From assembly GCA_047495785.1 (NCBI GenBank), contig JBLDXI010000011.1:1674001-1738000 (forward strand): a stretch of DNA of 64,000 bases. The letters are read 5' to 3'. Below are positions 1 through 64,000 of the stretch, in pieces; within the stretch, counting starts at the first letter, position 1; the number at the start of each line of letters is the position of its first letter. This DNA comes from Lepidodermella squamata (Eukaryota > Animalia > Gastrotricha). The position numbers and the translations under genes are program-made. The notes beneath the pieces were generated by a model. The model was not told the origin of the DNA, made no database searches, and saw nothing but the letters and a program-made list of their open reading frames with translations.

Positions 1-122
1 ACTGGCGGCTGGTCTTTACGCGCGGAGTTATGGGGCCTTGAGGCAATCAGCTATTCCGCCTATGCATTGCAGGGTGATCAAGAGAGCTCACCGACTGCCT
101 ACATCTACCTGCCAAAGGTTGC

Positions 123-157
<35 letters not shown>

Positions 158-440
158 ATGGTTGCCTGGCACGAATACGGAGAGAAAAAACTACGCGATT
201 AGATTCTAGATTTCTATTTTCGAATGAGAGACGAATGGGAGAGACGATAGTCTGTTGCGAACAGCATACCTGACACAGCTGATGTCAATGTCACGAAGAA
301 TGTACAACAAGGTACTTCGAGCGGAGTTGAAGTTAGGAAACATCGGACCAACCGGCCTGACGAAACCTGGTATTAACGCGGCCGCCGCGAAGGCTGTTTT
401 CAGAAACATGTACACGGCAATCGCAAGAAAGGAGAACGAA
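1..440 (+). mobile_element. 3' part of a degenerate non-LTR retrotransposon (duplicate of 21426-21835)
   Basis: Near-identical to 21426-21835, which directly follows the RT domain of the LINE at 18730-21835. Confidence 0.7.
125..154. repeat. (AG)n microsatellite
   Basis: About 15 AG units; only about 4 units at the paralogous site near 21552-21560. Confidence 0.9.
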
Positions 441-1197
441 GAGAACAAAGGCTCACAGTTGTGGCCGATTATCGCGCGAGGCTTCTCACGCCGAACGGTA
501 TCTGTACGATTTGGGCCCGAAATTAGGCAGAATACTGTTACGTATAAGAACTGACTCGACTTTTGGTGTAAGTGTTTATGTGAACTAGCGGAGGGAAGAG
601 AGGGTCATCTGCAAATGGTGCGGTGCTCCAGGCATCGAGCCTACGAATTGGCTGCTGCTTCAACATGCGATGTGCGAGTGCCCGAGAAACGAGGCAAAAT
701 GGACGAAAGCCGATAGGGACCGGCTACTGTTCGGGCGTCCAATTCTGTACACAGGGCCAGCTACCTTGGAGAAAATCAATATTGCCTAGATATTATTTTA
801 TTAGATCCGTCGTGTATTTTTCTAATTAATTTATTTATATTTCTAATTCTACTCCTTTGTGCCTTTTGGCCCGTGTAAAACATCGCTACAGCGGTGACTC
901 AGGTGCTGAACTCTCAACTGATGCCCAAGCATATCGCCGGGCAACTGGCGACTGGGCTCATAAATCCATCCATCCATTTCTTTCCTCTTTCGTGCGCTTG
1001 ATTGATGTTTTTGTGTCAGGCAAGTTCTTACGTAGCACTTGGAAAACGCAAGCATGTGGAATGTAGAACTGAATAGTTAAGTTCAGTTCTGTTCCTAATC
1101 CATCGTTTTCAGTTTTCAGTTTTATTCCGTTTTTCTAACTTTGCTGATTCAAGTTGTTTGGTTGCTTCAGGTGTTTACGACATTTTGTGGCTGTGAT

Positions 1198-1489
1198 TTC
1201 ATTCTCGGACATTTTAATATTAAAGCACCTGCCACAATAGTAATTTGAAACATCTTCAATCGTAGATTCGTGCTGTGCCTGCGCCTTTTTCTTACCTTCA
1301 AAATTGTACATTTTCGTTCGTTTCATCTGGAAAAAAGGACAAAATAAAAAGCTTTTCGTTTTCGTTTTCGTAGATAGCAATTCTGCCAAAGCAATTCTGC
1401 CAATGCAATTCTGCCTGTTTCATTCTTGGACATCATCATAATATTGAAGCACCAGCCACTGTAGTCATTTCAAACATCTTCAATCGTAG
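1198..1489 (+). repeat. Duplicated ~70-bp upstream module plus GCAATTCTGCC x3, upstream of NTPase copy 1
   Basis: The module ttcattct.ggacat...aatatt.aagcacc.gccac..tagt.attt.aaacatcttcaatcgtag occurs at about 1198-1266 and 1419-1489. The same doubling is upstream of copy 4; copies 2, 3 and 5 have one module. Confidence 0.75.
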
Positions 1490-1621
1490 CTAGCGATTCT
1501 GTCGAAAGAAGGAGCTCGCATCCGTGAAAACATTAAAAATTACGCTGGATGCTGTGGGTATTGAGTATCTTTTGTTGGTTAATAAGTTCCGATATATTCA
1601 TAGATATACAGTTAATTAAAA

Positions 1622-3283
1622 ATGATTCTAGGAAACTTGCGCCTACTATCACTGGCGACCAAACGATTTCGTGTCGACCGTCGTCATGCTCTTCTAACGC
1701 CAAAGCTTAATACGACTCACAACTCATTCGTCATTTTCCGACGTTCCTTGTCAGCCGCGCCATCCAATAATGCCTGGCTTGACTTTGTTAAACGTATCAC
1801 AATCGGCCAACTTGCCGGTACTGCTGTCGTGCTTGTTATTGGTAGTATCCCACTTAACTACGCCTATGTTGGATATAAGAATGCGGAAGCGATGAAACGT
1901 CGTTTAGAACAAGGCTGTGGCGCATATTTAGACACGGACAACCGAGTTTTCATTGATCGTCCAGAGTTGGAGAAGGATTTACAACACTTGATAACGCCAT
2001 ATACACCGGCCTTGGCTGAAAGTTATTTCCTCATTACTGGAGAGTATGGCACAGGCAAGACGATCTCGGTTATGAAAACGTGTCGATCTGTTGGGAGAGG
2101 TGTGATTTACGTGTCTGTCCCTGCGGATGTCTCCAGATTTGCCTCAGCTTTCGCCAAAGCTACCGCCTACAAAACTGAAAGTAGAGTTTCACGCTCTCAT
2201 TTATTTGTGCTACATTTGTTCTTATATAGGTAATGAAGTAAACTTGAGCGATATTTACCGTGCGTTCAAAGAAACGGCGAAGTGGTACAAGGCGAAATAT
2301 CATAAAGTACCTGTTCTTGTCATTGACAACGTGAATATCATGGCAAAAGATGATCCAAAAATGTTAGAAGTGCTTCAAGAAGGCGCAAAAGACGCTATTG
2401 ACCATCGCCAATTCGTTACTGTATTTGTATCATCCGATAGCGTGACGCCTCAGCAAATTACGAGTTCGTTTATGCAAAGTACGATTCATTTCAGTAATTG
2501 CTAACTGTTTTTTGTATTCAATAGACAGAAATGCCTTTTCGCGTGGGAGGTTGTATCGCGTAGCCGATATGAATCAAGACCAAGTGTTCGAGTACCTTCA
2601 GAAACGTGGCGTGGAGAACACTGATGGTACGCTCTACTCGCGCGTCTTTGCCATTGTCGGTGGACGTTCGCTAGCGTTGAGCAGAGTTTCTGCTGCCCTG
2701 ATACAGGGAGAATCGTTTCAAGGTACTCACTTGTATTTGCTCTTCTATATCGCGCCTTCCGTGCCTGAACAATGTGCCTGCCGGAAATAGAAACAAATGG
2801 CGCAATAAAATTGATGCGTAGAAAGAGCTGGCGTTCAACTTTCTTACCAGCGATCAGGCACGCCACTGACTTGAGATGATGCAAAGTAAGTTTTACGTCA
2901 TTTGTTTCTATTTCTGGCACACTGTTCTGGCCCGGAAGGCGCGATATGTAAACACTAATACGTGTTTTATAGACGTGAAGAAGGCGCTATTTGCAGACGT
3001 TCGAAATCGCGTGAGACGGTGTTGGAAAAATGATGAGGATGAGACTATCATTCAAGCCATTTTTGAATGCACAAATGCGAAATCAGTTTGCACCGTGGTA
3101 GATGTTGAGCTACATCTGGAGAAGGCTGGTACTCCTATCAATGTCGAGAAGATTGATGCTATTGGAGAAAGGATGACTTCGGCAAACTTACTTTCAAAGG
3201 TTGGAGAGTCGACCTGGACTTTTCATTCAAACGTTCAGAGGTCCTACTTTAAGGAACACCCACAGGTTACGGTCATGTCATGA
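1622..3283 (+). CDS. Predicted mitochondria-targeted, TM-anchored P-loop NTPase, copy 1 (short splice type, ~433 aa)
   Basis: Exons 1622-2180, 2230-2463, 2525-2722 and 2973-3283 join in frame through three phase-1 GT-AG introns. Arg-rich presequence ending RRSLS, TM IGQLAGTAVVLVIGSIPLNYAYV, Walker A GEYGTGKT, Walker B VLVIDN, AATAAA at 3337. Intron 1 depends on a weak GTAGAG donor. Confidence 0.75.
2750..2944. mobile_element. ~195-bp MITE in intron 3
   Basis: TIRs tcgcgccttccgtgcctgaaca.tgtgcc / ggcacactgttctggcccggaaggcgcga. TSD is TA, or ATAT if the ends are CGCG. The empty site ttctatatgtaaac is in copy 3 intron 3. Confidence 0.9.
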
Positions 3284-4610
3284 TGAGCATGGCGTGATGA
3301 CCTTGTTGTTTCTCCTGACGCCAGTCCATAAAATTGAATAAACAAAAAACTTAGCGGTGATTTAACGTGTAATTATTATGTGCGTAAATATGTGGTAACG
3401 AACGAATTCGAATTATTTCGATTGTAAATTTAATAAGGGATAAAAAATAATTCTTATCATTTTGCAAAGTTCTTACGAAAATTTCTTATCTTTTGCGAAA
3501 CTGCTATGCAACTGATTGAAACGACGCAAAGAAGACTAATCAAAAGCCAACAATATAGGCTAATAATTAAGGAAACATAAGGTTAATAGTGAAAAGTCCT
3601 GTCGATGTCATTGTGCTTTTTGTGTTATATTTGTATGATATAACATGAGTAGTTTGAATAACGGTGATATGATATAACAGTGGTTCGGTGGTTGATTGTG
3701 CCCTTGTCAATACCGATCGATTCAACAAGATTGTCGACATGAGCGTGGAAGACCGCCGTGGCTCCGATCACCGAAGCATCTCGGTTAGTGTTGTGCTGAA
3801 AGATGTGAAACTGGAAAGATGGAGGTTAGATGGCAGGACGTTTGATCGAACGGTGCACGAGGCGTTTAGCAGTCAACAACTGGAAGGGTCGGCTAATTTA
3901 TTAGCGCGAGAACTGATGGCAGTGGCTGAAGATTCACGGCGCCTGACCGAGTGGTAATGGAAAGCAGCAGCAGCGAACAGGGAAGTCGTCCGCACAAACT
4001 CGCGTGTTATCAGGAGAAGGACCGAAGACGGAGACAAACTGGATTACCTGATTCGGAACCGAAACAAAGTTCCGGAATTGAAGAGGAAGGACCCTCGACC
4101 GAAATTGCCGCCGGCTGGTGCTTTCCGGAAGCACCTACAGCAGCAACTTAGTCGCGATGGAAGCGTGCCCGCTGAAAGGAAACCACCATCGACCGAGAGT
4201 GGCGCCACGAAGAGAAGAAAAGCGTTGGGCGGAGACGTCCCGGTCAAGTTGGATGGCCTGATGAGTTGGAACAGCCCGTTTGCGAGGCTGAGCCGTGATT
4301 ACGCGGAGCCGGTACGAACGCCGGATGGAATAGTGTATCACCACGAAGTGATGTTAGACCATGTGATGGAAGAGAAGCGCTGACGAACTGCCCCAGAAAG
4401 TCTACAGCTGGCTGTTACTACGATGCTCTACGAAGGAATGTTGATGAACTGGCCCCTGTTTTGTGTCGAATTTTTACCTGTATTCTGAAGGGAGAGCTTT
4501 ACTCCGAGATTTGGAAGACGGCCCTGTTATCCATGATTTTCAAGCAAGGCGACGCTAATGAGGTCAAGAACTATCGGGCGATATCGTTGAAACCGTGCGT
4601 GGCGAAGGTA

Positions 4611-5880
4611 ACGTAATATGGGGTGACTTAGCATAGCTTTTTGCGCAGTTTTATTGCGCAGTCAAAGTAACTACTAGGTGCATGAATTGTAGTGGACAGG
4701 TAAAGGTAAAGGTGGGTAAAGTCACCCCAGACACATGTTAGATGCTGATGGGGTGACTTTGCACCGCTCAAATATCGAATCCGGCAAGGTAAAGACCCTA
4801 TGAGTGAGCTACCGTTGGATAGCCTGTAAGCAAGAGGGTTCGAAAATGCCATTCGATTTCGATTTTGATCGCATGGATTCCTTTGTTTACTCACCTAAAT
4901 TCTACTGGAAATCGAATTTAAAAAAAATATCCAACCTAACTTCACCTGTTATTTCAAGCTCGGTAATATGTTGGATTGGTGTAAATTTAACACATCTAGG
5001 CCTAGCTTTCCCCGGGCTATCCAGCAGTACCCCACTCATGGGGTCTTTACCTTGCCGTTTCGATAATTTGAGTGGCTAAAGTCACCCCTTTTAGACATGT
5101 TAAAGTCACCCCACTGTGCAAAATCAGCACATTATCAGGCCAGCCTACGTTACGGCTCTGCGCGCGCTCCTATTGGCCGGCCCTTTCGCGCACGCTGTTA
5201 CGCAACACACACGCGCAGTAAGTGCGTGCGTGCGTGCTGAACTGAATCAATTTCAACCCAAAAAAGTCGCGCATTTCGCATATATTTTATCAGATTTATA
5301 ACTGCGCGTGTGTCGATTTATAAAACATAATTTCAACCGAAAAAATCTCCATCTATCGATATAAAATTTGCATGGTAGGTACGAAAAATAAGCAAACATG
5401 GCGCACTTTCGGACATATTCACAAGGCACGCTCACTCGCCCAAGTCGTGCGCACTGTTATTTATCGCTAATTTTACCGCGCGCGCAGTTGTCAAAGAGTA
5501 ACTTAAACTTTATGTGTCGGTGTTTATGTCAAAATGAAGAGAATTTAATCCTCTATCGATTGAATATATTGTTCTCGCTCGAAAAACTGAAAGGGAAAAA
5601 GTTTTACGTGCACTGAAAAATTAGGGCAGGTGACCTCACGCGAGCGCACCACCAAGTAAAAATTGGGCACGTAAAATATTTAATTCTCAGATTTTAATCG
5701 TAACAAGTCTATATTCAATCGATAGAGAATTCAATTTACTTCATTTTGATGTAAAAGCCGACGTGAAATTCATAGATTGCCCTTTGATTTCAGTTCAAAA
5801 TGAGCTGACCAATAGGAGCGCGCGCAGAGCCGTAACGTAGGCGGGCCTGAAACTGTGCGCAAAATCACCCCAAATTACGG
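4611..5880. mobile_element. Non-autonomous DNA transposon with TA TSD (Tc1/mariner/pogo-type)
   Basis: TIR ccgtaatttggggtga / tcaccccaaattacgg (perfect in the duplicate), flanked by TA. It splits the RT sequence PCVAKV|YAKIL. Internal inverted arms at about 4750-4825 and 5015-5090. Confidence 0.85.
5136..5849. mobile_element. Nested non-autonomous element with CAGG termini (hAT-like ends)
   Basis: TIRs caggcc.gcctacgttacggctctgcgcgcgctcctattgg / ccaataggagcgcgcgcagagccgtaacgtaggcgggcctg; no TSD visible. Confidence 0.75.
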
Positions 5881-7094
5881 TATATGCGAAAATCCTCAAC
5901 AATTGTCTGCGAAAGTGGTTGAGTGTATTTTCACCATCGAAACAATGTCAGTTCGGTTTTTAGGAAGGTGTCTCTTCCACTGATAGACCGCAGGTAGACC
6001 GCGAACTGTTGTTCAGGAAGCTGGTAAGGAGAGGTGTCCCGCTGCTGTTTGTGGCAATGCTGAGGGACATGTACACCGGAACGGAGGCGGCGGTCGCGGT
6101 TGGTGGCGAAGTTTCGGACACATTTGAGACAACGACCGGCGTGAAGCAGGGCGATCCTTCTGTTCTGCGTGTATATCGACGACCTTGAGGACGCGCTGTC
6201 GATTCTGGGGGTGCCTGGACTACCGCTGGGCATCAAAACTGTGCGAACTTTGCTGTTTGCCGACGATGTGGTAATTCTATGCGCGCGAAAGTGTGAAATG
6301 GACGCATACCTTCTGCGACTCGAAAAATACGATTGGCAGTATTCCGTGATTGGCAACGCGGTGTATACGTTAACCCGATATATCTCGGAAATGCAACATT
6401 CTGATCGAATCGTCTAATTGGCAGCTGCTGGGTCACCTCATGACCGAGGCATCGTTAAAGTGTTCGACAGGCTGTTGGTCTTGTTGTATCGATTTTGTAT
6501 TTAACAGTTATTCGAAATAGCAGGTGTTTTAATTAATGCTGTTACAAATAAAGAGGTCAAGTGATACCCACCAGTTACGAATTATCTGTCGTAATATTAA
6601 GGATTAATTCGCTTGTATTGATGTTGATTTTTATCTTTTTGTTTTTAATCAAAAATTTACCATCCTGGCTGCGATCGACTAATCGGGATAAATCAATTTG
6701 TATAATCGTATCGTATCGTATTTCGATTTTTTGCGCGCGTCTTTCTTTGCTCTTTCGTGAGCTTGATTGATGTTTATGTTTTTGATGAGTTACGCTTAAA
6801 CCCATTTATAATCTCTAAACGTTGTGTTAATCGTCAAAATCTTTTGCCCTTTACCCCGCCTTTTCTTCCAATCAATATCATAGTGTTCTGAGAATTCATT
6901 CTTGGACATCATAATATTAAGGCACCTGCCACAGTAGTAATTTGAAACATCTTCAATCGTAGATTGCAATTCTGTCAAAGGAAGGAGCTCGCATCCGTGA
7001 AAACATTAAAAATTACGCTGGATGCTGTGGGTATTGTGTATCTTTTGTTGGTTAACAAGTTCAAATATATTCATAGATATACAGTTAATTAAAA

Positions 7095-10000
7095 ATGATT
7101 CTAGGAAACTTGCGCCTACTATCACTGGCGACCAAACGATTTCGTGTCGACCGTCGTCATGCTCTTCTAACGCCAAAGCTTAATACAAGTCACAACTCAT
7201 TCATAATTTTCCAGCGTTCCTTCTCAGCCGTGCCATCCAAGAATGCCTGGCTTGACTTTGTTAAACGAATCACACTGGGCGAAATTGTCGGTACTGCTGT
7301 GGTGCTTGTTATTGGTAGTATCCCACTTAACTACGCCTATGTTGGATATAAGAATGCGGAAGCGTTGAAACATCGTTTAGAACAAGGCTGTGGCGCATAT
7401 TTAGAAATGGAAGGCCCAGTTTTGATAGATCGCCCAGAGTTGGAGAAGGATTTACAAGACTTGATTAGGCCATCAACACCGGACTTGGCTCGAAAATATT
7501 ACCTCATTACTGGACAGTATGGCACAGGCAAGACGACTGCGGTTATGAAAGCGTGTCGAACTGTTGGGAGTGGTGTGATTTACGTGTCTGTCCCTGAGGA
7601 TGCCTCCCTATTTGCCTCAGCTTTCGCCAAGGCTACCGCCTACAAAACTCGTGCTAGCGGATTGTTTCCATTCCTGAACCAACGTTATTTCGGACATGAA
7701 CCGACTGGTAAGTGAGAAAGTAGAGTTTCATGCTGTCATTTATATGCGCTATATTTGTTCTTATATAGGTGATGAAGTAGACTTGAGCGCTATTTACCGT
7801 GCGTTCAAAGAAACGGCGAAGTGGTACAAGGCGAAATATCATAAAGTACCTGTTCTTGTCATCGACAACGCGAATAGGCTGGCAAAAGAGAATCCAAAAA
7901 TGTTAGAAATGCTTCAAGAGGGCGCAAAAGACGCTATTGACCATCGCAAATTCGTTACTGTATTTGTATCATCCGACAGTGTGACGCCTCAGCAAATTAC
8001 GAGTTCGTTTATTTTCTGTCAATTCAAGATCAATTCAGTTCAATTTCAGTAATTGCTAACTGTTTTTTGTATTCAATAGACAGAGTTATTTTTTGGCGTG
8101 GGATGTTGTATCGCGTAGCCGATATGAATCAAGATCAAGTGTTCGAGTACCTTCAGAAACGTGGCGTGGAGAACACTGATGGTACGCTCTACTCGCGCGT
8201 CTTTGACCTTGTCGGTGGACGTTCGCTAGAGTTGAGCGGAGTTTCTGCTGACCTGTTACAGGGGAAATCGCTTCAAGGTACTCACTTGTATTTTCTCTTC
8301 TATATCGCGCCTTCCGTGCCCGAACAGCGTGAATTTACGGATCCGCGGTGGTTTCCTCCGGCCACTGAAAACTCGTGAAAGGCTAGTTTTCCATTACAAT
8401 TATTGCTCGCACACAGGGCACACAGTAGTTCAGTGGATAGCTGTCTGCTGTGTATTGAGCGTCAAGATCGATGGGCACGAGTTCGATCCCCACCCGGGTC
8501 GACCGTGGTTTATCAATGACGCTCTACCCCAACGGTGGCCGACCACTCCATCGTGTTACAAAAGTGAAAAGTGGTAGATTAGGAGTGTCAGCGAGACTGC
8601 ACTAATCGCTACCGAGCTGTCCTCAAGAGACCCCAACAAGCGACCCTAAGAGCGCTCATTCGGGACCCATGGCTTCGGCCCATCCATTCAACGAATGGGA
8701 CGTCTCAATAATAAAAAAGGAATTTTTTATTGCTCGCACGCTATTGGTCGATTAAAAAATAAACGCGGGAACCGCAATAATGCCACTGAAACAAAACAAC
8801 AGTCAACTTAACAGATTTGTGGCTCATAAAGTCAAGACCGACGCGAACATAATATTTCCCACAAACTGTAAAAAATGACTTTTTGGGAAAATTATTCCAC
8901 TAAGTAATTTTGATTAAGAATTTCTGAAATTTAGCAATAGATTTTTGGAGAAAATAAGGCTTCGATTTGCAAGCGATTCAAACCACTTTTATTCAATACG
9001 TGCAATACGCCTTGGCATTTTGCAAAATTATTTAAAAAATCCCAATGCCAATTTAATGCTTTTGAATCGATAGTCACGGTTTAAATTTTCAATTGAAATG
9101 GCGAAAAATACTATCCTATTTTTTTTAATTTCCACGGCTCAATTTTTTCGTTCATTTTTGTCGAAATAACCGTAAGATGATTGCAATGCAGACTGAGTTG
9201 GTTGCAAGCCATTCATAATTTCGTGTTGTAGTGACCTAATTAATTATTGCTTGGATATGTTTGTGTCTTGCAAAAAAAATGGGAGCAAGTTTTATTGCTA
9301 TGTGATATATTGCTACTGCAGAAAAAGACTATAGCCACAAAAGCAGGGTGCCTTCAACCTTCCTAATGCAAGTTAACCAATGTGTAAAACTAACACCGGC
9401 ATGCACACTTAGCTTATTCGCCGTGAGGCGCTATTTAATCCACTGAAAATATGCAAGTTTACCACCGAAAACACGTAAAAACATTTTTTCGCTGAGCAAC
9501 CTTGCATCGCTGGATTTTATTACGCAACTCGAGGCAAAGAGAATGAACAACATCAATCAAACCTGGCGGTTCATATCATGCAAATAACACTCAAATTTAG
9601 TGAGCGTGCTAATATCTAGTTTAATTACTGCGTCGTTGCTAATGAGAGGCGCGCGTTTTTTTCGCGTATTTGGCCGTGATGTTTCTCATCGCCTGGTTGA
9701 TACGCCTGTATTTCGCCTTCTGTTTCTTAAGTTGTTGACCAGCTTCCTGTTGCAGTAGCTCACTGTCGGTCTCGTCCTCAATGGTGATAATCAGATCGCA
9801 GAAGCGCCAAAAGACAAGGTGACTACAACGCGCGGCCCGGTTGTAGCGGCTGTTGTTGCCTTCAACGCCGTTGTTCGTACGTACGTCCTCCCCATAAACA
9901 CACCATTCTTCTGGCGGTACAGTCTCCACTGCTTACCCCAATCGTCACAGAAGTCGAGAATCTTCTTGTCGCGTCGAAAATGTAAGAGAATAAAATCATG

Positions 10001-11329
10001 TTTCCGGTGGTAAATTCGCTAATTTCCCGGTGTTAACCTGACTGCGGCGAGGCCATCCGTCGCTTTTTGGCCGACTTCGGCTTGCACTTATTGCCGCGCT
10101 TGTGTTGGCCCATACCGCGGCCATCACGAAATTCGCGACCGCACTTCGCGCATATATTCTCTCCATTTCCTGATTTACTACAAATCACGGCCAGAAGAGA
10201 GCAGTGCAGTACAGTTAAATGTTCAGTACAGTACAGCTCTCTTTGAGTGATTTTTACACATTGGTAAACTTGCATTGGGAAACTTGCATTGGGGAAGTTA
10301 AATGAATCGAAAGCAGCACGAATAAACATAAACTGAAATACTGTAATGACTTGTGACAACCTCAACCTTAAATAACGAAAAGACTTCATCTCGATTTTCT
10401 CAAACATTTATTAATATTCCGAATTCAAAGTCCACCTGTAATTTGCAGTGTTCAGGATTTCAGGATGGTGGAAAAAACCAGCCTTTTACTTCATTTTTGA
10501 GTTCAGCGAAATGGAAAATTTTTGTTGAATTTTTTGGGCGATGAATTTTGGCGATTTTTGTCAATTATTTCTAATTTTCAGCGAGGAGTCGAAGGCGTGA
10601 AATTCACAGCCTTTGCTCATTTTTTCTAATTATTGATTCCACCGGACGTATGCTTTATTTGGAAATTGTTTCAATCATTTTCTCGAAGAAACTGTTCACA
10701 GCCTCTGAAAATGAGGCATTTTTCTTTGCACCGATCTGCATTATTAGCCATGAATCTGTGAAGTCGACTGTTATTTTTTTTCGCAGCGACTCCCGCGTTC
10801 ATTTTTGAATTGCCCAATAGCGTGCGAGCAATTAATTGTAATGGAAAATTAGCCTTTCACGGCTTTTTAGTGGCCGGAGGAAACCACCGCGGATCCGTTA
10901 ATGTGCACTTGGTGAAGATGCAAAGTTAGTTTTAAGCCATTTGTTTCTATTTCTGGCACACTGTTCTGGCCTGGAAGGCGCGATATGCAAACACTAATAC
11001 GTGTTTAATGTTTAATAGACGTGAAGAAGGCGCTATTTGCAGACGTTCGAAATCGCGTGAGACGGTGTTGGAAAAATGATGAGGATAAGACTATCATTCA
11101 AGCCATTTTTGAATGCACAAATGCGAAATCAGTTTGCACCGTGGTAGATGTTGAGCTACATCTGGAGAAGGCTGGTACTCCTATCAATGTCGAGAAGATT
11201 GATGCTATTGGAGAAAGGATGACTTCGGCAAACTTACTTTCAAAGGTTGGAGAGTCGACCTGGACTTTTCATTCAAACGTTCAGAGGTCCTACTTTAAGG
11301 AACACCCACAGGTTACGGTCATGTCATGA
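7095..11329 (+). CDS. P-loop NTPase copy 2 (long splice type, ~451 aa)
   Basis: Exons 7095-7707, 7769-8002, 8080-8277 and 11019-11329 in frame. Canonical GTAAGT donor in intron 1; GQYGTGKT and VLVIDN; intron 3 is 2741 nt and filled with TEs. Confidence 0.8.
8331..10908 (-). mobile_element. Internally deleted Mutator-like (MULE) element inside the intron-3 MITE
   Basis: ~85-bp TIRs (acggatccgcggtggtttcctccggccact...). Minus-strand remnants: zinc-finger-like CAKC...H...C and the C-terminal WCVYGEDVRTNNGVEG. The catalytic D..D region is absent, and this copy has a further ~750-bp deletion relative to 34544-39896. Confidence 0.85.
8413..8726 (+). mobile_element. tRNA-derived SINE
   Basis: A box TAGTTCAGTGG (8426), B box GAGTTCGATCC (8479), 3' hairpin and A-rich tail. 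13-bp TSD ttattgctcgcac at 8400-8412 and 8727-8739. Empty site at about 34612 in the duplicate. Confidence 0.9.
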
Positions 11330-11722
11330 TGAGCATGGCGTGATGACCTTGTTGTTTCTGCTGAAAGCCCATAAACCTTAATAAACAACCATACTTAGCG
11401 ATGATTTAACGTGTAATTATTATGTTCGTAAATATGTGGTAACGAACTTGAATTATTTCGATTGTAAATTTAATAAGGGATTAAAAATAATTCTTATCAT
11501 TTTGGAAAGTTCTTACGAAAATTTCTTGTCTTTTGCGAAACTGCTATGCAACTGATTGAAACGACGCAAAGAAGACTAATCAAAAGCCAACAATATAGGC
11601 TAATAATTAAGGAAACATAAGGTTAATAGTGAAAAGTCCTGTCGATGTCTTGTGCGTTTTGTGTTATATTTGTATGATATGAATGACATGAGTAGTATGA
11701 ATAACGGTGATATGATATAACA

Positions 11723-11900
11723 GTGGTTCGGTGGTCGGCTAATTTATTAGCGCGAGAACTGATAGCAGTGGCCGAAGATTCACGGCGCCTGACCGAGTGG
11801 AAATTGAAAGCAGCAGCAGCGAACAGGAAAGTTGTCCGCACAAACCCGCGTGTTATCAGGAGAGGGACCGGGGACGGAGACCTGGATTACCTGGATTACC
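11723..11900 (+). mobile_element. Short LINE remnant (same as 3680-4050 but with an internal deletion)
   Basis: SANLLARELIAVAEDSRRLTEW matches the sequence at 3890-3960. Confidence 0.75.
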
Positions 11901-12535
11901 CAAACATCTTAACTTTTGAGTCGCGAGTGCGCGCGCTTCACTCGGCGCTCAAAATCTAAGGTGAACGTAAAACTTCAATCGATAGAGAATTGTACAAATA
12001 ATCTGTTGGTATAAAAACTGACACGACATTTGAAAGCAACCCTTTAACATCGTCGCGCGCGGTATCAAGTTTGTTAAAAATAATGTAACTCATGCGCGGG
12101 GGTCAAGTCCTGATTTTTACAAACTTGATACCGCGCGCGACGATGTTAAAGGATTGCCAAAAGATTATTTGTACAATTCTCTATCGATTGAATATTGGGT
12201 TTTCGCGCGAATTATTTAAAATAAAAAGGTTTTACGTGCACCTCAGATTTTGAGCGCCGAGTGAGAGCGCGCGCACTCGCGACTCAAAAGTTGAGATGCA
12301 AGTACAAATTTTTCCCGCGAGATATCTTTGTCTATTCGATAGAGAATTGTCTGAATTATTTTTTGGTATAAAAACCGCTCAAATAATCAAAACTTGTGCT
12401 TCGACTTGACCGCACGCGGCCTTTGGATTTCCAAAATGTTCGACTTGGCGTTCGCTCACAAGTCAACTTTTACCCTCCGATTGCGCAACCGGCGCTTTGG
12501 GGCCGGACGGAACTAATATGGGCCCGGAATTGAGC
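11901..12535. mobile_element. Palindromic non-autonomous element carrying the same right TIR as the MULE at 46020-50751
   Basis: ~400-bp imperfect palindrome at 11905-12298. It ends ggccggacggaactaatatgggcccggaattgagc, matching 50716-50751. Left TIR not found. Confidence 0.7.
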
Positions 12536-12679
12536 TGTAGAACAAGTAGAACAATGAAAACCAGAAGAACAATGTAGACAGGGCAGAGAAAGAGTTGGGT
12601 AATCTCGGATTAACGGGTCTCACTCGTGCGGCCATTTGCGTTCGAGGTGCCAAAAGTATCGTGCGAAGCAAATATACGA

Positions 12680-12962
12680 ATTCCTCCCGCAGTCATCCCG
12701 CACATCCCGCAGTTCATCATGTGGACGTCCACGTGTATTGCAGCGTGATAAAAATTTCTCTGCATTCTCCCATACAAAAAATAGTGTGCATATGTTAATG
12801 ATTTTGCGAGAAGATGAATGCTTACTCATTGATACTGGCAAAAAATCATGTTTGTAGGGTGGGCCGGGTGGGATATAGCTTATCCCGCACCCTTATCCCG
12901 CAGTCCCGCAGTCATCCCGCAGTCCCGCATCACGTGAACAAACTGCGGGATGCTGCGGGAGG
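12680..12962. repeat. Cluster of TCCCGCA(G) repeats, probably subterminal repeats of a DNA element
   Basis: About 8 direct tcccgca copies and 2 inverted tgcggga copies; the ends gaattcctcccgcag / ctgcgggaggaattt are inverted. Confidence 0.6.
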
Positions 12963-13535
12963 AATTTCTAAAATATAGCTGGGCGGCGCGGCAACAGTGC
13001 TTGGGCGACCTTGGCTCAAGACCATGGTCGATCAATCCAGTGTCGAGCAGTGTGTCGTATGCCGTAAGTTATACCTATGGCAAAACTAGGAGATTGCCGG
13101 CCCGTCGCATCCTGGTCGACCAGACCGCGATGTGGTCGCTTTCGGACTTGGGTCGTAACAGTATCGTGTTTCAATTTTTGGCGCGCGTCTTTCTTTGCTC
13201 TTTCGTGCGCTTGATTGATGTTTTTGTTTTTGATGAGTTACGCTTAAACCCATTTATAATCTCTAAACGTTGTGTAAATCGTCAAAATCTTTTGCCCTTT
13301 ACCCCGCCTTTTCTTCTAATCAATATCATAGTGTTCTGAGAATTCATTCTTGGACATCATAATGTTAAAGCACCTGCCACAGTAGTCATTTGATTCAATC
13401 GTAGAGTGCAATTCTGCCAAAGGAAGGAGCTCGCATCCCTGAAAACATTAAAAATCACGCTGGATGTTGTGGTATTGAGTATCTTTTGTTGGTTAATAAG
13501 TTCAAATATATTCATAGATATACAGTTAATTAAAA

Positions 13536-15002
13536 ATGATTCTAGGAAACTTGCGCCTACTATCACTGGCGACTAAACGATTTCGTGTCGACCGTCGTCA
13601 TGCTCTTCTAACGCCAAAGCTTAATACGGGTCAAAACTCATTCGTCATTTTCCAGCGTTCCTTCTCAGCCGCGCCATCCAATAATGCCTGGCTTGACTTT
13701 GTTAAACGAATCACACTGGGCGAAATTGCCGGTTCTGCTGTCGTGCTTGTTATTGGTAGTATCCCACTTAACTACGCCTATGTTAGATATAAGGATGCGG
13801 AAGCGATGAAACGTCGTTTAGAACAAGGCTGTGGCGCATATTTAGACACGGACAACCGAGTTTTCATTGACCGTCCAGAGTTGGAGAAGGATTTACAACT
13901 CTTGATAACGCCACATACACCGGCCTTGGCTGAAAGTTATTTCCTCATTACTGGAGAGTATGGCACAGGCAAGACGATTGCGGTTAAGAAAGCGTGTCGA
14001 TCTATTGGGAGTGGTGTGATTTACGTGTCTGTTCCTAAGCATGCCTCCCTATTCGCCTCAGCTTTCGCCAAAGCTACCGCCTACAAAACTGAAAGTAGAG
14101 TTTCACGCTCTCATTTATTTGTGCTACATTTGTTCTTATATAGGTAATGAAGTAAACTTGAGCGATATTTACCGTGCGTTCAAAGAAACGGCGAAGTGGT
14201 ACAAGGCGAAATATCATAAAGTACCTGTTCTTGTCATTGACAACGTGAATATCATGGCAAAAGATGATCCAAAAATGTTAGAAGTGCTTCAAGAAGGCGC
14301 AAAAGACGCTATTGACCATCGCCAATTCGTTACTGTATTTGTATCATCCGATAGCGTGACGCCTCAGCAAATTACGAGTTCGTTTATGCAAAGTACGATT
14401 CATTTCAGTAATTGCTAACTGTTTTTTGTATTCAATAGACAGAAATGCCTTTTCGCGTGGGAGGTTGTATCGCGTAGCCGATATGAATCAAGACCAAGTG
14501 TTCGAGTACCTTCAGAAACGTGGCGTGGAGAACACTGATGGTACGCTCTACTCGCGCGTCTTCGCCCTTGTCGGTGGACGTCCGTTAGAGTTGAGCGGAG
14601 TCTCTGCTAACCTGATAGATGGAAAATCGTTTCAAGGTACTCACTTGTACTTTGCTCTTCTATATGTAAACATTAATGCGTGTTTTTATAGACGTGAAGA
14701 AGGCGCTATTTACAGATGTGCGGAATCACATCCAACAATGCTGGAATACTTATGAAGATAAAGCTATCCTGCAAGCTATTTTTGAATGCACAAATGCGAA
14801 ATCAGTGTGCTCCGTCATAGATGTCGAACGACATCTGAAGAAGGCTGGTAATACTGTCAACGTTGAGAATATTATAATTGTCTCAGACAGAATGACTTCG
14901 GCAAACTTGCTTTCAAAGGTTGCAGAGAAGACCTGGACTTTTCATTCAAACGTTCAGAGGTCCTACTTTAAGGAACACCCACAGGTTACGATCATGTCAT
15001 GA
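13536..15002 (+). CDS. P-loop NTPase copy 3 (short splice type, ~433 aa; ancestral 55-nt intron 3)
   Basis: Exons 13536-14094, 14144-14377, 14439-14636 and 14692-15002 in frame; GEYGTGKT and VLVIDN; its exon 4 is the most divergent. Confidence 0.75.
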
Positions 15003-15239
15003 TGAGCATGGCGTGATGACTTTGTTGTTTCTCCTGACGCCAGTCCTTAATAGTTTCAATAAACAAAATGCTTAGCGATGATTTAACGTGTTATTTATTG
15101 TCAATTTATATGTGCGTAAATATGTGGCAACGAACTTATTATTCGGATTGTGAATTAAATGAATGACGCAAATAAGAGAAACCAAAAGCCAACAACAAAA
15201 AATATATGCGATTGAATATTAACTCTTTTGAGGTTTTTA

Positions 15240-18161
15240 CTCCTATTTGTGCCCTGCTTGCGCTACTGCGGCAGTACACTTACTTACTTGTCATTCGATG
15301 GCCGGCGGTCAAGCTACTGACCGTCGCTGGAAGAGAGGTGGCAAGTCGAAGAAGCAGAAGGAGCTTCCTGCGTTCTCGCTGTTCAAGGCGCTGAAAGGCC
15401 TTGAGTCAAGGCCCTTGACACCTCCGATGTTGCCAAGGTGCTGAAACTGATCAACTCAATCAAAGTTTCGAAAAACTGTCCTGAGACCCTGTCCGTTATT
15501 GGCGAGGTCCACATGGCTGATGACTCCATCGACTCCATCGACGATCCGCCGCTGGTCAACCGTGGCGCGTTTGCGGCCGCTCACCAGCCCCCGCCGACAG
15601 CCCTAACGGCCCCTGTTGCCCCTGTTGCCCCTGTCGTCCCGCCGAGTCGGAGTACTCCTCCTGCGGGTGCTGCAACCGGGCCTGCCACGCCTGCAAACAC
15701 CGGCGCGTTCCGCACTGTCATCATCGACAACGTGCATGGCGTTCGACGGAGCGAACTTGAGCCCCAGCTCTATGCGGCTGTCCCGTGGCTGCGACCCGAA
15801 ACTGTCATCGTAATGGCTAGCGGCGGCTTGCGGGTCATCTGCAAGTCGGCTGTCGATGCCAAACGCCTTCTGGATCGGGACGGATTTACACCCGGCGCCT
15901 TTCGGGGCTCGGGGCAACCCAAGAGATCATCGGTCAACATCCACCGCCGGCTGCGTGTCAACCGCCTGCTAACCCTGCCATTCGTAACCAGTTCCTGTCG
16001 CCTGATGGCGCTCGTCTGTTTGAAATGCTGGATGCTCGGCTGAAGCAGTGTGAAGAGAAAGAGGGGGCTGTCAGTCAGCGTCTTATGCGGCTCCAAAGCG
16101 CCTTCCTTGAAGTCACGGACCTTGTGAAGACTGTTTTAGATCAATTTCATCCGGTAGCACTCTTATTAATGAATCCTTCTTTTAGTCTCTTCCTTCTCCT
16201 TGAACGGGTATGCTACCTTCCGCTGTGATAGGGCACAGGACCTTGCAACAGCCTTGCTTGGCGACGCGCATGGCGGTTCGGCGATCCTGGTTCGCAAAGG
16301 GACGGTTGTTGTGTCTGAGCAGAAGCTGGCCTTGACTGGGGCGAAGAGAAGTGAGTGGCTCCGTCTCGACCTGTTGCCTGACCATCGTAGCGAAGTCGTG
16401 CGTGTGATCACCGGCTACAGTCCCCCCACGTCTAGTCTCGACCTGCGGTGGCTTGAAGAGGAGTTTGCTGATGCTGCCCGCCTCGGCCTCCCGTGCTTCT
16501 TCAGCGGCGACCTCAATGCGAAATCTCCGTTGTGGGGGAAGAAAGATCGTTGGAACGCCAGCGGCTTTTCGCTCCGCCATGCTGCAACCCGACTCGGCCT
16601 CACGATCTTGCCCACACCGAAACCCACTCGCCTTCACCTCGACACTGGCACCTTGTCAACCCTCGATGTTTGGGTCCTTAACGACGCCGCACTGCGCTTG
16701 CTGCGCGTTGGTGTGATTGTTGGCGATAGGTACACCAGCGATCATTATACGACCTCTATATCTGTCGATTTTCCGGTTGGCAGACGCCCACCTGCATTTG
16801 ACCATCCCGCTCCTGACCCGTTCCCGCGCTTCGATGTCTCCCGCGCTGACCGTCTCGGCTTTTCGCGTACGCTGATCGAGAAGTTGATTGCGATTCCTAT
16901 GCCTGTTCTCGGTGACCCGTTCCCGCGTCTTGTCGAGTATCGCCGCTCCGTCACCCGCGCTGTAGCCGACTCCCGTGACCGTCACGTGCCCGTCTGCGAG
17001 CCAGGGGAGCTGCGGAGGCTTGCTATGAGCCAGGAGATGCGTCAGATCATCAAGGAGAAGCGCATTCTGGAGAGAGCCCTGGGCGACCATGTCGACCGCT
17101 ACCTGTGGGTTCTTCTCATGGCCCTTGACGCCCGTTTTCGTGATGCGAAGCAAGCCCATCAACTCCGCCGAGATGTCGCCAACCTTCGAATGGTAGAAGC
17201 TCTGTCAGCTCAACGCCGCTACCGCGAAGCCTGGGAGCGACTCAACCGTCTCGACAAGCACCGCCCGCAGCGCTCGACTGGTCCTATGATGAAGCTTGAT
17301 GATGGTAGCGTCCTAGAGCCGTCCGTCGAGCTCGCTGATGTCCTTCTCGATCAGTTTGTGAAGCCCATGACGCCATTCACCGACCCTGCTGCCGACGCCT
17401 ATCTGAAGCAACAGTGGGCTGACATCGAACAGTTCGGCGCCTCTGATCCAGACCTACAACGCACTGACCGCCTTCAGCTTCCAGCCCCGGGCGAGTTCTC
17501 CGTCAGTCAGCGCATGGTTGCCGATGCTGTGGTTGGATGGTATCAGCCCCGTCTTCTACAAGTGGGGTGGACCGGTGCTGCAGCGCCACCTCCGGCACAT
17601 GTTCAACCTGAGCCTCGGATCGCGCTTCGTATTGCCCGACTGGAAGGAAGCTGCTGTGATACCCGTGCCGAAAGCTGGCAAGCCGTTAGGAGCTGTCTCA
17701 TCCCAGCGGTCGATCTCGTTGTTACCCGTCGACGGCAAGCTGTTGGAGTTCATCGTGGCGCGTTGGTTGGGCGAGTGTTTGGAGAGCCACCACGCCCTGC
17801 CCGACAACCAGCCCGACATGCCTCCAGGAGTGAAGTGATGCCATTCGCGTGGCGCAGCTACGCTGCCCGACTAACACTCGATGGCTCGGCGATCCCGCAA
17901 GTCCCTGTCATGCCCATCCTTGGTGTCCATCTTGATGCTAAGTTGACCTGGAAGGCCCACATGGACCGCGTTATCACCCGCTGCACTAGCAATTTATCGC
18001 ATTTTCGCAGTGTCTGTCGAGCCCCTGGCCTTTCTCGCCGGTGGCGCCGAACCGCGTATCTAAGTCTCGTTCGAACCACGTCAACATATGGTAACATCGT
18101 TTTCTGCACTGCACCCAAGCGGCAACTCAAGCGCCTTCATGTCCTTCAGAACGATTGCAAA
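15240..18161 (+). mobile_element. GC-rich, internally deleted LINE (Jockey/I-like): ORF1 remnant, APE endonuclease, partial RT
   Basis: GDLNAKSPLWG, STLDV and TSDHY (APE); WKEAAVIPVPKAGK...RSISLL (RT start); ILGVHLDAKLTW (post-RT). The FADD core is missing. Confidence 0.85.
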
Positions 18162-18729
18162 TAAGACTAACAAAAAGCCAACAATATAGGCTAATAGTTA
18201 AGGAAACGTAAGGTTAAAAGTGGAAAGTCCTGTCGATGTCTTTGTGCTTTTTAGTGTTATATTTAGGACTTCGTTATGACTCATATCAATGGTTGCGGAC
18301 TTTGAATCTTTTGGAGGATTTGTTGTAGGAACAGTAAAACGTCGAGCAGGGTAATGACGGTCTGCAACTTCTTGTATATTATGTTGGATGCATAGAACGT
18401 TTTCTTCAAGGCGGCTTTCACTATCTCTGACATAATCCTTGACATAGTCATAGTTGTGTCATCTCCTTAAGGGGTATGATTGTCCACATAAGATGATGAT
18501 ATGTATTCCAACGCTTGATTAACTGTAGAGGTTGAAAGAAAACATGCGCCCTTCATGAAGTGGTCAAAGTGTTACAGCCTTCCTTTCGTATCTGCAATTG
18601 ACGTTGTCCTAATAATAACTCAATATGCATCAACCATTTCTTGAACTGTATCTACGTTATACGTAACACTGTGGGTATACCTTAGAACCGTGAGTTGATA
18701 TCTGCGTATAGATTTTCGATTTCTAAGGC

Positions 18730-21700
18730 GGGAGACGCTGTTTTTGTCCCCCGCTGTGTTTTAATAGTGATTTTAAATCAACTATTACCCAGTGTTTGGC
18801 GAGGCTCATGGCGTCCCCAGAACTGAAGAATTTCCGATTCGACACGGTGAAGAACGGAGTTAGCGGGCAGCTGACGTTGAAAGACATCGTAGCGGCTCTC
18901 AACCAGTTTCGTGACCTTTTCGTGGGCTGTCTCGAAAGCCTCCAGAAGAAAGTGGAAGACACGTTCGGTCCGGAAGGCTCTATCAAGGCCGAACTAGCGA
19001 CCAAGAGAAGATGTTCACCGGGCGGATTGACGAGTTAGCGAAGAAGGTGGAGGAGCTTGCTCCAAAGTAATCCGAAAGGAAAGCGAAGAGGATAAGGTCG
19101 TCTTCGACGGCTACTTCCTCAGAAAATGACGGGCAACGAGGGAAAACAAAGAGGCGGCGAGGTGGCAGCTGCGAGCGTGCAACATCCAGGGCTACCGGGA
19201 GGAGAAGCGAGATGTCATGACAAATTTGGTCTATGAGGGTGACATGTGCGGTTTCGCTGAAACATGGAAACTGGAATCTGAACTACCTGACTTCGATGGT
19301 TACGAAAAGTTTGTCTCATCGGGAAAACGCGTGGGCAAAGGAAGACTGTCTGGCGGTGAAGCGGTCTACATCAAGAAAGAGCTAGAAAAACTTTGCAAGT
19401 TTGTGTGCAAGTTTATGTGGAGTATGCGATTGCAATTTCGACCACTGGGGGTGGACGCAGAACCTTGATCGGCTGGTTATACCGGCATGAAGATCCGACC
19501 TGCTGGGAAGAGTTTGACGACAGGATTCGGGAACTAAGTGACAACCATGACGCAGTACTGCTACTTGGTGATTTTAACTGCCGGCTCGGATGGGACAGCG
19601 ACGCTCCTGGAAAAATCTGCGCACTTCTGCCTGAATGGGTAACAGACGACGACCTCTCGCTAGCTGAATTTCTGAACTTTGTTAATTGCAATAATTTGGT
19701 CGTGGTAAACGGTAGAGTGACACTGCAGCAAAGTCGTCTGGTTACACGACCCGCAAGTGGGTCGGTGGTGGATTACGCCCTGATCAACGACGACAGTTTT
19801 GACATGATCAGCGAGATGGCGATCGAAAACTGCAGAATATCTGACCACAACGCGCTGAAAGTTAGCATTGAATTGGAATCAACATGTCCCGAACGCATTC
19901 GAATTGACGGCAAACGGTTCAAATTGGAGGTTAGGAATTTCGCAAAACGATTGGATGGTAGTGAAACAGTCTCGGCCCTATCTCGTGGCCTGTTGTCCAT
20001 GGCTGAAAACTCACAGAAGATGAATTGGAACTGGAGATGGCGAAAACCGGAAGCTACGGCTGTACCTCGCTCGAGCAAATTGGCGCTTTTGTCTGATGAA
20101 GGATAGGTTGAAATGCTTAGTCGAAAAGCCCAACAAGGTCTGGGAGCTGAAGCGTAAGGAAGGAAGACAACAAATGCCACCGGTAGAAGTTTTTCACTGT
20201 CACCTGATGAAGGCACTAGGCGGTGGAAATTCATCTATTCTGAGGGAAAAGAAACTGACTGCTACTCTTGAGAAAATGGCTGTCACTGCAGTGAAGCGAA
20301 TCGCTATCGACGACGGTGTTTCCACCAAATTGATCAAACTGGATGCTCTAAGTGCTTGGTCCAACCCGTTCACGAATGCGATGAAGCCCAGCGAGAGTTC
20401 GGCGAAACTACCCGATGGCCGTGTGATTCGAAGGGAAATGATTCTAGATCTGATTTCGGTTGATGGAATAAAAGCTGCGATTGAGAGATGTGCTAGCGTA
20501 TCTGCGGCTGGCCTTGATGGTATTGGATATCAACATGTCCGAGCTAGCATTGAAGTCATGGCTCCGATGCTGAGCAAGATCTACACGGGTATTTTGAACT
20601 GGCAACCGTACCCGAAAGAGTGGAAAACCGCCTTCTTCAAACCGGTCTTCAAACAGGGAGACTCAAATGACCCGAACAACTACCTACCGATATCATTGCA
20701 ACCCTGCGTTGCAAATGTTTTCTCGAAAATTCTGGATGTTCGGTTGAGAGAATGGCTGAGTCTGTTTTCGAAATTGCAAAAGTGCTAATTCGGATTCCAG
20801 GAGTGCTGCTCAACATTAGGCGCGGTAATGGGTAATGGTGCTGAACGCTGTTATGGCCTATCGGCGCGAGCGTCATCCACGTGTATATGCAACTTTTGTC
20901 GACTTTACCTCGGCGTTCGATAAGATCAACCGCAACCTTTTGTTCAAGAAGCTCGATCGACGCGGCGTGCCGCTTCAACTCGTTGCTTCAATGTATGATG
21001 ACACAAAAGCGGCTGTATCAGTGGGCGATGAGATCTCGGCTACCTTCGATGTTCAGGATGGAGTGAAGCAGGGCGACCCTCTGTCGTCGCTGTTGTTTTG
21101 CGTCTACATTGACGACATGGAGGAAGCGCTGGAAATGCCAGGCGTAGCTGGTTTGCCTATCGGCATCAAGAGCGTGAGGTGTATTCTGTTCGCAGACGAT
21201 GTGGTCATACTGTCGGCCCATCGACACGAAATGGAAGGGTATTTGTATCGACTGCTAAAGTACGAAAAGGACAACTGGTTGACAGTCAACAGACGGAAAA
21301 CAAAGTACGTCATTTCGCCAAATTAGACTGAAACTGCTGAGGCTTACCGGGCTCTTGCCAAGCTTATTTGAAAAATTCAACGAGTTGCCGATTGCAAGCC
21401 TCAGACTGCTGAATAAGGGGGTCGTACTGGCGGCTGGTCTTTACGCGCGGAGTTATGGGGCCTTGATAGGCAATCAGCTATTCCGCCTTTGCATTGCAAG
21501 ATGATCAAGAGAGCTTACCGACTGCCTACATGTACCAGCCAAAGGTTGCTGGAGAGAGAGCTATGGTTGCCCGTCGCGAATACGGAGAGAAAAAACTCCG
21601 CGATTAGATTCTATTTTCGAATAAGAGACGAATGGGAGAGACGATAGTCTGTTGCGAACAGCATACCTGACACAGCTGATGTCAATGTCACGAAGAATGT

Positions 21701-21835
21701 ACAACAAGGTACTTCGAGCGGAGTTGAAGTTAGGAAACATCGGACCAACCGGCCTGACGAAACCTGGTATTAACGCGGCCGCCGCGAAGGCTGTTTTCAG
21801 AAACATGTACACGGCAATCGCAAGAAAGGAGAAGG
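18730..21835 (+). mobile_element. Near full-length degenerate LINE (APE + RT) with frameshifts
   Basis: FAETW, LLGDFNCRLG, SVVDYALI, SDHNAL; WKTAFFKPVFKQGD, FVDFTSAFD, GVKQGDPLSSLLF, ILFADDVVIL. Confidence 0.9.
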
Positions 21836-21836
21836 A

Positions 21837-23067
21837 GAAAATTTATCCCTCGCGAAAATTAATTGCACGCGAAAAAAAATCCCTCGTGAAAGAAAATCGC
21901 TCGCAGAGATTACGTAATTCTAAACGATTTGAAAAGCTGTCTTGGGCACCAGGCACCTGCGAGACTAGTTGGTCATATCATGCTCATTTCCTAGCAGCGT
22001 GAAAAACTGCTTGAGCTGAAAGTGGATGCTGCGAGGCGCTGCTGATTGGCTGAGACGACTAAGCCAATCAAATCTGGTTTAACTGGTGGTCGATTGTCCA
22101 TCAAGTGGTTATCAATCGAGCCGCGCGCGTAATTAGTGCGCCATTGTAGATCGAGTAGTCGATTAAGCGCGCCTTCGCACTTTCTCTACACAGCTATCAA
22201 TTTCGCAACCAGCCGCTATTGCTCGCATAACCGGAACGACATGCGCACGAGTTACGAGAATTACGGGCCCTCCTTAGATTGCGCAATCAGAGGGTAAATG
22301 TGGATTTTTGCGAAAACACAAACTCAAATTATCATTTCTGGACCGCACGCGCTATTGACAGAAAGATACTGCTGATTGTTTTGGCGGTTATTATACTCTG
22401 ATAACATTCAGACAATTCTCTATCGAATAGATATAGGTTTCTCGGATATAGGATAGGATAGGATAGGATAGGATAGGATAGGAATAGATATAGGAATAAT
22501 GGGAAAATCTTACGCGCGACTTCAATTTCGTTCTCAGGCGAGACAGCGCGCTCTTATCCTGTGCGCAAATTTTGAGGTGCGCGTAAAACTTATTTTCATG
22601 ATTTTTTCACGCGAGAACCATATATCTATTCGATAGCGAATTGTTGGTATTATTTTGTAGGATGAAAACCGACGCGATGTTTGGAAGTAATTCTTTGAAA
22701 TCCGCGCGCGCGCGGTCTAGAACTTGTTAAAAATCAGGACTAAGAAAAGTGAACTGATGCGCGCGCTTGTGAGGAATCCAAGTGCGCGCGCGCCAAGTCC
22801 TGATTGGCAACCAATTAGCGAGCCGGAATTGAGTGCACGCGCAACGTAATCGCCACGCGCGAGCTGTAGTTGTTACGCGAAATGCACATAACTTTTACCG
22901 AGATCGCCGTATCCTCACGAATTCAAGATTTTCGCGAAAATTACTGTTTTATTACGCAATTATCCAAGGATCGCCCTCGCGAATTTAAAATTTCGCGAAA
23001 ATAGAAAATGGTCATTTTTGGGCAATTCGCGAATTCAAGATTACCGCGAAAATTAGTACGTATACAG
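21837..23067. mobile_element. Truncated composite non-autonomous DNA element(s)
   Basis: Repeated tcgcgaaa motifs and right end cgcgaaaattagtacgtatacag+TA. Absent from the paralogous interval 440-790. Internal modules shared with 11901-12535. Confidence 0.55.
22451..22490. repeat. (GGATA)n simple repeat
   Basis: Six perfect units plus degenerate ones. Confidence 0.85.
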
Positions 23068-24315
23068 TATTATTTTATTAGATCCGTCATATATTTTTCT
23101 AATTTATTTTTCTACTCCTTTGTGCCACTTGGCCCGTGTAAAACATCGCTACAGCGGTGACTCAGGTGCTGAACTCTCAACTGATGCCCAAGCATATCGC
23201 CGGGCAACTGGCGACTGGGCTCATAAATCCATCCATCCATTTCTTTCCTCTTTCGTGCGCTTGATTGATGTTTTTGTGTCAGGCAAGTTCTTACGTAGCA
23301 CTTGGAAAACGCAAGCATGTGGAATGTAGAACTGAATAGTTAAGTTCAGTTCTGTTCCTAATCCATCGTTATCAGTTTTCAGTTTCATTCCGTTTTTCTA
23401 ACTTTGCTGATTCAAGTTGTTTGGTTGCTTCAGGTGTTTACGACATTTTGTGTCTGTGATTTCATTCTCGGACATATTAATATTAAAGCACCTGCCACAA
23501 TAGTAATTTGAAACATCTTCAATCGTAGATTCGTGCTGTGCCTGCGCCTTTTTTCTTACCTTCCAAATTGCACATTTTCGTTCGTTTCATCTGGAAAAAA
23601 GGACAAAAGAAAAAGCTTTTTGTTTTCGTTTTCGTAGATAGCAATTCTGCCAAAGCAATTCTGCCAATGCAATTCTGCCTGTTTCATTCTTGGACATCAT
23701 AATATTGAAGCACCAGCCACTGTAGTCATTTCAAACATCTTCAATCGTAGCTAGCGATTCTGTCGAAAGAGAGAGCTCGCATCCATGAAAACATTAAAAA
23801 TTACGCTGGATGCTGTGGGTATTGAGTATCTTTTGTTGGTTAACAAGTTCAAATATATTCATAGATATACAATTAATTAAAAATGATTCTAGGAAACTTG
23901 CGCCTACTATCACTGGCGACTAAACGATTTCGTGTCGACCGTCGTCATGCTCTTCTAACGCCAAAGCTTAATACGACTCACAACTCATTCGTCATTTTCC
24001 GACGTTCCTTGTCAGCCGCGCCATCCAAGAATGCCTGGCTTGACTTTGTTAAACGTATCACAATCGGCCAACTTGCCGGTACTGCTGTCGTGCTTGTTAT
24101 TGGTAGTATCCCACTTAACTACGCCTATGTTGGATATAAGAATGCGGAAGCGATGAAACGTCGTTTAGAACAAGGCTGTGGCGCATATTTAGACACGGAC
24201 AACCGAGTTTTCATTGATCGTCCAGAGTTGGAGAAGGATTTACAACACTTGATAACGCCATATACACCGGCCTTGGCTGAAAGTTATTTCCTCATTACTG
24301 GAGAGTATGGCACAG

Positions 24316-26447
24316 ACCGCTTTGAACTTGGCAGCGTGTTTTCATCAGCACCAACTTCCACTTATCCGAGAAGTCTCATCATTTGTTATGGATTGTTATA
24401 GACCAATACTAGTTGATAGAAACAAAAATTACATTTGCATCACCTTCCGTTGGCGTGCTGCCAACTTTTGCTGCTAAGTTCAGCTTTTACCATGTAAAAT
24501 GGGTGCATCGATTTGGGACCCCATTTGTTATATCTGACAGCAGCACATAACAAACGTGAGAATTTGTTATATAACGTAACAAATGACGCTGATTGCGATG
24601 GTAATTTTTATTTTACCATCAGCATCACCTGGACAGGTGTGGATCGAAAAAACCAGGTATGGTGACTTACCTGAGCAGGTAGGGTGCGTCCCATGACCTC
24701 GAGATAATTTTTTTCGGATTCTCCGTCGAAAATTACTGGTATTCCCCAAGTTTTTTGAATTTCTGATATACATAACTCACGAAATGAGAAATATAATGAT
24801 CTTACACAGAGTTGCAATTTCCGTCATTTGTTGATGTCAGTCAATAACGAGAGTTACTCGTTTGGAAGCGGAAACTTGGATTCTTCAACATTGCCCCGTG
24901 TATCTAACAATGAGTGCACTAGGGTAAAAAATGATGCAGAATTCAACCGTGCTATTGTCTAATCAACAAAATTGATTGCTACGTGGTTAATTGATCACGT
25001 GACCTATTCGCTTTATCAAGTTTCTGATGGGTACGAATTATATTACCCTATTTGTTATAATTGTCAGCACATCATAAAAAACGTGGTATTTTGTCCTATA
25101 TGGTAATAATTGGCGCTGAAAACGCTGGTGATGTTTATTTTGCTATCAGCACCTTCTGGACAGGTGAGGATTGCTAAGAACAGGTAAGGTGTCTTCCAGC
25201 GAGCATCATAGTGAGACTCTATTCTGAATTCATTTCAAGGCAATTTTATTGAATTTTATGAAATTGATGAAAGTTATGAGGTTCTACTGTTGTTCTACAT
25301 GTTGATCTGATGTCCTGAAAGAAGCCGATTGGACCTACATGTTTGTTTTGTTTCCATAACCGTCGTAGCCGAATTTCCGAATTTCCGAAATTGATGAGCA
25401 AGAAAAGTAAGAAACTCGAGGTGAATAATGTGATTATAGGCATACATCTTTGAAATAGAAATTAATTTTCGTATCAGAATAAACCATAGCACTTGCTGGT
25501 CTTAAGTATTCCAAAATTTAAGAGTATCAATAAACAAATTAAACAATGATTCCTCAAAGAAGGTAACGAATATTATTGACTTTCTCGCACGAAAAGGTCA
25601 TAATAACAGAATAAAATATTATAGGTAATAATAAAATCAACATCACCAACGTTTTCAGGGCTACTTTTTATCTTCTAGAATTAAAATTCCACATTTGTTA
25701 CGTAGCGCTGTCAGTTAAAAAAATATCGTAATCTAATTCAATTCAGACCCATTTTAAATTTGAATAGCCAGCTACGTATCACGTGGTCAATTAACCGCCA
25801 AGCCGTCAATTATATTCGTTAGACAATAGAGATGTTAATTTCTGCATCATTTTTTACCCTAGTGCACTCATTAAAATATGTGTAACATAATCCAAGCTTC
25901 CGCTGCCAAGCAAGTAATTTTCATTGCAAACTGCCATAATCGACATTGAAATTGCAACTTTAGTTAAACTCGCTTTTATTTCTCGAGTTATATGAATCGA
26001 AAATTCGCAATACTTTGTGAAACATGGTAATTTTCGACGGAGAATCCGAAAAAAATTATCTCGAGGTCATGGGACGCACCCTACCTGCTCAGGTAAGTCA
26101 CCATACCTGGTTTTTTCGATCCACACCTGTCCAGGTGATGCTGATGGTAAAATAAAAATTACCATCGCAATCAGCGTCATTTGTTACGTTATATAACAAA
26201 TTCTCACGTTTGTTATGTGCTGCTGTCAGATATAACAAATGGGGTCCCAAATCGATGCACCCATTTTACATGGTAAAAGCTGAACTTAGCAGCAAAAGTT
26301 GGCAGCACGCCAACGGAAGGTGATGCAAATGTAATTTTTGTTTCTATCAACTAGTATTGGTCTATAACAATCCATAACAAATGATGAGACTTCTCGGATA
26401 AGTGGAAGTTGGTGCTGATGAAAACCCGCTGCTAGGTTCCGTTAGGT
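24316..26447. mobile_element. Foldback-type element with very long inverted arms and 8-bp TSD
   Basis: TSD tggcacag at 24308-24315 and 26448-26455. About 400 bp of near-perfect inverted repeat (about 24339-24733 versus 26028-26425), with degenerate symmetry further in. No transposase ORF. Confidence 0.9.
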
Positions 26448-26894
26448 TGGCACAGGCAAGACGATCTCGGTTATGAAAACGTGTCGATCTGTTGGGAGAG
26501 GTGTGATTTACGTGTCTGTCCCTGCGGATGTCTCCAGATTTGCCTCAGCTTTCGCCAAAGCTACCGCCTACAAAACTGAAAGTAGAGTTTCACGCTCTCA
26601 TTTATTTGTGCTACATTTGTTCTTATATAGGTAATGAAGTAAACTTGAGCGATATTTACCGTGCGTTCAAAGAAACGGCGAAGTGGTACAAGGCGAAATA
26701 TCATAAAGTACCTGTTCTTGTCATTGAATCATAAAGTACCTTCAGAAACGTGGCGTGGAGAACACTGATGGTACGCTCTACTCGCGCGTCTTTGCCCTTG
26801 TCGGTGGACGTTCGCTAGCGTTGAGCAGAGTTTCTGCTGCCCTGATACAGGGAGAATCGTTTCAAGGTACTCACTTGTAATTTGCTCTTCTATA

Positions 26895-27089
26895 TCGCGC
26901 CTTCCGTGCCTGAACAGTGTGCCTGCCGGAAATAGAAACAAATGGCGCAATGAAATTGATGCGTAGAAAGAGCTGGCGTTCAACTTTCTTACCAGCGATC
27001 AGGCACGCCACTGACTTGAGATGATGCAAAGTTAGTTTTACGTCATTTGTTTCTATTTCTGGCACACTGTTCTGGCCCGGAAGGCGCGA
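26895..27089. mobile_element. ~195-bp MITE in intron 3 of copy 4
   Basis: Same TIRs and insertion site as 2750-2944. Confidence 0.9.
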
Positions 27090-27831
27090 TATGTAAACAC
27101 TAATACGTGTTTTATAGACGTGAAGAAGGCGCTATTTGCAGACGTTCGAAATCGCGTGAGTCGGTGTTGGAAAAATGATGAGGATGAGACTATCATTCAA
27201 GCCATTTTTGAATGCACAAATGCGAAATCAGTTTGCACCGTGGTAGATGTTGAGCTACATCTGGAGAAGGCTGGTACTCCTATCAATGTCGAGAAGATTG
27301 ATGCTATTGGAGAAAGGATGACTTCGGCAAACTTGCTTTCAAAGGTTGCAGAGAAGACCTGGACTTTTCATTCAAACGTTCAGAGGTCCTACTTTGAGGA
27401 ACACCCACAGGTTACGGTCATGTCATGATGAGCATGGCGTGATGACCTTGTTGTTTCTCCTGACGACAGTCCCTAAAATTGAATAAACAAAATACTTAGC
27501 GATGATTTAACGTGTAATTATTATGTGCGTAAATATGTGGTAACGAACTTGAATTATTTCGATTGTAAATTTAATAAGGGATAAAAAATAATTCTTATCA
27601 TTTTGCAAAGTTCTTACGAAAATTTCTTATATTTTGCGAAACTGTTATGCAACTGATTGAAACGACGCGAGGAAGACTAATCAAAATCCCACAATATAGG
27701 CTAATAATTAAGGAAACATAAGGTTAATAGTGAAAAAGCCTTTCGACGTCATTGTGCTTTTTTGTGTTTTATTTTTGTATGATATAACATGAGTAGTTTG
27801 AATAACGGTGAAATGATATAACAGTTGTTCG

Positions 27832-30421
27832 GTGATTGATTGTGCCGTTGTCAATACCGATCGATTCAACAAGATTGTCGACATGAGCGTGGAAGACCGC
27901 CGTGGCTCCGATCACCGAAGCATCTCGGTTAGTGTTGTGCTGAAAGATGTGAAACTGGAAAGGTGGAGGTTAGATGGCAGGACGTTTGATCGAACGGTGC
28001 ACGAGGCGTTTAGCAGACAACAAGTGGAAGGGTCGGCTAATTTATTAGCGCGAGAACTGATGGCAGTGGCTGAAGATTCACAGCGCCTGACCGAGTGGAA
28101 ATGGAAAGCAGCAGCAGCGAACAGGAAAGTTGTCCGCACAAACCCGCGTGTTATCAGGAGAAGGACCGGAGACGGAGACAAACTGGATTACCTGATTTGG
28201 AACCGAAACAAAGTTCCGGAATTGAAAAGGAAGGACCCTCGACCGAAATTGCCACCGGCTGGTGCGTTTCGGAAGCACCTACAGCAGTAACTTAGTCGCG
28301 ATGGAAGCGTGCCCGCTGAATGGAAACCACCATCGACCGAGAGTGGCGCCACGAAGAGAAGAAAAGCGTTGGGCGGAGACTTCTCGGTCAAGTTGGATGG
28401 CCTGATGAGTTGGAACAGCCCGTTTGCGAGGCTGAGCCGTGATTACGCGGAGCCGGTACGAACGCCGGATGGAAAAATGTAGCACCTCGAAATGATGTTA
28501 GACCATGTGACGGAAGGGAAGCGCTGACGAACTGCCCCTAGAAGTCGACAGCTGGCTGTGACTACGATGCTCTACGAAGGAATGTTGATGAACTGGCCCC
28601 TGTTTTGTGTCGAATTTTTACCTGTATTCTGAAGGGAGATCCTTACCCCGGCATTTGGAAGACGGCCCTGTTGACCATGATTTTCAAGCAAGGCGACGCT
28701 AATGAGGCCAAGAACTATCGGGCGATATCGTTAAAACCGTGCGTGGCGAAAGTACCGTAATTTGGGGTGACATTAGCATAGCGTTTTGCGCAGTTTTATT
28801 GCGCAGTCAAAGTAACTACTAGGTGCATGAATTGTAGTGGACAGGTAAAGGTGGGTAAAGTCACCCCAGCACATGTTAGATGCTGATGGGGTGACTTTGC
28901 ACCGCTCAAATATCGAATCCAGCAAGGTAAAGACCCTATGAGTGAGCTACCGTTGGATAGCCTGTAAGCAAGGGGGTTCGAAAATGCCATTCGATTTCGA
29001 TTTTGATCGCATGGATTCCTTTGGTTATTCACCTAAATTCTACTGGATATCGAATTTAAAAAAAATATCCAACCGAACTTCACCTGTTATTTCAAGTTCG
29101 GTAATATGTTGGATTGGTGTAAATTTAACACATCTAGGCCTAGCTTTCCTCGTACCCATGGGGTCTTTACCTTGCCGTTTCGATAATTTGAGTGGCTAAA
29201 GTCACCCCTTTTAGACATGTTAAAGTCACCCCACTGTGCAAAATAAGCACATTATCAGGCCCGCCTACGTTACGGCTACGCTCCTATTGGCCGGCCCTTT
29301 CGCGCACACTGTTACGCAACACACGCGCGCAGTAAGTGCGTGGGTGCGTGCTGAACTGAATCAATTTCAACCCAAAAAAGTCGCGCATTTCGCATGTATT
29401 TTCAGCATTATAAAACATAATTCCAACCGAAAAAATCCTCATCTATCGATATAAAATTTGCATGGTAGGTACGAATAATAAGCAAACATGGCGCACTTTC
29501 GGACATATTCACAAGGCACGCTCACTCGCCCAAGTCGTGCGCACTGTTATTTATCGCTAATTTTACCGCGCGCGCAGCTGTCAAAGAGTAACTTAAACTT
29601 TATGTGTCGGTTTTTATGCCAAAATGAAGAGAATTTAATCCTCTATCGATAGAATATATTGTTCTCGCTCGAAAAACTGAAAGGGAAAAAGTTTTACGTG
29701 CACTGAAAAATTAGGGCAGGTGACCTCACGCGAGCGCACCACCAAGTAAAAATTGGTCACGTAAAATATTTAATTCTCAGATTTTAATCGTAAAAAGTCT
29801 ATATTCAATCGATAGAGAATTCAATTTACTTCATTTTGATGTAAAAGCCGACGTGAAATTCATAGATTGCCCTTTGATTTCAGTTCAAAATGAGCTGACC
29901 AATAGGAGCGCGCGCAGAGCCGTAACGTAGGCGGGCCTGAAACTGTGCGCAAAATCACCCCAAATTACGGTATATGCGAAAATCCTCAACAATTGTCTGC
30001 GAAAGTGGTTGAGTGTATTTTCACCGTTGAAACAATGTCAGTTCGGTTTTTAGGAAGGTGTCTCTTCCACTGATAGACCGCAGGTAGACCGCGAACTGTT
30101 GTTCAGGAAGCTGGTAAGGAGAGGTGTCCCGCTGCTGTTTGTGGCAATGCTGAGGGACATGTACACCGGAACGGAGGCGGCGGTCGCGGTTGGTGGCGAA
30201 GTCTCGGACCCATTTGAGACAACGACCGGCATGAAGCAGGGCGATCCTTTTGTTCTGCGTGTATATCGACGACCTTGAGGACGCGCTGTCGATTCTGGGG
30301 GTGCCTGGACTACCGCTGGGCATCAAAACTGTGCGAACTTTGCTGTTTGCCGACGATGTGGTAATTCTATGCGCGCGAAAGTGTGAAATGGACGGATACC
30401 TTCTGCGACTCGAAAAATACG
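27832..30421 (+). mobile_element. Degenerate LINE remnant (duplicate of 3688-6330)
   Basis: Same APE-end and RT motifs as 3688-6330. Confidence 0.85.
28755..29970. mobile_element. TA-TSD DNA element with a nested CAGG element at 29256-29939 (duplicate of 4611-5880)
   Basis: TA|ccgtaatttggggtga ... tcaccccaaattacgg|TA. Confidence 0.85.
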
Positions 30422-32536
30422 TTATACACTTTTCTATCGTGCACATTGGGCATTATTATATAGTGTGCACGACGGCCGTGCACGATGAAAATGTCAGTCT
30501 CACTTTTGTCAGGCTTTAAAAATCATTTCGGTCGATTTTAAAAATAACCGGGCTGAATAAAACGGTTAAATTTTATATCAGCATTATCGGGCTAAGGAGG
30601 TCTATGTAATGGATCAGATCATTTATTTAAAATTTGTCGCGTTTAAAATTTAGCTGTGCACGACGGATCTTGCACGACCTAGTAAGGACCAGTAATTAAA
30701 TCGCCGATAATTACCGCGCCCGTACTCAAACAGATATAATATAGGGAATAGTGCGCGCACCTTGATAGGTTATTAGCGCGCGCGGGACGCTGTACTCAAA
30801 CATGAAACCGTATTTATTACCTTAAAAATCGGTAAAATAGAAATAATATTTCTTGTTTTAGGATTTTCATTTTAATTTTTATTGGACGCGCCTCCTTCGT
30901 CGGCGCGAGCGCGCTATTTTTATTTCTACCAACTGACCCATCCTTCTCATTTCTACATTTTTGATCTATAGCCATCAAGGCCGAGAAGCGTCCAATTGGG
31001 TCTGGTTTGTTGCTACTAAAATCGGGAAAATCAGACAAAATATTATTACCTTATTTCGTGTAATTTTTGTGTAATTTTTTGTGGACGCGCCTCCTTCGTC
31101 GGCGCGAGTAATATTTTTAAATCATTATTGGGAGCGCTCGGCGCATTGTTTTTGCGTATTTGCGGTTTCATTTTAACTCTTTAATTCAATCTGGGACACG
31201 CTCCCTGCGGTCGCGTGTTCGTTTTAAATTGGGTCATTTATTTTCTCTCGTGGCTACCTCATTTTTTAATCTGGTTTATTTATTGTCTTCGGGGCCATTG
31301 CTTGATGATTATAATTGAGATAATAGGTAAAATCAGGAATAGTTTTTTTTCTGGACGCGCCCCCCTGCGGTCGGCGCGCATCCCTGTTTTTTCGGGTCAT
31401 TTATTGTCTCTTTGGCCGCAAAGAAGCGCTTGCGCAATAATAATGACCTGGGTCATTTAATTGTGTCAGGTCAATTATCGGAGCGCGCGTGCCATCTTCT
31501 GGGTTTCGGTTTTTTACCGGGTTGGGAATGTGACCCAGGTCATGAAATTATTACAGGAGCGCGCCTCCCTTTGGTCGGCGCGCATATGCCTTTATACAGG
31601 GCTTGAGATTTTATTACAGGTAATGGAATGTGACCTGGGTCACGTTTTTTGGCAGGGCCGGGCGGACGCGGCAGGGGTCTCATTAATTTTACGCGGCAGC
31701 CCTATGGAATCCTAGTGGGCTGCCGCTGCGGCTGTCGTGATCAACAAAATGGGGTGTTTTCCTCTATTTTCGGAAAAACTTGAAATTTTCAAAAAATCGT
31801 AGAAAATCAACGGTTTATGACAGGGCAATTTGGAAATCAGATTCCAAGAGACAATTTGCGACTGAATATGGAAAAAATTAGCAAGACGTAAGCACACCTC
31901 CACAGCGAATAAGCGACAGGTCTATTGATGTCTTATCAAATGAAAAATGGGTGTTATTTTCAATAATTGTAATTTTCATATATATTTAAATAAATTTAAC
32001 CAGAATCAAATGGACGCTTCTCGGCCTTGATGACTATAGATCAAAAGTGTAGAAAGAGAAGGATGGGTCAGAAAGGCATCCTAGTTATCTATTTTTTTTC
32101 GTAATTTGGAATTTGCATATTTTACGGCTATTTATAATGGCCTTGTTCCTTCGGTCAATCTCTATAAATTTGAAATGAAATGATGAAAAATAGGTGAAAA
32201 CATTTCTCTGGCGCCTTGACCTATATTTCGGAATACGCGCGCACTCAGGTAATTAGCGTGGCCGACTATATTATTGCTGTTAATTATGGGCTGAATTTTA
32301 TATAATTTTTATCTCGCTGATTTTTCACTCGATTTTCATCGGGTAAAATTTGTTAGTCTTCGCTTGGCGAATATTATGTGGCTGCAAATTTTCAATTTTT
32401 TTAAATTAAAATTGGGAGAATTATAGCGTTTTGAAATTTTAAAGTACTGGCATGTGTGAATGACCTAGTGCGTGTGCACGATGGCCTGGTAATAGTTGTG
32501 CACACTAATATTAGGCACAGTGCATGAAAAAAAGTG
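30422..32536. mobile_element. ~2.1-kb non-coding insertion with CACTTTT...AAAAGTG termini
   Basis: Absent at the paralogous site (aaaaatacgattggcag at about 6323-6339). Imperfect TIRs, gtgcacga repeats near both ends, internal inverted segment at 30935-31000 / 32008-32070. Confidence 0.75.
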
Positions 32537-33301
32537 CGATTGGCAGTATTCCGTGATTGGCAACGCGGTGTATACGTTAACCCGATATATGTCGGAAATG
32601 CAACATTCTGATCGAATCGTCTAATTGGCAGCTGCTGTGTCACCTCATGACCGAGGCATCGTTAAAGTGTTCGACAGGCTGTTGGTCTTGTTGTATCCTT
32701 TTTGTATTTAACAGTTATTCGAAATAGCAGGTGTTTTAATTAATGCTGTTACAAATTAAGAGGTCAAGTGATACCCACCAGTTACGAATTATCTGTCGTA
32801 ATATTAAGGATTAATTCGCTTGTATTGATGTTGATTTTTATCTTTTTGTTTTTAATCAAAAATTTACCATCCTGGCTGCGATCGACTAATCGGAATAAAT
32901 CAATTTGTATAATCGTATCGTATCGTATTTCAATTTTTTGCGCGCGTCTTTCTTTGCTCTTTCGTGAGCTTGATTGATGTTTATGTTTTTGATGAGTTAC
33001 GCTTAAACCCATTTATAATCTCTAAACGTTGTGTTAATCGTCAAAATCTTTTGCCCTTTACCCCGCCTTTTCTTCTAATCAATATCATAGTGGTCTGAGA
33101 ATTCATTCTTGGACATCAAATTATTAAGGCACCTGCCACAGTAGTCATTTCAAACATCTTCAATCGTAGCTAGCGATTCTGTCGAAAGAAGGAGCTCGAA
33201 TCCCCGAAAACATTAAAAATTACGCTGGATGCTGTGGGTATTGAGTATTTTTTGTTGGTTAATAAGTTCAGATATATTCATAGATATACAGTTAATTAAA
33301 A

Positions 33302-36300
33302 ATGATTCTAGGAAACTTGCGCCTGCTGGCGCGATCTTTGGCGACCAAAGGATTTCGTGTCGACTGTCGTCATGTTCTTCTAACGCCAAAGCTTAATACG
33401 AGTCACTACTCAGCCGCCATTTTCCGGCGTTCCTTCTCAGCCGCGCCATCTGAAAATGCCTGGCTTGACTTTGTTAAACGAATCACACTGGGCGAAATTG
33501 TCGGTACTGCTGTGGTGCTTGTTATTGGTAGTATCCCACTTAACTACGCCTATGTTGGATATAAGAATGCGGAAGCGTTGAAACATCGTTTAGAACAAGG
33601 CTGTGGCGCATATTTAGAAATGGAAGGCCCAGTTTTGATAGATCGCCCAGAGTTGGAGAAGGATTTACAAGACTTGATTAGGCCATCAACACCGGACTTG
33701 GCTCGAAAATATTACCTCATTACTGGACAGTATGGCACAGGCAAGACGACTGCGGTTATGAAAGCCTGTCGAACTGTTGGGAGTGGTGTGATTTACGTGT
33801 CTGTCCCTGAGGATGCCTCCCTATTTGCCTCAGCTTTCGCCAAGGCTACCGCCTACAAAACTCGTGCTAGCGGATTGTTTCCATTCCTGAACCAACGTTA
33901 TTTCGGACATGAACCGACTGGTAAGTGAGAAAGTAGAGTTTCATGCTGTCATTTATATGCGCTATATTTGTTCTTATATAGGTGATGAAGTAGACTTGAG
34001 CGCTATTTACCGTGCGTTCAAAGAAACGGCGAAGTGGTACAAGGCGAAATATCATAAAGTACCTGTTCTTGTCATCGACAACGCGAATAGGCTGGCAAAA
34101 GAGAATCCAAAAATGTTAGAAATGCTTCAAGAGGGCGCAAAAGACGCTATTGACCATCGCAAATTCGTTACTGTATTTGTATCATCCGACAGTGTGACGC
34201 CTCAGCAAATTACGAGTTCGTTTATTTTCTGTCAATTCAAGATCAATTCAGTTCAATTTCAGTAATTGCTAACTGTTTTATTTATTCAATAGGCAGAGTT
34301 ATATTTTGGCGTGGGAGCTTGTATAGCGTAGCCGATATGACTCAAGATCAAGTGTTCGAGTACCTTCAGAAACGTGGCGTGGAGAACACTGATGGTACGC
34401 TCTACTCGCGCGTCTTTGCCCTTGTCGGTGGACGCTCGCTAGAGTTGAGCAGAGTTTCTGCTGACCTGATACAGGGAGAATCGCTTCAAGGTACTCACTT
34501 GTATTTTCTCTTCTATATCGCGCCTTCCGTGCCTGAACAGCGTGAGCACATTTACGGATCCGCGGTGGTTTCCTCCGGCCACTAAAAACTAAGGCTAGTT
34601 TTCCATTACAATTATTGCTCGCAAGCTATTGGTCGATTAAAAAATAAACGAGTGTGCTATTTGCACCCACACGCGGGTGCATCCGATTTGCTAGATACAC
34701 CCTAAGGGTGCAACAATTTTGCTCGCTACACCCTATACCGCGCGTTAGTGTGGGTGCGACGATTTGACTCGTTACACCCTATACAAACAATAAGGAATTA
34801 GGAAAAAGCCGTCTGTCGGTGCGGCAAGGTGTACAGAAGTAATTAAACAAGGTAAAATGCGAGCTAGCGAGATTAGGTATTCCTACAATTCCTATTTTCT
34901 ATTCCTGTAGGCTTTGACATGCCAAAATAGGGTGACTTTGGCATGCCAAAAATCGAATATGGTAAGGTAAAGACCTAGTGAGTGGGGTACCGTTGGATAG
35001 CCCAAGGAAAGGCCAGCCTGGATGTGCACAATGCGCATCATAACAACCTATTTTGGGAGAGGACATAATATGTAAAGTCGCGGAATTTTTTCAATTTCTA
35101 CCGTATTTTTCGAATAAGGGAAGCACTCCAAATAAAGGCCGCACCCGATTTAACCCTGCGTTTTTAGGCCTTTTTCAAAAAATCAGGAAAATAGTCGCCG
35201 CGGCCCTTATTCGAAAAAATACGGTATATTAATATTAATTGAAACTTCGGTGACGGCTAAACCGAAACCGACTAATTGAATATGAATATGAAAGTACTCC
35301 TTTCGCGAGGTCTTTACCTTACCATATTCGATTTTTGGCATGCCAAAGTCACCCTATTTTGGCATGTCAAAGCCTACAGGAATAGAATACCGTAGAGCGG
35401 TACAATTTTGAACAAGTACAAAGTTGAACATTTTTTCAAAAGTACAATTTTGAACGAACGTTTGCATTGAAAATTTCGTTAATGTTCAAAATTGTACTTC
35501 ACACTCACGAAAGTACAATTTTGAACACTTTCATTTTTTTCAATGCAAACGTTCGTTCAAAATTGTACTTTTGAAAAAATGTTCAAAGTTGTACCCTGTT
35601 CAAAATTGTACCGCTCTACGGTATAGGAATTGTAGGAATAGGATAAAGAGTATAGGAATTGAGGGAATAGGGAATAGGAATTAGGAATTACTATTCCTCC
35701 AAGTGTCAAAGTGACCCCACTGCCCCACTGCCCCACTGCCTACAGTTGGAAACAAGCAGACGCTCCTGAGTAGGGCACCCGGAAGTGGAGCAGCCGGCTT
35801 TGAAGTCGTCGACGATTGGCGTTTACGATTTCTTTGTTTTTTTTTCCGCTCCGACTCTGGCGCTGCGGGTGCAATCATAGCCGTCATGGTGCATTCTGCG
35901 GGTCACGAAGGAAACACTGATCTCCAGGTGAAAATCAAACAATGGGTGCACGAGTTCAAGGCAGGAAGCCGGGCGGTAATAGGTTATAGAAGACCGGCTC
36001 GAGAATATTGATTAGTGGTGTTAATGAACGCGAGCGAAAGGTAGCGGCGGTGGTATAGCGCCCAACTCGCGACCGTCTTAATCCTATTGATGTTGCTTTC
36101 GGTTTGCACACGGCCTGCGCTTTCAGCCCTATCTTCAAGGCCTGTAACTGATGACATTGATCAGCGGCACCGGACAGATTATTAACTCCTTGGCGCGCAA
36201 TGAATGGCTCTCTAGCCGCCGCGCGCGGTCAAGTGGGTGTAGCGGTTTTTCTCTCTGCACCCGTGATTTCATTACCGTCCAATCAAATGTATTGGGTGTA

Positions 36301-39300
36301 CGTGCACGCGGGTGCGCGCAGCTATTTTCGCGCACCTTCCGGGTGTAGCTAGCTATAATCCTGCACCCTCGGGTGTAGCAAGCAAATTCTATGCACTCAG
36401 CGGGCGGGTGCAGCTAGCGACGACCAAAAATAAACGCGGGAACCGCAATAATGCCACTGAAACAAAACAACCGTCGACTGAAACAAAACAACAGATTTGT
36501 GGCTCATAGTCAAGACCGACGCGAACATTACAATTCCCACAAACTGTAAAAATTGACTTTTTGGGAAAATTATTCCACTAAGTAATTTTGATTAGGAATT
36601 TCTAAAATTTAGCAATAAATTCCTAATACCAATTTAATGCTTTTGAATTGATAGTCACGGTTTAAATTTTCCATAAATTTTCAATTGAAATGGCGAAAAA
36701 TACTATCCATTTTTTTAATTTCCACGGCGCAATTTTTTCGTTCATTTTTGTCGAAATAACCGTAAGATGATCGCAATTCAGACTGAGCTGGTTGCAAGCC
36801 ATTCATAATTTCGTGTTGTAGTGACCTAATTAATTATTGCTTGGATATGTTTGTGTCTTGCAAAAAAAATGGGAGCAAGTTTTATTGCTATGTGATATAT
36901 TGCTACTGCAGAAAAAAACTATAGCCACGAAAGCAGGGTGTCTTCAACCTTCCTAATGCAAGTTTCCCAATGCAAGTTTACCAATCTGTAAAACTAACAC
37001 CGGCATGCACACTTTTAGCTAATTCGCCGCGAGGCGCTATTTAATCCACTGAAAATATGCAAGTTTACCACCGAAAACACGTAAAAACATTTATTCGCTG
37101 AGCAACCTTGCATCGCAGGATTTTATTACTCAACTCGAGGCAAAGAGAATGAACAACATCAATCAAACCTTGCGGTTCATATCATGCAAATAGCACTCAA
37201 ATTTAGTGAGCGTTCTAATAGCTAGTTTAACCCTTAGACGCCGGCGCAATGACGTGTGGGGGTACGACTTGAGGCGTCCGAGTTTTTATGTATTAAAAAA
37301 CGCGGCGACCCGCTAAAATTGACTTATAAACGCGTTTTTCAATTTTTTTCACGGTTTCTCACGTTAGGTCAAAGTTTATTGTTATAAAACGCGCTGAAGC
37401 GTCAGATCGACGGGTTTACAAGTAAGAACACGTGTCACCACAAGGCTTTTTATTAACGCATTATTATTAGCTTGTTTTTTCGAGAAATTTATTCGACGAT
37501 GTGCGAGGCGTGCATCACTGTGAATCATGATAATACGTCGTGTATTCACGCAACAGTCGTAACGCCAATTCGCGTCATTGCAAAAAACGTGTTGCCTCCC
37601 AATCGAGCTCGACTTGACACGATTTTGGACGCGTTTACAAGTTCTGAAAAAAAATTGTCACTATGTCCCCCACTGGGCCAACAGGTAATTATTTTCCGAA
37701 TCAAAGCTTCGACCTATGGTTACCTGGGTATTTGAGACTAATTACCGTGCAAAAATGAAACCGTTTGGACTAAAAATGAATTTTCGGCAAATTTTTATTC
37801 GAATTGACTCGTGTACACGTCATCGGCGGCTAAGGGTTAATTACTGCGTCGTTGCTAATGAGAGGCGCGTTTTTTCGCGTATTTGGCCGTGATGTTTCTC
37901 ATCGCCTCGTTGATACACCTGTATTTCGCCTTCTGCTTCTTAATTTGTTGACCAGCTTCCTGTTGCAGTAGCTCACTGTCGGTCTCGTCCTCAATGGTGA
38001 TAATCAGATCGTAGAAGCGCCAAAAGACAAGGTGACTACAACGCGCGGCCCGGTTGTAGCGGCTGTTGTTGCCTTCAGCGCCGTTGTTCGTACGTACGTC
38101 CTCCCCATAAACACACCATTCTTCTGGCGGTACAGTCTTCAACCACTGCTCACCCCAATAGTCACAGAAGTCAAGAATCTTCTTGTCGCGTCGAAAAAGT
38201 AGAACGACTGCCTACAACTTTCGAAGGCTGGAAATTTCAGCAAAGCGCCCGGGTATCGATCTTTGAGGTTGCCGCGAACCTCTTGATAAGCTTCGGGTCC
38301 AGTATTTTTCGTTGTTCTAGCCAGCTCGCGGAACTTTGCGAGTGAAACTTCAATCTCGGCAGCAATTTCGTCAACTCCGTGATGATCGTGGTGTTGAAGT
38401 AATTCAACAGCCCCATCTTGTTCAATGCAGGATCCCAGGCAGCCAGTCTCACGGCGTTTAGCACAGTAATAACGATTTTGATAATAGTCGCTGAAGAGGT
38501 CGAGGTGATAAACCTGATAGTCGTCAGTTATTATTGTCTGGGTCTTTTTCGTATTCAGATACTGGTACTTGACAACAGCAGTTTCAACAACTGACGGAAC
38601 CGTTGAGGCTGGCGAAGAACCAGTTGCTTCAGAATCAGGAGAGCTGCTAGTGGATTCATCGCTCATGAAGACCTGCGTAGCGGCTAGTTGACGGTTTTTT
38701 TCTTCCAGCTGTCGCCGTAGCTCACGGTTTTCGGCTGCCAAGCGTGCCTTTGTGCTAGAAGGTATTTTCGGTGGGCTGAACAGGGCCACAGGCGTAATTA
38801 TGGTTTTCGCAGCGGTGGGCTTCTTCTTGCGCTTAGCTGTGATTTGCGGCTTAGCTGTTGACACCACAGGCGGTTGGAAACTGGGAGCGAAGCAAGCGAC
38901 GATGACGAATAGGAAGTGGCCGGCGATGATGAAGATGAAGCACCTGGATAATAAAATCATGTTTCCGGTGGTAAATTCGCTAATTTCCCGGTGTTTACCT
39001 GACTGCGGCGAGGCCATCCGTCGCTTTTTGGCCGACTTCGGCTTGCACTTATTGCCGCGCTTGTGGCCCATACCGCGGCCATCACGAAATTCGCGACCGC
39101 ACTTCGCGCATATATTTACTCCATTTCCTGATTTACTACAAATCACGGCCAGAAGAGAGCAGTACAGTACAGTTAAATGTTCAGTACAGTACAGCTCTCT
39201 TTGAGTGAGTTTTACACATTGGTAAACTTGCATTGGGAAACTTGCATTGCGGAAGTTAAAGGAATCGAAAGCAGCACGAATGAACGTAAACTGAAATACT

Positions 39301-40314
39301 GTAATGACTTGTGACAACCTCAACCTTGAATAACGAAAAGATTTCATCTCGATTTTCTCAAACATTTATTAATATTCCGAATTCAAAGTCCACCTGTAAT
39401 TTGCAGTGTTCAGGATTGCAGATGGTGGAAAAAACCAGCCGTTTACTTCATTTTTGAGTTCAGCGGAATTGAAAGTTTTTGTTGAATTTTTTGGGCGATG
39501 AATTTTGGCGATTTTTGTCAATCATTTCTAATTTTCAGGGAGGAGCCGGAGGCGTCTAAAATGTTGAAATTAGGGTGAAATTCACAGCCTTTGCTCAGTT
39601 TTGTTTAATTATTGATTCCACCGGACGTATGCTTTATTTGGAAATTGTTTCAATCATTCTCTCGAAAAAACTGTTCACAGCCTCTGAAAATGAGGCATTT
39701 TTCTTTGCACCGATCTGCATTATTAGCCATGAATCTGTGAAGTCGACGGTTATTTTGTTTCGCAGCGGCATTAATGCGACTCCCGCGTTCATTTGAATTG
39801 CCCAATAGCGTGCGAGCAATTAATTTTAATGGAAAATTAGCCTTTCACGGCTTTTTAGTGGCCGGAGGAAACCACCGCGGATCCGTAAATGTGCACTTGG
39901 TGAAGATGCAAAGTTAGTTTTAAGCCATTTGTTTCTATTTCTGGCACACTGTTCTGGCCCGGTTAGTCTTTGCAAACACTAATACGTGTTTAATGTTTAA
40001 TAGACGTGAAGAAGGCGCTATTTGCAGACGTTCGAAATCGCGTGAGACGGTGTTGGAAAAATGACGAGGATAAGACTATCATTCAAGCCTTCTTCGAATG
40101 CACAAATGCTAAGCCAGTTTGCACCGTGGTGGATGTAAAGCAACATCTGAAGAAGGCTGGTACTCCTTTCGATTACGAGAAGATTAATGCTATTGGAAAA
40201 AGGATGACTTCAGCAAACGTACTTTCAAACCTTGGAGGGAAGACCTGGACTTTTCGTTCAAACGTTGAGAGGTCATACTTTCAGGAACACCCACAAGTTA
40301 CGGTCATGTCATGA
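33302..40314 (+). CDS. P-loop NTPase copy 5 (long splice type, ~453 aa)
   Basis: Exons 33302-33920, 33982-34215, 34293-34490 and 40004-40314 in frame; GQYGTGKT and VLVIDN; intron 3 is 5513 nt. Confidence 0.8.
35101..35224. mobile_element. 124-bp MITE, TA TSD
   Basis: TA|ccgtattttt(t)cgaataaggg ... cccttattcgaaaaaatacgg|TA. Confidence 0.9.
35390..35621. mobile_element. 232-bp palindromic MITE, TA TSD
   Basis: TA|ccgtagagcggtacaattttgaaca ... tgttcaaaattgtaccgctctacgg|TA; internal gtacaattttgaac repeats. Confidence 0.9.
37231..37836. mobile_element. piggyBac-type non-autonomous element
   Basis: TTAA|cccttag.cgccg ... cggcggctaaggg|TTAA; empty TTAA site at about 9621 in the duplicate. Confidence 0.9.
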
Positions 40315-40472
40315 TGAGCATGGCGTGATGACCTTGTTGTTTCTCCTGAAAGCCCATAAACCTTAATAAACAACCATACTTAGCGATGATTTAACGTGTA
40401 ATTATTATGTGCGTAAATATGTGGTAACGAACTTGAATTATTTCGATTGTAATGCCATGCTTTACAATCGAT

Positions 40473-40700
40473 GAGGTCCTACTTTAAGGAACACCCACAG
40501 GTTACGGTCATGTCATGATGAGCATGGCGTGATGATCTTGTTGTTTCGCCAGTCCATAATATTTAATAAACAAAATGCTTAGCGATGATTCAGCGTGCTT
40601 TTTATTGTCAATTTATATGAGCGTAAATGTGTGGTAACGAACTCAAATTATTTGGATTGTGAATTAAATAAGAGATAAAAAATAATTCTTATAATTTCTT
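40473..40700 (+). pseudogene. Orphan 3' end (last codons plus 3' UTR) of another NTPase copy
   Basis: Encodes RSYFKEHPQVTVMS-stop with a UTR resembling copy 3; begins right after a short inverted-repeat junction at 40443-40471. Confidence 0.85.
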
Positions 40701-40719
40701 ACCAATCATTCACCATTTC

Positions 40720-41860
40720 AGAAGCGGTCACAGAAGTCGAGAGTTCGGAAATCGTAATGGATTGCGAAGCTCAATCGGTCAAGGCTGGCGATTCGCATGA
40801 ATCGAAGTCAATAGGAGCAAATGAAGCTGAAGGTAAAATCGATCTGGAAAAAGCTACTGATTGCGAAATCATACCCTGATCATTTCGACGCGTTGGCAAC
40901 AGCGGAATTCTGCACCTACTTCAACAGGTGGTTCGATATCTTCAACGTGAATTTGAATTCCTGGGTTATCACCCTGACGTCAAGCCGTTTACATCGCCTG
41001 ACGATAATCGGTTCTATTGGTTAACGAACGAGTTTTTGCCCTGGTGGCATCGACTTCAGGCAGACACAAAGGCACAATACAACAATACAATTCCTCCACA
41101 CACGTTCAAAAGTGTGACAAAATCGACCGAAAAAATTATTGTTTGCATTCGCCGATGCCTCAACTTGGGCGTGAAAACTGTCTTAACAAATCGCTTCAAC
41201 AACGATCCGGTAGAACAGTTTTTTTCACAGCTCCGGTGCGGCGGCGGTGGTAGTCGCCACCCGTCTATGTTGCGGGTGTACCAACGAACCGCGCGGCTTC
41301 GGTTTGTTGGAAGCATTTTTCGATCTCCAGGGGCGCCAATATCAAGGGCCAGTCTTTCCTTTCCCTGCCTATGACTGAAATGCGTCGGGAATTGAAAGAA
41401 GTCGCTAGCCGGCTGGCGGAAGATGACGTGACTCTACAACAACCTCTTCCCGACTCGCTGATCGTCGACGAACAGTCAAATCGGAACATCGCCGGATACA
41501 TCACGCATCACGGCTAAGATAAACGCGAAACGAGCCGCTGGTAAGAAACTAGCTCAAGATCTCACCCAGCCAGCACCCTCAAACAGCCGAGGCGGATTGG
41601 CAAGGCCAAACCGGGGTGTGCTGTCTATCGCCGATCATGCCACTGCTCTCAGCCGTCGCGCGGAATGGCTTGCCGACGACTGGTAACAAAAACTGTGTGA
41701 CGAGTTGCCTTTCGATATCCCGGTATCGACAATCATCGATACTGTGCCCTACTTGCGGCGACTCTTTGCGAAGCGAGTCACCATGAACGTCGCTGAACGG
41801 CAACACACAACAACCAACACATTGCGCGCCGGTCTTAACAGCAACGCGCCTTCCAATCTA
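40720..41860 (+). mobile_element. P-element/THAP9-superfamily transposase remnant (C-terminal half)
   Basis: YFNRWFDIFN, LTNRFNNDPVEQFFSQLR.GGG..RHPS and NIAGYI; frameshifts and stops. Confidence 0.8.
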
Positions 41861-44800
41861 AAATAAATAATTCCTCTATTTTTCGTTTTAATTGGAAATT
41901 CGAAGTGTTGTTTCACTTGAGCCCGTTTTTCACCGTTTTTTTGTAAAAATTCGACCGTGCAATTAAAAGATGAAGAGTTGGTAAAAAAGTGAGTGTGTGT
42001 TTTGCGCGTGCGCGAGCATGGGCGACGTCGCCAGGGAAGCCGCGCGTCGCTAAGGAATAATTGAGGGGTGCGCGCGCGCAGCATGTTCCTTTGTAACTGG
42101 CTTAGTGCGAACAACAGCTAATAATTATGAATCATCGCTGCATTTTTTGCATGGTGATGATTCATAATTTGTGCCAAAAGATCACACCAAGTGCTAAATC
42201 CGCCAGTTTCTGCTCCTTCATTACTCCAAGGTTTGCTTGAGTGTTCTAAGGGGAATCAACCACGCTGAGTCGAATGGCGGCGTCAATTTCCGGAAATTCG
42301 ACAGTCATTAGGAGCCATCCCAATTACCGGTAATTACCGGGGGTAATAAAATTTATTGCCCCTTGAAAGATACACCTGGGGACATCATGAAACACATCTT
42401 CTTACGCAGAATTTCGCGCTGATTCCGAATCTGGCGTTTGTTTTTCCGTCAAATATGTTTTAATAATCTTCCAGGGGGTTATCACCGATAATTACTGGCT
42501 ATCGTAAAGTTGATTGCACTGTCTAAAAAGTTAAAAACGTTAGATGACAACACTTTTCTGCATACATTTTAAAATCTGACGTCATTTCCAAGTCGAAAGT
42601 GTTTGATCATTATTAGAATTCAGTGGAAGCTATGAAATTTGAAACGACCAAACTTGAAAGTAGTCTCGAAAAACAGAATTTTAGGCCATTTTTAGGAGGT
42701 TTTCAGACTTTTTTTGAGTGAAAGAAGCAAATAAATTCCTCGCTTCGCTTGGTAATGTGCTCAATTTGCATGTCATTTTCGCCTATGTGACAGTGATTTT
42801 GTAGTCACGAGCAAGTTTGCATCCAAAAATGTCAGCAGGGTTAGATATTGATATTGAGAGAAAAACGGAAGATAGGGAAGATTTCGGTCCTGCGGTAGCG
42901 GAAGGTTATACACTTTTTCCAGTCCTGGCCTCAGCTGAAAATTCACCTAGCATGGAGTTCAAAATGAACCTGAAAATGTCCTGAAATCTCGAAAGATTGT
43001 CGAGATCGAAAATTTGGATTGCTCAAAGACCCATGTTTTCGTTGAAATCTCCGAAGAAGCGAAGGAACATTCGCAAGAAATATCGAACTTACAAGGCGTT
43101 ATCGACGCTTTCCCACCCGAAATTCCTGTTAGCTAGAAGTCGAAATTCGTCAGCGTGGCTTGCGGCCCGTCTCAAATTATATCAATCGTTCGACCATTTG
43201 CGAAACCTCGCCCGGCGCCCGGCGCCTAAAATCGATATCTGCGCCAGCCACATGTACGCTTGTGCTTTACAGGGCGATGAAGAAGAGGTTATGGAGGACC
43301 CCTCGACCGGCTAAAAATTTTTTTCGATTTTTCAGCAACCTCTTTGACCCAGGCTTATTTGGTCGGATTAGAAGATGCTTACCATGAAGAAGACAAATTG
43401 AGCCAGGTGAAAATTTTATCTGCAGCTTGGCCTCAAATCAAAATTAGGCCATGCAGAAAAACGAGAAAGTCGAAGAGAAAATCGAAAAACCTTGCGTTCA
43501 AGTTCAAATTTGCGAAGAACCCGTCCCCAGAGAAGAAGTCGAGTTCAAAAAGCCTTTGAAACCCGTCCAATACAACAGAAAGCATGTTCCGCCTGAAATT
43601 GCTGGTCAGTATTTGTTTTTTGTTGGGTTTCTCAGATTTTATCGATTTTAGTTTCGTAGTTCATCGTGATTTCAAACCTGGTCAAACATGTGTCACCGGC
43701 AAAACCAGCTGAGAAACCGAGAAAATGTGCCGTCGAAGAAAATTACGAAATTTTGGACTATGGGACGCTACAATTTGGCTCTCCTAAAGGTAATCTTGAT
43801 TTTTTCCAATTTTTTTCATTTCAATTGTTCAATTTTTGAAGTGGATGCGAGCGTGAATCAAGCCTCTGATTCGATTTTTTGTCCTCTGGTTGGACTTCTG
43901 AAACTTTCGCCGACTGTTCCGTGGCGCCGAGCTCGCCTTTGCCTGTCTCGGCCTGTCCCGCCCTAGCAACCTGCCCTGCCAGCCGTTTTACGGCCACGAA
44001 GATCGAATCGATGAAGAAGAGAATTAATGAATTATGTCATATGTTACTCGCGTTAAAAAGACGCTTTTTTCATCGATACCTGTGCTGAATGCTACTCATC
44101 TTTTTATTGTTCGAGCGGTTTTGATTTTCGTTGATTGTTAATTATTAGTAAAATTCCGAATCGATATTTGACAGCTGGGGTTGGCGGGATTTTTGAGAAT
44201 TTGGATAACTTTGAGGCCCCAAGCACCAAACTATACCGAACGCGGTTTCTTGAATTCCAAGTTTTTCTAGGCTTAAGGCTCTACGTATGTAACACTTGAG
44301 TCATATCAATTGACCACCACTCTTGATGAAGAAAGGAAACGCCGGAAAGGCAAATAAGCTGAACGAAGATTGATGGTATTGGTATACAGGTTTACTTTGT
44401 TTTGGGTTTTAGGCTTTCGAACGGTACCCCTCTCAACATGCGCCCCAGTTTTTGCGCCTTCGAGATTTACAGTCTCAAAGTTACCGCAGCATTTTTGTCT
44501 TGTCTGAGTGGCTCAGACTGCAAAAGTAAACCCGCCTTCCAGTACTCTTATTATAGATGTTTTTACTCTCTTAGATGTGCTACTGTGGGCATGATTGTGG
44601 GTAGACGTGTCTGCGGGTTATGCTGCACATAAAAAATACGGCCGATCAATGGGATAAGAGTCGCAGACAAACGTAACATGTTTAAGCGCTTATTGCTCAT
44701 TGCGCAGGGGCACTCTTTCAATACTCAAGTTACCTACGCTTTCGCTAAAAGCAGCCTCTAATAAGCAGCAAGCAGCACCCCCAATGATCGAAGAGCGGTT

Positions 44801-45387
44801 AATTATCAGCTGAAATCATAACAGATTTCGTCGGGGTCATCGTTATATGGCGTTGAGAGCTCACCTAACAGAACTATGATGTTCGCAGCTGTTTTTCACT
44901 TGATACTTTTACCCGCCGTTGGGTGGTCTATGAAGCTGAATATAAAATCACCAATGCCTCAGTCAATGTCTCTACCGTTGAAATCAGGGAAACCAAGTTG
45001 AAACCAATTCTACCCAATTATAACCTAACTCTTGAATTTATTGACGATGAGGTGAACTGTTATCAGGACAGAGCCAAGCTACTAACGGCTCAAAATTATT
45101 CTATATTGCAGTGCAACTTTTACAGGGCACCAATACTTCTTATGGAGAGAATTTTGCAGCCACAGAGCGGAGAAAATAAGCTGCCGTTTCGTGTTAGTGG
45201 TGTTTGCGGCAATGCGAGATCTGGATGCATAGGTCACCACCAACGTAACTGCGGTAAGAACAAATATTCCTTACAAAATTTATCCTCACAAAACATTTCG
45301 CATTTCACATTGATTTTTTTGACCAGTTCTACCGTAATTTTGTTTAAATTCTTCGATCGATGATTTTTGACCCATCCCGTTCACTTA

Positions 45388-45555
45388 CCGTAAATACCGA
45401 ATGACACGACGCGACCGAAATAAAGGGCAGGGGCAGACCTATCCTAAGAAATTAAGGCCCTTTGTGCATTGATCTCGGGCAGCCGAGCAATTCGATTTTC
45501 TGGAAATACCCTCCGAAAAAATAGAAGCCAGTGCCTTATAATTCGGTATTTACGG
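45388..45555. mobile_element. 168-bp MITE, TA TSD, in a GPCR intron
   Basis: TA|ccgtaaataccgaat ... attcggtatttacgg|TA. Confidence 0.85.
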
Positions 45556-46560
45556 TATATTGCGTTACTTTTGGATTTTGGATGATACTTGATATTCTGC
45601 TTGGAAGATTGCGATGAAGGGCGTTGAGGACCGTATGTACTTCAGCGAAAACCGGCGGTAATACAGCAATTTTCACATGTTGCTGGAGGCCCAGGAGGGC
45701 TTCCACGACGCTATGGCGAATTTCATAGCCTCTCTTGGCTGGAAAAAAGTGTATGTTGCCTCAGATGCGACAGACGATTTTAATGCCGATGACGCTCTAA
45801 TCGTTTCCAAATGCAAGGCTCTCAATATAACTGCGGATACAACTACGAAATTCGTGTTCGACCGGGAAATATACTTGGGTAGAGGAACTTGAGCAGCAAC
45901 TATCGGCTTTGAAGAAACGATCACCCCGCATCATCATTTTCAATACACCAACCATCGCGGTAGTTTCCTGCGTTTTGTATCGCCTGAACATGTTCGGTCC
46001 GGGCTATGTTTTCATATCCGCTCAATTCCGGGCCCATCGTAGTTCCGTCCGGGCGAAATTACGCAAACAGCGTTATTTTCAAATTTTTCCGCGTTTTCTT
46101 CACATGTGTTTAAAGATTTAATTAAAAAATTAAATTTTTAATACAATAATTTCAATTTGTAATTTTTTTAATTTCGTAGCTATTAGCGACAGGGTTTGGG
46201 AAAAACTTGTTCCGGAAAGACCATGAGTGAGATCGCGATAAATGGTTGTATCGATTCCGGGGTTATTTCAATCAGGCTCTTTCATCCTAATGTGCTATTG
46301 AAAACAGCTTTTAACGGTTGATGAAGAAAACATCGAAATGTTAGGACAGCGTCATACCAAATGTGAAAATCTTATTCGGGCTTATGTTTTAGTACAGCGG
46401 CTGATCATGCTGTTGCATTCGGGAAAAAAACACGAGTCAAAAGTCGGCAATATACATAACCACCCGTTATTTATTCATATATCAAATTTGCAGAAGTTTA
46501 ATCAATTAGGATCTTCATCACTGATCACAAGTAAAACAATTATCACATAGCGTTTAGTAA

Positions 46561-49500
46561 TCAATTCAGTTTACGATTCTTAGCAGTCTTTGCTTTCGAT
46601 AAAACTTTGGCAGCCAATCGACGCTTCTGAGACTGCGAAGGCATATGCGTAGCAGCAGCGTCCGAAGGGCGAGAAGACGCTATAAACCACGATGAAACCG
46701 AGTTACGGCCCCGCTTCCCCACTTGCTGAGGTCTAGAAGAACCCGAGGCATATTTTCGTCTGCTCGTAGCAGTCGGCTGAACCGGAATTCTAGCATTCAG
46801 TCTATGCTCGTGCTGCTTCGAGCTCCATTTCGCGAACAAGCTCTCTAGAGAAGCAGCGCCGATTTGGCTGACTTTTGCCATTCGAGTTGAAAGTCTTCGA
46901 GTCTGAGCGTTCAACGTACTGCTCTGAGACTGCTTCAGTAGTTCGACAACTTTGGCACAGGCAGCATTAAATTCAGAGATAGTTCGCTCCGTATCAGTAT
47001 CCCTGCCAGTTTCAACATCAGCATCAATGACATCAGATGGAGGAACAGCATTACTGGGAGAGAGAGGAGTCATTTCAAGCGTAATTAGTGAACCATGCGG
47101 ATTAAAATCGAATGCAGATTCTGGGTGGTCAGCAAAGAAACTAAGATCAGGAGCACTGCCACATGCAATCATTGACAGCAGTTGTAGCACTTCGGGATTT
47201 GCGATAATCATTTGATTAAGAGGCAAGGGCACATCTCGCTCCTGTGCCAGTGACATTTGATGTTTGCAAACACGCCCAACCGCTCCATACTTATCATCAT
47301 CATCATTTTATTCGTAAATAAATATTTACAGGATTAGAAGGGCAGGCCACTTACACTAACCCGATTAGTTGTCATATAGTGTACTATTTTTTGATATTAA
47401 GTTTCCTTTACAGTATTGCAATAAATTTACACGATTAAGATTATTTTTAAATAAAGCATTCTTCGTAGTAAGAGGTAGGCTATCATCGAAGTCAAAAATA
47501 TGAGGCGGTAAACGATTCCATATATTTACAATACGATTTAAGAAGTAATTTTTATATATAGGCTTCGTAGGATTTTTAAAGTTATTATTAGGGTTAAGTA
47601 CATTAAATCTGAACCGATGACCACGATTATTATTTTGCACAACAATTATATTATTTTTGATGGTTGTTTGCACGGACCCGTTAATAATTTTAAATAAGAA
47701 GCAAAGGTCGTAGATAAGGCGTCGTTCTTCGAGGGATTTAATATTCAGAATATTGAGGCGCTGTATATAATTCGGCCTAGAGTAGTTAATAGTTGAGAAT
47801 CCAAGAGCACGGCGAGTGAAATTAGCTTGTACTTTCTCAATAAGATCAATTATTGTTTTCAGACAGGGTGACCATACAGTTGTGCAATATTCCAATAATG
47901 GCCTAACATATACACAGTAGGCCCATTTGAGGATATGAGGAGGTTGGCCTTTCAGGGCCCTGAGAATAAGGTTAGCCCGATTGTAGGCTTTAGAAATTAT
48001 ATCATTGATGTGAGATTTAAAATTCAACCTATCATCAACTATCAGACCCAAATCTTTATAGCTTGAGCACTTTTTAAGAGGTGAGCCACCGAGGACGTAA
48101 GTAGAATGAGGATTTTTTGGGCCCAGGTGCAGTACGGCACACTTTTCCAGCGATAACTTTAGTTGCCAAGTTGTGATCCACTTGAATAAATTATTGAGCG
48201 ATAAAGATAGGCGTTTAGAGGCGGAGTCATCGTCACGATAGAAAAGAACGTAAAGCTTACAATCGTCAGCGAAGAGTTTGATCGAGACACCTTTCGGTAG
48301 GGAAGAGGTGAGATCATTTATATGGATAAGGAATAATAGAGGACCAAGTACCGAGCCTTACTTACAGCTACAGATCCAGTTCGCTAGATCGACGATGTAG
48401 ATATCGCCATTACCGGTTGTTATTTCGTGATGCATTTCGTCAATAGAGTTAACATGTTCAATATCAGCGTGACTACGACGCAACCATTCCGTTTTTAATT
48501 CGCGGCGCCCGGAGGAAAATTCAAGCAGCTTGTCTCGGAAAAATTGCGAAAAAGAACCGATCATGTATTCCGCCAAATCAACTGGATCATACGCCCGAAC
48601 ACGTGATAGTATGACGTCTTTAATAAGGCCCACGCATCTTTCGACTAGGTTATTTGTCATATGACCCATACACTCCGAGGCGCGGAATGCCATAACCCAT
48701 TTTTCGAAATCGCCAAGATGACCCAATAAATAATCTCGCAGATTTTTCATCTCCTTGACAAGAGGATCGGCGAGAAGGTCTCTCTTTCGAGATTCGTATT
48801 CTTCCGGTGTAGATGCGTAGCCAACCGAGTGAAAAACTGAACGAACATTGATTAAAAATTGCGAGGAAATTAATGGCAAGTTGACTTACGCTGAAAAATG
48901 CGGACCCAACTTTCTTGAGGAACGTTGTTTTTTCGGTTTATTAACCATCTCCAAACTGCTTGTAGCACGTGGAATATGCAGTAAAAAAGTTTGGAAGATG
49001 GAAATGCAGCACTTAAGCCCAATTGCTCAGCGTCGCTCATATCCGTAAGAAAACAAGCAACGTCTTGCCCCAGCCAAGCTCTTGCGATTTTAAAGACGAT
49101 CGTGTAACATTCCGCAGATTGATTGCTGTGAATCGCAACAAGACAAGGCAATGCGCCCACAGAAGACGCGGATACAAGCAACGTAAGGCTGCAATTAGTA
49201 AGATCGACGCTTGCCGTTGAATCGGAGAATAACAAATTCCGCGCCTGATGCACCATTTCGAAGACACGATGCATTAACGATGTTCGAATGACCAATGTCC
49301 ACAGAGTTTGCCCATCGTGTTCCCATATCTTTTATATTAAAACCATCAGTAACAAAAATACATCGCAATACGTACAATTACCTTAAGTTTTGCCACATCT
49401 GGATTTTTGTTTGCAAAGACACGAAGCCTTTCAAGGAGAGCTTCTTGAGTCCTCTCTCCATATAAACTTATTGTTTCCAGGTCCTTAAGATAATACCAAT

Positions 49501-50448
49501 CCCGCTTCGTGGGGCAAACAGCACGATCCGCAGCAAGAACAGCAGGATGAACTTGAGGGAAACGAGCTTCGAGGTCGTTCCTGTACCTCATTGCTGCCTG
49601 TGTGACGCTTGTAGATGTCTGCAAGAAGTCCCTCATCCTTCTCTTAGAATCCTCCGACAAAGTCTTCCACCGCAAAGCAGTGCGTCCGAAAACGCAGTGG
49701 TTATGACACCATTCGATCTATCGTAAAGATTCACTTGAAAACTCTGCGTCATCATTGCTAATTTCATTACTCACCTCAAGTATGAGAGGCAGCTCATCAC
49801 ACCACCAATCTCTAGACTTTCTTTTACGATAAGCTTCGGGATTGTCTTTCTTCAACTGCGCTACACAAGGCAAAACCGTAAGAGTCAGTTTAGATTGACA
49901 CCCGGTGATTCTGCGAAGGGGGACGTCAAGCTCCTCCACATTCTTCTTCTCAGCTGGGCAATTTTCAGCTGAAGCAGCCTTTCGAGAAACGTGCTTGCCT
50001 GTCTTGTGATCAGCTCGACCACAAACTCGTGAAACTTTTGTATCAACCTAAGTATTGCATTGGTTATAAGCATGTGTTATAAAAAGAAGTGGAAACTTGC
50101 CCTGACACCTTTCGGATCGGGGTTTTGTGATGGTGCTTCCTTAAATTGACAATTTAAGGACTTCTCCACGTAATTAATAAAATCATACGCGTCGTATCGA
50201 CCAAATCGGGCCTTCAATTTCCAGTTAGCACCATCTTTGCTAAAAGACTCCATATGAGCACTGCCCGCCAGACTAGGGGGGAAAACGTCAACCAGTTCAT
50301 CTGGTAAAGGAACTTTAGCCACTTCAGGCTTTCGGTGACTCGAAACACTCCTGATGGCACTTTTAGGAGCAGACACGACAGGTTTCGACTTAACCGCAGA
50401 ACCGAAAGTGGGCTTTTTGAAATCTTCATCAGAACTTATTGAACTCAT
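46561..50448 (-). pseudogene. Spliced MULE/SWIM transposase interrupted by a LINE
   Basis: DSTASVD (D), FLTDMSDAE (D), YCIFH, TNNLVE (E). The SWIM motif CSCK|YGAVGRVCKH is split by the CR1-like insertion. Four short introns restore the frame, one of them GC-AG (50048-50100). Confidence 0.85.
47294..48358 (-). mobile_element. 5'-truncated CR1-like LINE
   Basis: Open frame from GSVLGPLLF..YINDL through LFADD to YVRPLLEYCTTVWSP and IEKVQ; AATAAA plus (TGA)n tail; 6-bp TSD tactta (47288-47293 and 48359-48364). Confidence 0.92.
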
Positions 50449-52226
50449 TATCTCAAGAACCCTAGAAAAGATTATTTCCATACATTTACATCCTTACATC
50501 AAGACACCTCGAAGATCTCTAACCTGCCGCTCAACGCTGAAAGAGCAGGCGACAGACCCCGCAAAATAAAACCCGCGTTTAATGGCGGCTCTAAAAATTA
50601 AAAAATTACTAATAACAATTATTTTATTTATATATTTATATTAAAATTTAATTAGTAAACACAAGTGAAGAAATCGCGCAAAAATTTGAATTTCTTTTCC
50701 GGTTTGCGTAATTTTGGCCCGGACGGAACTACGATGGGCCCGGAATTGAGCTTCATATCCATCGGAGTTCAAGGTTTTCTCCCGAATTCACCAATACGAG
50801 CCCTCGTTCCAGGTTGCACCGAGGAAATGCTGTACGAAGTACTGAAAAGCATTATGTTTTACCTTCACCCCATTATTTCAAACGTCGATCGCTCCCATAC
50901 AGATATGTTTGGTCTATCTATACTTCACTTCGAAGAGGAAATGAGAGAAGCTATCGACAAGCCAGAACTGATAGCTAATTGGTGGAACTATCGAACTACG
51001 TATTACGACCTGATTTTAATTACCGCCTTAGCCCTTAACAAAACTGAGGAAGTGCTTCGCTCACGCAATGATTCTCTGCTTAACTGGACATTGGAGTCGA
51101 AACATTTCCAGACACGCGGGAGGGAAATAAGGGATTTACTTAGCCAAAGCATCGTGGAAACTTCTTTCAAGGGTTTATTTGTTGTGAAAAAGTCCCGTTC
51201 TGACTGGAACGCTCTGAAAGGGCAAACAGCCTTTTACCAAATTCAAGAGCGAGAAATCGGCTCGGAAAATTTGACCTTGTCTGAGCGACAAACACGAGCT
51301 CTTGTCGTAATTTACAATCAAAACGATCCGAATCCGATACTCAAGTTGGGGCCCGAAAAGCTGATATGGAGGACAAAGGATGGCTTGCCTCCAAAAGACT
51401 CACAATTTACGTCAAAAAACCGTTGATACCTGCTAAGAACTGCGTTGTTTTACTTGTAATCTCGATTTTATTAATTTTGTGGGCAGCTATCGGATTTTTC
51501 GATGTCGCTTGGAGGAGGTCTGTCGGGTTTCTAGTATCTGGTCTCAACTTCTTTGGCTGCAACCTATTGCTCAGCTTAGTCATTCTGACAAGGGCTGAGC
51601 CGTTCACATCACTAAATTTCGCAGTTCAATTCATGGTTCATGGCTGCTGTTGCCCTGCTAATCTCTGGCCTATCGCTAGTCATAGCGACGATTATGACCA
51701 AACTCAAGTGGGCGAAATCGTGTTTAGGCCATCTGGGTACCTCCAGCAGCAGGAAGCCAACTTCGTTCGCTCAATATGCAAATCGTAAGAAGGAAAAAGC
51801 GCGTGTGTCAGTGATCAGTAGTAGTTCAGCTATGAAATTCGCGAGAAAGGAGGATGTAAAAGCAGCAATTGCATCTGTTCTTCTTGCTTTGATTCAAGTT
51901 ATCCTTGCTACAACGTGGCTATGCATCGACCCGCTGGTCTTGGGGGTCGAGATTGGCGAATTGACGGACGACCCGAACGACATAAGTGTTGTTTATCAAC
52001 AATTTTGGAATTTTCCCGAACTCGGGGCTTCTTTGGTATTAGCGACAGGCTTTATTAGCTGCATTGGAGTGATCAGTGGCCATGTTTTCCTAAATATGAT
52101 CCTCCTTATCGTCAATTTGACTCACATACCTCCAAGAGGCATAGCTGATTTGAATCCGTTTCGATATCTGGGCCAGTACCTGATGTTGCTGGCACTAGCT
52201 AGCGTAGCAGTATGCCTGCCATTCGC

Positions 52227-52271
52227 ATCGGGTGATCGGGTGATCGGGTGATCGGGTGATCGGGTGATCGG
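52227..52271. repeat. (ATCGGGTG)5.6 tandem octamer
   Basis: Direct reading; it replaces the start of TM7 in the GPCR pseudogene. Confidence 0.9.
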
Positions 52272-52770
52272 TTATTTGCAGCTGTGTGACGGCAATTGCA
52301 GCTTTAAATTTGTCCTTTGTGTCATTTTCTATCTTATCCAGGCTGTTCAAAGCTAAAAAAGACCCATAGCATAGTGGCTTAGCATAAATAGCGCGCTTTG
52401 AAATGGCTTTTAATTAATCAAAATAAATGGAAAAACTTGCACTTGAACATTGTGGACATGATTTAGGAACTTATATTTTTAGCTATTCGCTGTAGACGAG
52501 AGCTAGAAGGTTCGAAAGAGTCGGATGTCAGCTAATTTTAACCACTATTTAACACGTTGTGCGGACTTTTTCAAATAGACGACGCGTCGTGTGTCAGACG
52601 AGTTTCAAGCCGACGCTTGCGAAGATGTAAATCTTTAATGAACGGACTAATTACAGATCATTCTACTACTCGATGCATAGAATGAACTCGCGTACGAGGA
52701 GTGAGCGTCTAATGAGGAGTTGCTTGAATGACCACTACATCAAGCAAACACGTCGCTTTTATGCTTCGAA

Positions 52771-55563
52771 ATGTGCTGGCTTGAAATTTTAGGTTTTCTC
52801 ATTGTAGCAGGATCTTGCCAATCAAACAAACTGAGCCTGAATTCGCCTATGCCGCGATTAATATCATCACCGTTGGCGCCCTGGGAAAACCGTACAAAGC
52901 TGACTATATCGGCCGTTATGTCTTACGGTACGGTATTTAATCTTTTTTTATAGCTTTTGTATGGTAAAAGGATTCCTTGCTCGATTTTGCTGTCAATAAG
53001 GCAAATTAAGTATAAAAAATTACTCGCAAAGAGACGATTTATGCAATTTAATGCTGACTCTCATAAAATCATGAAAGGATCCTGATTTCAGACCTCTAGG
53101 AAGCTCCTATCCTCCTTAAAAGACGGGAGACGAGAGCTATAGAAAGTTTCGCCACATGGAAAGTTGAAAGTTTGCCAAAAATGCTGCTATTACGCATTCA
53201 TTCGTTTCCATATATTTTAAGGAGGCTTGGCATTTCCTGCCGGGCCGATTTACACGGAAGCCATGAAGATTGCGCTGCAAGTGATTGAGAACCATCGCCT
53301 ACTGCCGAAATACGAGTTGATTTTCGAAATGATCGATGATGAGGTATGATTCACACTGGTCGCCAAAACAATCGATAATACTCATTTTATTGCATGTACA
53401 GTGCAACTTCTCTGCGGCGCCAAAAATACTGTTAGATGTTGTTGCGCGTTCAACTGGCCACGCCAATAAACTACCCTATTTCTTGAGTGGCGCTTGCGGT
53501 AACGACCGATCCGGCAATATAGTTCACCATCTTAATTTAACTGCGGTAAGAATTTTATTTCTGTCTTGAAAAAATGGCTTTAGGTTTCCGTTTTGAAGAT
53601 AACATTAAAAGGCATAGAAAGCACGATGTATCAGAAGGCGGATGAGTATCGTAACTTCCATATGATGCAGGCGGCCCACGACATTTTCTTCGAATCCTTG
53701 GCGAAATTCTTCGCCGCTAACCGCTGGAAAAAAGTATTCATAGCCTCTGAAGCGCTTGATTTTGCTAATTACGAAGACGCTATGATTGCATTGAAGTGCA
53801 ATGAATCGGGGGTAATTGCCGATACGACAACTAAGTTCATTTTTGACCGGGAGAAATATTTCATGCCGCCCGTAGAAGAACTCGAGCTTCAGCTCTCAGC
53901 TTTAAAAGCTAGATCGCCCCGTATCATAGTCATCAACACGGCTATTGTAGCAACGGTTGCTTGTGTTCTGCATCGTTTCAACATGTACGGTCCTGGTTAC
54001 GTCTTGTTCTTCCTTGGCGCTCGAGACTTTTTGCCAAACACAATGCAGAGATTCCTGGTCCCGGGTTGCACGGAAGAAAAGCTGTTCGAGGTTCTGAAAA
54101 GCGTTATATTTTACAACCACGCTATAGAGTCGAACTTGGACCCTGATCGGCTAGATCAGTTCGGAACATCTATTAAACGATTTGATGACCTGATGCGGGA
54201 GAAAATTGATAAGCCGGAGCTTATGGGTCATTGGTGGAATTACAGAACGACCTATTACGATCTCGTAATACTTACCGCTCTTGCATTGAACAAAACAGAG
54301 GAAATTATTCTGTCGAAAAATCAATCACTTATTGATTGGACTATGGACTCAGCTAACTTCTACTCGCGTGGTGGAGAATTTCGAGATTTACTCAGTGAAA
54401 GCCTTACCAGCCTGCCTTTCAAGGGACTATTTGTCGAAATGCGGAACAGCTCAGATTGGAATGCTTCGAAAGGCAAGGCAGTGTTTTACCAGGTTCAAGA
54501 GAGGAAAGACGTTGATGGAAATGTTACATTTTCAGAAAGACTGAGACGGGCAGCGGTTGCAATTTTCGATGAAAACATGGAAAATCCCACAATTTTCTTT
54601 GGGCCCGAAAAGTTGATGTGGAAAACGAAGGATGGCTTGCCTCCAAGGGATTCCGTTCTCGTCATCCTGATTAGAACCTCGGCGATTCCCATCACTGCTA
54701 GAGCTTCATTAGCGTCGATATCTGTGCTACTAATTATTGCTAGTGTTGTTGGGGTTTTGATCATTGCTGTTAAGAGGAAACGATCTCAATTCGTGTTGAT
54801 CTTCAACTTGGTAGGATGCATCCTAATGCTATGCAGCCATCTACTCACGATGGTTGAGCCTTCTAATCCTGAAAGTTTCAACCGTCAATTTATGGTGGCC
54901 GTTGTAGCTTTTGTATTCGGATATTCACTCGTCATAGCAACCATCATGACCAAACTCGAGTGGGCACGGCATTGTGTAGAAAAATCGAAGAGTCTCAACT
55001 TCATGATTCAAACGATTACAAAACGGCGGCAAATCAAAACAGCCTTGATCACCTTGCTAGCTTCAAAGGAGGACGTGAAAGCGGCACTCTCTTCAATCAT
55101 CATTGCTGTTGCGCCAAGTATTTTAGCAATAATTTGGCTATCCATCGATCCGTTTGTTACTAAGGCTGAAAATGACGGGGAAATTGAGCAAGATCAAGCT
55201 GATATAAGCTTAGCTTTCCAACATTTTTCGACCTTCCCCAGCATTGGTTCATCTTCTAATTTGGCCATAGGATTTATCAGTACCTTCGGGGCAATTTGCT
55301 CTTATGTCTTCCTTAACATGCTGACTTTGATTTTAAGGCTTAATCAAACAAAGATTCCGTTCTTCGTTGCAGATTCAAAGCCGATTCGGTATTTGGGCCA
55401 ATATATGATGCTGTTATCGCTGGCAAGCGTCACGATATGCTTTTCTTTTGCTTCGCTAGACCGCGGCTTATTTATCACTGTGTTTTCCAGCTGTGTAACG
55501 GCTACTGCGGCTTTGGATGTATTCTTTGTTTTACTTCCGATGTTGTTTTCCATTAAAAATTGA
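52771..55563 (+). CDS. Divergent class C GPCR (signal peptide + Venus-flytrap/ANF-receptor-like ectodomain + 7TM; GABA-B-like architecture), ~795-800 aa
   Basis: Exons 52771-52927, 53222-53343, 53402-53545 and 53599 (or 53584)-55563 in frame. LLPKYELIFEMIDDECN, RWKKV, seven hydrophobic helices with GYSL..ATIMTK and W..IDP; no cysteine-rich domain. Confidence 0.85.
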
Positions 55564-55806
55564 CATAATCGATCAGCTTCAGTAGGAGTTAGAATCATTC
55601 CTGCGTGAATCAGCTTTTATTTTATTTGTAGTCCCTTGGAGTTGCCAAAAGTACAAATCCGCGTATTCTTAATAAAAAAGGGCTAGAGAACAAACCAAAG
55701 CATCTGGAAAGGAAGCTGCAAGCAACGTGTATTTTTCAGTTTACAGTTATATTTCCGTTATTCTGAAAGATAGTCGAAAGATTGAGTTTGATTGAATTAA
55801 CAAAGG

Positions 55807-56795
55807 TTAAGAATCTGTTTGAGCTTGTTCTAGTTGGGCTGGACAACCCGAAATGTGCTGGGCGTAAAATGCGTAGATACGAAAATCTTTCCCGCACTTG
55901 CAAACAAAGGGATAGCAACCTAAATAAAGCAGCAATTTTTAGCTTCCACTTTAGAAATTTGATAAGAACTGCTTACCAGTATGTGAGATCATGTGAGTGG
56001 TTACGCTGCAATTAAATGAAAATTTTGTTAAATATTTAAAAAATCAGTCAAAACTCACTCGCGTCGTCTCACAAATCGACGATCGCAAATAAAGCACGCT
56101 AGATGAAAGCTGAGATGATGGTCGAGCCGTTCCTTCTGCGAGAAAAGCCCACCGCAGACCGGGCATCGGAAAGGCAAATCGTTGAGTGTTATGCCATCGG
56201 GAAAGCGTACTCTTTGAACTGAGTCACGTTTGAAGTGAGTCAGTGAGTCAGGTTGAATTTTGGAAGAATTGTCATTTGGGGAAGGTTGTCTGATAGGTTC
56301 CTGCGGCTGGTCAGTCTCAGTAATTGAATTCTCAGCAGGTACTGGAGTGATTGGTCTTTCGACAACAGGATCCGGGTTAACTGGCGTAGCTGCGACCGAT
56401 TGAGGTCCAGCTGTCGTGCATAGATCAGCTCTAACATCTCCGTCCAAATTCTGGGCAAAACTTAGTGTCGTAAGTTTGAATACTGCCGATCTCCGAGATC
56501 TCTTCACACTAGGCTGAGCTACTGCTTCAAGATTTGTAGGCGCTCTTTTTGGTAGTGTTGGCGATGTAGCAAAGTCTCTGTAAGCCGGCACTTCGTTCGA
56601 GGGCAGGGGATAAATATCGTCGTAGTTGCTGAATATCGACGGAGTTCTAACCTGGGGGATGTCTTTTCTTTCAGCCTGGTTCGGTCTCCTATGCGTTGCT
56701 AATAGATGTGAGATCAGCGTCTTTTGGTCGTCGAAGAATAGCCCACAATCGCGGCAAATAACTTCAGACGGAGAGTTTACATACCGCGGTAGCAT
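55807..56795 (-). CDS. C2H2/C2HC zinc-finger protein, ~292 aa
   Basis: Exons 56795-56059, 56005-55977 and 55919-55807. Fingers CRDC..H....H, CPVC..H...H, CFICDRRFVRRRDVTTHMISH(TG) and CKCGKDFRIYAFYAQHISGC. Additional upstream exons cannot be excluded. Confidence 0.8.
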
Positions 56796-58108
56796 CGAAG
56801 AAACGCTTTAAAGCTATAAGATTTTTTAGGTTTTCTATCTTACAATGACAAATAACCACAAAAAGCGTAGCCTATAACACAATGCGCATGCTTTTTTGTT
56901 GTTTTTGGTGGCTTGCGTGGGTTCATGCAGTCCTTTTGTGACGAAATAAGTTGTTTTGTTTAAAAATATGCGTAAATTTACTGATGCAGCTAAACACTTA
57001 ATTACGCGAGCAGGGTCATGTGACATGAGATGAACCTGTTTGTTACTACGCTCGAGGACAATGCTTTTCTTATCAATATTTTTATACCTTGGAAGATTAA
57101 CATTTACAAATTCTCCACAAGCCGGTTTTATAGTCGCTCCTCTTCCAGAGCAATTCAACTGCATTATGGAGCAAATGCTCAACAGTAAAATTTGGTCATC
57201 AAAAAACGCGAGGAGCTTATCGGTTGCCGAACTTCTTTTCAACACCTAGGAGGGTAAATTTGTAAATGTTGCGAACTTTTATTTCGTTTCTCGGTCTAAA
57301 ATTTTCATATTTTTCTATACTATCTATATTTTTCAGAACTAAATTGTCCTTTCTTTGACGAGAATGACCTTGGAATTCTCATTTCAGCTACCTGCTACCA
57401 TCGGCTTTAGGTAGAAACATATCCAACGCTGTCTTCCATAACTTTCAATATCACTAAAATCTCTGATTTGTTAAATTGATACGTGAAATCGATATCCTCC
57501 ATTTAAAAGGTGAACTACAGCTCGTGAACCCAGCCTTCATAGCGCAAAATACGCGAAATGGCGAGTTGGTTAGATATGACGATAAGTGATACTTCAGCTA
57601 CAAGGCTGGAACCTTTAATTTGAGATGTAACAGGGTACACATATGTTTCCTTAGTTCTAATGTTCTCCCTAAAACAATTGGATTGGATTGGATGGTTGTT
57701 AGGGACTTCATTTCAACAAAATGAATAACAGTCATTTCTAGAGAAAGGGCTGAAAAGTCAAAAACCGCTCCTCTTGAAATACAAGAAGTACAAATTAGTT
57801 TGTCCTCTGTTCGTCTGTGTAGATATAACGGATATGTAGGCGTGAAATATCTTCAATTTGCTAATTGAACGCTGTCTATCATGCCCTCTGCCCTCGGCAT
57901 GGAAGTGACAAATATCCAATGACGAGACGATGAACATGGAATTTTCAGTTAATTAAGCACGCTCTCGTAGCGTATTAACCGTGTGCTGCCTAATTGGAGA
58001 GAATTGTAGACAGAGTCGGGTCACAGCTTCAATCACTCTTTCGAAATAATTGCTCCACTTATTTAAAGCCGCTGAAAATTCGATGAGACGGGACTTCATT
58101 TTAACAAA

Positions 58109-58745
58109 ATGATCCAGATTCTGATAGTTTTTCTTTTCTTCAATGCTGGTCGGGCTTCTAAATTTACCATGCAATCTCCAATGCCGGATCTGATCTCTAC
58201 ATCGCCGAATAAGTTTGAAAATCGTTCCAAGCTAACGATTCCACTTGTGATGAGTTACGGTTAGCTCCGTCTTACTTTCTATGACCAATTCGGTTTAAAG
58301 GCTGTTTTTGCCCATCAGGTGGGATTGTTTTTCCTGCTGGACCGATTTATCCCGAAGCCATTCGAATCGCTGTCCAAACTATCGAGCAAAATCGCATTCT
58401 GCCGGATTACGATTTGACTTTCGAACTTATTGACGATGAGGTTTGCAATGTCTTTCGGTTAGGACGAGTTTAACCATAGCTATAATAGCGGTTTACGCAT
58501 GCTACGCCCTTAACGTGGCGACTCTCATTGTGAAGCTGAATCGAAAACTGCCGTTTGAAATCAGCGATTTGAAACCGTTTCGGTATCCAGGCCAGTATTT
58601 ATTGGTACTAACACTTGCTAGCATGGCAATTTGCATTTCTTTCGTTTCGAAAGACCGCAGTGTTTTCCTCACCGCAATCTGCGGCTGCGTCACAGCGATG
58701 GCTGCTCTTGATTTGTCATTTGTCTCAGCCACGCTCGTCGTTTAG
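58109..58745 (+). pseudogene. Internally collapsed class C GPCR paralog
   Basis: Intact exon 1 (58109-58259, ...FENRSKLTIPLVMSY) and exon 2 (58319-58440, ...ILPDYDLTFELIDDE), fused directly to TM5-TM7 sequence (SDLKPFRYPGQYL). Confidence 0.85.
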
Positions 58746-59089
58746 TTCATTGGTAGGAAAAAGAGCGAGATTCCCGCCTGATGATTCATCGTCAAAAGTT
58801 GGAATCTTATAGCGTAACAGTTATATAAATTTATTATAATTTTCGACGATGTTCGTCAGCCAATTCGAAAGAAGTTTTGTTTCAACAATTTATTAATTTT
58901 AATATTTTTTTCAATTTTGAGCAAGGCAAGGCAATGAATTGAAGGCGATTTCTTAATTTCAAAATCAACATCAGATTTGTAGAAATTTCGCTCTCCGACG
59001 ATGTGGCGGATCAAGCAAGCAATTTACGATGAATCGTGCAAAATGTTCCCAAATAAGTACATTTCGAAATAAAACATCAGCCTGTGATC

Positions 59090-60589
59090 TTAGAGCTTCC
59101 CTTCGGGATTACTTGGAACCGGGTATTGAAGTTGTTGGGGAGAATAGGCTATGACATGGACTCCTTGTGGCAGAGTTGTCGGTTGAAGATGCTCGCCTAT
59201 CGAGCAAGTTGAGAAAAACACAGTCGAGGCTGCAGCTGCAAGACGTTCGTGCTCCTCGCTTGTAGTACAGGCGCAGCATGGGCCAGGAAAACGCCTCATG
59301 CCGAAATCAATGACCCAGAATAGAAACGACAGCGATATTACAATCGGTTCCACCAGTCTATCGGTCAAATGGCCAAATAACCAGCTGCATCCGATCATAA
59401 CGAGAAAGAAAATGGTTTCCACGATAAAAAATGCTAGAGAAGTCTGCGATTGACGGCTCGTTCGATAATGTTGAGTCCCAACAACCGTCATCAAAACAAC
59501 AAAAAAGTGCCAGATTAGAAACGGTGAAACTGAAATCAACATCCAAGACTGCCATACCGTATCTCCAGACCTTTTATACGATGGTGGATAGCCATCATTC
59601 AGAAGATAATCCAAAATAATGCTTCGATCTCGGTTGTATTCAACAGCGAAAAACTGCCAGTATACCATGAAAAGGATAGCGAAAAAGCTGAAGAAGACAT
59701 GAGCAAATTTCGTCCAGCCAGCATTCACTGTTCCACAACTTTTCGGGTAAACAGCCTTTTCGTCATTGAAGGGGGGTTGCGGCACTGGGCTTTGTTCGTA
59801 CTTCCAATTGTGATTGAGGATATCAATCAAATGAATGAGAAGCAGAACGCTCGAGAACGCAATTACGGCAATTTCCATGTTCCACATATTCAGCGCGTGA
59901 CTGTAGTCCCAACTATCAACTTGACTCTTTCTTCCAACCTCGTCACTGTCGACGAAAACGTAAATCACAATGATGAGGGATGAAATCTGAATCAAAGTGT
60001 CGACAATGTAAGATACGCGAATTTTGACCAATTGCGACGCGCTTTCGTATCGATCTTTCAGGGCTAGAGCGTAGACAAAGCAACCGTGGGCGAAACTCGC
60101 GAAAATCGGCCAAAACATCGGCGTAACCACGTCGTAGCAATCCGTAATGCATTTGTAGTAGATATCTGCATCTAACCGTGAAGTTGTCATTGAAAGATGG
60201 CTTCGCGGTGTTGTCGGTGCGTAGTTGTTGTCGCAGTTTTTTAAACAAGCTGAGTTGGTGAAGTAAGCTAACGCAACAGCGAGGATCATCGCGATATTGC
60301 CGATGATCAATAGGCAGTTTAAGACCTTTGTCGCTGTTGCAAGGCCTTGGCTCTTGAAAATTGGCGATCCGCGAATTCCTGGGAACTTCAGCAGTTCATT
60401 ACGCCTAGCTCCCCATGGCCCACTGCTGTCGAGATATGTCCCTCCGTAGGGTTGCACCAGGACAACTTGTTGGTACGGTTGGGCGACTACATATTGCTGG
60501 GGCGGCTGACCGGGTATGGCCGGAATTGGCTGTTGATTTTGAGGAGGAACAGCTAGCTCGTAAGCTGGCGGTTCTTTGATGGTAGCCAT
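59090..60589 (-). CDS. Uncharacterised ~8-TM membrane protein with N-terminal PPxY, 499 aa
   Basis: Single long ORF; PPAY and Pro/Gln-rich N-terminus; 4-Cys first loop; clear paralog of 61632-63170. Confidence 0.88.
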   Translation of the reverse strand: MATIKEPPAYELAVPPQNQQPIPAIPGQPPQQYVVAQPYQQVVLVQPYGGTYLDSSGPWGARRNELLKFPGIRGSPIFKSQGLATATKVLNCLLIIGNIAMILAVALAYFTNSACLKNCDNNYAPTTPRSHLSMTTSRLDADIYYKCITDCYDVVTPMFWPIFASFAHGCFVYALALKDRYESASQLVKIRVSYIVDTLIQISSLIIVIYVFVDSDEVGRKSQVDSWDYSHALNMWNMEIAVIAFSSVLLLIHLIDILNHNWKYEQSPVPQPPFNDEKAVYPKSCGTVNAGWTKFAHVFFSFFAILFMVYWQFFAVEYNRDRSIILDYLLNDGYPPSYKRSGDTVWQSWMLISVSPFLIWHFFVVLMTVVGTQHYRTSRQSQTSLAFFIVETIFFLVMIGCSWLFGHLTDRLVEPIVISLSFLFWVIDFGMRRFPGPCCACTTSEEHERLAAAASTVFFSTCSIGEHLQPTTLPQGVHVIAYSPQQLQYPVPSNPEGKL

Positions 60590-61631
60590 TTAGTTTAACC
60601 TAATAAAAAATGGACCTATTTTCCCGTGACTCGCTAGAAGCTTATATCATTAATCCGCTTATCGCTTGAAATTGCTCTTTCACACCGCGTTTTTTAGTCG
60701 CGCCGTTGTTTGGCTGATATGAGAAGCAAGATAAAAAATCAACCCGAACTCTTTCATTCATAAAATTAATCATACAATTGGTACATCATTTTGGCGGGCT
60801 TCTCAAACATCTATGTAGAGCTCATAACCTAGTTGACAGACCAGTAAGCCAAGCTTGTAGCAAGAGCAATTAATGAATCATGACATGATAAGATAATAAT
60901 AAGGTATTGCATAAGAAAATAAATCGCAAGTTGAAAGAGCGATAAAGTGATGGAATGCGAGATATGGATGCCGTCCAAATACACCGTGATACTTGCTTGC
61001 ATTTGCTCAAAACATATTCTTAGCGCATCCACTTTTTCGAATGCTATATCTTCGAAGATTTTGAAGATAAAGATACATTGGTTTCATATAGGTTAGTTAA
61101 AGCGGAAATTAGTCAGTGACGAATTGCCGCAGTAGATACCATTTTTAAATTCATTTATGCTCATTTTTTTGTTTTCTATTCAGTTGAATCTTCTCTTGCA
61201 GCTTTGATATTGTTAGCGAAGACTTTGATCAAGACTTTGATGGATGACTCATTCGATTATAGTTTCAGGAGACTAGCGTAATGGTGAAGTATATAGTATA
61301 TATTCGGCTTTTTTGAGAATTTAGCGTATCGAAATATGCATTTACGTTCAAAGCTCGAACGTACTATCCATGAAAAATCTCGATGCCCGATGATCGATGA
61401 TAGTTTTTTTATTCTGAGTTTTTTTCACTCTCGACAGTCGATAGCAAGCCAAGATGCCGAAAAATCTCCAAAGTCGTATGCTCCAACAATTTTAGCCCAG
61501 CCATTGGCAGCAACTTGAATTCGGTGCTGCAAAAATATCCGCCTCAGGAGCATCATCTCGGCAAGCGTTGAAAGTGATTAACGGTTGAATCGTGTAAATT
61601 TATCGCATTAGGTAAGGACAAATTAATATTT

Positions 61632-63170
61632 TCAAAAAGAAACATCAGCCGAAGACTTTGGTTCCAGATGACTAGGAGTTACCGGGTATTGAACAACGTG
61701 TTGGGAAGAATGACCAGTAGCATCGACCTCTTGCGGCGGAGCTGTCGGTTGAAATTCCTGAGGGTTATCGCCAGTTGAGTAAATCACCGTTGGGACTGCT
61801 GCGGCGAGACGTTCGTGATCATCGCTTGAATCACAGCGGCAGCGAGGACCTGGAAAACGCCTCATGCCGAAATCTACGACCCAGAATAGGAAGGAAAGCG
61901 TAATGACAATTGGCTCCACCCATCTATCAGCTGCACTCCCGAATAGCCAACTGACAATGAGCATAATGAAGAGCAGAAGACTTTCCACGATGAAGAAAGC
62001 CAATGAAGTCTGCGACTGGCAATTTGTTCGGTAATGCTGCGTCCCAATAACCGTCATCAAAACAACGAACAAGTGCCAGATGAGAAACGGCCCAACTGTC
62101 ATTAACATCAGAGAGTACCCCTGAGTATCAATAGACCTTCTATGGTAGCCATCAATGTACTTCAAAATCGTGTATTGATCTCGGCTGTACTGAAGAACGA
62201 AAAATTGCCAGTATACCATAAATAGGGCAACAAACAGGCTGAGGATAACATGGACGAATTTCGTCCAGCCTGCGCTGCAATTTTTCGCGTAGACGGCCAC
62301 ATCTTCGTTCACCGACGGTTCCGGTACTGGACTGGGATCGAGTTTCCATTTGTGATTGAGAATATCAATTAAATGAGTGATGAGTATCAGGATTGAAAAC
62401 ACTATTACGGAAATTTCTAGGTTCGCCAAAGAGATCGCGCCTTGGTAGTCGTATTTATCAAATAGGTACTTATAACTCATCCTTCCAACCTCGTCACTGT
62501 CCACGAAAAAGTAGATCATAATGACGAGGGATGAAATCTGAATCAGCGTGTCGACAACGTAAGATACACGAATTACGATTAGTTGCAAATTGGTCTCGTA
62601 GCGATCTCTCAAAGCTAGAGCGTAGACAAAGCAACCGTGGGCGAAACTCGCGAAAATCGGCCAAAACATCGGAGTAACCACGTCGTAGCAGTCCGTTATG
62701 CATTTGCAGTAGATATCAGCATCATAGTTCGAAGTTGTCATTGGAGGGCGGCTTTCTGGTGTAGTCGGTGCCAGGTACTTGTCGCAGTTTGTTATGCAGG
62801 CTGAATTGGCTAGATAGCCTAAAGCAACAGCTAAAATCAGCGCGATATTGACTACACTGAATAGGCAGTTGAAGACTTTCGTCGTTGTTGCTAGCCATTT
62901 TATTTTGAAAATGGGCGATCCGCGTATTCCGGGGAATTTCAGCAACTCTTTTCGCTTAGCTTCCCGTGAAATGTCGCGGTCGACGTATCTCCCTCCGCCG
63001 GGGGACACCAGGATTACTCGCTGGTAGGGCTGGGGGACGGCATATTGCTGGGGCGGATAAACAGGCTGGCCTATTACGATCGGATCCGGCTGCTGATACT
63101 GATTTTGATGAGGAGGAACAACTTGCTCGTAAGATGGTGGTTGGTCATTGATAGACGTTGGTTGAGCCAT
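61632..63170 (-). CDS. Uncharacterised ~8-TM membrane protein with N-terminal PPxY, 512 aa
   Basis: Single long ORF; PPSY; shares the block CITDCYDVVTPMFWPIFASFAHGCFVYALAL with 59090-60589. Confidence 0.88.
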   Translation of the reverse strand: MAQPTSINDQPPSYEQVVPPHQNQYQQPDPIVIGQPVYPPQQYAVPQPYQRVILVSPGGGRYVDRDISREAKRKELLKFPGIRGSPIFKIKWLATTTKVFNCLFSVVNIALILAVALGYLANSACITNCDKYLAPTTPESRPPMTTSNYDADIYCKCITDCYDVVTPMFWPIFASFAHGCFVYALALRDRYETNLQLIVIRVSYVVDTLIQISSLVIMIYFFVDSDEVGRMSYKYLFDKYDYQGAISLANLEISVIVFSILILITHLIDILNHKWKLDPSPVPEPSVNEDVAVYAKNCSAGWTKFVHVILSLFVALFMVYWQFFVLQYSRDQYTILKYIDGYHRRSIDTQGYSLMLMTVGPFLIWHLFVVLMTVIGTQHYRTNCQSQTSLAFFIVESLLLFIMLIVSWLFGSAADRWVEPIVITLSFLFWVVDFGMRRFPGPRCRCDSSDDHERLAAAVPTVIYSTGDNPQEFQPTAPPQEVDATGHSSQHVVQYPVTPSHLEPKSSADVSF

Positions 63171-64000
63171 CTGGTTCTTGGTTAAAATAAAAAGAGACCT
63201 CTTTCCGCTTCCTTTATTGGATGCTGATTATTCATCCGCTTATCGCGTATTTGATAGGGCTGTCTCGGTCTCACTCAATTCGTGCCTAGGTTTTTCGCTG
63301 ATATGAGACACGAGTAATGAGTTGGCGAGCGGGAGTTGATTATAACTCCATCGGTTCATTCGAGCGCTGTCATTCATAAAGTCAGTCAATTTTGATGCAG
63401 GAGTGATGGGAATAGGCTGAAATTGTAGGGAAACCTCGCGATTCTCATTTTCATTGCGTACCTCAGAATTAACGCAGCTGAGATACTCGCAGGAAATCGA
63501 CTTCAAAACGAATCATTTGTGAAAGGCGGCGCCCGTATGTTGCAATTGCCGCACGATTTAGCGGCGGGTAACTTGAAATTTGTTGGCGCATTTTTTGGTA
63601 ATTTTATAAGTACCACATTAAGTAACTCCGGCCATTATTGTTGAAGGCTAGGTGAATGAACTGTTCCGTAATGCGTTGACGACGTGAGAAGTGCCGCTCA
63701 GCTGAGGTCATGAATATCATCCAATAAATTGAAAATCCGGCTTTCGAACGATAATGAAGATAACCAAATTATATTAAATTATTCGTGGTTACTGATCCCG
63801 TTGACATTGTCCGATTTCTGGTACGATGCAGGGAAGCTACTGCATTGCACGTGTTATTAGTAGTTAAATCAGTAATATTCAATGCGTTGTATAGAACTTT
63901 CAATGCAAATCTTAAGGTTTTATGGTCATCAGGATAACAGCAAGCGTTTACAGTGATTTGGTACAAAGGTTTATACATAATAAAATAAGAATCTGGAAAT

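Follow-up and report, generated by a model that had tools for sequence, protein, structure and literature searches.

A tandem array of genes for predicted membrane-anchored AAA+ ATPases in the gastrotrich Lepidodermella squamata

Organization of the gene array

The analysed window is a 64,000-nucleotide stretch of contig JBLDXI010000011.1 (positions 1,674,001 to 1,738,000) from the Lepidodermella squamata assembly GCA_047495785.1. Self-comparison and tblastn of the window located five four-exon gene copies, here named A to E, all on the plus strand between positions 1622 and 40314 (Table 1). Four of them have open spliced frames, copy D is a pseudogene, and a relic of a sixth copy was found downstream of copy E, in agreement with an earlier note on this DNA, which had described five four-exon copies, four of them open and one dead, plus relics. 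The introns of the spliced models are GT..AG and in phase 1 throughout. The exon-2 donor was placed at ACGA|GTTCGT, a site common to all copies that is confirmed by the agreement of intron positions in two distant homologues. The earlier note had given a spliced protein of 451 aa, whose length differs from our models because the exon-2 donor was placed differently.

Two forms of the gene were found. The short-form copies (A, C and D) share a deletion that cost exon 1 its last 54 nt. With them went 18 codons as well as the ancestral GTAAGT donor; the frame is preserved through a cryptic donor, GTAGAG. These copies thus have a weak donor and lack 18 conserved residues. The deletion is absent from the long form (B and E), and copy B retains the ancestral donor as well as the 18 codons, RASGLFPFLNQRYFGHEPTG, which can be aligned to the relative P0001 (see below). 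Intron 3 has grown to 2.7 kb in copy B through repeat insertions, and in copy E it spans 5.5 kb with transposon sequence inside. Alignment showed that a conserved region of ~200 nt, presumably promoter plus 5' UTR, precedes every copy. This region and an AATAAA signal, located 54 nt downstream of the stop in copy A, are retained in every copy.

Table 1. Features of the array region (window coordinates; copy starts from self-comparison and tblastn).
Feature	Position	Strand	Internal structure	Basis and remarks
Conserved ~200-nt upstream region, copy A	1419-1621	+		Five-region alignment; repeat families D5-D7
Same upstream region, copies B-E	6895-7094, 13343-13535, 23683-23882, 33102-33301	+		Alignment
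Copy A, short form, 434 aa, open	1622-3283	+	Exons 1622-2180, 2230-2463, 2525-2722, 2973-3283	Spliced model; GT..AG phase-1 introns; family motifs all intact
Copy B, long form, 452 aa, open	7095-11329	+	Exons 7095-7707, 7769-8002, 8080-8277, 11019-11329	Spliced model, self-comparison
Copy C, short form, 434 aa, open	13536-15002	+	Exons 13536-14094, 14144-14377, 14439-14636, 14692-15002	Spliced model
Non-LTR retrotransposon block, between copies A-C and D-E	15400-23000	.	APE endonuclease and RT ORFs	Pfam Exo_endo_phos_2 and RVT_1 matches
Copy D, pseudogene, duplicate of A	23883-27428	+	Exon 1 interrupted at 24315/26448; exon 2 remnant ~26631-26727; exon 3 end 26735-26866; exon 4 ~27118-27428	Self-comparison, junction sequences
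Foldback transposon, 2.1 kb, within copy D Walker A codons	24316-26447	.	Inverted arms 24324-25141 / 26439-25633	Inverted match, junction sequences
Copy E, long form, 454 aa, open, duplicate of B	33302-40314	+	Exons 33302-33920, 33982-34215, 34293-34490, 40004-40314	Spliced model, self-comparison
Sixth-copy relic	40473-40697	+	Exon 4 last 46 nt and 3' flank	tblastn 14/14 residues; blastn 88% to copy C 3' end

Copy D is dead. Its Walker A is split by the foldback transposon, whose arms of ~800 nt are 84.6% identical and which is flanked by an 8-bp target-site duplication, TGGCACAG. Furthermore, a deletion of 264 bp, with 7 nt of filler at the junction, fused the exon 2 remnant to the end of exon 3, with loss of the sequence from the Walker B aspartate through the middle of exon 3; since the coding loss amounts to 203 nt, the deletion shifts the frame. 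Within the non-LTR block a GC island (58.5%) was observed at 16-18 kb. The remainder of the window is rich in transposons and in other tandem, decaying orphan gene families.

Duplication, gene conversion and selection

The block containing copies A and B (791-11467) is related to that containing D and E (23068-40452) by a segmental duplication with ~96% identity, as revealed by self-comparison. The gain and loss of copies that had been proposed for the array is borne out. Copies A and C are identical over 344 nt, comprising exon 2 and introns 1 and 2, while their fourth exons differ by 14.6%. The identical stretch is a conversion tract, and the copies evolve as a gene-conversion mosaic.

The dN/dS values of exon 4 were 0.34-0.57 (p = 0.009 and 1e-4), and those of the whole gene were 0.53 for the B-E pair (p = 0.03) and 0.62 for the C-E pair (p = 0.006). 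Values among copies ranged from 0.5 to 1.06; none of the copy comparisons gave a ratio significantly above 1, and the ratios were significantly below 1 where dS was large. These estimates indicate that selection on the copies is purifying though weak (0.34-0.57 where dS is informative). Some copies may be under relaxed constraint, as a comparison of the long with the short form yields a dN/dS of ~1 over the 5' half of the gene. The high divergence of exon 4 is accompanied by high dS, indicating age and escape from conversion and not adaptive change.

An array that is already dead or dying, that is, duplicated junk amid transposons whose frames are open through youth and conversion repair, could account for the dead copy and the relic, the 18-codon deletion with its makeshift donor in three copies, the dN/dS of ~1 in the 5' half and the transposon insertions in introns and spacers. 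This reading is improbable, however, given that four complete open frames and 12 of 12 splice-site pairs are intact at 3-15% divergence, that purifying selection is significant for exon 4 and for the whole gene, and that the conserved catalytic residues are all kept. Moreover, exonic indels are solely in-frame, in contrast to the many indels of the flanking non-coding DNA.

Protein layout and conserved motifs

The encoded protein comprises, in order, a basic, acid-poor extension of ~45 residues with an R-3 type motif at its end, a transmembrane segment (TM), a linker of ~50 residues, a AAA+ core, a lid with GGR and a winged helix. In copies A, B, C and E the N-terminal 50 residues have a net charge of +7 to +8 and one acidic residue, with R-S-(L/F)-S at residues ~42-45. 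The single hydrophobic segment (~59-80), which has ~58 residues ahead of it, is moderately hydrophobic (KD 1.75-1.88) and has a proline inside; its flanking charges leave the orientation ambiguous. The motifs (F/L)IDRP, GxYGTGKT, VLVIDN, F(S/W)RG and VGGR are present in all four intact copies, and the fourth exon encodes a C-terminal domain of 103 aa. Thus, every element that had been listed for these proteins, from the Arg-rich N-terminus, the TM and the DR motif to Walker A and B, VGGR and the C-terminal domain, was found in each intact copy.

The columns conserved among 36 family members (R59, Walker A, D188 followed by N, E/D225, R240 and GG-R281) are also intact in these copies. General AAA+ features are present, namely Walker A GxxGxGK[ST], Walker B hhhhD, an Arg-finger-like residue and a sensor-2 Arg. 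No window copy has a catalytic Glu as the next residue past the Walker B Asp (hhhhDN); this position is Asn in all of them and in 21 of the 36 family members, and acidic in only two of the 36.

An old and patchily distributed gene family

Exon 1, used as the query of an exhaustive HMMER search (cut-off E<=1e-3), retrieved 175 proteins, the best being P0001, with 53% identity over the full length. The named members belong to a bdelloid rotifer and to Mucoromycota fungi and are annotated only as 'hypothetical' or 'ATPase domain-containing'. The family also occurs in many unplaced eukaryotic environmental sequences. The description of the system as undescribed is in line with the sources consulted for the annotated members, which give the family no functional name. 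The parent family is small, old, patchy across eukaryotes and uncharacterised.

The three introns are common, in position and phase, to P0151 of the arbuscular-mycorrhizal (AM) fungus Diversispora and to the rotifer protein P0008, which marks it as an old cellular gene and not a transposon passenger. It could be proposed that a mobile element carries the gene, as cargo or as one of its own parts, and that the copies spread through transposition, because they sit amid non-LTR, foldback, MULE-like and P-like transposon remains, but this is hardly credible: besides the conserved introns, the homologues in other genomes are single cellular genes amid ordinary genes, the duplication units lack terminal repeats and target-site duplications, and the adjacent copies in one orientation fit unequal crossing-over and segmental duplication.

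Fold and classification

Pfam models ATPase_2, AAA_16 or AAA_22 matched 33-36 of the 36 family members. For ATPase_2 (PF01637, gathering score 33.2 bits), 33 of the 36 members matched at E<=0.1 (best E 2.5e-14); P0001 scored 34.5 bits, just above the gathering score, and the window protein, scanned exon by exon, scored 13.8 bits in exon 2. The AF2 model of P0001 (pLDDT 89) contains a AAA+ core, a helical lid and a C-terminal winged helix, as in the archaeal proteins SSO1545 and PABY2304. A Foldseek search with this model ranked 2fna (E 2e-10) and 2qen (E 1.2e-9) at the top, with alignments of ~360-370 columns each, followed by Cdc6/Orc1 and then by CED-4, NLRs and MalT; 2fna was again first in a PDB profile search. 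The Pfam, profile and structural results uphold the earlier reading of a membrane-anchored P-loop NTPase with AAA+ core, lid and winged helix. A match to AAA_16, ATPase_2 or NB-ARC-like folds plus a winged helix had been anticipated; for P0001 the ATPase_2/AAA_16 and winged-helix parts were recovered, but CED-4 and the NLRs came after ATPase_2 and Cdc6/Orc1.

The archaeal ATPase_2 proteins SSO1545 (2fna) and PABY2304 (2qen) are the best matches by both structure and profile, and share the core-lid-winged helix order over ~360 columns, with an identity of only 12-16%. In contrast to them, the window family is eukaryotic, has ancient spliceosomal introns, a targeting-like N-terminal extension and a TM anchor, and carries GGR in the lid where the archaeal proteins have GG-I-P. 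Cdc6/Orc1 proteins belong to the same AAA+ clade by fold and are alike in the winged helix, the Arg-finger-like residue and the sensor-2 Arg. The best NCBIfam match was TIGR02928 (Orc1/Cdc6, E 4e-7), with 29.3 bits for P0001 and 26.5 bits for P0008, far from its cut-off of 181.3 bits. Unlike Cdc6/Orc1, the window family is membrane-anchored, lacks the catalytic Glu and has no sign of DNA binding. An N-terminal anchor followed by a single ATPase module is also found in Bcs1, ATAD3 and Msp1/ATAD1, which are classical-clade AAA proteins with Walker B DE, oriented towards either the matrix or the cytosol. Pfam scans detected no specific similarity to them, PF00004 matches being weak and restricted to the P-loop.

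The STAND-type layout that had been suggested stands in part. The order of NBD, helical and winged-helix parts and a conserved Arg in the pre-Walker A helix are shared with Apaf-1/CED-4, NLRs, MalT and nSTAND5, but ATPase_2 and Cdc6/Orc1 rank nearer, MHD-type motifs are absent, and in the family alignment no GxP was found in the lid, which has GGR instead. No sensor repeats or effector domain were detected in Pfam scans of the window exons and family members, and the protein stops after the winged helix. The STAND Pfam models were all below threshold (nSTAND5 30.5 vs 34; NACHT 18 vs 26.7).

These comparisons bear on the proposal, made in the earlier note, that a birth-and-death array suggests conflict or immunity. 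The locus would then encode a STAND-like organelle immune or cell-death sensor, or be another kind of conflict locus, with copy turnover as an arms race. The fold common to the NOD modules of CED-4, NLR and MalT, the weak sub-threshold matches to nSTAND5, NACHT and Avs1b, and a dN/dS of 0.5-1.06, high for a housekeeping gene, could be regarded as favorable to this view, as could the fact that AM fungi are also multi-copy: Diversispora has at least four paralogues that have diverged, and Entrophospora has duplicates of recent origin. However, the absence of both sensor and effector parts, the GGR lid and the lower rank of STAND proteins argue against it, as do the purifying selection on exon 4 and its dS-linked divergence. 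PADLOC families gave no meaningful or specific match. Since the unrelated neighbouring genes of the window are also tandem, decaying families, the dynamics of duplication and decay are a property of the region and not of the gene. The proposal was not borne out: an immune or conflict role of the array is unsupported, and there is little likelihood of it.

Mitochondrial targeting and topology

Across the family, the extensions that precede the TM are 14% basic and 5.5% acidic; the corresponding values for the remaining protein sequence are 12.9% and 12.5%. Of 52 members, 13 carry the pattern R-x-[FYL]-[SA], compared with 6.8 +/- 2.4 after shuffling, a modest enrichment that 11 of 1000 shuffles reach. 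The presequence-like character noted for the N-terminus in the window therefore extends to the family in both composition and cleavage pattern. Most full-length members have their TM 73-80 aa upstream of Walker A (a near-fixed ~75), preceded by 45-110 strongly basic, acid-poor residues, often textbook presequences. In P0001, the nearest relative, the ATG follows closely on an in-frame stop and the protein starts 8 residues ahead of the TM; several other members also begin at the TM, indicating that the presequence is not universal in the family.

Proteins of the latter type, P0001 being backed by its upstream stop, would suit an anchor in another membrane (mitochondrial outer or ER) with a cytosolic, Msp1/ATAD1-like ATPase and an extension that is not a cleaved presequence; the moderate hydrophobicity of the TM likewise resembles that of signal-anchored proteins. 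Signal anchors, however, are located at the extreme N-terminus, in contrast to the long basic extensions ahead of the TM in the window copies and most full-length members, and we consider this arrangement unlikely, though deserving of some weight. The mitochondrial inner membrane is the probable site at which the window protein is anchored, and a mitochondrial reading of the array is plausible on these sequence features; the topology with the ATPase in the intermembrane space (IMS) is inferred.

Comparison with Yme2 and proposed function

There is already a precedent for an IMS-facing, TM-anchored AAA+ protein with a Glu-less Walker B: yeast Yme2 is a mitochondrial inner-membrane protein with a presequence, a single TM and an initiator-clade AAA+ facing the IMS, its Walker B is hhhhDR, without catalytic Glu, and its sensor-1 Glu lies 36 aa past the Walker B Asp (PMC9284673). 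The window family is alike in its presequence-like N-terminus, single TM and C-terminal Glu-less AAA+, a match of architecture only, for which the Yme2 features are taken from PMC9284673. Both also have an initiator (Orc/Cdc6-like) AAA+ with a helical lid and an Arg shortly past the sensor-1 acidic residue. This residue is located 37 aa past the Walker B Asp in the window family, and Walker B is hhhhDN instead of hhhhDR.

In the mechanism that we propose, the N-terminal extension would act as a mitochondrial presequence and the TM would halt transfer in the inner membrane, which would leave the ATPase on the intermembrane side, as has been proven for the AAA+ half of Yme2. The protein is probably a slow, nucleotide-dependent oligomerising switch or scaffold and not a fast motor, because Walker B lacks the catalytic Glu while the Arg-finger-like S-R and the sensor-2-like GGR are conserved; the winged helix could provide a surface for partner binding. 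The locus is a set of lineage-expanded tandem paralogues, some made alike by gene conversion and some in decay. We lean, by a small measure, to regarding their product as an IMS-facing AAA+ switch or scaffold with a presequence and a stop-transfer TM, in which targeting, topology, oligomerisation and role are putative.

The Pfam model RNA12 (Yme2, PF10443) matched the lid/winged-helix region of several members, the best being P0054 (26.8 bits, E 2.8e-6); P0109 scored 17.7 bits (its sole match) and P0001 11.8 bits. The gathering score of 27 bits was reached by no family member scanned, and the window exons had no RNA12 match. Kinship to Yme2 specifically is below the Pfam threshold; the family resembles the ATPase half of Yme2. 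It differs from Yme2 in lacking the matrix RRM that sits between presequence and TM, in being about half its size, and in scoring higher with ATPase_2/AAA_16 than with RNA12; no RRM match was obtained in the family members scanned, and the longer kin have low-complexity spacers only. A bolder proposal, to which we give a slim chance, is that the family could be an ancient and so far undescribed eukaryotic class of IMS-facing AAA+ switch ATPases, sister to the Yme2 ATPase half without its RNA-binding domain, whose expansions here and in AM fungi would reflect surveillance or conflict at the mitochondrial surface, and whose two forms, long and short, would join in mixed oligomers. A further difference from Yme2 is the distribution of the window family, whose members come from a rotifer, Mucoromycota and many unplaced environmental eukaryotes.

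Gene copies and splice models

Self-comparison of the window and tblastn searches identified one gene in five plus-strand copies, named A to E (Table), confirming the tandem array described in the earlier note, and all the motifs listed there were found in the window copies. The window is eukaryotic, not human, and its mean GC content is 43%; its GT..AG introns span 49-77 nt, and AATAAA signals lie ~50 nt past stop codons. The spliced models of copies A, B, C and E have open frames (4/4) and phase 1 introns only, and each copy shares the same ~200-nt upstream region and has AATAAA 51-56 nt past the stop codon. The sole correction to the previous gene model concerns protein length, which differs because the exon-2 donor was placed differently. 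The alternative donor CAAA/GTACGA was rejected, since it is missing from B and E and would add 5 residues found in no homologue.

Features of the ATPase array and its surroundings, in order of position
Feature	Position	Strand	Description
Upstream repeat, first copy	1-436		ORF of ~100 aa at 255-554
Duplicated block, A+B	791-11467		
Copy A	1622-2180, 2230-2463, 2525-2722, 2973-3283	+	short form, 434 aa, hand-built spliced model
Copy B	7095-7707, 7769-8002, 8080-8277, 11019-11329	+	long form, 452 aa, hand-built spliced model
Intron 3 element of B	9639-10407	-	
Copy C	13536-14094, 14144-14377, 14439-14636, 14692-15002	+	short form, 434 aa, hand-built spliced model
Non-LTR retrotransposon ORF	16200-18164	+	APE-type endonuclease
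Upstream repeat, second copy	21426-21833		ORF of ~100 aa at 21652-22002
Duplicated block, D+E	23068-40452		
Copy D	starts at 23883	+	short form, pseudogene
Foldback element	24316-26447		2.1 kb, in copy D
Copy E	33302-33920, 33982-34215, 34293-34490, 40004-40314	+	long form, 454 aa, hand-built spliced model
Intron 3 element of E	37855-39365	-	
Sixth-copy relic	40473-40697		last 46 nt of exon 4 and 3' flank
Transposase remains	40928-41374	+	TNP/THAP9-like RNase H piece
Fragments of the 656-aa ORF	45605-46010, 50737-52357, 58509-58724		frame-broken paralogues
Transposase remains	48358-49675	-	three adjoining ORFs, putatively MULE-like
656-aa ORF	53593-55563	+	single exon
Multi-TM pair	59090-60589, 61632-63170	-	tandem, ~500 aa each

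The long form (B and E) keeps 18 codons, RASGLFPFLNQRYFGHEPTG, and a GTAAGT donor at the end of exon 1, and homologous residues are present in the nearest relative of the window protein (P0001). In the short form (A, C and D) a common 54-nt deletion took these codons and the donor, and a cryptic GTAGAG donor maintains phase 1. Two independent lesions have inactivated copy D: a foldback element, flanked by an 8-bp target-site duplication (TGGCACAG), interrupts the Walker A codons, and a deletion of 264 bp, with 7 nt of filler, removed the sequence from the Walker B Asp to the middle of exon 3, shifting the frame. The foldback element has ~800-nt inverted arms and is a cleanly resolved insertion. 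Target-site duplications of 8 bp are made by hAT and P superfamily elements.

Array structure, gene conversion and selection

The block containing A and B and the block containing D and E form a segmental duplication of ~96% identity, the latter with additional transposon insertions, and C and D are kept apart by a 7-kb block of non-LTR elements. Divergence among the copies is a mosaic. A is identical to C, and B to E, throughout exon 2 and its flanking introns, and these stretches are conversion tracts. In exon 4 divergence reaches 9.6% between B and E and 14.6% between A and C, exceeding that of the adjacent non-coding DNA (1.4-8.8%).

Whole-gene dN/dS values (Nei-Gojobori) ranged from 0.53 to 1.06, with B-E (p=0.03) and C-E (p=0.006) falling below 1. 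In exon 4, dS was large (0.16-0.60) and dN/dS was 0.34-0.57; the values for A-C (p=0.009) and C-E (p=1e-4) were significantly less than 1, indicating that exon 4 is highly divergent because it is old and has escaped conversion rather than through adaptation. Comparison of the long and short forms over the 5' half gave dN/dS of ~1.1-1.6 based on very few synonymous changes, which was not different from 1 (p=0.86). All exonic indels are in-frame, whereas the non-coding flanks carry many indels. Constraint on the array genes is weak but real, and positive selection was not shown. The tandem array is genuine; it is decaying in part and has been partly homogenised by gene conversion. It provides a clear record of tandem-family dynamics, with tracts of conversion, the duplication of a whole segment, a dated knock-out by a transposon, and the rescue of a splice site following a deletion.

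Intron conservation and gene age

Exact exon structures were derived for two annotated homologues, P0151 of Diversispora epigaea and P0008 of the bdelloid rotifer Didymodactylos carnosus. The three window introns are all present in both, at homologous positions and in phase 1. The junctions (marked by a slash) in the window, Diversispora and rotifer proteins are TG/DEV, TS/NNS and DE/GKQ for intron 1; QQIT/NR, RRME/SR and EQME/GR for intron 2; and SLQ/DVKK, SFE/DIKK and PAE/TIER for intron 3. These common introns confirm the splice model and identify an old cellular gene, so that its being a transposon passenger was rejected. They show that the gene is older than the animal-fungal split, or at least was transferred together with its introns.

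Family and distribution

The family was defined by an exhaustive HMMER search of 1.8 billion representatives with exon 1 of copy B as query, which returned 175 proteins at E<=1e-3. The top match, P0001 (406 aa), is 53% identical to the window protein over its full length; its source is a transcript-like environmental contig that lacks introns and has 43% GC. Word-index searches returned only 2 proteins with P0001 as query and 4 with an alignment (A1), because P-loop words saturated the candidate list. Named members are from Didymodactylos carnosus, Diversispora epigaea (four diverged paralogues), Entrophospora sp. (several recent paralogues), Funneliformis geosporum and Endogone sp., all of them annotated as 'hypothetical' or 'ATPase domain-containing'.

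In a quick tree, the four window proteins were monophyletic (support 100), with P0001 as their sister (99); P0098 and the rotifer sequence joined next (98). Every named Mucoromycota sequence, together with environmental ones, fell into the clade sister to this group. Among animals the family is found in a rotifer, and it also occurs in early-diverging fungi and in protists, but it is absent from the usual model organisms. It is an ancient, patchily distributed and uncharacterised eukaryotic family of TM-anchored AAA+ ATPases of the ATPase_2 or initiator-like type. Literature searches on the ATPase family, on PF01637 in mitochondria and on nSTAND5 found nothing relevant.

Fold and conserved residues

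Window exons scanned singly against Pfam gave weak P-loop matches, and P0001 was used as a proxy for the spliced window protein in Pfam, PDB and structure searches. Family members matched AAA_16 and AAA_22 (36/36 each) and ATPase_2 (33/36), with the Pfam STAND models below threshold throughout; a scan of NCBIfam gave a weak Orc1/Cdc6 match and nothing specific, and PADLOC gave no specific match. The AF2 model of P0001, based on a 36-sequence alignment, was confident (pLDDT 89, pTM 0.86). It predicts one long helix for the TM and linker, then an AAA+ core with five strands, a helical lid and, at the C-terminus, a winged helix. Foldseek against the PDB ranked the archaeal ATPase_2 proteins 2fna and 2qen first, then Cdc6/Orc1, and then CED-4, plant NLR resistosomes and MalT; 2fna also ranked first in a profile search of PDB sequences. 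A STAND-type layout had been proposed, and its winged helix and fold likeness to CED-4, NLRs and MalT stand, but the family lacks the GxP motif, sensor repeats and effector domain that define STAND proteins, and ATPase_2 and Cdc6/Orc1 rank first.

Conserved residues (P0001 numbering) include R59 in the helix preceding the P-loop, which is the (F/I)DR motif previously noted; Walker A, GxxGxGK[ST]T; Walker B, hhhhD188, after which 21/36 members have Asn and only 2/36 an acidic residue; the sensor-1 strand, VFVSS-[ED]225-G; S-x-x-S-R240, at an SRC-like Arg-finger position; and GG-R281 in the lid, at a sensor-2-like position. All of them are intact in copies A, B, C and E. The lack of a catalytic Glu suggests slow hydrolysis and switch-like behaviour, and the Arg finger and sensor 2 point to composite inter-subunit sites, i.e. 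oligomers; the window protein would be a slow-hydrolysing, switch-like and oligomeric ATPase.

Membrane anchor and predicted localisation

Over their first 50 residues the window copies carry a net charge of +7 to +8, with a single acidic residue and 8-9 Ser/Thr, and this stretch ends in R-S-[LF]-S, followed by a single hydrophobic segment at ~59-80. Most full-length members have a TM helix 73-80 residues before Walker A. A juxtamembrane Cys (GxCP) was dropped as a family feature, being present in only a subset of members. Pre-TM extensions across the family are 14% basic and 5.5% acidic, compared with 12.9% and 12.5% in the remainder of the proteins. Many resemble textbook presequences, and R-x-[FYL]-[SA] occurs in 13/52 extensions versus 6.8 +/- 2.4 in shuffles. 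In longer kin, only low-complexity spacers separate the presequence-like start from the TM, and no RRM or other domain was found in the three proteins examined, two of which (P0023 and P0053) were scanned against Pfam.

In P0001 (L001 1-30) a stop codon lies in frame 15 nt ahead of the ATG, and only 8 residues precede the TM, indicating that the protein has no presequence, and several further members likewise begin at the TM. A presequence thus appears not to be universal in the family, and localisation may differ within it.

When a cleavable presequence precedes a TM with a charged C-terminal flank and leaves a short, non-acidic mature N-tail, the usual outcome is N-in/C-out stop-transfer sorting, which would place the ATPase of the window protein in the intermembrane space (IMS). 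The encoded proteins are probably mitochondrial and probably IMS-facing. Only a handful of ATPases are known to act in the mitochondrial intermembrane space.

Comparison with Yme2

The best functional precedent is yeast Yme2, an inner-membrane protein in which a presequence is followed by an RRM in the matrix, a single TM and an AAA+ domain that faces the IMS; the closest HHpred relatives are in the Orc/Cdc6 initiator clade (PMC9284673). Its Walker B is hhhhDR, its sensor-1 Glu comes 36 residues past the Walker B Asp, and the Walker motifs are required for function and for a ~1.2-MDa homo-oligomer (PMC9284673). In the family described here the acidic sensor-1 residue lies 37 residues past the Walker B Asp. 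RNA12, the Pfam model of Yme2 (PF10443), matched several members, in each case specifically over the lid and winged helix (P0054: 26.8 bits, cut-off 27, E 2.8e-6), and was the sole Pfam match of P0109. However, the family falls below the RNA12 threshold, lacks an RRM and scores higher on ATPase_2 and AAA_16, and therefore could not be assigned to the Yme2 family. In architecture it can be likened to the AAA+ half of Yme2. Since it keeps the anchor and the ATPase alone and is absent from model organisms, it offers a simpler system in which to ask what a module of this kind does.

Conflict reading and regional context

The earlier note had taken the birth-and-death array as a sign of conflict, in the form of organelle-based immunity or cell death, cytonuclear conflict or a selfish locus. 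The array does undergo copy-number turnover, and AM fungi likewise have multiple copies of the gene family. However, wherever it could be measured, selection is purifying, no sensor or effector domain was found in the family, and the rotifer, Diversispora, Entrophospora and environmental eukaryote homologues are single genes with ordinary neighbours. In addition, unrelated orphan genes in the same window duplicate and decay alike, so that the dynamics look regional rather than specific to the ATPase gene. A conflict system is thus a low-probability explanation, and on present evidence the array does not reveal a new immune or selfish system.

The 656-aa ORF encodes an N-terminal domain and seven hydrophobic peaks, GPCR-like in appearance; it had no Pfam match and no homologue among 5.8 billion proteins. 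The multi-TM pair has Pro/Gln-rich, PPxY-like N-termini and 74.5% DNA identity; it had no Pfam match, and an exact-sequence look-up of the 499-aa protein gave no record. Rfam gave no match in the window.

Non-LTR, foldback, MULE-like and P-like transposon remains surround the orphan genes. The non-LTR endonuclease ORF lies in an island of 58.5% GC against a background of 43%, suggesting that the element is compositionally foreign or recently arrived. The MULE-like remains have a SWIM-like CxC end, and the TNP/THAP9-like piece matched Pfam PF21789 (24.6 bits). The same element lies in intron 3 of B and E (92-97% identity; ORFs of 96-408 aa with no Pfam match), indicating that it was present before the segmental duplication. 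A 90%-identical repeat, probably transposon-derived, lies upstream of both array halves.
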